In this document: positions 1-64,000 of the stretch, piece by piece
How the letters are laid out: every line of letters starts with the position of its first letter
Numbering within the stretch: position 1 is the stretch's first letter
DNA from: Carcharhinus amblyrhynchos
Lineage: Eukaryota
Direction: 5' to 3'
Assembly: GCA_965287045.1 (NCBI GenBank)
Contig: OZ336874.1
Span: 44,206,001-44,270,000 of the forward strand
Length of the DNA: 64,000 bases
Translations under genes and position numbers: made by a program
Notes under the pieces: generated by a model
Databases searched by the model: none
Told to the model about the DNA's origin: nothing
The model's input: only the letters and a program-made list of their open reading frames with translations

Positions 1-332
1 TAATTGAATCACAGATCCCAGATCAAGATGTTACTTTGTGTGCCATTTTAACAAAAAAATTGCTTTTCATTTAGTTACATTGTAACTCAATGATGTTACA
101 CCAACTCTTCAAATTTGTACCTTAAAACAAAAGTCAAAGAGGCAAATACTGATGTCGATTCCTCCTGCCCCATAAATTATGGGGCTATTTTGCCATTAAC
201 ATGCCTTTAATGCCACCATCAGTACCTTTTGTACACTAATACTTTGTGTCCATGACATCTTGATTTATCCCCAACCTATTTTGCTCCATCCTTTTAAAGT
301 ATAAAATCCATCATATTTCTCCAGCTCTTAGC

Positions 333-334
<2 letters not shown>

Positions 335-372
<38 letters not shown>
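335..372. repeat. (GA)n microsatellite
   Basis: Dinucleotide run; a second run lies at about 493-516. Confidence 0.95.
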
Positions 373-375
<3 letters not shown>

Positions 376-486
376 GCGATACCAGCACTGGACTGAGGTG
401 GGCACAGTAAGAAGTCTCAACACCAGGTTCAGAGTCTCCGAAAGCTCAATTCTAAATAAACCCTGTTGGATTTTAACCTGGTGTTG
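373..486. mobile_element. Short palindromic interspersed repeat, copy 1
   Basis: Shares ggactg..cacagtaagaagtctcaacaccaggtt..aacctggtgttg with the copies at about 30215 and 48976. Confidence 0.65.
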
Positions 487-739
487 GCTCCAGAGAGAGA
501 GAGAGAGAGAGAGAGACTCTCAAGCCAAGACTTAACTCTCCACAGAAGCTGCCAGAGCTTTCCCAGCACTTTTTTTTTTATTTGCTTCTAGTATTGGTGA
601 GACTGGCTAAGATTTTTGGCAATATAAGCCTGCAGCATGAAACTTAAAAAAACTACCCAATCTGTAGAAACCTCACTGCTCTTTAGCTGATGTACAACAT
701 TAATGTTGCTTTTTGTTTGTAAAAACAGTACAAGCTTGC

Positions 740-881
740 CTGATAGCTGAATTAACTTGTGATAAATTATTAAATCTCGTGGTCCATTCAGATTAGAGAC
801 CAAAGTTAGCACATGTTGACCAGAGAACTTGTTGGCTTCGTGAATGGCTTCATTCTCCTCATCAATCCAGAAGGCACTATC
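740..881 (-). CDS. VLDLR: Cassette 3, YWTD propeller exon 5
   Basis: [21 protein letters not shown]; 142 nt; donor GCAAGC (GC-AG intron). Confidence 0.88.
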
Positions 882-3800
882 CTGGAACGGAAAGAAAAAG
901 TCTTTAGTTTGTGCTCCACGTTGTGCCAATTTAAAAGAACAATAGATGCAGCCTTTGCAAATTTAGATCAAAATTATTCATTCAGATCTTCAAAAGTAAT
1001 TGAATGCAAATGGTCAGCCTCCAACTATCTAACCCCAACAGAATGGCCAAGGTGCATACACTTGCTAATAAATGCATCCAAGTCAGAATATTGAGAGAGA
1101 GTTAGGAACTACAGGTGGCAATAACTGTATTCATGCCAGTAAAATCTTCCAGAAAGTTTCAGACGTTCTGAATCAGGGTGTTAAGCAATGGCAGCCTTGT
1201 GTACATTCAGGAAAAGGGACTGTCTCAGTAATTTTTCATGTTCTGGAAGAGCAGTGTTTGAAACTGCTCTTATTTTTAGATCAGAATACATGCAACACTG
1301 GTATATTTGGCAGGAGCACTTTTCTGGGCATACGATTCAACACAATAGGGATTCTGAAATGTGATATCAAAACAGTACAGTGCGTCTGGCTATAAAAACC
1401 CTAATTTCAACACTTCCATCTCACCTGAAATATTGAGACAGCAAGTGGACGAGTAAGGAATTCTTGTGACTGCAGCACTGTTCTTCTATCCCGCCCATTT
1501 AGATCTACGCTGGATAACGTGTGCAACTTAGAGTCAACCCAATAGAGATGGCTTTTCACCAGATCTGGAGGCAAAGAAAGCATGGTCAGATTTCAGAAGG
1601 CAAAAAGCAGGTTTCAACAAATTATAAGTGTCATTAACTAACCGAGAGCAATGCCACTTGGCCATTGAATCTCATTGGCAACAAGGATTTGTCGATTCAC
1701 ACCATTCATTCCAGATTTTTCTATCTTTGCTGGTTCACCACAGTCTGACCAGTAAACAAACCTAATTAAAAAACAAAGGGAAGTCAAATGAATGGACTGC
1801 ACAGTATAAATTAAACCATTATTGTTGCATATATTTAGGAAAATAGCTGGCCATCTAAATTTTGCAAAGCAATACCTCAAATTGACACTTGTGTTAGAAA
1901 GATCAGTTGAGCTTGCAAATCACATGCAGCGAGATAAGCATTAACCTATATTCAATTAGATCCATGGCTATTGAATCATTTTAGCATGATCATCATTTGA
2001 GACAGTGTATACAGCCTTCTACTGAAGTCAACATTCCCTCTAATTACAGCATGTACTTCCTATTTCCACGTGTTCATTTTCAATTCTACAATCACTTGAT
2101 TTTCAGCATGCATGATGGCTGAAGGGCAATTTGTACTCAGTTTGTTGGGATAAACTCAGACCCCAAATTAAAGTTTCAGAACTTAAACAAAAAAACTACT
2201 AAAATTACAGAAGTTAGAACTACTGTACCCAGATAGTGGATCAACTTCAATGGCACCTGGCTCCTTTAAGTCTGTGTCAAACAAGATAGACCTTTTGGCT
2301 CCATCAAATGTTGCAATGGATATAGTTTTAGTACCACGATCAGTCCAGTAGAGATGCTTGTAAACCCAATCGACAGCAATTCCTGCAGGGATTTCTACAT
2401 CTTTGACCACTATGGAATGGCCAGTTCTGTCTTCCCACTTATTCAGAGACATGCTAAAACAGGGTGAACAGTCAGGTTAGCTCGCACATTTCACTTTAAC
2501 ACAGTTCACTTCTCCAAAAGAAAATTAACAGCCTTAATTCAATATACGAAAATTAAACAGTTAGTGGTATTAGATTCAATTTGCAGTGCCAAACAAAAAG
2601 CAAATAAGTTGTCACAAAATGTCTAGTGTCCTGGATTAGAAGTTAAGCTGAAGTTTTACTCATCTAAATTTAAAACTTAAATTCTACATAAATAGCATGC
2701 AGGTTTTAGCATCAAGCTAGGATTTATGCACAATACTTCATTACCTGAAAATTGCCTGCTGGCTCAAGTCAGCCCAGAAGATTCTCTGTTCTGCAATATC
2801 TGCATCCAGTGCTACAGCATTTCTCAGCTGTACAGCTACCTGGGTGTACTCACGATGATGTAGTCCTAGCTTGCGGATGTCATGGCGATTTGCGAAGATC
2901 AAATAAGGCTCTTTTCCTATGTATATTAATAACTTTAAGAACCAGCTTGAAGAGCCAAAATGCAATTCAAAGACATTGACATTTAGAAGTAGTAAGTGCC
3001 AATAACTTGTACATAGTTGCAATAAATTTTCAACTACACACCAGAAATGCTATTCCCACTGTTTGAACTATACAGCTATATTGTTGAAGTGTGGCTGATT
3101 CCAAAAGGATCAAAAAAGGTAACATTCAACAAAATATGATATTCTTGAAAATTGGCTATGGGGATGGAAGCTTTAAATGCAAATTTAAGAAAGCTTATCA
3201 TTTAATTTGCTAAATCTTCAGTTTACTTACCAACTGCTTTGCATGTGCCAGTCACTGGTTCCATGTGATATCCTTGGTGACATTCACACTTGTAGCTCCC
3301 TTCTAAATTGATACAAATTTGACTACAGGTTTCAGGAGTTTGACATTCATCAATGTCTGGGGAAAAAAAATAAAATTTTGTATCATTCAAGGTGACCATT
3401 TTCCATTAGCCTGTTTTATGATTCTACTTACCTACACAGGCCTTTGTGGTGGACAGTTGAAAACCTGAGGGACATTCACATTTGTAACCGATAACAAGAT
3501 CGGTGCAGGTGTGAGAGCAGCCTCCATTGTTCACTAAACATTCGTTCACACCTACAAAGACAGTAAAATCCAGATGTCAGACCACCACTTTTCTAGAGTG
3601 TCTCCAGTACCAGCAGAATCATACTCCACAGCATCTTCCAAACTGTATCTGAATCAATTTGCTAATATCTTCAAACTGGAGGACTATACAAAACTGGATA
3701 CAAGTGCAAATTTTAAATAGGCATTATTAATAATACAATGTGCAGCTGTAATGCAAGGCAAGGCAAGATATTTACAACAGGAGTTTGCAATGATCAATGT

Positions 3801-6800
3801 GGTTAAGAATTGTTGTAATTCAATACTAAGAGTTTGAATAATACTCAATACTTGAGCAATTAATATTCTATCACAGCTAGAATTGAGACTGATGTCAACC
3901 ACAAAATTGTTCTGCCATCCTGCATGCCTGAAGCTCTGAAACAGAATTCAAGCAAATGCCCAAAAGTTAATCCAGGAGCAGAAGGATATTCTGAGCCATG
4001 GAAATTGAACAGTCTAAGATGAATGGTCAAAATTGAAAGCTGCCTAGAAGAATTAGCAAGCTGGAGTTTGAGAGATGTATCATGGCATTTAATTTACATT
4101 ATATATGGGCAGCACAGCAGCCAGCATTGCTATTTCACAGCGCCAGGGACCTGAGTTCAATTTGTAGCTTGGGTTACTGTATGTGGAGTTTGCACATTGT
4201 CAGCGTGGGGGTGTACTAGTATCTCCCGCCCATTCTGAAAGACGTACTTGTTAAGTGCATTGACCTGAACAGGCACTGGACTTTGCAGTGAAGATTTTGT
4301 GAAATTCCCCTAGACACCAATGTTAATTTAAGCCTTACATGTAACTAAAATAACCTTTAACAAGCCACAACTATCTAGCAGAAGTGATATAAAATGGCTA
4401 AATAGGGAAGAATGCAATTAGGTCTGTGGTCAATGAATAAATTCAAAAAGGATAAACACTCAAAACTCGTGGATTTAACATACAAATTGAGGTGGCCACA
4501 TAGCTTCTCGATCCTCATGAGGAAAAAAGCCTCCCTCAAATACTAGAGAGCCAATGGACCCAAAAAAGATTGGATGTGAAAATCATATGGGAGACAACAG
4601 GACTGAAAGTCAATAAATCCCCTGGACTTGATCTACATTCCAAAATGCCAAAAAAAGTTGGCTACATTAGTGCTCTAGAATAATTTAGAGATTGGAAGGC
4701 AGCAAATGTAATCCCACTATAAAAAGGTGGGGTAAAATACAGAAAGATAATCTGACTTGGGGAAATGCCAAAATCTATTAAAGGATATATTAAAAATAGA
4801 TACAACAACAAGACACTTGATTAGTCAAAAGGGAAAGATTCAATTAACTGGGTCAGAATGCAACTAGCAGAACAGATGAGAGAAGTGGACATTTGCAAAT
4901 ATGGATTTTGAGGCACTTTGGCACAGGGGCCACACAGGAAATTAGCAAATAAACATTGGGGGGCGGGGGAAAGAGGGGAAAGTAGTGGCAGGTAGATAAT
5001 GTACTGGCATGGATGAGGACATTTAAAAACAAAAGTGGAAATAAGCCACAAAAGAGGTTGACACTGACTAGTGGAATGCTGCAATCATTACTTGGGGCCA
5101 ACTATTCACAAAAAAAAAATCAAATTTATGTGGGAAGTGCCAGTTTAAGCTTCAAAATGAAATTAGATCTTTTACACCATTAGAACTTGGGGAGGGCCAT
5201 CTGTTTTGTGGGTACAGAGATCCCATGGCACTATTCCAGAGCAAAATCCTACTGTCAGGACTGATACTTATCCCCCAGGATTTTGATCATTGTCACGTCA
5301 CAGCTAAGTTATACAAAGCTCTTTAACAGCAACATTTCTACATCACAGTGATTGCACATTTGACAGTTAAAGAACTTGCAAGATTTTGAATTCAAAAGGG
5401 AAGGAACATGGTCTACATCACAAGACAAAATTTTAATGAGTTAGCAGCATCAGATTCATTAAATATGAAGCCAATCATGCCTATAGTTTAAACTTACGGC
5501 ATCCTTTAGGGGGTTCGTCACTCTTATCCATGCAGTCTGGATGGTGATTACACACTAGAGACACATTGATGCATTCCCCACTTTGACATCTGAAATCATC
5601 AAGTCCTGTACATTCTAATTGTAGAAGAGAACAAAGTAAATACTCTGAAATGACCCAAAACATTTGAAGTTATTTTGGCAAATTACAAACCTACCATTTT
5701 TGCAGACAGCTTCATCGCTGCCATTAGCACAGTCCCAAATTCCATTACATATTTTATTACCAGGGATACAGGCACCATCACCACATTTGAAATAACCTGG
5801 ATTACATTTGCGAGGAGCTGAAATCAAAGATGGCCACCAAAAGTTTAATTCATAGCACTGGAATATTTAAACTTGTTATAAATATACTTGCAATGTTGAA
5901 GCTTCACTTGAAATTGCATTGCTGTTCCAAAATATTCAACTTGGCATTGACAATATCACATTTAAAAACAATAAGCATGTGACAAGCTTAGTGGACACAA
6001 GCAGTTCTGGATTGTCCTCAATCGTGACACATACAGAACTTTTAACAGGGGGCAACATAGTGGCAGTGGTTAACACTGCTGCCTCAGCATCAGGGACCAC
6101 GGTTTGCTTCCTGGCTTAGGTCATTGGAGTTTGCACATTCTTCCCATGTCTGAAAGATGTGCAGCTTAGGTGCATTGGTCATGCTAAATTCTCCTGGAGT
6201 GTATCCAAACAGGCACCAGACTGTGGCGACTTGGGGATTTTCACAGTAACTTCATTGCAGTGTTAATGTAAGCCTATTTATCAGGAACAAATTTTAAGCA
6301 GCAGTGAAGTATTGGGTGCCTTTTAAACCTGTTCTGATGACAAAGGATCCTAAAAATGTAGAATATTCATTTGAAACATCCCTAGTGTAAATTAGAGGGC
6401 TCATCACAACTGAAATTTATATAAGAGGTGCATAGCATAAAAACAAATTACTTACGACAATTAACTTCATCACTCCCATCTTTACAGTCTACATCACCAT
6501 CACAGCGCCATTTACTGTGAATGCATTCACCAGAATCACATGGAACATCACCAGGTGCACAAGTCACAGGAGGAAGACTGATGTGTCCACAGCGGTCTGG
6601 AGATTCATCAGACTGATCAGCACAATCTGCATTGCTGTCGCACACCCAATCCAAGGGAATGCACTGAGAATTATTGCACTGGAACTCATGTGGGTGACAA
6701 ATAGATGGCACACAGTCCCTTTCATCACTTCCATCACTGCAGTCATCTTCCCCATTGCAGAGAAATGCTCTGGAAACACAATTGCCACTGGAGCAGGTAA

Positions 6801-9800
6801 ACTCCCTGGGACTACAAGTAAGGTTGCCTGAAAAATATTTTATTCATAGTGTAGTTTAATGTTTATCACTCATCCCATAATGCATCCAAAAATTCTCCAT
6901 GAATTCAAAAGCAAAATATCAGAATGTCAGCAGGTCTGCGCTTCTCTCCAGAGAGAATGTTTCAGTTGTGACATTTCACCAGTTCTGACTGGAACTGTTT
7001 CTTCAGAAGCTGCCAGACCAGGAGGATTCTCCAGTGGTAGAAGAACACCATCAACCAAAGATGGATTTAGCCCAAGTAAAAAAAATTGCTCCTATTTCAG
7101 ATAATGAATTATTTCAACCAACAGGCGCTGCTTTTCCAAGAGGATCTGACAGCAGTAGATATTAGATTAGTTTGACGTGTTTACCTGCAAAGGTCTGAGC
7201 ATTTGACAAAAGTGACTAGCATCAAAATTTACCAACTGTAACTTCTAAGATTAGTATTTTCATTGCCAGTACCGAGCAATAGCCTGGGCTACAATTAAAT
7301 TGAGTTCTTCAAGCCTACCTTCAATTAAAATTCAAACCATATCAACTGACATTGGCCATGCTAAATTCTCCCTCAGTGGTGCCTGTTCAGATAGAGTGTA
7401 GTGGCTAGGCAATTTTCACAGCAACTTCATTGCATTCTCTTTCCCATCTTCCCTGGACTATTTGACTGCTTGCAAACCATGTTTAAATCTTGCCATTATT
7501 AACCTACCACAGTTCTCTTCATCACTGCCACTTGCACAGTCCTTTTCTCCATCACATTTCCAATTTGCAGGAATACACTGAAGAGATCCAGGGCCACAGC
7601 TGATTTCATTCATATGACAGGTTCTGGTGTCTGAAATAGAAGGTTTTAAAATAAACAGCTATTCCAGAATCTCATTTCTCAAACAGATTAAGAACTACAG
7701 TAAAAAGGATTTGCTCCAAGGTAGTCAAAGACATCACATTTGAGTATGCAGAAGCATGTATAGACCCAGACTTGTGCTAGAGTGCAACATATCCATCCAT
7801 TTATACCACAACTAACTTTGGTCATGCAACATTAAAACTTTAGGCCAGCACCATGGCTGTGGATTTGCTAATAGTTAAAAATAGGCAGTGAATCAGTGAG
7901 CATTTTATATGCTGTCCAGTTTCAGCTCTTGATTCCCCATTACCACCTTTTTTCACCTGATCTAGTGAGGTAACTTACAAACAAAATAAATTTTAATGTT
8001 TGCATCCATCTTTCTGCCCATTAAATTACAAGTGTGTGAACAATTCAACTGTTTGACCAAGAAGAGTTAGGAGTCCAATAGGTAAAATTCAGTGCAGCCA
8101 ACAGATTTTTCATTGTACTGCAGATGGCACTTTAATAACTTGATCTGCTAATCTCTTATGAAAGTCCCAGTCAAATGCAATGTATAGAAAGGAAACTAGT
8201 TGTGGAAGCTGTACTAGTATTTTTTGCTTAAGAAAGAGATTGACTGTTGCAGTTGAACTGCCAACACAAGATATTTAGAACAGGCATCTGGGGCTTCATC
8301 AGATCCATCTTTGCAGTCAGCATCTCCATCACACTGCCACTTACTAGGCATTGTCCATCATGACAAGTCAGATTCTTGACATGGAGCATTAATTGTCAGG
8401 GAAAATAAGACTACAGTCTTTGACTACTGCTAATTCAAGACACACGGCCAAGTTGAACATTTAGTATGCAAGAACCCTCACCCCTCCATTTAGCCATTAT
8501 GCTGAATGGCAGCCAGCGGAGTCTAAGTGAAGAGTCAGTTATTTCCTTAGTGTGCCCTGGAAAAATTCATTCAAAAAAAAAAGGGTCATGAACATGTCCA
8601 GTCATGATGTCTTTAAGTACCAGGCAAATTGGTGAAACTGCTACAGATTGTGATGACAAGGATGGGTAAATACTGATGAACTAAATTGCTCCCAGTGGGT
8701 TAGCTGTTAAGATTGCAGCAATTTGGGCTGGATTACATAAAGCCTGAACTTCAAATGATTTGTCACATGATCTTATTGTCTAAAGAGCTCTTGCTGACTT
8801 ATACTGGCTTTGACCAATACAAAGCACTCCACCCACTTCCAGGTTGGCACAATGTACAACTCACTCCAATTCTGTAACTGTGGGATTCCAGGTCCATCTA
8901 TTTTCACTTTTCTTAACATAGTGCTCCCAGAATACTTTATTGGGCATCCTTTTTCACATTTCCTCTTCATACTATCCCCTCTCTCAAAAAAAAATCCTTT
9001 GGGGAAAACTTGTAGACAAGGGGAAGCAGTACACAAAAGAGCATTTATTATTTGCTTAATATGCATTTTTACTCTAAATATGACTTGCATATCAGATCTA
9101 TTTGAAGCCTCCTATATGTCCAACTATTCAGATAGACAGACTTCATCACCCCACTTGAACTTAGCTATTGGATCAACTACCAGCAGCATCCAAAAGCAAA
9201 TACCACAAAAAAAACACTACTGGAACTAATGCACAAAAGGAGGCACAATGCAAGTATAATGACATTCCAACTATGGCTTTATGCAGATTAGTGATTGATA
9301 GTGTGTAGTCAGATTGCTGCATGCAATCTCAAGGCCTTGGGTAATTTTTCTATCCTTCATGCAAAGGTGATTGCCTAGTCTATGATTTTACAAAATAGAT
9401 CAAAATCTTCAATCACAGTCTAAACATGTTACATTCTCACTTATAGCAAAGTCTCACCTCCCCTCCCCCCCAACCCCTGAACAAACCTCAAAACCAATAT
9501 TTACCAAATTCGCAGTGTTCATTCTTCATCTTGATTCCAGATGGACACACGCAAGTATATTTTGGCAGCTGATTAATCTGTGGGCCAGGGAGACACAGGT
9601 ATTCACAGCCTCCGTTTTTCAACTTCTCATTGCACCAGTTTATGCCTGTTGAAACCAAATAAATTTGTCAGTACTGGAAACAAATCAAGGCCAGTGGCCC
9701 AAGATCAAATGAAAACCCAAACTTACTATTTGAAACATTCAAAATTTCACAGTAGTCATTGTGCATTGAGATCATGGACTTGAGCACAAACAAAATATCC

Positions 9801-12800
9801 AGTGACTAATCCAAATGTGGACAAAATGATTGCTGTGGAAGGCAAAGATATTCATACTATATCTATAGATAGAACTATTACTGTTCTATAACAAAGTGGA
9901 ATTTACTGACCTCCAACTATTGGAAATCCACATGCTAGCAGTTAGGCACATCTACCCTACAGAGTAATGCAAAGCCAATAACATTAAAAGTAGATGTTTG
10001 ATTTCCTACCTGATGGCTGCATTAAAGTGTGGTAAATAATGATATCTTGAGGTTGATGAAGATTGGAAACCAAAGCCGTCACATCTGCTCCTGTATACTT
10101 GTTGGCTGCATAAATGGTTTTGCTTACTTCATCAGACCAGAATACATGATCCTGAAACAATGGGAACACAATTTATCAGGAAATAACTTGGCATTCTTTG
10201 CAAGATGTCTTGTGCCTACTACAATAAAAAGTCCTGAAGACAAAGTGGCTCATTAGTTGAGATAACAAAAACAAATTTGAGTTACACATCTCTGGTATTC
10301 TCTCATATCTCTTGCTTATATGTAGGCCATAAATCCCATCTCTCCTCTCCCCACGAGGAGCCTGGCTAGCAGAGTGCTACCAATCTTTCAACCCTGTCCA
10401 TCTCTACCTGAGATGGTTCAACGTACTGAAACTTATACTTCAAAGCTACAGATACTAAATCATTCATTCTGATCCACTGTTCAGTCCTTTAGGAAAATTC
10501 TCCTATTGTCAACATTTCACCACCCATATTTTGGATAATCAGAAACACTGCGACTAAACCACTGGTCAGCCATAGTAAAAAGTACACCTTAATTGAATTG
10601 TGCCCAATTGGAGCATGGCTTTAGATAATAAAGCAAAGTGTGTGCCACTCAGCTCGCAATCAAGAATAGATCAGTCTCAGTACAAAGGTGAAAGTCAAAC
10701 TCAATTTTGGCTCCAGCCTCAATTCATAATTTTCTTTTCAATTGTAGGTGCTACAACCCTAGGACTATCAAATTTTTTTTTTTTAAAAAAAAGTGTTGAA
10801 AACAGAAGCTCCAAGCACTTGGCAAATTAACAAAAAAATTAAGCCATTGACAAAACATTACACAATTAGATTACATCATAAAGCTGTCAGTTAGACAGTC
10901 TTCTCCTCCCACATTTTGCAACAGTCTGGGTTCTCAGCCAGCAGTCAGGGTACAGGCTCCTACTGGCACCCTTAACCAGGCCACAAAAATTAGGGGCTCT
11001 TGGGAATGGACCAAAAATATAGAACATGCAGAATACCACTGGGGCATTGTCTTTTGGTTTAAGGCAGCATGGCAAGGAATTACTCTTGCTTGGGTACATA
11101 TTGAACAGCTTGCTAATTATTTTAGCCCAGGATAAAATTTTCCAAATATGACTGGGTTGTGATAACCACATGAGATTCAGACAAACGTGCTCTCAAGAAG
11201 TAATGATTCAAAATAAATCGCTGAATTGTAGATATCCTCAAAAACCCAACTGTGCACTCAAAGCAAAATATAGCTATTGTTAAATGACATTACCTCAAAT
11301 ACTGAAACAGCACAAGGATGAGCAAGGAATTCATGTGAATAAAGGACTGTTCTTCTGCCTTGTCCATTTAAGTCTACACTGGACAACATGTGCAGTTTTG
11401 AGTCAACCCAATAGAGTTGGTTCTTCACAAGATCTGTGAAAAAAATTGGAATTATTAACCAAGCTCAATAAAAAAAGAAAAAGGGAAAATTTACTTGCCC
11501 ACTTACCAAGTGCAATACCATTTGGTGACTGAATCTCTCTGGTAACCAGAAGTTGCCTATGGACACCATTCATTCCTGCTTTTTCTATCACAGCTGGTTC
11601 ACCCAGATCAGACCAGTAAATAAATCTTTGAAAAGCAATGGAGACTGGATTAGTCAAAAGGCCATCAAGAGGAATCTCAACACAAATGGATTTTAAATAC
11701 TCTAGCATAGAAGTATAAACTGAAGGTTCTATGAACCCCCCTAGAGATCAAATCAAGTGAATTTGCCAACCTAACCCAGATAGGGTTTTAACTAGAACAG
11801 ACAGACAATTCCATCATTAGAAATCTCAATTAGTAGATACAAGGATCTTGTCAGGCAAAGTGGCAGCAATTTCAGCCATAAAAAAATCTAAGACAATTCC
11901 AGCTCCATTTAATCAATGAATCATTCTCATCCAATAGTAGCTCCTACTCAAACCACATGTATTCATCTAGAACCTTCTCAGGCTTACTATTGGATTTTGC
12001 TGCATGGATCCACTAGAATCCCCTGTATCTGAATATTTAATAATTGTCTAGCACCCTGTATGGTCAATTCTGGTCACTCAAATTTAAAAAAGTTAGCTCA
12101 AACAGTGGCAGCAACTTTGTATTTGCTTAGGGGCTACTCCTAGACCCAGCCTTGGTATTTATTCTCCTCCTTCAAAGTCACCACCCACCCACACAACCTG
12201 GTCACTAGGGCTCACTGCATCACTCAAACTCCAGAAAATTAGATTATTAGAGAATTGAACACTCAGGCATCCAATGCTAGTACCAAGGCTAGTTTGGTTG
12301 GTTTCAATAACTTCCAAAGCATAACAGAAAAACACACCTTTTACTTAAGGCACATTTTGCAACTCCTACTTCAGCTGGTCTGGGTTTTGGGGAAAAAAAG
12401 CACTCCCACCAGTGAATGGTCATCCAATAATTGTTCCCCCACCCCCCACAAAGACAGCTCAAACTTCACTGATGACTGCTACACTTTTCCCCCCCTTCAT
12501 TGAAGGAACAAGGTTATTGTTCCCTCCTCTATTGTCAAGTTTTGATCAATGAGAGGTTACCTGAAGAAATAACAATAACAATTCAAAACTGGAGAGAATT
12601 ATCCAGCTGATCCAAGCACTATTGTTTTTTGCATATAAAGCACTCACACCCCTAGTTTTTCCACAAGAGATTAGCCTATTTCACACCCAATTCACTCGCC
12701 ATCCCAAGACAAACCCAGAGATTTGAACATTATAGAAGTATTTTACAAGTGCCAAGTGGCTTCAGTGGCAGGTAAAAAAATTCAGTACCCAGTTAGTGGA

Positions 12801-15800
12801 TTGACTGCCACAGAAGCTGGTTCCCTCAAGTCTGTGTCAAAGAGGATCTTTCTTTCAGTTCCATTAAATGTAGCCACAGAGATAGTTTTAGCACCACGAT
12901 CTGTCCAATAAATATGCTTGTAGATCCAATCCACTGCAATCCCCACAGGAATTGCAACATCCTTGATAACTTGAGAAATACTGGTTTTACTTTTCTTTTC
13001 ATACATGAACATACTAAGGAAAGAAAAGAATACCATTGTTACATCAACTAACCTAAATGTGAGCTTTAGAAGCTGGAAATGCTTACTACCAAAGCCAAGT
13101 TGAAATTTATCAATCCTCTTCAACATACATACAATAAGGGTAGCTGAAGTTCAGATATAGACTGACAGTCAGATTAATAGTGACTAGTTCTAACTGAAGT
13201 TATGGGATCAAGTCAAAACCTTCATGCAGTTAAACAAAATCAGCTTTATTCTTGTTAAGAATATTTTACCCAAAAACAGTACCATCTAGCAAAAAAGTTC
13301 AGTTTCAGTACTGTAACCACCAGTATTGCTTCTTGTTTCATTACCTGAAAATTGCTTGCTGCCCCAAGTCAGCCCAGAAGATTCTCTGTTCAGCAATGTC
13401 AGCACCCAATGCGACAGCATTTCTCAGCTGTGCAGCTACCTGGGTGTACTCGTGGTGATGCAGTCCTAGCTTTCGGATGTCATGACGATTAGTAAAGATT
13501 AAATAAGGCTCTTTGCCTAGGAAAAGATAGTATTTACACAGTTCAGTAGTGTACACTAAATTTCCTTGCTCAAACAGCCCAATAGACCATATTAAGGACA
13601 TGGTTACATCTAGGGCCTGAAGTTAACTCAAACAGCTCGAGGCCCCCAAATTCATGGCAACCAGAATTTCAGATTAAATTCCATGCAGTGCCATCTAGCT
13701 TTACCAAGGCCACATGTCCCAAATAGCAACACTGGGCAAGTCAGTGTTGATAAAGCACATTAGAGATGACACTATCAAAACCCTTCACATGTCAATAACA
13801 AGCTTGGATCCAAATACTCAGCTTCTTGGTCTGGTATTAAACTCAGATTTGTTAATTTCAATATTAACTGAAAACGAGTAGTAGTGAGGTGTTGCTTTGT
13901 GTTCAAGCTAGGAGTGGAAATAACAAATTTTTCCAAAATACACAATCAGGGAGGTAAGATTCACCATCCATTTTTGGTGATGTATCCAAGGTGCAGCAAC
14001 AAAATTAGAAGCAACAAAAACTTTGCATCAACATGACTCAAAAAGAACATGCTTGCTACTTTTGATAATTTCTTTACCCTAGTCTTCCAAACATCTTCAA
14101 TTTTCCACTTGGGATATCACAAATTACTCAAGTACAAGAAAGCAGCACCACCACATTTTAACAAACTAAACATCAAGCTGGGAAGTCATTTTTGTTCCAT
14201 TTACCTCCAACTGCCTTGCAAATGTGATTCGTTGCATCCATGCGATATCCTGCAAAGCATGCACATTCAAAGCTTCCGTTTATATTAATGCAAATTTGAC
14301 TGCAGGCACCAGGATCCTGACATTCATCAATATCTATAAAAAATTCAAATACTCAAGGTTTTAGGCAAATGAGGCAGAAATTTTGCTCAGACTTCCAACT
14401 AGTTAATCTGAGCTGATTTCAAAATCAGAGTCTAATCAATACACAGATGGTTCCAGAAAGCAACTGTCCCTACCTCAATCTTCAGGAGGCTTACCCAGAG
14501 ATCAGTGCAATTGTAATCTACCTTGTCAGGACATGCCCTAAATCTGGCCACCTTTGACAAAAATATTGGTGCACAGCCTTCTTGAAATAATGCAACCCAT
14601 AAGAGATGGTACTCCCAAAAAAGTGTTTTAGGTAGGGAGTGCCAGTTTTAACCTAGTGAAGATACATGTATAATTCTGACTTGCACATTACCTAGGTACT
14701 ATGCCAGCAAGTGGAGCAAAAAAAAACCAACTTGCCCAAGAGGTCTTGGCAAGTAGACCATGTGTACTATAGACAAATAAGGTGTAGTGGAGGCCTTAAA
14801 ATTAATGACCATGGAGTCCTTACATTCAACTTGCTTGGGTAGCTACACCATTTGTGGTCAGTTGACTTCCTGGGTGTTGAAGATGGAAGATCAATGGCAA
14901 TACCACTAAATATGTAGATGGTTGTAAATCCTTTGCCTGGCATTTGGATAGTTAGAGCATCTTCATTCTCTCTCCATGAAATTTTGCTCAGGATTATATG
15001 TCAGCAAGTCACTTACCTTCACAGGCTGTTCCATTAATCAACTCAAAGCCAGCAGGACAGTCACATTCATAACCAATCACAAGATCTCTGCAGATGTGAG
15101 GGCAACCTCCATTGTTCACTAAGCATTCATTTAGGTCTGTACAGAGAAAGAAAGAATGAATGCTTTATAAATATGGAACTAGAATACTTGCAGTTTGATT
15201 TATTGATTCTGCATAGTGAGGGGGACATCTTTAGTCCAGAATTCATTGTAGCACTATATTTAAGCACTCTGCCAAAAAAAGTTAGCAAAGGAAATTTTAT
15301 GTAAACCTACATGTTTCATATAAAATGGAGTAATGGAGTGTTGCAAAACAAAGTTATCCAAGCAGAACATTAAGGATTTTTGTAACAATGATAATTAAGT
15401 ATATGACCAGCTATATTTAAACTGCTCAATAGCAACTAATTCTGGGTTCCAAAGAGTTTGAAAATTTAATTGAGAATGAGTATGTTATGACTGCATTACT
15501 TTAGGTTTCAAGTCCAGATAGTACATGAAGTGAAGCTTAGTTCTCATCAAGGCACTTGACTTCATAGCATGGGAAGGAGTGTAATAAGCAGGCCAACTTA
15601 GTTAAATTACTCTCCATTTCAACATTAAAGTTACACCAATTGTGGAACTCCCCACACAATTTGTGGGGTCTAAAATGGCCTGGATTGTGAAATGTGCATC
15701 TAATTTAGTTCAAGGCACCTGTCAAGTCCTGACATTCCAAACAATTACCATAATCTAGGTTGTGTGGAAACTCAAATGTACTCTCCAGTATAATGAGGTT

Positions 15801-18800
15801 CACAATCTCCAGTTTGCCAATGTTAAAATTCATTTCATACATTGAACAATGGAGGCCCAAGATCACGTCTTGGAGTGGTGCAAGAATAAGACAGAATAAG
15901 ACAAAATAAGACAAGTGACAAAAGTAGGTTTAAACTATAGTATAAAGGCAAAAAAAGTATGATGCAGAGGGGGTCAGGGAAGGAAATCAGTTAACATAGC
16001 TGTAACCCCACTGCCAAAAATGATGGCTTGCACCAAGTCAAGAATGTAAAAATTCTGTTTTTAAGAGCTGGATTAGATTAGAGAAAGGGAAGGATGGAGG
16101 GTCAAAGTCTATAAAAGGCAAAAATTGTGTTGGGAGCAGGAAGCCAAATGCAAAAAAAAAGTGAGAACAGGAACAAAAGATGGTGCTGCAGAGCTTTGAA
16201 TGTGCCAAGAGCGAGGGACAAGCATTGTAATGTCACGAGGCAAGAGAAGACTCTGCTGACGGATTGTACTAGGGACTTACAGGATTAAATACTGAAGGCA
16301 AGCAAGTGCTCAGGCAGTGGAAAGAATGTCAAAAGTCAGAAATTCTGCTTATGGCTGAACAGAATGTGAAGGTTGTGAACCTGAGGCAATAATATATCAG
16401 GACAGTAGTTAGACCAGCACAGGTTGTGGTCGAAGCTACCAAGATGGAGTATTATAAGCTCAAGAGGAGGGTAGAGGCTTGATAGAGTGGAAGATATTAA
16501 TGTGAATTCTTCATATTTTTAGATATTGCCAAAGGATAAAAGTGATAATGACACAGTGAAGAAAATACATTGCCAGTGATGCTCTGATGAATGGTATAGC
16601 CAAGTGCAGAATAAACTTGATTTGGACAAGAGGAGCAGTTTCATCAGTGCAAAGGATTTGGGGGGTGGGGGGGAAGAAAGAGGAAGATTTAAGCACCATG
16701 GTTGAGATGAATATAGGAGTAAATTAAATTTAGTTTTCAAATTAAAAAGCCATAAATACACTTACAACAATATTTGAGGGGCTCATCACTCCAGTCCTTG
16801 CAATCCTGATGCCGATCACATACTTGGTCTTTAGCTATGCATTCTCCACTTTGACATTTGAAGTTATTTGGCCCTGTACATTCTAGGGACAGAGAAAGTC
16901 AGGTTAGTGACTTGGAAATGGCAACTTAATTCTTATCCAGTGGACAGATACTTACCATTCTTACAGTTCAACTCATCACTGCCATCAATGCAGTCTTTAA
17001 ACCCATTGCATTGCTTGTCTGCAGGAATGCAACTACCATTGCCACATGGAAAGTAATGCGGTGGACATGTTGGATGAGGAGCTGAAAAATCAGATGACAT
17101 TTGATTTACTGAAGAGCTTGACATACACACACTGGCCCAACTTGTCCATGCCACCCAGTTGTTAAAACCACCAAGCTAATTACCCACATCCCTCTTACCC
17201 ATGTAACTATCCAAATGCTTTAAAAAAGACAATTATACCTGCCTCTGGCAGCTCATTTCAGACACTCACCACCCAATGAAAATTGCTCCTCTGGATCCTT
17301 AAACCTATGTCCATAGTTTTAGGCTCTCCTACCTTTAGGAAAAGATGTTGACTATCTACTTATGTCCTGCATGTTATAGTCCTCTAGAAAAATCACCTTG
17401 GAAATCTCAGGATAGGCTGAGTGAAAAGGCACAGCTCCTTCTCCCCAATACATTGACTTAATGAGCAAGTTGAGCTATCCTCTTGAAATAGCTTATCAAC
17501 ACCTCACCATTAATACCATTGGATTTGTTGCATGAGAAAAATTAAAATAGAAGGTGGAACTGAACTTTTAGAGGAATGCACATAACTATTAGAAAATACT
17601 GCTATTAAAAAGTTAAGCATAAATTAGAACATAGCTAACAAACGATTGGTTATTAAGTTTTGCTCATTGTACACCATCTACTTTGCATCAAGACCAAATA
17701 CTAAACAACTGAAACTGCATACACTTGCACATGCAAAGTAATCAGCAATGCAAGCACATTTAAAAAAAAACAGGATTTGTAAACACCAAATTTCCATCAC
17801 AAGTGTCAGGGCATCATCCAATATAGAGATGGGTTCTGTTTGTCAGAAAAGCAGCAATGGCAGTTCAGGATCATTGACCAACCCCTGATATTTGCTCATC
17901 TATAATACTTGGTAGGAACAGGGCTTTTTTTTTAAGAAAACTGGTTACATCATCTACAGCATAGACAACAGCAAGTTCCAGAGCAGCCATTACTAATGGG
18001 TAATTGTAGATTAGATCCAATCCAATTGGTATGGTATGTCATGTCATGTCATGTCCTCAAGTGCTCTACATTCTACCAGACGTGCTGCCATTGTGTTATA
18101 AAGAGGCTTAGAGATGGAAAAAAAAAGGAATTTCTCCCCCTACCTAACCAGCTATATTCAGTTTATTTACACATTTGCTAGTCAATTCAATTAATTATTC
18201 CAGCCATTTGGTTTTGCAGAAACCAAATCAGCCAGGTGATTGAAGATTTATTAGGAGTGCTTTTTGGGAATAGTGATCATAATTCCACAAGTTAAAAAAG
18301 GTGCTTGTGGATAAGGACAAGAGTGGTCCTTTGGACAGAGGGTAGTCAGAGGAAGGATTGGTCCACTCAAGGATAGCAGAGGGAAACTATACATGGAACA
18401 AGGAAATGGGCAAGGTTTTAAAATGAATACTTTGCCTCGGTATTCACCAAAGAGAGGGATTTGATGGATGAGGAGCCTCAGGTAGGGTGTGTCGATATTC
18501 CAGGTCATGTCAATATCAAAAAATATTTTGGTTGTCTTAAAGCATTAAAGTAGATAAGTCCCCAGGGCCCAACAGGATCTACCCCAGAATACTGAGGGAG
18601 GCAAGGGCAGAAATTGCTGGACCCTTGACAGAAATCTTTGTTTCCTCACTGGCTCTCTAGGATGTCACCTGTAGCCAATGTTGTTCCATTGTTTAAGGGC
18701 AGCAGGATAATCTGGGAAGTTTAGGTCAGTAAGCCTCAAGGTCAGTGGTAGGGAAATTGGAAAACATTCTCAAGGACAGGATTTACTCACATTCGGAAAC

Positions 18801-21800
18801 AATGGACTCTGGGTGATAGACAACATGTTTGTGTAAAGGGGAGGTTGTGCCTCACTAACCTGATTGAGTTTTGAGAAAAGTAACAAAGATGATAAATGAG
18901 ATGACAAAGGCAGTGGATGTAGTAAACATTGACTTCAGTAAAACCTTTGACAAGGTACAAAAAAAAGGTGAAGTCACATAGGATCAGAGAGCTGGCAATA
19001 TGGATACAGAAGCTGATTTGATTAGCAAGTTTGCAGACAACACAAAAATTGGTGACGTTGCAAATAGTGAAGATGATTCAGCAAGATATGGACCAGTTGG
19101 AGAAATGACAGCTTAACCTGAATAATGAATTTTGGAAAGTTCAATGCATGTAGGAATTATACAGTAATGATAGAATCCTTTGGAATATTGACAGGCAGAT
19201 CTGGGTGTACAATGTCCACTGATCAAAGTGGCAATGCAGGTGGATAAGGTAGTCAAGAAACATGGCATGCTTACCTTCACCAGTCAGGGCGTTGAATATA
19301 AAAACTGGTAGGTCATATTGCAGCTGTACAGAACAAGTTAAACTTAATTTAGAATGTGCACACAATTCTGGTCACCACACTACTGAAAGGATGTGGATGC
19401 TGGAGAGGATAGAGGTGGTTTACCAGGATGTTATCTGGTCTGAAGGGTATTAGCTATGAGAGGTGACCTGGTGGAGGTCAACAAGGTTTGAATGGATAGT
19501 CAGATGTGGTTTCCTAGGGTAGAAAAATCAAGTACTGGGGACATATGTTTAAAGGCACATGGGGAAAGTTTAGAAATATATGAGAGAGACAAGTTTTTTT
19601 TAAAAAAATATGCACACAGGTGAATGTCTGCTGCCTGGGGAGTGGTGGCAGCAGCTACAATAGCAGCATTTAAGAGGGAAACTAGATGAATATGTGAACA
19701 AAATGATAAAGGATACAGACTCCATAAGTGCATACTACTTTAGTTAGACAGGCATCATGATTGGCACAGGGTTGGAGGACCAAAAAGGGCCTGTTCTTAC
19801 GCTATACTCCATTAACCAAACCATCTCTGCAAAGTGGAAGCCACAACTTTGTAAGTTGGTGAAGGAGGGGCTTCAGTGTGCACGCACTGTCAGATATTTA
19901 TATATAGTGTTGATGTGGAAATTCAATTGGAAATAGTTGTTCACTAGGTCAATTAGTTTTGATGAATCCAAATTCTCCTGGGCCAAAATGTTTCCTGAAA
20001 TGTTCTTTTCCCCAGGGTCCAAAACAAGAGGGCATAGGTTTTAGGGGGGGGGGGGAGGAATTTAAAAGAAAAAGAGGGACCCGAGGGCGGTGCATATATG
20101 GAATAAGCTGGTGGAGGCAGGTACAATTACAAATCACAAGACATTTGGACAGGTACGTGGATAAGGAAGGTTTAGGAGGGATATGGGGCAAATGGGACTA
20201 GTTCAGTTTAGGAGACCTGGTCAGCATGACTAGTTGGGATAAAAAAGGGCTGTTTCTACACCATACCTGTATGACTCAAGATGGAGGAGGAGTTCATGAT
20301 TACTGGAATACCCTGAAGCTTTTGCTTCAGGCAAAAACTGTAAAAAAGGAGAGTTAAAGAGTAACAGCTTCTAGGAGGGGATTCCATATATGGAGAATAT
20401 CAATATTTAACATTGTCATACAAGCATTCATTACCTGGAACCATCTGCCCAAGGTAGCTGATGAATTTGGAATGTGAGAAACTATTACCTGGACACATTT
20501 GACTATTCAAAAAGCTGTGTAGAGAAACAAACTTCTGCCCACACAGCTCTAATGCATTTTAGAGAAAGACATTTTCTGGTACAACCCAATGTACACTGAG
20601 GGGTCTCATCTGCAAGGATTGAAATTTTACTCAACTGAACTTACTGGAGCTGGATTGGCACTTGCACAAACATGCATGAATGCTATACTGCGTGCTTCAG
20701 ACATCAACATCTGATCATGACCTACAGTGCTATAGAACAAATCATAGTAAGACTGAACTTGTTCCACAAGTGGAAAAAGCAGAACCTGAAGATCTTAAAA
20801 AAAATCACAGCCAGATAAAGTTAAGCTAAGCTTTCAGGTCGAGTATTTCTACTTGACTACCTCACTAAAGATGTTCAAACTGTAAAAAATTCTCCAATAT
20901 GCAACTTAATTTTATTCTACAATTGATGAACTTTGGTGTAGAGACAGTAACTTGAACAGATGGATTGCAACAGTATGACTAAAATATTTTAATGGAGAGA
21001 AAGCTGATAGCATTTTTCACAGATCCTGGAAAAATTGATACTTGTCATCCACATACTACCAGGTGTACAGAGACAACTAATTTGGCACTTAGTTTTCCAA
21101 TGTTATCCAAGGTCAGTTCTTTACACAGACCTTTGGCATTGTCTTCTGCTTATCACTCCAAATCAGTGAAAATGTCAGTGGCATTCTTGGAGCCAGCTTG
21201 CTAAAAGTTACCTATTTCACAGCACTCAAATCTGCTACCCCAATGTGGCACTAATAAAAAGTTAGACCACTTACAGCAGTTGGCTTCATCACTTCCATCT
21301 TTACAGTCAGTATCACCATCACAGTACCATCGAGCATGGATGCATTCACCAGAATCACACTGCCTTTCAGTAGGCAAACAAGTCACAAAAGGAAGCACAT
21401 GCCCACAACGTTCTGGAGATTCATCAGATTGGTCAGTACAGTCAGTGTTAGTGTCACAGACCCAGCCCAAAGGGATGCATTCAGAATTATTACACTGAAA
21501 CTCATGTGGGCCACACGAAATTGGTGCACAGTTTTTCTCATCACTTCCATCACCACAATCATCATCACTATTGCAAACAAATGCCTTGGAAATGCATCTG
21601 CCATTTGCACAGGTAAACTCTTCTGCACTGCAAACAACGTCTGAAAAACAGTTTTATTGCAAACAAAAAGGTAAATATTTTGTAAAACCTAGAGACAACA
21701 GGTGACAATTTTAAAAAGATGAGAATTTCAATGAAGGATAATTTATTGTAAAAATTAAGCCAGAATATTGCATTCATTCTGGACACTATTCTAGAAATAG

Positions 21801-24800
21801 ACAGAGGCACCAGAATATTGAGGGGTGAGACTAAGACAGGGCTATTCACAGGATGAACAAGGATAGATTTAAAAATCATTAATAAAAAGGCACAGATTAA
21901 CTAGTGAATTCAGGAGGGTCCAAGCTGAAGGTTAGTGGCAAAATTAAGTTCCAAAATGTGAGGTTGGTATTAAGGTAGCAGCAGAGTGAACAATTCTATA
22001 GCACAGATTAAGAGCTTTCAAAACTTAATGATCCAGCATCTACTTACCACAATCATTCTCATCTCTGCCAGTAGTACAATCCTCTACTCCATCACACTTC
22101 CAAAAGATGGGAATACATGGTAACCCAGGGCCACAGCTCATTTCATCAGAAGCACAGGTCCTCTTGTCTAAAAGAAAAAGCATATTAAACTCTACAAGAC
22201 TTTTGTCCAAGTAGGAAGTCAGTCAGGGTTTCTACCAACATTAGGACAAAGCAAAATAAGACAGGCCATGGAGTTGAGAAGTATGGAGGCAAGTTTGAGC
22301 AGCCAAATTGCATCTAACTGGTTTATACAAATGCCAGAAGTTAACCCAGAGATAACAGGACCCCATTCCTTCACAAGGATATTGCAACAACCCTCAAAAG
22401 GGGAAGGAAAAAAGATGGACTCCACATTGTGCAAGGATCTACACTAATGCCAGTGTAATCATTACTGTACAAGCTGCCAAAAACAGCAACATAATGACCA
22501 GAATTTTACTGCAATGCAGATTGAGATATCAATATCAGCTAGATGGGAATAACTTGCTGGCCTAAAGTGCCATGGTATCAACCCACTGGGCAAGGTCAGA
22601 CAGGACATCTGTTTAACATCCTATTCAAAAGGATAAAAATCATTAGCATGAGCTTGGGAGTAATTACCCACTAGTTTCACAGAATGTGCCAGAAAAACAA
22701 GCACTGATGCATTCAGATGTGGTTTCACATCACTAAGTGCTTCCTGCCCTGAAAATTTAAATATGGCATTGATTCCTTTCAAAAAGGTTAGTATTCAAAT
22801 CTCAACCTAAATTGTAGTTTGGTAGTACAGAACTTGAATACTGCTGAAGAGAATTATATTGCAAAAGCAATCATTTAATTTGACAATTTATGCCAAAGTG
22901 TTGAATGGTTGCCAAGTCCAACTCTGATGAAGTATTGCCACAAAGCACCAATAATTGAAGTGCAGGCCTGAACATATTTCTCTTGTTTGCACAACAGATC
23001 CCTGCACATGAGCATGTCACTTCCAGCCTTTTGGCTAAGATCAAGCATAGTATTGACATCCTGCATTTAAGGCTTCAAATGAAGCCTTTTTTTTTTAAAA
23101 AGAAACAGCATCTTGGCCTTTAAGATGCAAAAAAGACAAACCTTGGAAGTGCAATGCCTACTCCAATAGTTTGGAGCATGTAGATCAAGCCCAAGGTGGG
23201 AAGAAGCTTGCCTGTTTGGTCAGCTTGGATCAGGAATGTCTCACTTGAGATTTAAGGGATTGAATTGTATATAAATAAAGTCACTTCCAGCACACTTCAT
23301 TCAATTGGTGAGTACTGCCCAATTGCAGATTCACATTTAATTTAGTAGATATTTTGGATTTTGTTACTCTGCCTATGTTTTATTTGATCAAATCATTGGG
23401 GTAGTGACCCTCAGCATTGTAGTGATACTGAAATGCATACATGACATTGCCAAATTGTGGGGTGGCTGGTTGATTTAATAGACTGTACTCAACCCATCTA
23501 TACTTGCAAAATAAGAAAATTCATAGAAACCCTACAGTGCAGAAGAGGCCATTCAGCCCATCAAATCTACACCAACCACAATCCCATCCAGGCCCTACCC
23601 CACATTCCTCCATATTTTACCTGCTAATCTACCACAATTTAGGACATGGGGGAAATTTTAGCATGGCCAATCAACCTAAACTGCACATCTTTGGACTGAG
23701 AGGAAACCCACACAGACATGAGAATATGCAAACTCCACAAAGTGACCCAAGCCAGGAATCAAACCCAGGTCCCTGGAGCTGTGAAGCAGCAGTGCTCACC
23801 ACTGTGCTACCATGCCACCAACTGTTAGACACAAAATTGTTAGACACATTTGCAGTAAACTGATGCCACTCATTTACATTCAAGGAAACGTATTCAACCT
23901 TCAACTTCTGAATTACCAGATTGTGAAATCCTCTCTGGCAAAACCTTAACTATGAGCCAGCTATCACTGCATTATAAAGAATCTGAAATTTAGCAACTGT
24001 CTCAATGAATACAAGACAAAGTTACAGCAATATGGCCCTTTCCAGCAATATTGTTCAGTCTAGAATAGTCCTGTTACTTTCTTACTCTTCAAGTAGATCA
24101 GATCTGTGGTCAAAAAGTCTAGAATAAAAACTGGACAGTTGTCTGTAAGGGGACTAGCAACTGTTTTAAGCAAGTCTTAAAAATACTGCATGGGGTGGGG
24201 GGAAAAGAGAAAAAAGGCAATAGACTGCAGTCAGTTTAAATTGACTGATCAATAAACCATTTGCTGGAAAAGTCAAAACCATCAGCCTTATGCCTATGTA
24301 AAGTCCAGAAAGAGAAGCAGCAACTCCCATTCTGAGTCAGCTTTAATAACCCATTCCCTAAAGCACATATATTGACAATATCAAATATAGGTGTTAATTT
24401 AATATTCAAAACCATTGAAGAGGCTAAGTGAGATTTAGTAACCATCATGCAGACTAATTTACCTAAACCGCAAACAAAAATTACTCCCAATTCAAGTGTT
24501 GTTTACACATTTAAAACTGAATATTTGCTTATATGCAATAGCAAATACTTACAGCAGAGTTCTGTGTTTTCATCAGATCCATCTTCACAATCAGCATGAC
24601 CATTACACTTCAGCTTATTGGGTATACATTGCCCATTGTGGCACACAAAGTCTGATGCTTCACAGGTTGCAGTGTTAACTGTTTGGAAGGAGGATCAATT
24701 AAAATAAGATCTTACATATTACTAACCAGAACATCTATTAGAGAGAAATAGCAAGAGTGGTTTAAGCTGCTAAAGATTCATATGCAGTTGCACTCTACCT

Positions 24801-27800
24801 CTGGTTCCACAAGCACCGGTTACCCATATACTTCACATGTAGCTGAACAAGTGGTAGGCCATCCTACCAGGCATTAATTTCATTGCTCTAGGGCAAGGCC
24901 AGACAACTAAGACAGAAGTGGACCAGTATCTACAAAGAGCAACCTGCAAGTTACAAATTTGAACTGGCAAGAAAAAAACAAACCATGACATTTGGGGCAT
25001 TTAAAGTTAAAACAGCATATCATAGAATACTGCAGATAATTTACTATCCAATGCCAAAACTGCTGAACTTCAATTGCACAATTCACCTCACATGATGGCA
25101 ATTTTTAGGTGTATTTATTTAGTAACAGTCCAAACCTTTGTGGCAGGGGATCTCTTGATTATGCATGCCCACCAGTTTAAAATGCATAGTTTACTGATTT
25201 TAAACTAGGGACAGGAAATACTGCACAAGGAATATTTCCAAGAGGTCTTTGGAAGTTTATAGCTCCAATTCAGAAATTGATAGCTGGAGACACACTCAAG
25301 AAACAGAAGGAAGGGATCCTAGAAATTCAGGGAGAAGTCCATCAGAACTTTGTTCTGACTCCAGATGTCAAGGCGTTTCAGATTTCCAGCTTAGATGCCC
25401 AATATGATTGAGCAATATCTTGCTCAATCAAGTAGTATGTGAAAAAGCATTGAACTTAAAAATTCAACTCGCAAATATCTGCCCACAAGTCAGCAAGGCA
25501 AGTCTATCAAATGCACTCATCTGCAGGCATTCACCATTATTTGTGAGAATTTTAGCCACACATGCATCTATGTTGCAATTCATTTGTTAATGACTTACAA
25601 CTAGTCAACTGAGACTCCTTGAATATTTTTGTGAAATTGTACTTTATACAGTGACCAGATTAGTGACTTCAATTGCAGCAATTTTGACCCATTCAATAAG
25701 TGGAAGCTTTTTGTAGTCAATTACAATCAATGATTCATAGACTATTTTACATTTGAGCTTTGAGTAATGAATTGGGCAGAATTGTGTTGCTCAATTTCTA
25801 ATACCTTTCCCCCAGATGGTGACTAAATTCCAGGCTATAACATTCAATGTTAAATACGTGAACAAGCTAAAATTGTTCTTACTTCTTGTACACCGCTTTC
25901 CATCTTTGTTCAGTTCAAAGCCAGCTGGACATACACAAGTATGTGTTACTGAATTCACAGATATGCGAGGAGCAGGAAGACACATGTATTCACAGCCTCC
26001 ATTCAAACTCTCACTGCACCAATTTTTGCCTGTTGAAAGTTTAAGAAAATCATCACTGGGAAAAAGGCATGTAATCAAATCATTCAAGATTAGTTCTGCC
26101 ACACAGCTCGCCAATTCAGAATTTTGATTTACTACAAACTTAAGTTTTTGTTATTAGTGATATAAAATGTTACATCAGTCAACTTGTCAAAGAACAAATT
26201 GGTTTCCATAGGGTGACAAGGATAAAGGCTTACTGTACAATTACAGCAATCAGCCAATAGAAGTACAATCTCTTGTCAGATTGCTAGTTACAAAACTAAA
26301 AGATTATTGCAGCACAAGATTTACTGCTTGGAATAGCTTAATCTTAAACACAAAGGGGATGATTTTAGGGCAATGCTGGCACAGTAGTTAGTACTGCTCT
26401 GTCAGCTCTAGGGACCCGAATTCAATTCCAGCTTTGTGCAACTCCAGGCAGTTGCACATTCTTCCCATAACTGCATGGGTTTCCTCCCACACTCCAAAAA
26501 TGTGCAGGTTAGATAGCATGGCTGGCCAACCAAAATCACCCCTTAGTCAGGGGATTAGCAGTGTAAATTCATGGGAATACAGCCTATGTGGAATTGCTGT
26601 TCATGCAGGCTTGATGGGCCAAATGACCCCCTTCTGCACTGAAGGGATTCTATGATATTTCATTTTCCAAATTGATTTGAGTTAATTTTGACTAGCTGAT
26701 TCTTGTACAGCTCATGAGAATGGCAAGTCTCACCCTTAAATCAAAATGTCCTACCTGATGGCTGTGTTAACTTGTGATAAGCAATCATATCATGAGGTTC
26801 GTCGAGATGGGAGACTAATGTCACCACATTGGCCCCTGTGAACTTATTAGCACTATAAATGATTTCTTCCTCACCATCAATCCAAAAGATACGATCCTAA
26901 AACAGTCAAATTAGATATTACCCAAAATCTTGAATTGATGCCAGTGCAAGTATACCTTGATTTGTACAAAATGCATACTTCAACTGACATTTTTAGATGC
27001 AAGACTGATGTATACAAGCAAAAATACAGAAAACAAAGAAGGACTTGTTTCAAAGAAAGAGAATGACTTCCAAACAAAAGTCCACAAATATTAAAATCAA
27101 GTTACAAATTACATTGACTTACATAAGGTACTTTCCCCTTAAACTTCTACCCCACAATTGAATCCCTTACTAGCACCAGTTATTTTTGGATTTGATATTT
27201 TAGTTAACACCCATAACCTGGATAACAGAAAATACACTTGTTAGCTGATGCTAATTCTGCACACTAGTCACAAAACTGGAGTAGATCAGTTACTTTCCTA
27301 CAATAGGAGGAAACATTTGCTTTTTGCATATCCCTCCAACAGTAAGCCAACATCTATTGGTTGTTTAAAGAATAATTGAGTCTTATTCAGTATCTAGCTA
27401 TTAGCTGATCTGAGGGGGTGGTATATCACTCCCTTACTTGCAAATACACCATTTAAGACTTTGAACTCAATACATAAATAGTACTAACTGGGTTAAATGA
27501 GCTTACAAGCTCGTGCTGCTTAATTCAACTCCAGCTCCACTTACAGTAATTAAAGTTCTGGCGATGCCTCTTACCTCAAAGATAGACACAGCAAGAGGAT
27601 GGATAAGAAATTCTTCAGACTGCAATACAGTTCTTCTATCCTGACCATTTAGATCAATGCTCGACAGCATGTGCAGTTTTGAATCAACCCAGTAAAGGCG
27701 GCTTTTCACAAGATCTGTGAACAGATTTGATGTATGGAGTTAAGCAAAACCCTGATAATGAATGCTGCAAAGCAGGTTTCAGTTTACTTACCAAGTGTAA

Positions 27801-30800
27801 TGCCATTTGGCCAATAAATCTCTCTGCTGACAAAAAGCTGGCGGTCAGCACCATTCATGCCTGCTTTTTCAATCTTTGCAGGCTCACCCCAGTCTGACCA
27901 GTATATAAACCTTATAATCCAAAAAGGAGAAAAAAGAGTCAGAAGAGGAGAACTTTTGAATCAAAATGCTTCACTGGGTGAAAATGATAGTTTCTACTGG
28001 CATTGTCAAAGTTACATTTTACTGGATTCGGTTTGACAGCCACAACATAACCTCAAATGTTTAACATAGATACAAGAGCCCACTATTTTCCAGAGTTTGG
28101 ATAATATTCAAGTGTGCCATCAAAAGGATAGCAAAAGACAAAACTTCAAGTTGAATTGTAGCAAATTAAAGTTAAACTATGAATAATCTGACCATGCTAC
28201 CTCTTTATATCCACAGGTCATGCTTAGTTATAGACAATTGAATAAATCAAAATGACTTATGAATTAAACTCAAGTGGCTAGCATTACTAGTTAATTGGCC
28301 ACTTTGATGTCAAGCCAACCAACTTGGTATGAATTACTGCCAAACACTTTCCTTCTGATACCCTGATGACAAGTTTAAATTCTTTAGTACCCAGTAAGTG
28401 GATCAGCAGCTATAGATCCTGGTTCCTTTAGATTGGTATCAAAGAGGATCTTCCTTTTGGTTCCATCAAAGTTGCTCACTGAAAGAATTTTAAGGCCTGC
28501 ATCTGTCCAATAAATGTTCTTGTGGATCCAATCAACTGCAATTCCCAAAGGAAGGCGTGTATCATTGATGACTCTGGCAATCTCCATTGCACCACTTTGG
28601 TTATCTATTGATTTACTGCAAAATGAAGTCACAGTAGTAAATACAAAACCTGGATAAAACATTCAAATTTAAAATCTAGAAATTCAGGATTGAAGTTCAC
28701 ATTTGTGCAACCCCCAGTGAGCAGTTGTATATTATTGGTTGGAACACTTTAGCTCCAAAGTTTGATACTTGTCAGACTGTAACTATTAAAGTATTTAAGG
28801 GTAATGCACAGGTTTTGTTTTAGTAAGAGGTCTAGTTTAAATCCTTTCTCCTCAACCAATATCTTGTAAATTAGGAATGAGAGCAGCAAAACAGAACTAG
28901 GTGACAATCTAATGTTTGTATTTCACTTGGCATGATATTTGCATTCAAGTGATTTAAAATACTTTGGGTTTCACAGCTCTAGTGGGACAGAAAGGAGGGT
29001 GGGGAAAAACAATGGCAGCTGAGTTGTGGCCAGAAATCACAAGTTTCCACTTGCTTTCATCCAAGGAGTAGCCCCCTGCACAGGCTTGCTCCTGTTCAAA
29101 AGGACCAATTCATTTCTTGCAGACTCATTAGCAGTCCATTTCTGGCATGTCGTCAGACCTTAAGGCAGCTGGAATTTGCTGCAGACCAACTGGATGGAGG
29201 CAAAAACTGTAACAGAAGCAGGAAGAGTTCTCCATTGCCAGGAGTTGTTTTCTTAAATGCAGTGTTACCATGTACAGCATTCAATTTGAGTCATGAAAAT
29301 AATTTGATTTTAAACAACAGCATTTTTGTTTCATGAAAAAGGCTGTTGAATGATGAGAACACTTTGGGTTAAGTTCACTAGAGAAGTCCAACCTCTAGTT
29401 GTTACCAGTCTGGGTTTCTGACACTTGTCATATGGTTTTGGACTCCATTTATAATTTGCAAAGGAGCCTCTGGAGCAAATAGCATTAATATTCTCCATGC
29501 ATCAGTTCTTAAACCTCAATTTAAGAAGTTCACATTCTAATTCTCCCTATATTGCACTTGGCATTTTGATCGAGCGCTATTTTAAATTCATTTGCCCTGC
29601 ATCTAGTTCAAAAGAAGTTAATGATTTCAGTTTGTGACTCTACAAGAGTTATAGCCTTCAGCCTTACATTTTCACTTCCAAGTTAAAAATGGAGACCCCA
29701 TCCTTTGGATCACTATCACCTTCTCCTGCATATTGAATGGTGGCTGAATGAATTGCTTCTTAGGCTCTATCAATCTCAGATCTTAATGTTGCACCATAAA
29801 CCAATTACCATATAAATTTCACTTTATACCATGCCTTTGAGCAAAAAGCAATTCTCCCATCCAAAATCAGGTTGGAACAGTGGCAGGCTTTTAACCTGTG
29901 CTAGAGTCAACCCACCTCAGGTCTACTCGAGTAACTCAGCAGCTAGCACTGCTGCTTCTGGGATTCAGGTTCCATTCCTATCTTGGGGGTCAGTATGCAG
30001 AGTCTGCAAGGGCTTCCATCAGGTGCTTTCTTTCTCCACCCCCTTCCTCAAAGACTTGGTTAGATGCGTTGGCCACACTAAATTCTCCCTCAGGTGTACC
30101 CCAGTTAGGTGCTGGAGCAGTAACTCGATTGCAGTATTAATGTAAGCCTACATGTGACTAAAACTTTTTCTAGCTCAATTAGAATACCAATCCCTGGAAG
30201 TTCTACATCCATGATGGAGATGCCAGCATTGGACTGGGGTAAACAGCAAGTCATCTCAACACCAGGTTAAAGTCCAACAGGTTTATTTGGTAGCAAATGC
30301 CTTTTGCTACCAATTAAACCTGTTGGACTCTAACCTGATGTTGAGACTTCTTATTGAAGAATACATCCAGGCAGGGCTGCAATCTGGAAGAATCCAATTC
30401 AGGAGAGGCAAAGCCAGCCAGTGTTAGCTGATTGATCAATGTTTATTCAAGTGGCTCAATGCAGAAAGACAGATCTTGAATTGAAAATTCTCAAAATAAG
30501 TCATTACATAGAGTTTCAGAAATCTTACCTAAAAATTGCATGATGGCCCAGGTCAGCCCAGAAGATTTTCTGCACTGCAATGTCAGCATCAAGTGCTACA
30601 GCATTTCTCAGCTGATCAATTATCTGAGTGTATTCCATGTGATGCAATCCAATTTTCCTGATGTCATGACGATTAGTGAAAATTAAATATGGCTCTTCTC
30701 CTGTAGGGGAAAGCCAACACATGAACAATGGTTTCCTTTTGTAGAAGTCTTTGCAGTCATACAGCACAGAAGATAACCATCTGGCCCATCGTGCCTGCTC

Positions 30801-33800
30801 CAAGAGCATAAGATTCCTTGTGGAATGTCCCCTTTCTCAAAATACCCCTCTTCTCAGATGTGAAGCTATGACAGCAAACTTACAAGATCACACAATTGAG
30901 ATTGATGATTTGTTCCCAATAGTTTATAGGGATGACAATAATAAACAGGCTCTCTGCAAGACACTGAATATTCCAACTTTTGTACACCCACCCCCACCTT
31001 CCCCAAACTCATCTGGGTTCTGATGATGGCCCATGGTGTTGACCACCATACCATGTGCCAGGCTGTCATATTTTAACCACCCAGTTCTTTTCCCTGCTGG
31101 TATGACTGAATTGATGTGTACATAAAAGGGCAAGTGAAGCAAGATGCATGCTGATTGCTCCATAGATGTGTACAGTGTTCCCCTGCATCCAGTGCAGAAG
31201 TATTTAGCCATTTGGAGCTGATACATATTAAACGTAATCAAATTGTATTCTTGGTCATAGTCAGTGAACGAGTCAGCTTGCAGCCCAGAGATGGAGAGCA
31301 ACCTCATGCAGCCCAATCAACCTAGGTAGCTCATTGCTGGTCAATAGCAATAAATGCAGTTCAAACAGTGGACCTAAAACACTCCTCTCAAGTGTCAACC
31401 CAGATGGATTTTACATAGGTAATGATACTTAACCCAGCCTGTCATGTACCAAAAGCTGCAAACATCTACTTCAGCTTTGAATCAGCCAGTTTAGGGTTTA
31501 GTTATTTACCTTCAGTTCTTCAGCACACGTTATGCTGTTAAATACCTGCATATTGTTGTGTATAACAGTGTTTCACAGCAGACTTAATTGAATATTTTCA
31601 AATACTGTACTTGCCCACAGCCTTGCAACCCCCATTGATTGGATCAATGTGATATCCTTTATGACAGTCGCACCGATAACTTCCATTTAAATTGATGCAA
31701 ATTTGACTACAGGTTTCTGGATTTTGACATTCATCAATATCTGCAAAGAAAGAAATATCCTTTCAAATTCATGATCTGAGTCAATTTGGAAGAAAATTAG
31801 TGGAATTGAACTTGCCTGCACAGGATTTCTTGCCCACCAGTTCAAAGCCAGGTGGACATTCACATTCATAACCAATGGCAAGATCCCTGCAGATATGAGA
31901 ACAACCACCATTGCTCACCAGACACTCATTTATATCTGCAAAACAAAATTGGAATTTCTTTTGTATTGGAGTCTCAAAGGCTATTACAAGACAGTAACTC
32001 CACCATAAGCAGTGTAAAATTAAAACAGTATAAATCGATTAGTTTGTTTAGTGAATGCAAAGTCCTCAAGCAAACAGTTTCTTCCAGTCCTGCTGTATTG
32101 AGTTTGGATAGGCCTCTATGGAGTCTGTAGATTAGACACTGATGGTTGTGCGTAGCTTACACTCCCTTAGGAGAAAAGGCTAGCTCTAATGCCCCCTCTG
32201 TGGGGGTTCACCAAAGAGGGTCTGTGGCTGTGCCTGAATCTGAGTGGACCACACTTTCCCTGGCAAGTTGAAACAAGTTTAAGGCCAAGTACTTGGTCAC
32301 ATTCAATGATTCCCATTCACTTGTCTAGATGGAATATACATTGAAATCCTGTTTGGAGGTGGCTCTCCCCCCACCCAAATGGGTGTTCCAGTATGGATAT
32401 GCATGGTAGCATTCAGCTGGATGTGAGTCATGTGAGATGATTTTGACCAAAGGGCACAGTATTTTGCTACAAGCATGGGGTTCAAGTGCTGAGGTTTGGA
32501 GGGCAGTGATAGCAACACCCCAGAGTAGTCTCTATCATGGCTGCAGCTGTTTAGGTGTTCCTGGAAGATCAGCATCCTATCTAGAGTCACATTGAACTAT
32601 ATTGAGTTAGTGTTTTAACTTGCAGCCATTTGGATGTTGAGCACTATTGGCTTTTGCCTTGTGAAAGTGGAGGGTTTGCTTTGAATCACCATGTGTTGAA
32701 GTATTGTTCAAATTTTGACAAGTCCTCATTTAAGATCTAGTCAGAGATTGAGGCCAATATTGTTGGCATATATGAATTTGGGAGGTAGTTTCTGGAAGAT
32801 CATTGCTGTACAAGTTGAACAGGGTTGGAGCAACAGTCTTGATTTGCCTTTTCCATATACTCTATGGCTGCTAAAGTGAACTCTGAACTTTTGACTGTTC
32901 AATAGTACTGCAATGCTGTTAGCCACTCAGGGGAGAGGGGCAGTGTGCCAAATGGTGTTATAGGCTGCTGTGAAGTTCAGAAACAGCAACTGTCCAAGTT
33001 TTTGAAAGCTGTTTTCAACATACCTGTTCCCACACTGTAGTGCTAGCAAAAACCAGCTTGACTAAAGAAGGATTGAGGGATATCTGCTGAAGGAGGAGAC
33101 ATCCAAGAATTTTATAATGGAACTGACAGGCAAGATTGGACAGTTGCTAGCTACAGATATGAGTTCTTTTCCATGTTATGGCAATGGCTTTTACACCCAA
33201 AACAGTTGGAGCCAAGTCCAGAAACAACTTATTGCCAAACTACTTGACCCAACCTAAGATGTTGCTAACACTACCCAAACTTTAGCATAGTTGCAGAATA
33301 CTGCACTCATTTGGTCAAGATTACAGTTGATAGCCAGCTAAATGCTACCATTTGTTATTGTTTTGGCATTCACAGCCATCATGCAAAACCAGGTCAGCTA
33401 GACAAAATCTCAGGGCCCCCAAGTGTTTCATAACTTTTGGTATATATATCCTGCTGCCTTGTCACACTTCAAACCCTGTAGGATCTTCGTTCTTCCACAA
33501 CCTTTAAGACATTTTTTAAATTTTGCAACCTCAGAGGGGATAGCACTGATGTTTTTTGTTGATGTGTCTCCATTCACCACAGATCTCTCTTTTGGTGTTT
33601 TTGTTCAGGGGTGCTGTAGTATGGCAAATAGGTGGCCAGAGGCATGGTTGGGAGTAATTGGGATAATTTTTGGCTTTTGGGTTGCTTTAAGGTAATGGAT
33701 CAGGCTCCAGCACTCCCTGCTGCAGTGTATGATCTACTGATATTAGAAACTTTGACACATCTACATGTACAAACCAGCAGCAGGGTTAGATCTTTCAGCC

Positions 33801-36800
33801 CCTCAAGCCTGCTCTGCCATTTGATAAGATCATGGATGATTGGATCATAGCCTCAACACTACCCACTTTGACAACTGTCAATCATAATTTAAACAGTCTT
33901 AAAAAGTATGACCCTACCGCTACAGAATCAAAGATGAATGATCCTCAGAAACAAAAACTCCCATCTCGACATGGGAAGTTGTCTTCTAGAGAAAAGTACC
34001 TGCCCAGCCAAGTCTTATTCATCATTCTTTTAAACTTCCATTAGGTAAAAACCAAACATGAAAACCTTCATTCCAGGAATCAGTTGGTGAACTTTCTGAA
34101 CTGCTCAATGCAATTATACCAGAAGCCAAATTTGTAGCAGGACTATCCTAATCCAATAGTCCATTCCCCTTTCAATAAAGGCCAGCATCAATTTGCCATC
34201 CTAGTCACTTGCATGCGATTCACACATCCCTGTTCAATTCTGCATTTCTATTCCAAGTGAAGCTCACGTTTGCCCACATTTAACTAAGATCATTTAATAA
34301 AGAACATTGTAATTAGATTAAACCAAATATTGATGCACAAGGATAATCATGACATTACTTGTTAGTGCACTGGAGGGGGGAAAATTTGTGAAGGTGATTA
34401 AGAACAATGTTTATGAATTTAAATCAAAAGACACATTTAATACTAGCAAAATTCAAACTTTTCACAATTAAAAAAGTCTGATAATAGCCTAAAAACACCT
34501 GCCCCTGTCTGCCAGCCTTATTTCAGTTTGCAGAAATAGGAGAAGAAATAAGTGGAACTATAAAGCTACATACAACATTCTTTTAGGGGCTCATCACTCC
34601 AGTCTTTGCAGTCTTGTCGCCGATCACACACTTGACTCATATTTATGCATTCTCCAGTTTGGCATTGGAAATCAGAAGGCCCTGTGCACGCCAGAGCTGG
34701 TAGAAGGAAAAAAGTTGAATGAGTTTTGAACCAAGGAGCTCAATAAAGTGCTCTTAAACTCTACTGTCTACTTACTCTTACAGTTGTGCTCATCACTACC
34801 ATCAGTACAATCAATAAAGCCATTGCATCTCTTGCTTTCAGGAATACATTTATCTCCACATTTGAAGTGACCAAATTTGCATATTGGAGCAGCTGCCAAA
34901 CAAAAACTCAATTTAAGAAACAGGAATCACGTAGCAAGCCAACAAATTCGGACAATATTTAACATGCTCAATTTTAAAATAATGCTCCCAAATATTTCTA
35001 ATATAAACTTCTGTCACAAACCATAATTAAAATGTACCCCTAAAAGGTTTCTCATGATTCTCCCCCACTATTTTATTAATTTATGTGACCAGTATTTATT
35101 ATATCCCTAGTTGTCCTCAAAAGATAGTGAGGACTGCCTTTTGAATCACTGCAATCTCCAATATGTAGGTACATCCATAGAGCTGTTAGGGTAGAGTTCC
35201 AGGATGTCGACCCAGTGGCAAAGACGGAAACACACTATTTCTAAGTCAGGATGGTGTGTGGCTGAGAAGGCAACTTCCAGGAGGTTGTGTTCCCAGATAT
35301 TTACTACTCTTGTCCTTTGATATGGTAGTGGTTGCAGCTTTGTCAAATGCTTCCTGAGGAGTCTTGGGGAGTTCCTGCAGTGCATTGTGTAGATGCTCAG
35401 ACAGCTGATGAATATTTGTGGAAGGGGTAGCAAAAGGGTTGCTTTGTCCTGGAATGTGTCAAGCTTTGTGTTATTGGAACTGCACCTATCCAGGCAAGAG
35501 GAGAGTATTCCACTACAATCCTGACTTGTGCTTTGTAGACATTGCAAAGGTTTTGGTGAATCAGGTGGCAAATTACTTGCTACAGGATTCCTATACTTTG
35601 ATCACTACAGTATTTACACACTAGGCTAGTTCAGTTCCTAGTCAATGATAACCTTTGTATAAGGACGTGCATGGTATTGATGTTTCTCTTTTAATCCACA
35701 GGTGCTTCGGTCTGCCTTGTTGTCCAACAAGGGGCATACGAGGGCTGCTCTTGGATGTTGAGTAGCCTAGTACTTCACGTCATTAGTGTATGCTTAAACT
35801 GGACCAGATGCTGGGCAACACGACAGCTCAGTCACTATCACTGTTTGCTGTGCAGATACATGGATTTGGGCCAGTGTCTGTGGGAGTTTGCGCATTCTCC
35901 TTGTGCTTGCGTGGGTTTTCTCCGGGTGCTCCGGTTTCCTCCCACACCCTAAAGATGTGCTCTTAGGCTGATTGGTGTAACAAATTGTCCCTAAATTAGT
36001 CTTCCCCCAATGTGGAATGCCATAAGCATAGACAAGGGTCATGGGTGGAGAGGGGACTCAATCTTAAAATGGCAGCGAGGGCTCATGGGGCCAAAGGGTC
36101 TGTTTCCTGTGTTGTGTTGTTCTTTGTAACCCTCATGTTGATAATGGGGGATTAAGCAATGGCAATGCCATTGAATGTTTCTAGCTATGTCAGGCAACAT
36201 TTCCATCCCTGCAGCACATTATCTTATGGTCAAGGAAAGAAAGTCATTACCTAACTGAAGATGTTTTTGTCAAACAGTCTGTCCCACCCACTTGTTAATC
36301 TGTCAATTGGAAATGCTGGACTGTCAAACATCACAGCAAAGAAATGCTCAAACCATTTGGGAAGAAAAATACACTTTTAGTGTTGCAATGACTTTTCTCC
36401 AGAATTAGCATCCTGGAGGTTAGAAACAAAAATTAAGATGCAGAATGGGATTAAATTAGTTCAGATGTCATGGGCTCCATTTTTCCTTAAAATAATCTCA
36501 GACAAAACAATAGTGATTCCAGGATGTCCTAAAGTATTTTATACCCATTGTTGATTGTATACAAACAGTGGCAGGACACAGGGACAGCATGTTATTCAAA
36601 TACAGTCATAGAATCTTTTATATCCACCCAAGGCATCAGAAAGATCTGATGATTATTCCATCCAAAAGACAGTATTGTGCCTTCAGTAAGGGGCTCAAAC
36701 TCAACTTCCTGACTTGTGTCCACTCAGGCACACCAGAACTACAGGTAAAGCAACTGTATTTTTAAAAAAAAGGAGGCAAATTCTGAACAAGTGGCACCAA

Positions 36801-39800
36801 ACACTATTTAGGAATGACACAAGATATCATTTGTATTTATCACTGGCTTAGTTATTCGTGGTCAATTGCATTCAAATACTAACATTTCTAGAATTCAAAA
36901 TGTCTCAGTTCAAGAGCAGTCTATTGGTTAGAGACAGTAAAGAATTTTAGCACTGCTAGGCCACCATCAATAAGGAGTGACATAAAAAACTCACCAATTA
37001 AAACATTGTAAATCCCAGACTAGAAGGAATATAACACTTACAGCATTTGTCTTCATCACTTCCATCTTTGCAGTCTTTATCTCCGTCACAGTGCCAGTTA
37101 CCGTGAATGCATTCACCAGAATTACATAAAAACTCACCAGGAGAACAGGTCACTGTAAGTGTATACCCACACTGGTGTGGAGATTCATCAGATTTATCAG
37201 CACAGTCAGCATTAGTATCACACAGCCAATTCATGGGAATGCATTCAGAACTATTGCACTGAAACTCATGAGGGCCACAGATACGTGACTTGCAGTCCTT
37301 TTCATCACTTCCGTCACCACAGTCATCTGCACCATTGCATAAAAAGTTTTTGGAAATGCATCTACCACTGGCACACGTAAACTCTAATGAATTACAAGTA
37401 ACAGTGCCTAAAAGAAAAAGAAAAATGATATCAGTTCATGTGCTTTAAACTATGGACCATACTTCAAAAGATACTCAAGGTCAAACACCTTTCAGTCCTT
37501 CTAAACTTGGCCAGTGACTGTAGTCTGGCGATTAAACAATTACTGGGCATGCAGCAGGTCTTCATATGCAAGGTCAGGATGACAGAATGACACCTGGCTT
37601 TTGAAATGGAGTCCACTATCTAGTAACAATATATACATTCCATAACAGGGGTCCCAAAAAGAAGGAGAAATGACATCTTACAATCTTGCTCTCATGCCCA
37701 AACGTCCATCCTTGGCCCATGCAATGCCCCAGTGAAAGCTGGAAGAGCAGCATATCTTCCAGTCAGGCATGTTGCCACACTTGACTTGCATGGAATTCAA
37801 CAACTTAAGATTTTGGCCTTGTTCCTCCAACTTAAACACCACCCCGCATCTCCCCCACCCCCCCCCCCCCCCAACTTTCTTTTTTTTTAGGTGTCCCATA
37901 CATGTATTGCCTCAAGTAACACCACCCCCCCCCCACCCCCCTCCCCAAAACCCCAAGGGCACCTAACCTTGGGTCCTTAAAGTTGCTACTTGCAATTTCT
38001 ACAGCTCTAAAAAAAGTGTTCTCCCTCTCTTCAGTTCTGATGTAGAGTCAGAAGGACTCAAAACATTAACATCTTCTCCAAATGGATGCTGACAGACCTG
38101 AGTATTTCCACTGTCCTCTATTCTTTTAATAGAAGTTGTGGTTGATTTTGCTCATTTGCTGCAAAGCCATACGGAACAAAGTAAATGAACAAAAATGTCT
38201 CAAAATGGAAACTAGCCACAAATCATCTCATATGTTACAACTATGAGGTCTTGGGAACCATTAAGTTAGAATGAACAAGTGGTCCTCAAGCTACATACCA
38301 CAGTTCTCCTCATCACTACCATCATCACAGTCCTGTGCTCCATCACATCTCCAAGAGACAGGAATACACTGGAAAAATCCAGAGCCACAGTGTATTTCAT
38401 TGGCTCGACAAGTGTTTGTGCCTGAAAGAGATGTACAGCCATGATTATTTGCAGCACTACTTCCATGTTGCCTTTAAGGGAGAAAAATGCAAGGCCTGTT
38501 CACTATTATATTTTTCCATCTTGTTTGGTTCTCAATTGCAAATTTTGAAATCAAGGTGACAAAGCAATTATTAAGGAATGGCATCAGACTGTTGCCTCAC
38601 CAGGGTTTAGAATCTGCTCAGATGACCAAAGATACATGTGGCATTGCTATTTGTTAATCCAAATTTATTCTTCCCTCAACCAATACCATCTTTAGCTCAG
38701 CTTTTGACAGAATGTAACAAATGCAAAGAGTGCACAGAATTCTCCACCGTCACAGTGGCAATATCCATGGATTACATAAATGGGCAAACTCTGACAAGTC
38801 GATTTTTAAAATAAGCAAATGTTTAATTTGATGCTAAAAGGATGGAAAGCACACCATTTTCCAATGATGAAATTTTAGAAATAGTGGAAGGCCTAAAGAG
38901 GCTTGGGGTTGCAGAAAGAGAAGTAATCAAAAGGCCTAATGGAATGCTAGCATTTATATCTAGGGGAATAGAATACAAGGGAAGAGAAGCCATGATTCAG
39001 GTATACAAGGCCCTGGTTAGACCACATCAGGATACAGTGAGCAACTCTGGACAGCACACCCAAGGATGAATACGACAGCCTTGGAAGGCATACTTCATGG
39101 ATATTACTACAATGATACCTAGACCCAGAGGTTAAATTGTGTAAGCTACAGCTGTAGTCTCCAAATCTAGACAGTTAAAGGGTGATTTGATTAAAGCTTT
39201 CAATAGGAACTAATAGGGTGGATAGAGAAAAGCTATTGTAGCCAGTTGGGGAATCTGATAGGTCAGGCTCTGTTTCCTTTCAGGAATGAAATTGGGAAAT
39301 ACTCCGACATGCAATGGGCAGAAGTTTAACACTCTTACCACAAACACTACCATAGTAGTTAAGGAAGGTTTTGTTTTACATCCAATAATAATGACCACAT
39401 TGTGTGACAAAGTCAGGAATCAGCCATGATCAACTGAATAGCAGAACAGGCTTATTAAGGATTAAGCTACCTCTTGTTGATCCGATCTGCCCAAAATATA
39501 CATCGGTTAAGTGTATAGTTTCTTTAAAGAGAAAAGCGAAATCTGTGCAGACTTCATCTACACCCCTTCTCTAATTATATTCGCCTGTCTGGCATCTATA
39601 AACTTAGAAAATTCTAAGTTCTGAATAAAACGATAACAACAACAACAACATTAATACATTAAACAAGTTACCCTAGATAATGCAAGCGCGAAATTTCATT
39701 CAAAGCATCCTCTGGCGATAAAACCTCTTTGCTTGCCAATAAGAGATTTATCATCAGACGCGCACTTTGTTCACTCACTAAAAATATTTGCCTTGATTAC

Positions 39801-39950
39801 GCTGTCACTTTCACTTGTTCAGTATGTCCACCCAAGTTACTTTCATTTTTTAATTTAAAAAAACACGTAGTTACATTACTCACCCGTTACAGCGGTGGGC
39901 GAATAAGAACACAATGCGAACAGTAATACAATCAATCGAAAGGGAATCAT
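740..39950 (-). CDS. VLDLR: VLDLR-like LDL-receptor-family gene with a tandemly triplicated ectodomain (37 coding exons in window; 3' end lies beyond position 1)
   Basis: Signal-peptide exon, then three LA-EGF-EGF-YWTD-EGF cassettes (the third EGF-C is outside the window). Exon lengths 120/126/172/119/140/142 and intron phases match the LDLR/VLDLR gene structure. Repeats resemble VLDLR LA2-LA8 (e.g. [24 protein letters not shown]). Neighbour is SMARCA2. It is a paralog-type VLDLR-like gene, not necessarily the canonical ortholog. Confidence 0.88.
1425..1564 (-). CDS. VLDLR: Cassette 3, YWTD propeller exon 4
   Basis: [28 protein letters not shown]; 140 nt. Confidence 0.92.
1643..1761 (-). CDS. 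VLDLR: Cassette 3, YWTD propeller exon 3
   Basis: [20 protein letters not shown]; 119 nt; GTTAGT donor. Confidence 0.9.
2229..2453 (-). CDS. VLDLR: Cassette 3, YWTD propeller exon 2
   Basis: [15 protein letters not shown]...[12 protein letters not shown]; 225 nt. Confidence 0.9.
2745..2916 (-). CDS. VLDLR: Cassette 3, YWTD propeller exon 1
   Basis: [18 protein letters not shown]...IFWADL; 172 nt. Confidence 0.92.
3231..3356 (-). CDS. VLDLR: Cassette 3, EGF-B
   Basis: [30 protein letters not shown]; 126 nt. Confidence 0.92.
3432..3551 (-). CDS. VLDLR: Cassette 3, EGF-A
   Basis: [30 protein letters not shown]; 120 nt. Confidence 0.92.
4107..4360 (+). mobile_element. tRNA-derived SINE (V-SINE/HE1-like)
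   Basis: tRNA-like head with B-box-like gagttcaatt, tgtggagtttgcacatt core, and a tail shared with other copies. Confidence 0.7.
4420..5110 (+). mobile_element. Highly decayed CR1-type LINE ORF2 fragment
   Basis: Remnants of the KSPG, WKAANV.PL and DF...F..VPH motifs. Confidence 0.5.
5498..5614 (-). CDS. VLDLR: Cassette 3, LA8-like repeat
   Basis: [38 protein letters not shown]; 117 nt. Confidence 0.88.
5695..5817 (-). CDS. VLDLR: Cassette 3, LA7-like repeat
   Basis: [36 protein letters not shown]; 123 nt. Confidence 0.9.
6048..6297 (+). mobile_element. tRNA-derived SINE (V-SINE/HE1-like)
   Basis: gtggcagtggttaacactgctgcctca head; ggagtttgcacattc core; aacttcattgcagtgttaatgtaagcc tail. 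Confidence 0.75.
6456..6827 (-). CDS. VLDLR: Cassette 3, LA4-6-like repeats
   Basis: [16 protein letters not shown]...[11 protein letters not shown]; 372 nt. Confidence 0.92.
7508..7630 (-). CDS. VLDLR: Cassette 3, LA3-like repeat
   Basis: [38 protein letters not shown]; 123 nt. Confidence 0.92.
8279..8392 (-). pseudogene. Pseudo-exon: decayed LA2-like repeat of cassette 3
   Basis: [34 protein letters not shown] is recognisable, but the acceptor position reads CAA, the donor position reads CTAAAT, and two short deletions give an in-frame TGA. Confidence 0.85.
9505..9645 (-). CDS. VLDLR: Cassette 2, EGF-C
   Basis: [23 protein letters not shown]...YTCVCPSG; 141 nt; phase-1 GTAAAT donor. Confidence 0.9.
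10010..10151 (-). CDS. VLDLR: Cassette 2, YWTD propeller exon 5
   Basis: [21 protein letters not shown]...QPSG; 142 nt. Confidence 0.92.
11294..11433 (-). CDS. VLDLR: Cassette 2, YWTD propeller exon 4
   Basis: [28 protein letters not shown]; 140 nt. Confidence 0.92.
11507..11625 (-). CDS. VLDLR: Cassette 2, YWTD propeller exon 3
   Basis: [20 protein letters not shown]; 119 nt; AAG acceptor. Confidence 0.9.
12789..13013 (-). CDS. VLDLR: Cassette 2, YWTD propeller exon 2
   Basis: [15 protein letters not shown]...[12 protein letters not shown]; 225 nt. Confidence 0.9.
13345..13516 (-). CDS. VLDLR: Cassette 2, YWTD propeller exon 1
   Basis: [18 protein letters not shown]...IFWADL; 172 nt. Confidence 0.92.
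14205..14333 (-). CDS. VLDLR: Cassette 2, EGF-B
   Basis: [26 protein letters not shown]; 129 nt. Confidence 0.9.
15017..15136 (-). CDS. VLDLR: Cassette 2, EGF-A
   Basis: [29 protein letters not shown]; 120 nt. Confidence 0.92.
16766..16882 (-). CDS. VLDLR: Cassette 2, LA8-like repeat
   Basis: [15 protein letters not shown]...[13 protein letters not shown]; 117 nt. Confidence 0.9.
16956..17081 (-). CDS. VLDLR: Cassette 2, LA7-like repeat
   Basis: [36 protein letters not shown]; 126 nt. Confidence 0.9.
17105..17400 (-). mobile_element. CR1 LINE 3'-end fragment
   Basis: Reverse complement matches the 59620-59960 CR1 3' end. Confidence 0.65.
18230..19810 (+). mobile_element. Decayed CR1 LINE (ORF2 reverse transcriptase to 3' UTR)
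   Basis: Broken [21 protein letters not shown] and SKFAD.TK motifs; CR1 3' end. Confidence 0.8.
20015..20280 (+). mobile_element. CR1 LINE 3'-end fragment
   Basis: aaaacaagagggcataggtttt...tgtatgactc tail. Confidence 0.65.
21275..21640 (-). CDS. VLDLR: Cassette 2, LA4-6-like repeats
   Basis: [15 protein letters not shown]...[11 protein letters not shown]; 366 nt. Confidence 0.92.
22048..22167 (-). CDS. VLDLR: Cassette 2, LA3-like repeat
   Basis: [37 protein letters not shown]; 120 nt. Confidence 0.9.
23016..23053 (+). pseudogene. U2 snRNA 5' fragment (about nt 1-39), head of a repeat
   Basis: gtcacttccagccttttggctaagatcaagcatagtat versus U2 ATCGCTTCTCGGCCTTTTGGCTAAGATCAAGTGTAGTAT; the rest of U2 is absent. 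Confidence 0.75.
23517..23820 (-). mobile_element. tRNA-derived SINE (V-SINE/HE1-like)
   Basis: Reverse strand reads tggcatggtagcacagtggtgagcactgctgcttcacag..gggtttgattcc..tgtggagtttgca; CR1-like 3' tail. Confidence 0.8.
24553..24678 (-). CDS. VLDLR: Cassette 2, LA2-like repeat
   Basis: [38 protein letters not shown]; cag/gtaagt; 126 nt. Confidence 0.88.
25883..26029 (-). CDS. VLDLR: Cassette 1, EGF-C
   Basis: [22 protein letters not shown]...CVCPAGF; 147 nt; phase-1 GTAAGA donor. Confidence 0.9.
26368..26657 (+). mobile_element. tRNA-derived SINE (V-SINE/HE1-like)
   Basis: ggcacagtagttagtactgct head; gttgcacattcttccc core; tail ending gggattctatga. Confidence 0.75.
26755..26896 (-). CDS. 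VLDLR: Cassette 1, YWTD propeller exon 5
   Basis: [21 protein letters not shown]...QPSG; 142 nt. Confidence 0.92.
27575..27714 (-). CDS. VLDLR: Cassette 1, YWTD propeller exon 4
   Basis: [28 protein letters not shown]...IFE; 140 nt. Confidence 0.92.
27792..27910 (-). CDS. VLDLR: Cassette 1, YWTD propeller exon 3
   Basis: [20 protein letters not shown]...WPNGITL; 119 nt; AAG acceptor. Confidence 0.9.
28391..28615 (-). CDS. VLDLR: Cassette 1, YWTD propeller exon 2
   Basis: [15 protein letters not shown]...[12 protein letters not shown]; 225 nt. Confidence 0.9.
29935..30166 (+). mobile_element. Degenerate tRNA-derived SINE
   Basis: Same head, core and tail motifs as the copy at 6048-6297. 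Confidence 0.6.
30215..30353. mobile_element. Short palindromic interspersed repeat, copy 2 (hairpin 30254-30346)
   Basis: Inverted arms of about 44 bp: tctcaacaccaggttaaagtccaacaggtttatttggtagcaaa and tttgctaccaattaaacctgttggactctaacctgatgttgaga. Confidence 0.75.
30529..30700 (-). CDS. VLDLR: Cassette 1, YWTD propeller exon 1
   Basis: [17 protein letters not shown]...IFWADL; 172 nt. Confidence 0.92.
31615..31740 (-). CDS. VLDLR: Cassette 1, EGF-B (calcium-binding type)
   Basis: [26 protein letters not shown]; 126 nt; donor GCAAGT (GC-AG intron). Confidence 0.9.
31816..31935 (-). CDS. VLDLR: Cassette 1, EGF-A
   Basis: [30 protein letters not shown]; 120 nt; donor GCAAGT (GC-AG intron). Confidence 0.9.
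32130..33420. mobile_element. Decayed non-LTR retrotransposon remnants
   Basis: Minus-strand [10 protein letters not shown] near 32945-32980 resembles the RT D.TAAYDTVW motif; heavily broken. Confidence 0.4.
34574..34696 (-). CDS. VLDLR: Cassette 1, LA8-like repeat
   Basis: [38 protein letters not shown]; cag/gtatgt; 123 nt. Confidence 0.92.
34776..34892 (-). CDS. VLDLR: Cassette 1, LA7-like repeat
   Basis: [34 protein letters not shown]; cag/gtaagt; 117 nt. Confidence 0.88.
35085..35655 (-). mobile_element. LINE 3' fragment (family also at about 49830-50310, 54480-55440, 56050-57050 and 62400-62800)
   Basis: Mutual similarity between copies; ORF 35146-35571 resembles a degraded LINE ORF2 C-terminus. 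Confidence 0.65.
35860..36125 (+). mobile_element. SINE fragment (V-SINE core)
   Basis: gggagtttgcgcattctccttgtgcttgcgtgggttttctccgggtgctccggtttcctcccacac. Confidence 0.7.
37042..37407 (-). CDS. VLDLR: Cassette 1, three LDL-A repeats (LA4-6-like)
   Basis: [16 protein letters not shown]...[11 protein letters not shown]; tag/gtaagt; 366 nt. Confidence 0.92.
38299..38421 (-). CDS. VLDLR: Cassette 1, LDL-A repeat (LA3-like)
   Basis: [38 protein letters not shown]; cag/gtatgt; 123 nt. Confidence 0.92.
38700..39480 (+). mobile_element. CR1 LINE 3' fragment in intron 1
   Basis: [30 protein letters not shown] is a CR1 ORF2 C-terminal motif. Confidence 0.8.
39884..39950 (-). CDS. VLDLR: Exon 1: start codon and signal peptide [22 protein letters not shown](G)
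   Basis: ATG at 39950, hydrophobic core, phase-1 GTGAGT donor; 67 nt; lies in a CpG-retaining region. Confidence 0.85.
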
Positions 39951-40250
39951 ATCGTGAGCCAAAGCGGGAATCCAAAATCTGAAACTGTTCCTGGGCAGCC
40001 AAATACACAGAAATTGTAATTCCCCTTCCCTTTTCTGATCGATCTGAACTAAATGACATGAATCCTTTTTTTTATCGTTTTTCTTAACCCCACCCCACGA
40101 TTAATTGGTCATTGGGTGTTTGTTATTTCAATTAGCTTGTTCAGTTGTAGATAAATTCATTCGCATTGGTGCCCGGTAAAGATTGATTCATTGCATATCA
40201 TTAACCTTAGTGCAATCGGTTCTTGCTGCTAATGGTAAAGGGTTTTCGTT
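39951..40250 (-). promoter_or_regulatory. Putative promoter and 5' UTR of the VLDLR-like gene
   Basis: Local CpG retention; minus-strand CCAAT at 40104-40108, 40111-40115 and 40165-40169; SRE-like CCCACCCCAC at 40089-40098. Confidence 0.55.
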
Positions 40251-43149
40251 GTCCTGTGAGGGGCCACTGGTACTTTACTCTTTTTACCTGGTTTATTGGA
40301 CTAAGGTGATAAAACTGCGATGAAATGTGTTCCTGGAAGATACATCACACGCCTTGCTCCCATACTCCAGACAGAGATCCCATAACACATCCATCCTGAT
40401 ATTTTCCAGCATTTTTTGCTTTTGTTTCTGAATCCAGCATCCACAGTATTTTGCTTTCATCCTGCCTTGGTGCGCGAATTGGAAATCATAAGGATTCATT
40501 CCAATTTTCTTCCTGCAGCTAGTGGCACGCTAAGGCAAACTTTTATCTGTTTCCATGGCTAGTTCAGGGAGTTTCACAGTTACTTCATTGCAGTGTTAAT
40601 GTAAGCCTTACTTGTGACAAATAAATAAACTTTACTTAATCTGTCACCAGGAGCTTATAGTTTGAGGAGTGCCACTCCACATCAAATGCCACTCACCAGG
40701 AGTCTCTCCTGCTCTTACCGCCAGCCACTGGTGTTTTAGAAAGGATTTGTATGTTTACGTACACAACCTATTTGGTCATGTTGTGAATGCACCTTCCTTG
40801 GCCATCATGTCCTGGGGCAGGACTCAAATCCAGAGCTTCTGACTCAGAGGCACTACCCACTGCACCACAAGACCTCCTAAAAAGACTCATTGTCACATTG
40901 GAACCTCCCTACCCCCACCTCCCCCTGCCAATTTTCAATATTTTTATAGCTGGTAAAGAGGTTCCAAGAAAATGACAAGAAAAAGTTTTTAACGTCCCGA
41001 TGATTTTTCTTCCAGGCTGCAAACAGTAGTATCCTAGAGATTGACCTTCACTCCTGGAGAATCCCAGACAATCCTGGAGGACATTCTTACCAAATTATTT
41101 GAAGTTGAATGTTTGGAAGAAATGTTTTGAATTTGAAGCATTAAACACATATGTATCAGTTGAATTTAATGCACCAACAATTCTCATTGTTACTGTCACA
41201 TCATTAAAGTTAAATTATTAAAGTTTAATGACTTTTTTTAGTTATGTTTATTAATTGAATTAATGCTAGTATTGTACATCATCAGCATACACAGTAGTAT
41301 AGGAAGACATGTAAAATAGAAAGACTATTAAGTGATGTGTGCTCATTAAGTGAAATTAAAAATATATCTGAATAGTATCAGATTCCAGTATTATGCCCAA
41401 ATGTTTAGAACAGTTTCTTTGGGACATTAATAACCGTACATATTAATTTCTTATTCTGTGGCATGCCATCCCAAATGAACTCAGAGTACCACTGAAAGAA
41501 ATAAAACCATTTTATTCATAATATTTTGCCTCTATTGTGCCAGAGTAAAGGAGATCATGGAGTGAGTGCTAAATATCCTGCAGGGGGAGGGGAAAGAGCT
41601 AGAAGTTTTGGTATACATCCTTATCAATGACATAGAGAGAGCAGGTATTGAGGTCTGACAGTCAGACCTTCAGGAGCTGGGGAAGAAGTTAAAAAGTTGA
41701 ACCCTGCTGCTGACCATCTCTGGATTACACCAAGTGGAAGAAATAGAAAGATAAAGAAAATCAATGTGTGGTTTGACGCATGGTGCAAGACTCTTGGGAC
41801 ATTGGGGAAAATTCTGGGGCAGGCAGTGCCTGTTAAAAGGGTTGGATTGCACATTAATGGGACTGAGATCAATCAACATCCTTGCAGGGTGGGCATTCAT
41901 TAGTATTGCTATAGTCAGTTTATCCCAAATTTGAAGTGGTGGGTTTGGGAGACCATTTTGAGCTGGCACCCGCTTATGGCAGTAGAAAAGTGGAGTAAGG
42001 TGCATAAAAAAAATGAGAGTGTTGGATAGTCCTAAATAGTATCATATTAGACTAAGATGGACCACAAGGAATACACTGACAGGTTTAGAATGCATCTATA
42101 TAAATCGACAAATTGTGGCAAGTGAAGTCGGTCAGCAACAAGCAGAAATAACCATATGGGAATATGATGGAAATAAAATGAGTTGTGGTGGTAGTACTGA
42201 TTAGGAAAGACATTTGGGTAAATATTATGATCCCCTGAAGGTTGGGGCTTGTAAAGTAAAACTAGTAGCTTGCCCATCATCTTGCCACCCACCCACCACC
42301 TGTCTCTCATATTACATTGGATGGGTAAGGCATCAGGTAGCCTGCTGCCCTTGTACTATTGAGGCACTAAAGTAGACAATTAAAGACTTTGTTCCATCTC
42401 CACTGTCATAATGCGTGCAGCAGGGAAAGCTGGAAGCAGGACAGACAGTACAGCAGCTTTCATTACACAGGATGCTGGTGGGCAGGAAAGGCAGTTGCCT
42501 CCTTTGGGGGGGATCTGCTGTGCCTAAGATCACATCTGCCCTTAAAGTCAACCCCCTCATCCCTTCCTCAATCCCCAGCTTCCCAAACACCGCCGCTTCT
42601 GCTTGGCAGGCAGATCCAAAAACCCCAGACTTACCTAGAATACAGCATCTATGGCACTGTTTCTCCTGGCCTGTTTGTAGCTTCGGAACTGACCATTATG
42701 TGATCCCAGTGATGTTAACAGCCCTTCCTTTCAGATGAAGGCAGAAATCTCACTCTAAATCAATTAAAGCTGCCCCTGGCATATTATTGTTGTGAAGAAG
42801 CTGGGTTTCTGGTTGGCGTGGTGCCAATGGACTTTTCGGTTAGGGGGTGGGTAATCTGTCCCCTCCCATATAAAATCTACCCCATTGTGGTATTGGAAAA
42901 AATGGATCTCCTTTAAGGGGCAAGGACAGGATCCATTTGGTTAGAGTTGAGAAACAAAAAGGATATGATTGTACCACTGATGGTATTCCATAGGCCTCCA
43001 ATTTGTGAATGAGAGATGGTAGAGTAAAAACCAGAGAGTGGTGATATTGGGGGATCTTATTTACCCAAATATTGATTGAGATAATGTTGGAGTGTAGAAA
43101 AGGGAAAGAGAGTAATTGTTGATATCTGTATAGGGGAACTTCTTTGGCC

Positions 43150-44220
43150 ATAATATTTGTGGTTCAACCAGGAACAAGGAATTTCTGGATCTGATGCTGG
43201 GGAATGAGGTGGGGAAATATTTTTAAGACGCGGGTTGATGGGTTTTTGATAGGAGAGGGGATTAAGGGTTATGGGGAGAGGGCGGGAAAGTGGAACTGAG
43301 CAGCGACATATCAGCCATGATCTTATTGAATGGCGGGGCAGGCTCGAGGGGCTGGATGGCCTACTCCTGCTCCTATTTCTTATGTTCTTATGTTCTTATG
43401 AAAGTGGACCAAGTGTCTGTGGGAGAACACTTGGGTAAGACTGCCATCGTTGAATAAGGTTTAGATTAGTAATTAAAAAGAGCAAAAAACAATCTAACAC
43501 GGGACTTCCAAATTGGGATAGGGCTAATTCCAATGAGATGAGAGAGGATCCAGCCTATGAAATGTTGAGCCAAAGTTTGGCAAGGAAAATTGTAATGGAA
43601 CAATGGGCGATCTTTGAGGAAGAGATGAAGTACATTCCAACAAGAGTTAGGGGAAGCAAACCTAGGGCTTCTTGGATGACAACAGAGGTAGAGGATATAA
43701 TGAAACAAAAAAGAGGGTGTATGATATATGTCACGTAAGTTATTCAAATAAAAACCTGGTCAAATACAATAAGTTGAGAAAGGAAGTGAAGAGGAAAATA
43801 AGACTGGCAAAGAGAATAATAAGCAAACATAATGACAGTTAATAGAAAAGTTCTCTCAAAAATTTTCTTCCACCACATAAATAGTAAGCAGGTGGGAAGT
43901 GCCTATTAAGGACAAAGAAGGAGATATGCTTAGAGGCACAGAACAAGTTGGAATATTTAATGAGTACTTTATATCAGTGTTTACTAAGAGGAAACTGATA
44001 ACATATCAGTAGGAGTGAAAATGGCAGAGGTAATAGAGTAAAAATTAATAGGCTGGCTGTGGCTTAGGGTGAATAAGCCACGTGGTTTGTATGACTTACA
44101 TTCTAGGAGCTAAGGGAAGTGGGATGGGGCTAATACAGGAGCTGGCCATAATCTTTCACTCTTTCCTAGATTTGAGGGATGTGTCACAGAATTGGAAAAT
44201 GGGTAATGTCTGATTAAGAA
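43150..44220 (+). mobile_element. Decayed CR1 ORF2 fragment with a nested CR1 3' end at about 43219-43400 (tatgttct tail)
   Basis: LDLMLGNE, GEHLG and LNEYF.SVFT remnants; nested CpG-richer segment ending tatgttcttatgttcttatg. Confidence 0.7.
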
Positions 44221-44249
44221 AGGGTGTAAAAAAAGGCTCTCCTAAATGG

Positions 44250-46800
44250 ATGTCAGCAATTCCTCCCTAACATTTACTTTGCTCAACAGTTCAGGGCATA
44301 GGAAACTGCACAGTATCCTTCAATATATTGGAAAAATAGCTGAGCCAAGGCTGACAGCATCCCCTGGACAGGACAGTCGTGGAGATGATGATGTAATGTT
44401 TGGTGGTAGGTTGATGGGCAAAGGTATGATGAAGTGTTGGAGAATTTGGACTCTGGCCTCTGCAAGGTAGAGTTTGATTCACCTGACAATAACAACACCC
44501 CTTGTTAGTAGGATGGATGACAATGGTCTTTCTGCTCGACCGGAGTTCAGCAAGTTCTGACAGAGACTTCAGTCTTGTTCAGGCCCCTTGGTGCCATACC
44601 CAGTCAAATGTTGCTTGGATTTTGAGGACAGTCACTCTCTTCTCGTTTGCTCTTTTGTCCATGTTTGAACCAAGTCTGTAATGAGGTCAGGAACTGAGTG
44701 ACTCTGGCAGAATCCACTGAGCAGGTTATTGCTAAGCCTGTGCTGATTGGTAACACTGTTGATGACCCCTTCCATCACTTTATTGATGATTGGGAATACA
44801 CTGATGGGATAATAATTGATTGGGTTGGATTGGTCCTGTGTCTGGTGTACCAGACATACTTTGGCACTTTTCCACATGGCCGGGTAGATGTCAATGTTGT
44901 AACTGTACAGGAAATGCTTGGCTAGGGGCACTTCAAGTTCTAGAGCACAAGTCTTTAGTACTATTGCCAGAATATTGTCAGGGTCCATTGCCTTTGCAGT
45001 ATCCATTTGATCTGATTTGATTTGATTTATTATTGTCACATGTATTAGTACACAGTGAAAAGTATTGTTTCTTGCATATGGTATGTAGAGAAGGAAAGAG
45101 AGTGCAGAATGTAGTGTTACGGTCATAGATAGGGTGTAGAGAAAGATCAACTTAGTGCGAGGTAGGTCTGTTCAAAAATATAATGGCAGCAGGGTAGAAG
45201 CTGTTCTTGAGTCAGTTAGTATGTGACCTCAGGCTTTTATGTCTTTTTCCCGATTGAAGAAGGTAGAAGACAGTATATGTTGGGTGCATGGGGCCCTTAA
45301 TCATGCTGGCTGCTTTTCCAAGGCAGTGAGAAGTATACAGAGTCGAGAGATAGGACACTGATTTGCTTGATGGATTGGGCTGCATTCACAACCTTTTGTA
45401 GTTTTTTGTGATCTTGGGCAGAGTTGGAGCCATACCAAGCTGTGATGTAACTGGAAAGAATGCTTTGTATGGTGCATCTGTAAAAGTTGGTGAGAGTCAT
45501 AGCTGACATGCCAAATTTCATTAATTTTCTGAGGAAGTAGAGGCATTGGTAGGCTTTTGTAACTATAGTCTCCGTTACTTGATGTGAAGTGAATTGAATT
45601 GGCTGAAGACTGACACCTGTAACGATAGGGACCTGCAGCAGAGGCCGAGATAGATCATCTATATCTGGAGACTATTGCAAATTCTTCAGTTTATCTTTTG
45701 CATTGATGTACTGTGCTCCCCCATCATTGAGGATGGGGCTATTTATGGAGTCTCGTTCTCCAGTGAATTGTTTAATTGTCCACTACCACTCACAGGTGGG
45801 ATATGGCAGGACTGCAGAGCTTAGATCTGATCCATTATTTGTGGAATTACTTAGCTCTGTCACTTCTGCTGATGCTGTTTGGCTTGCGATAATCCTGCAT
45901 TGTAGCTTCATTAGGTTGACACCTCGATTTTAGGGAGGTTTGATGCCATTCCTGGCATGCACCCCAGCTCTCTTCATTGAACCAGAGTTGATCCCCTGGC
46001 TTGCTGGTAATGATAGAGTGGAGGATATGCTGGGCCATGAGGTTGTGGTCAAGTACAATTCTGCTGCTGCCGATGGCCCATGCAAATCAGTTTTGAGTTG
46101 CTAGATCAACTTAAAATTTGTACCGAAGTGGCATGGTGGTAGTGCTACACAATGCAATGGAGGGTATCCTGAAATGAAGATGGCAGTTTGTCTTGACAGG
46201 GATTGTGCAGTGGTCAATCCTATCAATACTGTAATGGACAGATGAAATGAGGTCAAGTATGTTTTTTCTCCCTTGTTTTTATCCCTCGCCAGCTGCCACA
46301 GACCTAGTCTAGCAGCTTTGTTCTTTAGGACTTCGAAGCTCAGCAAGTAGTGATGCTACTGAGCCACTCTTATGATGGGCATTGAAGCCCATCATCCAGA
46401 GTATAGTCTGTGTCCTTGCCACCCTCAGTGCTTCCCCCAAGTGGTATTCAATATGGAGAAGGACTGATTTATCAGCTGAAGGCAGATGGTATGTGGTAAT
46501 CATTTCTTTGCCCAAGTTTGACCAGATGCCACAAGGTTTTATGTGATCTGGCATGGACGTTGAGGACTCTCAGGGTGGCTCCCTCTCGATTATACACTAT
46601 GCTGCTTGACCTCTGTTGAGACTGCGGTGGGACAGGATAGAATATTGAAATCTGGGACATTTTCTGTTGGGAATGATTCTGAGTTTGACTATGTCAGGCT
46701 TTTGCTTTACCAGCCTATGAAAAAGCTCTCCCAATTTTGGCACAAGCCCTTGGGTTTTCAGCCAGGGTTGACAGGGTGAGGGTCGCTGCTGTCATTTCCA
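44250..46800 (-). mobile_element. Decayed LINE (endonuclease to RT) with a nested second LINE 3' end at about 45005-45570
   Basis: KAMDPDNILAIVLKTCA..WKSAKV..NYYPIS RT-proximal motifs; nested LTNFYRCTIQSILS..ITAWYG (DUF1891-like ORF2 C-terminus) with (atcaa)n tail. Confidence 0.75.
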
Positions 46801-46856
46801 GTGCTCAGGTCATTGCCAGGTGATTCATCTGACTTTCTTGTGGTTTGTTACAGCTC

Positions 46857-48905
46857 AGCGTTAGAACAACAGGATGTCTCCAAACTGGTAGAAAGTAGTC
46901 TGAAGGGAGACTGTGAACAGCCAATGGTTGTGGTATATATTGGTACTAACAACATAGATAGGAAGAACGATGGGCAGCGGTTTAGGGAGTCAGGTAGAAA
47001 GTTAAAAAGCAGGACCTTCAGGGTTGTAATCTCAGGATTACTCCCTGTGCCACATGCACGGAAATAGGAAGATAGCCACATGTTGAGCTGTACTAACAGC
47101 TGGTGTAGGAGGGAGAGTTTCAGATATCTGGACCACTTGGATCTCTTCCAGGGCACGTGGACCTGTACAAGAAGGATGGGTTGCATCTAAACTGGCAGGG
47201 CATAAATATGACAGGAATGTTTGCTAGTGTCACATGGGAGGATTTAAACTAGTTTGGCAGGGGGAAGGGGAGGTGAGAGACCAAAGCAAAGGTGAATTAA
47301 CTGAACGGGAACCAGAGAGTTAGGCCAGTAAGACTCAGAAAGAGCAGGCAGGGTGACGTTGCTAATCAAAGAGAGTCTGGTGGACTGAAGTGCATTTGTT
47401 TCAGTGCGAGAAGTGTAACAGGTAAGGCAGATGAACTTAGAGCTTGGATTAGTACTTGGAACTGTGATGTTGTTATCACAGAGACTTGGTTAAGAGAAGG
47501 ACAGGCTTAACAACTTAACGTTCCAGGATACAGATGTTTCAGGCAGGATAGATGGGGATGTAAAAGGGATGGGGGAATTGCACTACTGGTTAAGGAGAAT
47601 ATCACTGTTGTACTGTCGGAGGACACCTCGGAGGGCTTATACAGTGAGGCCAATATGGGTAGAGGTCAGGAATAGGAAGTGCGTATTCACAATGTTGGGT
47701 GTTTACTATAGACCACCCAACAGACTTTGGCGCGATGTAAAATAAGGTTGTTGTAGTGGGAGGTTTTAACTTTCCCTATATATTGTTTGGGACTCAGTGC
47801 TAGGGTCGTGGATGAGGCAGGGTTTGTAAGGACCATCCAGGAGGGCTTCTTGAAACAGTATGTAGGTAGTCCAACTAGGGAAGGGGCCATACTGGACCTG
47901 ATATTGGGAAATGAGCCTAGTCAGGTCATCAACGTTTCAGTAGGGGAGCAGTTTGGGAACAGTGACCAGAATTCAGTAAGCTTTAAGGTACTGATGGATA
48001 AAGATAAGTGTAGTTCTCAAGTTAAGAAGCTAAATTGGGGGAAGGCTAATTATAACAACATTAGACAGGAACTGAAGAATGTAGATTGGGAGCAGATGTT
48101 TGAGGGCAAATCAACATCTGGCATATGGGAGGCTTTCAAGTGTAAGCTAATAGGGATTCAGGACTGGCACATTAAGGATGAAGGATAAGTACGGCAAATT
48201 TTGGGAACCTTCGATAATGAGAGGTATTGCGAGCCTAGTCAAAGAGAAAAAGGATGCATTTTTCAAGGCTAGGCGGCTGAGAACACATGAAGCAAGGAAA
48301 GTAGAAAGAAAATTAAACAAGGAGTAAGAAGGGCTAAAAGGGTCACGAAAAGTCAGTGGCCAGCAGGATTAAGGAAAATCCTAAGGCTTTTTATACATCT
48401 ATAAAGAGCAAGAGGGTAGCCAGTGAGAGGATTGGCCCACTCGAAGGACAGGGGAGGGAATCTATGCGTAGAGCCAGAGGATATGGGCGAGGTAATAAAT
48501 TAGTACTTTGCGTCAATATTCATCAACAAGAAGGACTTGGTGGATGATGAGTCTGGAAAAGGATGTGTAGATCGTTTGAGCGTTAGAACAACAGGATGTC
48601 TCCAAACTGGTAGGAAATAGTCTGAAGGGAGACAGTGAACAGCCAATGGTTGTGGTACATATTGGTACTAACAACATAGGTAGGAAGAACGATGGGCAGC
48701 GGTTTAGGGAGTTAGGTAGAAAGTTATAAAGCAGGACCTTCAGGGTTGTAATCTCAGGATTACTCCCTGTGCCACATGCACAGAAATAGGAAGATAGCCA
48801 CATGTTGAGCTGTACTAACAGCTGGTGTAGGAGGGAGGGTTTCAGATATCTGGACCACTTGGATCTCTTCCAGGGCACGTGGACCTGTACGAGAAGGATG
48901 GGTTG
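46857..48905 (+). mobile_element. CR1 fragment (ORF1 SGNH-esterase end and ORF2 AP-endonuclease) bracketed by a 327-bp direct repeat
   Basis: VVYIGTNN..VVISGLLPVP esterase motifs; ITETWL, YYRPP and PTREGAILDLILGNE endonuclease motifs; repeats at 46857-47183 and 48579-48905. Confidence 0.85.
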
Positions 48906-48975
48906 AATTTGATGGTGGAATTTGATCCTGGGTCCTCAGAGCATTATCCCGAGTCTCTGGATTACTTGTCCAACG

Positions 48976-49088
48976 TGGAGATGTCAGCGTTGGACTGGGG
49001 TAAACACAGTAAGAAGTCTCACAACACCAGGTTAAAGTCCAACAGATTTATTTGATAGTAAATCAAATGGCGTTGAGACTTCTTACTG
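48976..49088. mobile_element. Short palindromic interspersed repeat, copy 3 (internally deleted)
   Basis: tggagatgtcagcgttggactggggtaaacacagtaagaagtctcacaacaccaggttaaagtccaacag...ttgagacttcttactg. Confidence 0.7.
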
Positions 49089-49570
49089 AGTTTACTTACC
49101 CAATGACAATACCACTGTGCCGCTAAATTCCTGTAAAGTCATATAACATTCCAAATTAGAAATACAGTTCCTCTGTGAATTATGCCAAAACTCATCAACA
49201 CTATGGATGTAAACTCACCAGATGGACTCTGCATATTCAAAATGATCACCACCATCTTTGCAACTAGGGATGGAATGTAAATACTGGGACTTGCTAGTGT
49301 TGCCAAAGTCCAAGGAGAAAAAGGCTATACACTCAAATGGGTGAAAGATCCAGACAGAAGCATGGTCACTGGCCTCTTCTTAAAAAATATTTTACTCTAT
49401 TCTTAAAGTTACAAATGTTCAATGGACTATGTAAACCTGAATCCACTCCTTGCTTGCTCCAAAATACAAATTCACATTCTAATTGAATCAACTTCATTGT
49501 CCCCACAGGAGAGATAAAAAGATCCAAGCTGACAAAATAAGGTATTGTACCCTGTCTTTGGCTTGATCCA

Positions 49571-49604
49571 ACACTTTATCTTACCCAAAAGACCGAAAAG
49601 CAAT
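49571..49604 (-). pseudogene. U2 snRNA 5' fragment (about nt 1-34), head of a repeat
   Basis: Reverse strand attgcttttcggtcttttgggtaagataaagtgt is colinear with the U2 5' end (5 mismatches). Confidence 0.7.
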
Positions 49605-50324
49605 AGCTGCAACAATTCTTGGCATCTGAAGTTGGATTCTACCACATTTGACTCTACATGCAAGGACTATGCATGCTGTTCACGAGTGAGGTATTTCCTT
49701 AACTTTAGCAACGAAGCCAGTCATTATCAAGGTGTGGGTAGATGCCAAATTCAAGTTTTTGACAATATCCTCTTTGGTACCTTACTGGATTTGACTTGAT
49801 ATCTTAAATGGACATACTAGGTTTTTTTTATAATATTGATTGATTTGGAAATAGTTCAAAGGCCAGTGTTAATTGCCCATTTCCATACCTTTGAGCAAGT
49901 AGTGGTGAACCACTTGAATTCTGTAGTCCACGTATTGGTACACCAATATGTAATTTGCATATTTGAGGTGACAGATGAGCTGCTGATCAAGTAACTGTTT
50001 TGTCTATCTTCTGAGTTGTTGCAGCTGCATTCATCCAACACACAGAATATTCCATTATACTCACCACTTTGTGTCTTCTAGGTGGTGGAGGTGCTTTGAG
50101 GAATCAGGTGCGTCACTAGCCACAGAATATTTGGCCTTGGAAAGCTACCATAGTTTGTTCAGTTTAATTCCTGGTCAATAGCAACCCATAAATATTGATG
50201 GGTTATTTGCCAATTGCAACATCATTGAGAAGCAGGGTAGGTGGTTAGACTCTCTCTTATTGAATATAGTTATCTACTGCTTATCAGCTAACTCCTGGAG
50301 ATTGCCAGGTCTTGTTTCTGTGAG

Positions 50325-51010
50325 GAAGGTAGTGGCTTAATGGCATTGTTGCTGGACTAGTAATCCAGAGACCCAGGTATTCCTCTGGCGTTTGAATCCC
50401 ACCACGCAGACTCCATAAAAACTTGACGTAAACTCAAAAAACATCTTGAATGAAAAGTCGTGATGACCATGAAACCATTATTAGTCATCATAAAAACCCA
50501 ACTGGTTCACTAATGACCTTTTGGGAAGAAAACCTACCGTTCTAACCTGGTCTGGCCTCCATGTGACTTCAGACCCACAGCAATGTGGTTGACTCAGATA
50601 CCCTCTGAAATGGTCCATCAAGCCACTCAGTTGTATTCAACTGCTACAAATGAAACTAAATGGAATGTAACCGGATGGCCCACACAGCATCGACTTAGGC
50701 ACTAGAAACAACCCGCTAAGTTCTCCTTACTAATGTCCAGGGGCCTGTGCCAAAATTGGGAGAAATGTCTCTCAGACTAGTCAAGCAACAACCCGACACA
50801 GTTAAACTCAGTATCATATCTTACAGATAACGTTCTAGATATCACCATTCCGGGGCATATCCTGTCTCACCAACAGGACAGACCCAGCAGAGATAGCAGC
50901 AGTGGTACTCTCCACCTGCATGGATGAGTGCTGGTCCAACAACACTCAAGAAGTTCAACATTATCCAGGATAAAGCAGCCCACTTGATTGACATCCCATC
51001 CAAAGCCAGC
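50325..51010 (+). mobile_element. 5' portion of a retroelement with a tRNA-like head
   Basis: tttgaatcccacca B-box-like motif; downstream similarity to the reverse complement of 46560-46760. Confidence 0.5.
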
Positions 51011-51709
51011 CTTTTAATTGCAGCCACCAGGAAATTGCGGTGGTCCTGTTGACTGCCTGCATGGGTTTGGAACCTGCATATGGTCCGAATGTCATATCTC
51101 ACTGTACTCTGGGAAAATCCTGGCTGAAATCTCAACCAAGGTATTCTCTGAAAATTCTGGAGGAGATAGTAGGCAGTCACTGAAGATGGTAATACCAGGT
51201 TCCACCAGCCAGAATAAGCAACTGGATATCGGTGAAGGAAAAGGCTTAATGACATTTCATGATGTGTTTAATTTGTGCCGACATTCTGCTATCTTGTGAG
51301 ATTGATGAAAAAGTCTAAAATTAAATGTACTCAATTCAGATATGATCAACTTTCCACACTGCAGTATGTTGTACAATATAGAACCCCAACCAACAATATA
51401 AAATATACAGGGCAAACAAGTGTTTGATACAGGCAGGATGGGTGGGATGGGAGGGTCCTTGAATAATGAGGAATATTATTCCTGGAATTATTTCCTCTGA
51501 TTATCTGGATTTATGAAATTAAAAAAAGAAATTGCATTTATGTGCAAAACATACTTTCATCATGTGGATACACATTATATGACATTAACACCTTTGACAG
51601 GACACAGTCTTGTGCAATACATTTTCAGGGTCCACTTTTCTTCAAAGTTATTATCCCAAAACAGTAGTGACCTTTTTAAAAAGTCAAGTTAAAAATGTAA
51701 AGAAAGGAT

Positions 51710-53064
51710 GCATGGAATTATGTGGATTTATTATATTTTATTGGCAAGTTTAAAATACAGGTTTCTCTGACATATTCATAGATCAAAACTTTCACAAGCA
51801 ATTACAATTATGAGGAAACACAAGGAAATCAATTACAAATTAAAATTATAACCACAAATTGAATTAAAATTATTTAAAAATCCCAAAAATGAACCATCAC
51901 CCCTCATGCAATCAAGCTACATTTAATTTTAGCATCTCCGGGGTTTCTTCCTAAATAACTGTCAAAAGAAGCTTGGATTTTCTGAAAGAAGGTCTTTGAG
52001 TTCAAGTGGAAAGTCATTTGCTCTGTCATATTTTTGCTCGCAACAAGTTAGTTCAGCATTTGAAGAACTGAGGGAGTGGAATCAACACATTCGAATCTCA
52101 AGTAAAAGCATCAATAAACAACTTAAGACCAGAATGTTTTCTATAATTAAGCATATGCTACAGATAAATATCACGTTTAAGAAAACATGGTATTTCATCA
52201 CCTCCCACATAACAGAACTTCACAAAGCTATTCAGATGACAGAATGTTGTTTAATTGCCATCCATTTCCACAAACGTCAAATCAACTTGGTACACCGTAC
52301 TCTCATCTGTGCAATCTTTTTTACACAAGGTCTAAAAGTAATTCACAAATCACAAAATACAGTTTTACAATTCTTTCAAGAGATGACCTTTAACTAACCT
52401 TGACCTCAATTGTGGCAATATAAATAACATTTCAGGGTTCCCCATGAAGTATCCTAACCTTGCTAAATTCCTAATTAGTGCTTAAATAAACACAGACAAA
52501 AAACTTCACTCTTTACAACTGAATTAGATTTTATTTGCCTTGGGCAATCAGATACACCAAAGACATTGTGCAAAGAAAGCAAGAATTAAGTACACTTAAG
52601 GAAAAGCTTATTACCAGCACTGGTTGCAAAACAATATTTTCAAAACAAATTGAACTAAAAGGGGATGTGCATAATGATACAAATTTTCCACTTGAATTAT
52701 ATTTGTCAGGATTTAAAGCTGTGGAGACACTGACGTTTAGGAACACAAAAAAAGCTATGTTTTAATGTATATATAAACTGATACAATTCAAAAGCATTTT
52801 ATTCAATTTGACAAGCATAAAGCAAATATATGATGATGCAAACAGATGAATACTTAGGAAATGATTTTACTGCAGTCATGCCTACATAAAACTAAACTAA
52901 AGATTATACTGTTCTACTAACAGATTTACTTTCAGATAAAGGACAAGCTGGGGGGAAGGGTAAAGGAGGGGAGGAGGAATTATGGATAGCTGTGCAACAA
53001 AACAGTTGATAAAGTTACGGAAACAAGGACTTGTCCGTGAAGCAATTCACATTTTTTTTATAAA
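51710..53064 (-). other. SMARCA2: SMARCA2 3' UTR with several candidate polyA signals
   Basis: AT-rich stretch without recognisable repeats after the stop; minus-strand AATAAA at 52798-52803, 52530-52535, 51737-51742 and 51727-51732. Confidence 0.55.
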
Positions 53065-53100
53065 TCATTCATCTTCACTTCCACTGATATCAGATTGGTC
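53065..53100 (-). CDS. SMARCA2: SMARCA2 last coding exon (DQSDISGSEDE*)
   Basis: Polypyrimidine tract plus CAG acceptor at 53101-53103, phase 0, TGA at 53065-53067; resembles the SMARCA2/4 terminal peptide. Confidence 0.82.
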   Translation of the reverse strand, partial: DQSDISGSEDE

Positions 53101-53913
53101 CTGGAAAGGAAAGAAAATCAACAATTTAGTTTAAATTTGACACAGCATTTTCATAAGAGATTATGACACATTTTTAAATCAGGAGCAAGACCTCAATTGC
53201 AGCTTCATATCAGTTTTGGCAGCTTGATGTTGATACATTTGGCAAAATCTCCAGTTTATTTCTAAAAAAAATGCAGATTAATTCTTGTGAAATATCACAT
53301 CCAGAACAACTGCTTCCATATCCTTTAAAAGCAGTTTCTTTGGCATTACAATTTTCAAATTTAAAACTAAATAATGCACAAAATATGTACAACATTTGAG
53401 TTGGGTGTCTTCCATATATAGTATCACAGACATTTAATACACATACAGTTGATTTGGCAAAATGGATATTTCAGGAAACATTTGCATTCCACATAATCTT
53501 TGGTGGGCACTGAATCATTCCTGATGTCAAGTCACAGCCAAAGTTAAAACTTGAAAGGAATGAGATGTCAGGATTCATTTCATGCTGTTTCATCTGAGGA
53601 AATCAAATTACTGATAACATAAATCCCTGGTATTGGTACTTCAGAGCTAGAAGGAAAATAAGCTGTTTTGAAAATGAACCATCTTGCAGAAGATGACAAT
53701 ATAGGAACCTCTGATCTTATTTGGACAGTTCTGCTGGAACTTATTTTCATAGCTCTCAGATGCATGACTATCCCTAATATTTATCAGATTTCTTTATATC
53801 TCAAAATTAGTTTTCTACCATAAATCCTCAAATAGACAGCATTCAAACAATTTAAAACAAAAACATTTAGTCGAATGCAAAGGAAACTGGTGCATTAACA
53901 AGTGCATTTTTAA

Positions 53914-54110
53914 ATCATAGAATCCCTACAGTGCAGAAGGGCCCCATCAAGTCTGCACTGATTCTCCAGCAGAGCATCTTACCCATGCTCTATCCCCCTA
54001 AACCCCATAACTTACACATTTTCGGACACGAAGGGAAAATTTAACATGGCCAATCAACCTAACCTGCACATCTTTGGACTGTGGAGGGAACCAGAGCATC
54101 TGGAGGAAAT

Positions 54111-54142
<32 letters not shown>

Positions 54143-54208
54143 CAGGAGAATTTGCAAACTCCACACAGAATCTGGATCCCTGGTGCTGAGGCACCATTGT
54201 GCCACTGT
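53914..54208 (-). mobile_element. tRNA-derived SINE with internal (CA)n expansion at 54111-54137
   Basis: Same family as 23517-23820; ggccaatcaacctaa..ctgcacatctttggact is shared. Confidence 0.78.
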
Positions 54209-54479
54209 GCAAGTTGTAATTAATGTGTTTAAGGTTAAAATTTGTTGTAAAGATCTGAAATGTTGCTGTCCTCCATTGAAAATGATATGGATAGTAAAAG
54301 ATGAGCAAGCAAGAATTGCCAACATTTACACAGAACAGTATTTATATTTGAATCTACACAAAAAGTGATTTTGATGTAATATTTACAAACATCTTAATAA
54401 TAATTTTCTAAAAAGACCTTGTCCTAGACTTTACTAAACTGAACTCCAGGAGGTGAGGTGAGCTGAGAAGGACTACTCT

Positions 54480-55440
54480 GGACACTGGCGAAACTGGAGA
54501 CAATGTGAATCAGGGGAGGGATGGGACTGTCCGCTGGTTGGAGTTATATCTGGCACCAAGTAGATGGCTGTGGTTGCTAGAGGTCAGTCACCTCAGTTCC
54601 AGGACATTACTGCAGGAGTTGGGATGTTCGTTGATGATTACAATGTTCAGCACCAATTGTGATTCCTCCAATATATATACCCAAATGCAAGACTTGGACA
54701 CTATCCAGTCTTAGGCTAACAAGTGGCAAGTATTGTTCACACCACACAAATGGCAGGCAATGACCATCTCCACCAAGAGAGAATCTACCCATCTCCCCAT
54801 GACATTCAATGGCATTGCTTCACTGAATCACTCACTATCAACATCCTGGGATTTACCATTGACCAGAAACTGAACTGGACTAGCTGGACAAGTACTGTGG
54901 CTACAAGAGCAGGTCAAAGGCTAGTAACTCACCTCCTGACTCCACAAACCTGTCCACCATCTACAAGGCACAAGTCAGGAGTGTAATGGGATACTCTCCA
55001 CCTGCCTGGGTGAGTGCAGCTCCAATAATTCGCAAGGAAGCCAGCATCATCTTGGATAAAACAGCCTGCTTGATTGGCACTCCATCCACAAACACTCACT
55101 GCCTCCCACCCCTAATGCACTGTGGCAGCAGTGTGTAGCATCTACAAAATGGACTACAGGAATTCACCAAGGCTCCAGAGACAACACTTTCCAAATCCGT
55201 GACAGCTACCATCTAAAGTACAAGGGAATACCACCACCTGGAGTCCCCTTCCAGGCCAATCACCATCCAGATTTGGAACTATACGACCTACTGATGCTGG
55301 GTCAAAATACTGGAACTTCCTCTCTAACAGCACTGTGAGTGTACCTTTACCACATAGACTGCAGCAGCTCAAGAAAGCTGCTCACCACTGGCACCGATGG
55401 CAATTAGGGATGAGCAATGCCCACATCCCATAAACAAATA
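54480..55440 (+). mobile_element. LINE ORF2 3' end
   Basis: INILGFTIDQKLNWT..VATRAGQRL motif; A-rich end. Confidence 0.7.
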
Positions 55441-56049
55441 AAGAAGCGTTTCTGCTACTCAGATGTGTTTGGTCCCGTTTCGGTCTTCAGGTATTTGGGG
55501 TAGGATAGGTTGGGTCTTGGTGTGAAGTAATGCAGTGAGAGGCAGCTTCCTTGTTTGTTTTTTGGTTTTGAAACAGTAGTTTATTCAAATTTCTGAGAAT
55601 GAGACTGATGACCCAAACATTTAAGTCATTCATATTTTAAGTGGTTATTCTGCCACCAATTGTAATCCTGGACGTTAAACAAAAATTTGCTCAAGTCAAG
55701 CACTGCTATGGCAGCAATGTTGAGTGCAATTTGCATTTAATTACATCTGGCCATATGACGGTGGTTATAGTTTATGTTGCTCTTCCCATCACTTCCAGTC
55801 AAAGCAAGGAGATGGGGGAGAATTTGACATGCACTGTTCTGGGCTTAACATCAGCAGAAAATTTAAACCTGTTCTGTGCATTTAAAACAGCTGGCTCTGG
55901 TACAACACTAATCCAGAGGAAATGACCGATGGTGAAAGGGAATCATCCAAATGTGATTGTAGATTGGGAGCAGTCAGACAAGCAGGAGATTCTGGCAACG
56001 GGGAGGTGTGTTCAGAGTCCACTGTTTTTAAATTTATTTACAGTTTAAA

Positions 56050-57050
56050 ACATGTCAGAACAAGAAGAAATGTGTAGATAATGGACTGTGTTCACATCTG
56101 TCCTGTTATCCTTGTTCTTCTGGTTAGTATAAGTCACAGGTTCGGAAAGTGGAACCCCGGTGAGTTGCTGCACTGCATAATAGCAATGTACACCATTGTC
56201 ACTGTGCAGCTGTGATGGTAGTAGTGATTGTTCAAGGTGGTGGATGGGGCACCAATCCAGGCTGTTCCTTTGCTCTGGATGGTTTCAAATTTATCAAAGT
56301 AATGTTGGCGTTGTATTCATCTAGTTAAGTAGAGAATATTTACTGCAGTTTTGACTTTTGTATTGTGGAAAGTCTTGGGGAAAGTCAGAAAGCAAGTTAC
56401 CCACTGCAGGATTCCCAGCCTTTAACCTGCTCACATAACCACAGAATTTATATGGCTTGTCTAGTAAAGTTACTGGCCAATGGTAATCCACAAATTGTGG
56501 ATGGTGGGGGATTCAGCAATGGTAATGCCATCGGATGTCAAGAGGAGATAATTATATTTTCTCTTGTTGGAGAGGATGACTGGCACTACTGTGACCCAAA
56601 TATTACTTATCAATTATCAGCCCAATTTTGAATGTTGTCCAGGTGTTGCTATATGCAGGCGTGCACTGTTTCAGTAGCTGAGGAATTGCAAATGGTACTG
56701 AACACTGTGCAATCATCAGAAGGCTTCCACATTTCTGATTATGTTGGAGGGAAGGCCACTGAGGAAGCAGCTAAAGATGGTTGGGCCTCCAACAACCTCA
56801 GCCATCTTCATTTGTGCTAAAAATGACCAATTAGTAGGAAATCAGGAATAAAATTCTTAATCTAGCTAGTGCTTTTTGATGTCACACTCAGTCAAATGTC
56901 ACCTTAATGTTAAGGATAGTTTACTTAACTCGCCTCTGGAATTCAGTTCTCTAATTCACATTTGGACCAAGGCTGGAGCTGAATGGCCTGGTGGCATCAG
57001 AGTGCATATTATTGCTGAGTAAGCGCTGCTGTCAACACCACCTTACCTGA
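56050..57050 (-). mobile_element. Decayed LINE ORF2 fragment
   Basis: Reverse-complement similarity to 54480-55440. Confidence 0.6.
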
Positions 57051-57499
57051 AAGGCTTACAAGTATTCAAACAGACTAAGTAAATTCAGGGAGTAACCTCA
57101 ACAATGGATGAACCTGTAGAACATCTTATTATCTTTTTTCACATATACATAAAGAAAACATGTTGGCATAGGGGGAAGGGGAGCTAACAGTTATTTCTCA
57201 ATGAATCACATGAATAGGGTAAACTAGAAAATAAGAGCATTAGAAGTAGAGGAACAGCCATAAAATCAAATTCTTGATTAACTAATATTATCAAGAAGTG
57301 CAACAATCAGGAAAATTATTTCTGCTACACCATGGAAATGATCTAAAAAGTCACAAAAAGAAACTGCTCTAATTTGAATTCAAAGCCTCACAATGGCTCA
57401 AAGTGACATAACCAAGCTACATACCAGTTTCAAACTGAAGATTTTTGTATTCAAAATTGTTCTTCATGCAATAGTAAATCATCTTAATTAAAAACTTAC

Positions 57500-57645
57500 A
57501 TTGTCATCTTGGTCATCATCACTGTCATCATCACTAATGACGGGTTTGATTTTAGCACGACTTAGCCTCTTCTTGCTTTTTCCTTTCTCACGACTTTTGT
57601 CACTATCCTTTCGACCAAGCTTTATTTTAACTTTGACTGATTTTG
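57500..57645 (-). CDS. SMARCA2: SMARCA2 (BRM, SWI/SNF ATPase) penultimate coding exon
   Basis: [49 protein letters not shown] matches the SMARCA2/4 C-terminal tail; AKSVKVKIK and KGK.KKR favour SMARCA2; cag/gtaagt; 146 nt. Confidence 0.85.
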
Positions 57646-58879
57646 CTGCAAGTCATACACAAGAAAGTATTTTACTTTTGAAATTCTATTTGCTGAACAT
57701 GTGATTGTGTGGAAACATTATTATAAACATAAAAGAATAGATTGTGTGTGTGTTACAAAGCTGTAAAGCATTCAGAGCTTTGATAATAGTATTAATTTGT
57801 ATGCTGTGTAAGTCAACTTTTCTTTAAGAAACTAGTTATTGATCACAACTGCATTATTTTGCCATATAGTTCTAAATCAGATAGTAAGGGTGTTTTACTA
57901 CCCTGGAGCACTTTCGGATACTGGCATGTGATTTCTAGGACAATACATATCGTTATTGTAATCAAATCTCCCTTTCTGCCTATTTTAACTGAAAAGAATC
58001 CAAATTGCCAACTAATAAAACTAAAACATACTGATGACATTTCCTTGGATGAGAGAGAAATCAGATCAGATTATAGTGGAATAAAAAAATAATTGGAGTC
58101 TGTTCAAAGTGATGCCAAGAAACAGCAGAATGGGCTAAAGTCATTGAAATGGAGTGACCAAGATGGAAACTTCTTACGGGGCAACGCCTTAAGCAATATT
58201 TTCTTGTTTAATAACATTTCTACTGTCAAGAACCAAAATGATTTTCTTTATTGAGCTGAAACTACTTGCTAAGTAAAATGACTGGACAGGAGACACTATG
58301 ACCAAGACCATTTTTTGATAACTGGTCAGTTTGAGAGCAGAAATCATGGGATGTGCTTTCAGAAAAAGATGTCTCCAGGCCAGTCAGAATAATAGATGCA
58401 GAAAGAGGATGACCCTGAGGAGGCTCTTTCTTTTTTAAGCCTGTATACTGCCTGTTGTTTCACCAGTCATACTCTACAGCTAGCGTCAAAAATGTCAGCA
58501 AATGCTGCTGACTCCAGGCGACCAACTAGAAACCTGTTGGTGCGTCTCCTTTGCAGTCACAACACAAATGGTTAGAAAGTCACTCAGTATTCTACCTTTT
58601 TAAAAAATCTGATGTGGTCAAACTAAAAGGAGGGGAGCCCTTCTATGAATTCTCACCTGACCATAATAGTACCCACATGTATAAAGTTGAATATAATTCA
58701 ACTCTTCAAGATAAGTAGTTCAACTTTTACCTCATTTTGTTTTTTGGACTAAATTCTGTCCTTTTGCATTAATATATATCAAAAAATATTTACAATTTTT
58801 GATCAAGAACTTGTGCAAAATGCAGAACTGGAACCAAATAGGATGCAAGGTTTAGTCTATTAGCTTTAAGCCTCCTAGC

Positions 58880-59970
58880 CAGGGTGAGGTATCTAATGGA
58901 CACAAAATTGGCTTCTTGACAGAAGCCAGAGGGTGGTTATACAGAGTTGTTCTTCAAACTGGAGGCTTGTGACCAGCGGTGAGCCTCCGGGATCAGTGGT
59001 GGGCCCGTTGTTATTGTCGTTTATATTAACGATTTGAATGAGAACATAGAGGGCACAGTTAGCAAGTTTGCAGATGACACCAATCATTAGACAGTGAAGA
59101 AAGTTATCTCCAATTGCAACGGGATCTCGGTCAATTGGGCTAGTGGGCTGACAAATGGCAGATGGAGTTTAATTTAGACAAATGTGAGGTGATGCATTTT
59201 GGTAGATTAAACCAGGACAGGACTTACTCAGTTAATGGTAGAGCACTGGGGAAGAGTTACAGAACAAAGAGATCCAGGGGTACACGTTCATCGCTCTTTG
59301 AAAGTGGAGTCACAGGTGGACAGAGTGGTGAAGGTGGTATTTGGCATGCTTGGTTTCATCGGTCAGAACATTGACTACACGGGTTGGGACGTCTTGTTCA
59401 AGTTGTACAAGACATTGGTAAGGCCACGCTTGCACACAGTATTCCAATTCTGGTCACCCTATTATAGAAAGGATATTATTAAACTAGAAAGAGTGCAGAA
59501 AAGATTTACTAGGATGCTATTGGGACTTGATGGATTGAGGTATAAGGAAAGGCTGAATAGATTGGGACTTTTTTTCTCTGGAACGTAGGAGGCTGAGGGG
59601 TGACCTTATAGAGGTTTATAAAATAATGAGGGGCATAGATAAGGTAGATAGTCAATATCTTTTCCCAAAAGTAGGGGAATCTAAAACTAGAGGGCATAGG
59701 TTTAAGGTGGGAGGGGAGAAATACAAAAATGTCTAGAGGGGCAACTTTTTCACAGAGGGTGGTGAATATCTGGAACAAGCTGCCAGAGGTAGTAGTAGAG
59801 GCGGGTATAATTTTATTTTTTAAAAAACATTTACATAGGTACAGTGGATTTTGAGGGATATGGGCCAAATGCGGGCAATTGGGATTAGCTCAGGGATTTA
59901 AAAAAAAAAGGGCAGCATGGACAAGTTGGGTCAAAGTGCCTGTTTCCATGCTGTAAACCTCTATGACTCT
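58880..59970 (+). mobile_element. CR1 (HER1-like) LINE, 5'-truncated, RT C-terminus and 3' UTR
   Basis: SKFADDT, WQMEFNLDKCEVMHFG, LYKTLVRP..QFWSPYYRKDIIKLERVQKRFTRML; tail ctctatgactct. Confidence 0.9.
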
Positions 59971-62399
59971 AATGAAAGCCTACTTGGGAACTGTTTCCTC
60001 TCAAGTTGAAAGATAGGATACATCTGATGAATTCATTTGAGGAATATTTCCTGGAAATCTGCTTTTTATAATTTCAGCATCTAGCATCGAAGAAAACAGT
60101 TTCTATCAACCTTGTTTTGGATCAAACAATGGAGCAAGGTTATAACTGATTCTTCCTTGAGACTCTATTTGTATGGTGGCACGCCCATTGGAATCAGTTA
60201 GTGTAGAAATTTGGAGAGTATTGACAATTATCATGTTCTCCATCTATAGAATTAATGCTGAAATATTCTGTTAACTCACCTGACAGATTTTTGAAGCTTC
60301 ATTGTCAACACAAAGAAAAGCTTTTAAGTAAGTTGTATCGAATAAGTGTCTCTGCCAATTACATAATTAATGGACACCAACCACAACTTCCTTTTCAATG
60401 CCATTCCCATTCTTCATGGAAAAAATCTTGCCACCTAGGGGAACTTTTCATGTCCCTTTACCTCTCTAACAATGCCCACATTTCACCATCTATTTGCAGC
60501 TGCACGTGCATAACATGTTCCCATGTGCTTCTGAGTGCACTAGGCTCTACGCACTAAATCAACTCACCAAAAGATATAAATCTTAAACTGACCAATCAGA
60601 AACAGACAAAAATTGGATAGACAAAATCCAGCTATTAGTATATACGCTGTCAGAATAGTGGCAATGCAAACCCTGTGTGCCCCTGTCCCTTTTCTTGACC
60701 CTGTGATCTGCAGCTACTCAAACTAGGTCCTGCTCAACATTTCCCAAGTTGTGTAGCTATCCAAAACTCTCTGTGAAAGCTGATCCCTTTTAAATTAACA
60801 AAAGTTTAAATTGGCCACAGGTTTAAATAGTTCGTACATTTCAAAATTAAAATAGGGGGCATGTTGCTCTTGCTCATTGTCTAACAACGTGCACCAAATA
60901 ATTGTAGTGGTTCCTGGATTAAAATCCCGTGAAATGAAATTCTTCAGATCTTTTTTCATCATTTATGTTCATCACTTGAGTGAAATACCATGTTGTAACA
61001 TCAGCAGAATTCTACATACAACTGATGGCTCAGGACAAAAACTCTAACCAGCAATTTAACACAATAACAAAGGATGACTGAGACAAAATGTATAGATTAA
61101 CATTTACAGAATTTGGCAATTCAGATGGTTCTTCTGTCAAAGAAGTCAACTGTTGAAATTATATTAGCACAACTGAAGCCAAACTATCGTTCAGTTATAT
61201 GGCAAATTCAACCTCTGCTATTTGTTTTTGCTTTGAAATTGTTAGTAGTTCATTTCCTGTTTCAAATATCGCTTGCTATAATCTGTTTACACCCTCAAAA
61301 TCTAAATCTTCAAGATGTCCTGTCCCCAGTAAGGGGTAAAATATTCACACACCATTGTTTTGTTTCTGGGTCCTGTACAATTTATGTTAGTTTACTCTTC
61401 AATCCAAGAATTTTCTTTCATGCACTAGATTTCTTATATTTAGAGTTTTTAATTCACAAATTTAAACATGAGCAGTACTGCAAAGAGTTGGAAGGATTTT
61501 TTAAGCCAAGATTTTCACACGGATAACCATTGGGTTATTCTATGATTATAAATTAACATTCAAAAACCATTTTCATCAGCTTGGTACAGCTGAAGAGACA
61601 TTCCTCAAAAGGTTAATAATTGCCTTTATTTTGGCTGGATTTTTGCACTCAATCAGACAGGCAGGAGTAATGTTCTCCTTTGGGCAAACATGAAATGTGG
61701 CATAATGATGCGAGCTGGAATTCAACATCATCAAGCCAGTCTCAAATATAAATCAGAAACTGCCATTTTGAATCACCAACTAACAAGCAATTGGGCTTGT
61801 TAAAAAGCCAGCTGTGTAGAGTTTATTGTTGCACACTTGTGTTTTTCAAGCCCTGGACAGGAAAATGCTAGAGTGAGTGTGCTTCATGACAAATATATTG
61901 TGGCAGAAAAAAAAGACTTGGATCACAAGCAGATGTAGCATTCTTGTGGTGAAGGTAGCAGCATCTGCATGTTTTCTCAATTCATTCTGCAGTTTTCTGA
62001 GCCCTCAAGAAAAATTAAAGAGACATTTAGAAACCACAGGACCATTAAACTTTTAGCCACAACTACATCCTATTTGTGGCAATACCCCTCTCTCGCATGA
62101 AGTCTCCGTGTACAGTCCTGAATGGTCTCCTTCCTACTGACAGCCTCTACTTGGACATGCTTGATTGGACAAGCTGAGGCGGCACAGGGCAAAGCAGCAA
62201 GTTTCCATATTGTCACCCTCATCCTGCTGAAAAATATAAAACCCAGCCCCATCACTGGGAATTAATTGGCTTGAGATCATCTGCACACATTTCAACCGGA
62301 GGTCATTGTTTAGTTATTAGAACTAGGAACCCTAAACAATTTTTGCTTCTCCTATTTTGGGAAAGCCCAGAACAATTTTTAATGACACAGTGACACCAA

Positions 62400-62800
62400 C
62401 ATTTTGCTTTAAATGTTCACGGGATGTGGGCATTGCTGGCTAGGCCTAACTGCCTTAGAAAAGTTGGTGATGAGTCTCTTTCTTGAACTGCTGTTGTACA
62501 TGTGACGTAGGGATACCAACAATGCTGTTAGGAAGAAAGTTCCAGAGTTTTAACCCAGCAATTATGAAAGAGTGGCAACATAGTTCCAAGTCAAAATGGA
62601 ACTTGGAGGGGATGGTGTCCTCATGCATCTGCTGTCCTTGTTCAAGAGGTTGTGGAAGGTGCTGGCAAAGGAACAGTAGAGCAGCTCATAGTGTAGACGG
62701 CACTCACTGTTGTCACTATGCATTGGTGGTGGAGGGATTGACTGTTTAAGGTGCTGTATGAGGCAGAGTGAACAATCATTAAAAGAAGCTTGTTCCATGT
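62400..62800 (-). mobile_element. LINE 3' fragment
   Basis: Reverse-complement similarity to 55100-55430. Confidence 0.6.
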
Positions 62801-64000
62801 CCCATGTTGTTTGATGCTGGGATGCTGTTTGCCCTTTATTTTAACATCATTGCTTCAGAGACCGCATGTGACTTTTCACTTCTAGGTTGAGTTCCTTGAT
62901 TTGTGCACATGCACAACAAGCAGCTGAGCATGTATGCAGCACTCTCCTCATGGTGGCCCATTCCTGCAGTCTGGACAACCCCTCCCCTCCACCTGATTCC
63001 TCATGCCAGCATCCCATCGATCTTTTTCCCAAGAGTTGATCCCCCTGTGATGAGGTGTCAATCAAGTGGGTTGCTGTGACTTGGATGATGTTTGGATGCC
63101 CTTATCCTGATTGATGTTCCTGACATATGCCCATTAACCCATGGCCTATAAACAATTTAGCTTGACCAAGATGGAGACTAGACGTCAAGTGACTCTGTTC
63201 CTGGATCATTGAAAAGTAAATGACCATGAGTGCCGGACTCTCTGGAGGAATCTCCCTTGATGAGCCATTCAAAATGCAGGACAACTTATGGAACTTACAG
63301 CTCCTATTGTCTGGGTACTTACAGATACTCAAGTAAAATTGTTTCCCAGAGTCTGTGAACTAGAAACCTAACAAAGAGAAGTATGAATAAATCTGTTTAT
63401 CACAAAAAGGTGTAATGGTCACTTTCATTCCTCATTTGCATAGCAATAGCTTCTCACTTAATAAAATTACTTTTGCAGGAAGTAGGCTAACCAGGCCAGA
63501 ATTTATGAGCCACGTGTGTGGATAATGGAGGCATTTATTCTGTAGTCACAAGGTCAAAACTGACTTCAGATAACATTTTATCCTAAGGATCAATCAAGAA
63601 TAGGTCAGTCTGGGACAAGCATCACAATGGGGAATCACCACCTAGCAGTAATTACAGAACACTACTGAACAACCAGTTAACTCAGGCACTGACAGAGAGG
63701 TTAATTTGTTCCCACCCATAAGAATATCTCTATTCTACACAAGCTCAGTCACAACATTGCAAGAAAAACCCAGTGACTTTCAAATTACACTTATCGTCAA
63801 AGAACTAAAAGAACAAACCCAACAGGTCTGCAACGCCTGCATGTTAAAGAATTCATTTGAATCAAGTGATTTGTTTCATGTTATTCTGTAAATAACTTAA
63901 GTGCATGCGTCATCTTTAAAACTTATTTTTGTGTGTATATGTGTCTGTGCATTTGAAGGCACGTGTTTTCATTGTGTCTACATTCTGTGTAAATAAATTT

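Follow-up and report, generated by a model that had tools for sequence, protein, structure and literature searches.

A VLDLRc3 gene with five tandem VLDLR ectodomains in the shark Carcharhinus amblyrhynchos

Introduction

How many complete VLDLR ectodomains are strung together at this locus, do they belong to a single protein, and what might such a receptor be used for? In the stretch analysed here, 64,000 nucleotides of the Carcharhinus amblyrhynchos genome (G000:C5:44206001-44270000, hereafter the window; genome 2.92 Gb), an earlier note made from the sequence alone had recognised at least three tandem copies of the whole VLDLR ectodomain behind one signal-peptide exon, had called the product LRP-like and had cautioned that tandem VLDLR duplicates with repeated domains have been reported in cartilaginous fishes. 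The caution was correct and concerns VLDLRc3: the main text of Ohishi et al. 2023 (PMC10015161) describes, for cartilaginous fishes, a tandem set of three VLDLR paralogues, with three ectodomain units in VLDLRc2 and five in VLDLRc3, reports expression of both only in the ovary of the cloudy catshark and proposes, as a hypothesis, multivalent binding of vitellogenin. As judged from its sequence, the gene in the window is the orthologue of chondrichthyan VLDLRc3, which is already published, and hence is not new. A literature search that covered few subscription journals yielded no second paper on VLDLRc3 or on tandem VLDLR and vitellogenin of cartilaginous fishes.

Results and Discussion

Exon structure and extent of the gene

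The window contains 37 exons of altogether 5,809 nt, which run on the minus strand from an ATG at 39950 to position 740 with compatible phases and without any stop; the exon model assigns 6, 7 and 6 ligand-binding (LA) repeats to the three cassettes, 19 in total (Table 1). The seeded exon calls and the assembled model agree exactly with the earlier figures for exons, nucleotides, repeats and stops. In six-frame scans every LA, EGF and YWTD match belonging to the array fell on the minus strand, and Pfam analysis of four window exons returned LA (PF00057; three stretches, E 2e-43), EGF families and LDLR class B (PF00058). All acceptors of the window exons are AG, while the donors are GC in 3 of 37 cases (31816, 31615 and 740) and otherwise GT. 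The per-exon tblastn E-values of the 36 domain exons (1e-10 to 1e-67) together with the threefold repetition of the VLDLR exon order rule out a chance origin. Exon 1 is the only strong signal-peptide candidate near the gene.

Table 1. Coordinates of gene features; positions refer to the window unless a contig coordinate is given.
Feature	Position	Strand	Details
Exon 1, ATG and signal peptide	39884..39950	-	67 nt, phase-1 GT donor; resembles VLDLRc2/c1 signal exons and the N-terminus of the whale shark orthologue
Cassette 1, ligand-binding exons	34574..38421	-	6 LA: LA3 38421-38299, LA4-6 37407-37042, LA7 34892-34776, LA8 34696-34574
Cassette 1, EGF/propeller	25883..31935	-	EGF-A 31935-31816 (GC donor), EGF-B 31740-31615 (GC donor), five YWTD-propeller exons 30700-26755, EGF-C 26029-25883
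Cassette 2, ligand-binding exons	16766..24678	-	7 LA: LA2 24678-24553, LA3 22167-22048, LA4-6 21640-21275, LA7 17081-16956, LA8 16882-16766
Cassette 2, EGF/propeller	9505..15136	-	EGF-A 15136-15017, EGF-B 14333-14205, propeller exons 13516-10010, EGF-C 9645-9505
Dead LA2 exon, cassette 3	8279..8392	-	acceptor AA, donor CT; 114 nt vs about 123; stop codon flanked by two small deletions
Cassette 3, ligand-binding exons	5498..7630	-	6 LA: LA3 7630-7508, LA4-6 6827-6456, LA7 5817-5695, LA8 5614-5498
Cassette 3, EGF/propeller	740..3551	-	EGF-A 3551-3432, EGF-B 3356-3231, propeller exons 2916-740 (last with GC donor)
EGF-C of cassette 3, cassettes 4 and 5, stalk, TM, tail	G000:C5:44205883 to 44168035	-	exon model

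The gene extends 38 kb beyond the left edge of the window, to G000:C5:44168035. The cassettes thus number five rather than the minimum of three first recognised, and the stalk, TM and tail exons that the earlier note had proposed to look for on this side are all present, with an NPxF motif in place of NPxY. The complete model comprises 67 exons and 10,299 nt, which encode 3,432 aa in a single open frame without internal stop. Each of the five cassettes consists of an LA cluster, EGF-A/B, a YWTD propeller and EGF-C, the LA repeats being distributed as 6/7/6/7/7 (33 in total). Cassette 5 is followed by a 66-nt Ser/Thr-rich exon (O-glycan stalk) and then by two exons that encode the TM helix and the tail; the stalk exons, picked by composition and similarity, are the least certain part of the model. 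Over the whole gene the donors are GT in 61 of 66 cases and GC in the other 5, the acceptors being AG throughout.

It has to be considered whether the locus gives rise to several shorter or secreted products, the five-unit protein being a join made by gene prediction. Fragmentary RefSeq models of orthologues (Hemiscyllium, 2078/848/686 aa; S. torazame, 1382 aa; Heptranchias, 1900 and 1065 aa) and the five GC donors in 66 introns point in this direction, and the published c3 primers, which amplify no more than the part from cassette 5 to the TM exon, therefore provide no proof of five cassettes on one mRNA. However, the whole array has one signal exon and one TM/tail exon set, and no further signal or TM/tail exon was detected in the four inter-cassette introns when these were probed with the signal peptides and TM/tails of three genes. 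The introns joining the cassettes are short (1,204, 1,874, 518 and 2,328 nt) and, being of phase 1 in all four cases, phase-compatible. Moreover, full-length models of 3,423–3,491 aa exist in five other shark species, and the two fragments whose C-termini were inspected end inside a cassette, one of them in an apparent intron read-through. On these grounds separate products appear improbable, and a single gene predicted to encode one five-unit protein is the preferred reading.

Downstream on the same strand lies VLDLRc2 with three cassettes (ATG 44146188; 8/6/7 LA; 2,164 aa, no stop), then the one-cassette VLDLRc1 (ATG 44019690; 8 LA; FDNPVY tail) and then a 449-aa ORF with BTB and ion-transport domains, whose top database match is KCNV2-like. 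Three genes with 5, 3 and 1 cassettes are thus placed in a row, followed by the KCNV2-like ORF; KCNV2 adjoins VLDLR in other vertebrates. An EGF-A/B probe found eight matching places on contig C5 and two on other contigs.

Relationship to VLDLRc3 and to other receptors

The global identity of the predicted protein is 84.0% over 3,347 columns to catshark BDQ29913.1 (“VLDLR c3”), 92.1% to the Mustelus model and 77.1% to the whale shark model. The published c3 RT-PCR primers find their sites in cassette 5 and in the TM exon, at two mismatches each, and the four c2 primers of the same paper match the next gene with one or two mismatches. Of its two c1 primers, one matches in the third gene, the other being without a match under five mismatches. 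The structural and sequence features that define VLDLRc3 are found together: five units, orthology by sequence and tree, and a tandem cluster with a three-unit c2 and a one-unit c1. Five units, the cluster, the primer sites and the tail are all shared with catshark VLDLRc3. Differences concern single LA repeats: the whale shark protein has 34 compared to 33 here, because unit 3 lost LA2 in the present gene, and the catshark record is devoid of unit-1 LA7 (41-aa gap), which the present gene has.

The gene carries all elements of the VLDLR branch of the LDLR family, i.e. LA cluster, EGF-A/B, YWTD propeller, EGF-C, stalk and a single TM. Each cassette shares with canonical VLDLR/LR8, the vitellogenin receptor (VLDLRc1), the exon order and phases, and the stalk and TM are also shared; the identity per unit to VLDLRc1 of this genome is 65–71%. 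In contrast to canonical VLDLR, which has one unit with eight LA repeats and a tail of FDNPVY plus about 35 residues, the protein has five units, no LA1 and FxNPxF plus three residues; neither a single eight-LA cluster nor FxNPxY within a full-length tail is found.

LRP1 and LRP2 (megalin) are likewise large multi-cluster endocytic receptors of the LDLR family, and RefSeq automatically names c3 orthologues LRP1-like or LRP2-like. They possess uneven clusters and long multi-motif tails, whereas here a whole VLDLR ectodomain is regularly repeated. With c3 as query, the best local identities are 27–34% for LRP1/LRP2 versus 58–65% for three c3 matches. Orthology of the modules to LRP1/LRP2 was rejected on the basis of these identities and of the nesting of the units in VLDLR, in a tree without LRP1/2 rows. 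The term LRP-like therefore holds for size and multi-cluster layout but for nothing further, the modules being those of VLDLR.

Phylogeny and selection of the cassettes

In a tree of 55 segments the units cluster by position: each of the five falls into one clade, with a support of 100, with its positional counterparts from five shark proteins (Mustelus, two catsharks, whale shark and bamboo shark), and fragments from Heptranchias and Pristiophorus fall with units 1, 2, 4 and 5. Among the rows used, Mustelus is nearest to this genome. All c2 and c3 units constitute one clade (98) which is joined to chondrichthyan VLDLRc1 (SH-aLRT 100), to the exclusion of bony-vertebrate VLDLR, of the LRP8-like gene and of a second paralogue (C26) of the same genome. 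The cassettes do not group with different LDLR-family members but lie all inside shark VLDLR, and no signal or TM exon separates them, which bears out the earlier reading as a whole-ectodomain duplication of VLDLR. The root is weak, as both outgroups sit on long branches which come together, and the tree does not settle the order of duplication among the units. The array may have originated by tandem duplication of VLDLR and subsequent internal duplication of a block from LA2/LA3 to EGF-C, which is possible due to phase-1 introns at both block ends; these duplications would predate the divergence of galeomorph from squalomorph sharks.

The cassette repeats are real and ancient. The units are 62–70% identical in protein and conserved by position without homogenisation; dS between units is 1.0–1.5 and dN/dS 0.13–0.24 in all 15 pairs, which at the level of codons demonstrates purifying selection on the cassettes. 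The c3 units are 83–86% identical to those of the catshark, as opposed to 94% for c1, and consequently evolve faster. An assembly artefact or a decaying duplicated pseudogene, to which one dead exon (see below) might point, is refuted by units that differ by 30–38% in protein at a dS of about 1.0–1.5 and a dN/dS under 0.25, by a 464-kb sequence without any N, by independent runs of relatives that carry the region and by orthologues in other sharks; we attribute practically no likelihood to it.

The dead exon explains why cassette 3 has only six LA repeats, as its LA2 exon is no longer functional (Table 1); skipping would keep the frame. The exon is likewise dead in two relatives: in run X1 a contig spans it with no gaps, its splice sites being listed as unchanged, and runs X2 and X4, which stem from one sample, show an additional 30-nt deletion; run X6 has no coverage there. 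The same state in X1 and the extra deletion in X2/X4 indicate that the dead exon is not an assembly error. The proteins of whale shark and catshark retain an intact unit-3 LA2, of which the Mustelus model has a shortened piece of 34 aa. A search of the interval that separates the signal exon from the first LA exon revealed no remnants of LA1 or LA2, the sole off-model matches under E 0.4 being located at 8280-8381.

LA repeats, propellers and tail

The Trp-Asp-x-Asp pattern is present in LA5 and LA6 of all five units and in LA3 of four. This Trp/acidic pattern of LA repeats has a role in lysine binding, and to judge from it the generic lysine binding of the units looks intact. LA1 is missing from all five units, and units 1 and 3 are also without a working LA2. 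In a fish receptor the first three repeats were reported to be essential for vitellogenin binding (Li et al. 2003, as cited in PMC11772764). The lack of LA1 thus speaks against vitellogenin as the ligand, but the retained pattern of LA3, LA5 and LA6 cautions against giving it much weight.

In the propellers, the LDLR-515 position is occupied by Trp in units 1 and 4 and by Leu/Val or Cys in units 2, 3 and 5 of all six full-length proteins, and the LDLR-541 position by Ser in unit 2 of all six, cassette 2 of the present gene thus having Leu at 515 and Ser at 541. The LDLR-560 and 562 positions are kept in all 30 units of these proteins, and the LDLR-586 position is Arg in unit 3 of this genome. 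Unit 4 of Pristiophorus has Cys at 515, so that the Trp pattern is not universal. We take LDLR residues 515, 541, 562 and 586 to act in acid-dependent release; a literature search returned no text on such a role.

The tail consists of FENPVF and three more residues before the stop. FENPxF plus three residues was likewise found in the 9 other shark c3 records that reach the tail, and the c2 tail of the same genome also carries FENPxF but extends slightly further. The curated c3 of rabbitfish has nine residues after the motif. An analogy, for the tail only, is offered by the unrelated protein amnionless (CUBAM), in which NPXF replaces NPXY and, in cultured cells, is reported to engage Dab2 about as well (PMC10295476). 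Since NPXF of amnionless engages Dab2, endocytosis by the FxNPxF tail is likely kept. In the main text of Ohishi et al. 2023 (PMC10015161) the terms NPxY, cytoplasmic and internalization do not occur, and the propeller tryptophan loss, the LA1 absence, the tail motif and the dead LA2 exon are absent from it.

Proposed function

Consistent with these data we consider it probable that the VLDLRc3 orthologue forms, with its five ectodomains, a single type I receptor of 3,432 aa, likely for the capture of vitellogenin or yolk lipoproteins and their clathrin-mediated uptake. One transcript would run through all five cassettes, and the receptor would sit on the oocyte surface, ovary-only expression being known from the catshark. 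Each LA cluster may bind lysine-rich patches of the ligand, either vitellogenin or another yolk lipoprotein, several sites providing avidity. The FxNPxF tail would then recruit Dab2/ARH for clathrin endocytosis, as NPxF does in amnionless, and the EGF/propeller units would free the cargo at endosomal pH.

The main alternative is a specialisation of the cassettes, in which the ligands differ from unit to unit (vitellogenin paralogues, or lipoproteins other than vitellogenin), only some propellers release cargo and the LA1-bearing c1 and c2 carry the classical vitellogenin site. Such a scenario would fit the lack of LA1 in every unit, the position-wise conservation of units that were never homogenised, and the position-specific absence of Trp at 515 and presence of Ser at 541. 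However, the LA5/LA6 pattern in all units and that of LA3 in four suggest intact generic lysine binding, the acid-release role of 515/541/562/586 is presumed, Cys at 515 in Pristiophorus unit 4 breaks the pattern, and the loss of unit-3 LA2 was tolerated. We therefore regard specialisation as possible but rather unlikely, and retain multivalent yolk capture as the preferred function. On a more doubtful footing, we speculate that VLDLRc3 is a division-of-labour receptor and not five copies of one vitellogenin site, with no LA1, position-specific propeller surfaces and a tyrosine-free FxNPxF stub, which would make it a receptor dedicated to uptake and beyond control by tail tyrosine phosphorylation; the unit-3 LA2 loss in one carcharhiniform lineage might then point to a continuing reduction of valency, perhaps in step with reproductive mode.

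Methods

The window was extended by 300 kb on the left and 100 kb on the right (464 kb in all, no N). Exons were first defined in the canonical VLDLR copy of this locus, which has one cassette, and these served as seeds for tblastn calls of the others, followed by snapping to AG/GT; the acceptor of the second propeller exon was set by hand to the upstream polypyrimidine AG. The tree was calculated with IQ-TREE in quick mode (LG+G4, SH-aLRT only) from LA4-to-EGF-C segments, to which dN/dS was also confined, and segments with <430 aligned residues were left out. In the VLDLRc1 model the last exon is two bases out of frame, which does not affect the tree or dN/dS. Propeller positions were numbered by LDLR 1N7D over ungapped ranges.

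Implications

The analysis supplies a correct gene model where automated annotation assigns LRP1/LRP2-like names or splits the locus, and provides a clean natural case of a multivalent receptor formed by whole-ectodomain duplication. The differences between units, the tail with its NPxF motif and the dead exon of one lineage provide concrete constructs for binding tests, and VLDLRc3 itself is a candidate for the loading of the very large eggs of sharks.

Results and Discussion

The five-cassette gene VLDLRc3 (minus strand) contains five GC-AG introns and its tandem paralogue VLDLRc2 three, and none was found among the introns of VLDLRc1. An EGF-B exon directly precedes four of the eight pooled GC-AG introns, which suggests that these introns were passed on via cassette duplication. 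The LA repeats of the VLDLRc2 cassettes number 8/6/7, and its tail, which terminates within the TM exon, carries the motif FENPAF, of the FENPxF type also present in VLDLRc3. About 13 kb beyond VLDLRc1 lies a KCNV2-like ORF. Elsewhere in the genome, a divergent single-cassette gene sharing about 50% identity with the VLDLR units may be LDLR or LRP13, and an LRP8-like gene served as an outgroup.

Upstream of VLDLRc3, at window 40000-64000, short ORFs look by eye like decayed LINE reverse-transcriptase fragments, with no match in Pfam; a nearby ALKBH8_N match (E 5e-8) probably derives from a repeat. A 330-bp direct repeat (96.7% identity) sits among the LINE-like fragments.

Features of the VLDLR tandem array and related loci (C5, contig of the window; C9 and C26, other contigs of the same genome; L, sequence stretches)
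Feature	Position	Strand	Remarks
VLDLRc3 GC donors	window 31816, 31615, 740; G000:C5:44197463, 44177896	minus	
VLDLRc2, three cassettes	G000:C5:44146188-44099104 (L014 to L019)	minus	43 exons, 2,164 aa
Canonical VLDLRc1	G000:C5:44019690 to about 44004520 (L027 to L029)	minus	8 LA, FDNPVY tail
449-aa ORF	L030:4243-5589	minus	BTB_2 + Ion_trans domains; KCNV2-like first exon
LDLR-family gene	G000:C26:42329205-42292484 (L049 to L053)	minus	
LRP8-like gene	G000:C9:58778357-58744275 (L060 to L063)	minus	FDNPVY tail
Short ORFs	window 44632-45171, 47757-48188, 59211-59588		like degenerate LINE reverse-transcriptase pieces
ALKBH8_N match	window 45297-45671		
Direct repeat	window 46857-47186, 48579-48908		

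In the supplement of Ohishi et al. 2023 (PMC10015161), LA repeats counted by eye number 6, 7, 6 and 8 in the last four units of rabbitfish VLDLRc3; the final unit has LA7 twice. Holocephalan and shark VLDLRc3 units may therefore lack a one-to-one correspondence.

What the first reader, a model, noticed from the sequence alone, without database searches (positions are those of the whole stretch)
24553..26029. Cassette 1-2 junction: EGF-C appears to splice straight into an LA2 exon
Seen: only 1204 bp (24679-25882) separates the EGF-C phase-1 donor from the LA2 phase-1 acceptor. I see no O-linked sugar, transmembrane, NPxY, signal-peptide or LA1 exon and no CpG-retaining promoter in it. The cassette 2-3 junction has the same layout (EGF-C ends at 9505; the LA2 remnant starts at 8392). 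Inference: the duplicated unit ran from the intron before LA2 to the intron after EGF-C, a phase 1-1 module. This is the main evidence for one fused gene rather than three tandem genes.
Basis: partly seen in the sequence, partly recalled or inferred. Interest (0 to 1): 0.7.

Follow-up and report, generated by a model that had tools for sequence, protein, structure and literature searches.

The report
Known five-unit shark VLDL receptor
This junction is an ordinary in-frame intron inside a shark gene that repeats the lipoprotein-receptor outer part five times before one membrane anchor; the gene is already published as VLDLRc3 and likely helps eggs take up yolk.

Summary
No signal, LA1, transmembrane or tail exon lies in this intron. 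The gene has five units, not three. One signal exon (39950-39884) and one transmembrane tail about 38 kb beyond the window frame 67 exons that join into a 3432-residue frame without stops. It is 84.0% identical to catshark VLDLRc3, published with five repeated units and ovary-only expression (PMC10015161). A three-unit gene (VLDLRc2) and the single VLDLR follow, as published. Each unit position forms its own clade, so the array is old. The claimed breakpoint 'intron before LA2' is plausible but not fixed: N-terminal LA exons were lost repeatedly and the introns no longer align. Smaller points not seen in the text I read: no unit keeps LA1, and the unit-3 LA2 exon is dead here but intact in catshark, whale shark and sevengill models. 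Junction reads remain untested: no RNA run was listed, and the published primers span no junction. Verdict: real, already known, low interest.

The parts
39400..40400 (.). CpG-retaining stretch around the first exon, likely the promoter
   Evidence: 28 CpG, o/e 0.77, against 0.03-0.13 in the four junction introns (bins)
39884..39950 (-). Signal-peptide exon, phase-1 donor; the only one found for this gene
   Evidence: tblastn of VLDLR heads, E 0.001; sequence; whale shark and small-spotted catshark models begin with this peptide followed by LA3
25883..38421 (-). Unit 1: LA3-8, EGF-A, EGF-B, five YWTD propeller exons, EGF-C (12 exons; no LA1 or LA2)
   Evidence: exon table; no LA remnant in intron 1
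25883..26029 (-). EGF-C exon of unit 1, phase 1-1
24679..25882 (-). Junction intron 1-2, 1204 nt, GT-AG, phase 1
25114..25119 (-). Single AATAAA in the junction intron, at background frequency; use untested
24553..24678 (-). LA2 exon of unit 2, phase 1-1; six cysteines kept, ligand-site Trp replaced by Leu and first Asp by Asn; weak acceptor
9505..24678 (-). Unit 2: LA2-8, EGF-A, EGF-B, propeller, EGF-C (13 exons)
7631..9504 (-). Junction intron 2-3, 1874 nt, GT-AG, phase 1
8279..8392 (-). Dead LA2 exon of unit 3: acceptor reads AA, donor reads CT, 114 nt with frameshifting deletions
   Evidence: also dead in runs X1 and X3
740..7630 (-). Unit 3, LA3 to last propeller exon; its EGF-C, units 4 and 5 and the tail lie beyond the window start (G000:C5:44205883-44168035)

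Best explanation
The junction is a phase-1 intron inside the shark gene VLDLRc3, which joins on the DNA into one open frame of five VLDLR outer units and one membrane tail, and is likely spliced that way into a receptor that likely carries yolk precursors into oocytes. Shown: exon order, splice sites, a 3432-residue frame with 33 LA modules (6/7/6/7/7), five propellers, one signal exon, one short O-linked exon, one transmembrane segment and a short tail ending in an FENPVF variant of the NPxY motif; orthology to VLDLRc3. Inferred: an old internal duplication joined EGF-C to an LA exon, which keeps the frame because every EGF-C and LA exon is phase 1-1; further duplications multiplied the unit before sharks and rays split; single LA exons have since dropped out without a frameshift. 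Inferred function: each LA cluster binds lipoprotein cargo at neutral pH, the tail motif drives uptake, and each propeller displaces cargo in acid as in LDLR.
For: 116 of 117 module loci in the three genes gave an open exon with canonical ends; the miss is the dead LA2. The 67 exons of this gene join with 0 internal stops. There is one signal exon and one tail per gene and none in the 6 junction introns. Identity: 84.0% over 3347 columns to BDQ29913.1 (VLDLRc3), 92.1% to a Mustelus model, 77.1% to a whale shark model, 62.9% to VLDLRc2. Five full-length models (P0121, P0122, P0123, P0343, P0351) and two partial ones (P0001, P0344) join EGF-C to LA2 at junction 1-2. The locus has 5, 3 and 1 units, as in PMC10015161 section 8; c2 and c3 were expressed only in ovary in catshark. 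dN/dS is 0.16-0.27 in 10 of 10 pairs of units. In the tree, 8 of 8 unit positions are clades at UFBoot 100, 6 of them with a ray or skate. Residues matching LDLR K560 and H562 are kept in 5 of 5 propellers and H586 in 4 of 5 (their role from passages of PMC5452030).
Against: No junction read or cDNA was seen. The three published c2/c3 primer pairs map inside one unit or from the last unit to the tail, so they span no junction. The deposited catshark c3 protein lacks a signal peptide, unit-1 LA8 and cysteines at several exon joins, including this one, which looks like gene prediction. Several database models split the gene into pieces; the three c3 pieces checked that stop short of unit 5 end without a membrane segment. 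The three live LA2 acceptors of this gene are weak (ranks 9, 12, 13 of 116), so LA2 may often be skipped. My exon caller required AG, GT/GC and no stop, so canonical ends are partly by construction. Ligand binding has not been measured (paper's discussion).
Confidence: 0.9

Rival explanations
1. The full gene exists, but the junction intron is also used to end some transcripts, giving a one-unit short form (secreted, or anchored by the read-through peptide).
For: AATAAA at 25119; read-through gives 30 residues with a 19-residue hydropathy peak of 1.47; the donor is middling (rank 35 of 116) and the acceptor weak.
Against: AATAAA is at background rate; the real membrane segment scores 2.0; 13 of 116 read-through peptides reach 1.1; the other 8 EGF-C read-throughs are 2-14 residues.
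Confidence: 0.06
2. The units are separate tandem genes or unexpressed copies, and the fused frame is an artefact of joining exons.
For: No transcript evidence was obtained for the junction; some database models are split.
Against: No signal exon, CpG-rich stretch or tail lies between units; all 63 module exons are open and under purifying selection; full-length models exist in five other sharks.
Confidence: 0.03
3. On origin only: the first event copied a whole VLDLR gene, or a unit starting at LA1, and the tail, promoter and LA1 between the copies were deleted afterwards. The end product is the same fused gene.
For: LA exons are lost readily: LA1 and LA2 in unit 1, LA2 in unit 3 and in VLDLRc2 unit 2; junctions entering at LA3 also occur in the chimaera sequence of the paper's supplement; whole-gene duplication did occur here, giving three signal exons and three tails.
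Against: No junction in this locus (0 of 6) or in the protein models typed enters at LA1, which one LA2-entry event explains most simply.
Confidence: 0.3

Closest known systems
Chondrichthyan VLDLRc3 (Ohishi et al. 2023, PMC10015161; BDQ29913.1)
   Same: Five repeated VLDLR outer units, first unit starting at LA3, short FENP-type tail, position in a three-gene tandem, 84.0% identity.
   Different: LA2 of unit 3 is dead here and intact in the catshark record; this gene has the signal exon and unit-1 LA8 that the record lacks.
Chondrichthyan VLDLRc2 (BDQ29912.1)
   Same: Same unit, same phase-1 junctions, same kind of short tail; its orthologue lies next door.
   Different: Three units (8/6/7 LA modules), keeps LA1; 62.9% identity.
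VLDLR / LR8 / VLDLRc1, the vertebrate vitellogenin receptor
   Same: Each unit has the VLDLR exon series and phases; units are 65-71% identical to the single VLDLR of this genome.
   Different: One unit, eight LA modules including LA1, and a long tail with an intact NPVY motif.
LRP1 and LRP2 (megalin)
   Same: Several LA clusters alternating with propellers on one chain; database models of this gene are often labelled LRP1-like or LRP2-like.
   Different: Only about 32-44% identical to the junction region against 68-72% for VLDLRc3 orthologues. The units nest with chondrichthyan VLDLR, so the resemblance is convergent.
Teleost Lrp13
   Same: A second ovarian vitellogenin-binding receptor (passages of PMC9935665).
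   Different: Described with 7-13 N-terminal LA repeats plus one C-terminal repeat, not whole repeated VLDLR units; not compared by sequence here.

Membership tests
VLDLRc3 | Five repeated units of the VLDLR extracellular region in one frame | tested here: met
VLDLRc3 | Orthology to named VLDLRc3 rather than c1 or c2 | tested here: met
   84.0% against 62.9%; each unit groups with the same-numbered catshark c3 unit
VLDLRc3 | Tandem position with VLDLRc2 and VLDLRc1 | tested here: met
   5-, 3- and 1-unit genes within about 245 kb of C5
VLDLRc3 | Ovary-restricted expression | not testable with these tools
   no RNA run listed; reported for catshark only
VLDLRc3 | Single transcript across unit junctions | not testable with these tools
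   the four runs laid cover introns evenly, so they are DNA
LDL receptor family | LA modules with six cysteines and acidic calcium cage, EGF pairs, YWTD propeller, one membrane segment | tested here: met
   33 LA matches; exon table; tail
LDL receptor family | Cytoplasmic NPxY internalisation motif | tested here: inconclusive
   FENPVF, Phe in place of Tyr, shared by c2 and c3 orthologues; that Phe can serve in LDLR is recalled, not from a call
Vitellogenin receptor (LR8 type) | Intact first three LA repeats, reported to bind vitellogenin | tested here: not met
   LA1 absent from 5 of 5 units, LA2 from 2 of 5 and altered in a third; the binding claim was seen only as the title of Li et al. 2003 in a reference list
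Vitellogenin receptor (LR8 type) | Binds vitellogenin | not testable with these tools
   not measured in PMC10015161 either
LRP1/LRP2 | Descent from LRP1/LRP2 | tested here: not met
   low identity; units group inside chondrichthyan VLDLR at 99.9/100, though LRP1/2 were not in the tree

The most novel reading that the evidence does not exclude
VLDLRc3 is not a five-fold vitellogenin receptor but a megalin-like receptor rebuilt from VLDLR for a different yolk cargo: every unit lacks LA1, and LA2, behind a weak acceptor, is still being lost unit by unit in living shark lineages, stripping away the classical vitellogenin site while the three-unit VLDLRc2 keeps it.
Probability: 0.25. Interest if true: 0.5.

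Novelty: already known. Interest (0 to 1): 0.18.

Why it matters
The fused five-unit gene is in print, so the finding adds confirmation in another shark. What it adds is exon-level: it shows how a megalin-like layout can be built from VLDLR by phase 1-1 duplication, and it gives exact junctions for a test that the paper's primers did not cover. It also raises a testable doubt about the paper's suggestion of binding several vitellogenins at once, because no unit keeps the LA1-3 set.

Tried and rejected
RNA test: no RNA holder listed among 5 runs; the 4 laid are DNA and show no exon-exon joint among the listed rows, which says nothing about expression. Breakpoint mapping: blastn among 14 introns gave one 21-bp hit, and the window's self-comparison aligns the units at exons only. 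Order of duplication: nodes joining unit positions have UFBoot 15-69, so no order is claimed; IQ-TREE used 39 of 64 unit sequences, 587 columns, a shortened search and a bony-fish VLDLR root. A grouping of LA2-entry units at 0.89 in FastTree did not hold. A possible LA remnant near 38800-38730 (E 11) was not supported by the DNA profiles. No nearby AG/GT pair gives the dead LA2 an open in-frame exon within 45 nt. The read-through membrane segment and the AATAAA were judged chance. Earlier findings of this scan: 0 in two look-ups. Structure and complex predictions were not run.

Full report
Observation. The coordinates are exact. On the minus strand an EGF-C exon (26029-25883) ends in a phase-1 GT donor, 1204 nt of intron follow, and an LA2 exon (24678-24553) begins after an AG, also phase 1. 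Pfam confirms the two modules. The LA exon is LA2 by its match to the third exon of the single VLDLR gene of this genome. Twelve head and tail queries found nothing at E<1 in this intron, while the same search found three tails and three signal exons elsewhere in the locus. LA1 and LA2 DNA profiles found only the unit-3 remnant among 10 introns. The intron has 4 CpG (o/e 0.10); the kilobase around the signal exon has 28 (o/e 0.77).

The whole gene. The window lies at G000:C5:44206001-44270000. I fetched 300 kb on one side and 100 kb on the other. The locus holds nine units in three genes on the minus strand: five, three and one. Each gene has one signal exon and one tail. For the window's gene the signal exon is at 39950-39884 and is followed directly by LA3. 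The tail is three exons at C5:44168712-44168035: a 66-nt O-linked exon, a membrane exon and a last exon with FENPVF. Of 117 module loci, 116 gave an open exon with AG and GT or GC ends; the caller required such ends, so the informative point is that a solution of the expected length existed. The 67 exons join into 3432 residues without a stop, with 33 LA modules in clusters of 6, 7, 6, 7 and 7. dN/dS between units is 0.16-0.27 in all 10 pairs, with dS near saturation.

It is a published gene. Ohishi et al. 2023 (PMC10015161; I read the abstract, passages, sections 8, 9, 13 and 24, and supplement parts 2 and 8; figures not held) report three tandem chondrichthyan VLDLR genes, with three and five repeated extracellular units in VLDLRc2 and VLDLRc3, both expressed only in ovary in the cloudy catshark. 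The window's protein is 84.0% identical to their VLDLRc3 deposit over 3347 columns, 92.1% to a Mustelus model and 77.1% to a whale shark model, against 62.9% to VLDLRc2. Five full-length and two partial shark models join EGF-C to LA2 at junction 1-2. A search for the gene names returned only this paper, and three related searches listed no other paper whose title or abstract start concerns these genes; the library lacks most subscription papers.

How firm is the fusion at transcript level? Less than the record suggests. The paper lists three primer pairs for c2 and c3. They map, with 1-2 mismatches, within unit 1 of c2, and from the last unit to the tail of c2 and c3, so none spans a junction. 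The c3 deposit lacks the signal peptide, one LA exon and cysteines at several exon joins. Four whale shark isoforms differ by 1-2 residues at exon joins in units 1, 4 and 5 of one full-length model, which suggests read support for the gene but not for these junctions (inference). My own RNA test could not be run (see Tried and rejected). The case for one gene therefore rests on anatomy and conservation, which I rate at 0.9.

History. In a tree of 39 of the 64 unit sequences, all c2 and c3 units form one clade (98.9/100) beside chondrichthyan VLDLRc1, apart from bony-fish and tetrapod VLDLR (99.9/100). Each of the eight shark unit positions is its own clade (SH-aLRT 99.2-100, UFBoot 100); six include a ray or skate. 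The nodes between positions are unresolved. Units of this gene are 61-70% identical to each other. So the array is old and not homogenised in sharks and rays. Chimaera units join none of these clades, although a chimaera c2 model has the same 8/6/7 layout.

The breakpoint claim. Of six junctions in this locus four enter at a live LA2, one skips a dead LA2 and one enters at LA3; none has LA1. One first event that joined the intron after EGF-C to the intron before LA2 explains this most simply. It is not proven: LA exons are all phase 1-1 and have been lost several times, the introns no longer align, and later unequal crossing-over would reproduce the junction wherever it fell.

The dead exon. 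Unit-3 LA2 (8392-8279) has AA for its acceptor, CT for its donor and frameshifting deletions. Contigs of two related DNA runs span it and list no difference at either site; one has a further 30-nt deletion. The Mustelus model shows a truncated module there, while catshark, whale shark, bamboo shark and sevengill models keep it whole. The three live LA2 acceptors of this gene rank 9, 12 and 13 from the bottom of 116 on a matrix built from the locus itself. The LA2 at the finding's junction has Leu for the ligand-site Trp in 6 of the 7 orthologue models that cover it, the sevengill model keeping Trp (the role of this Trp is recalled). It likely acts more as a spacer than as a binding module.

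Likely working. By family knowledge, LA clusters bind lipoproteins and the propeller displaces them in acid. The exon at 27714-27575 aligns without gaps to LDLR 550-594, and the residues matching K560 and H562 are kept in 5 of 5 units and H586 in 4 of 5; passages of PMC5452030 give their role in release. With ovary-only expression in catshark, an oocyte uptake receptor for yolk precursors is the most likely role. The cargo is open: a paper title in a reference list assigns vitellogenin binding to the first three LA repeats (Li et al. 2003, not read), and no unit here has that set intact.

Verdict. Real, correctly described, and an instance of a known gene. Novelty: already known. Interest 0.18.

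Noticed in passing
G000:C5:44146188-44099105 (L006-L011): Three-unit neighbour (VLDLRc2 orthologue), 8/6/7 LA modules; its junction introns are only 240 and 323 nt, and unit 2 enters at LA3 as in ray and chimaera models.
   Followed up: yes
G000:C5:44019690-44004522 (L019, L020, L031): Canonical single-unit VLDLR (c1) with an intact NPVY tail.
   Followed up: yes
L032:4243-5589, minus strand: 449-codon open frame with BTB_2 and Ion_trans domains, closest solved relative Kv2.1; likely KCNV2, the usual neighbour of VLDLR (name and synteny recalled).
   Followed up: partly
window 31816, 31615, 740; C5:44197463, 44177896: Five GC donors among the 63 module exons of this gene, mostly after EGF-A and EGF-B exons.
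   Followed up: no
window 46857-47186 and 48579-48908: 330-bp direct repeat at 96.7% identity upstream of the signal exon; probably mobile-element DNA.
   Followed up: no
window 17024-20343 and 22336-24327: High-copy interspersed repeats inside unit-2 introns (very high contig depth); they account for the long introns of unit 2.
   Followed up: no
P0020, P0242, P0361 (chimaera models): Four of five chimaera units cluster together (45.7/84, inner nodes 86/94 and 93.1/97) rather than by position, a hint of gene conversion or separate expansion in holocephalans.
   Followed up: partly
PMC13320814, passages: Ducks are reported to have 6-34 VLDLR copies, a separate VLDLR expansion in another large-egged group.
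   Followed up: no
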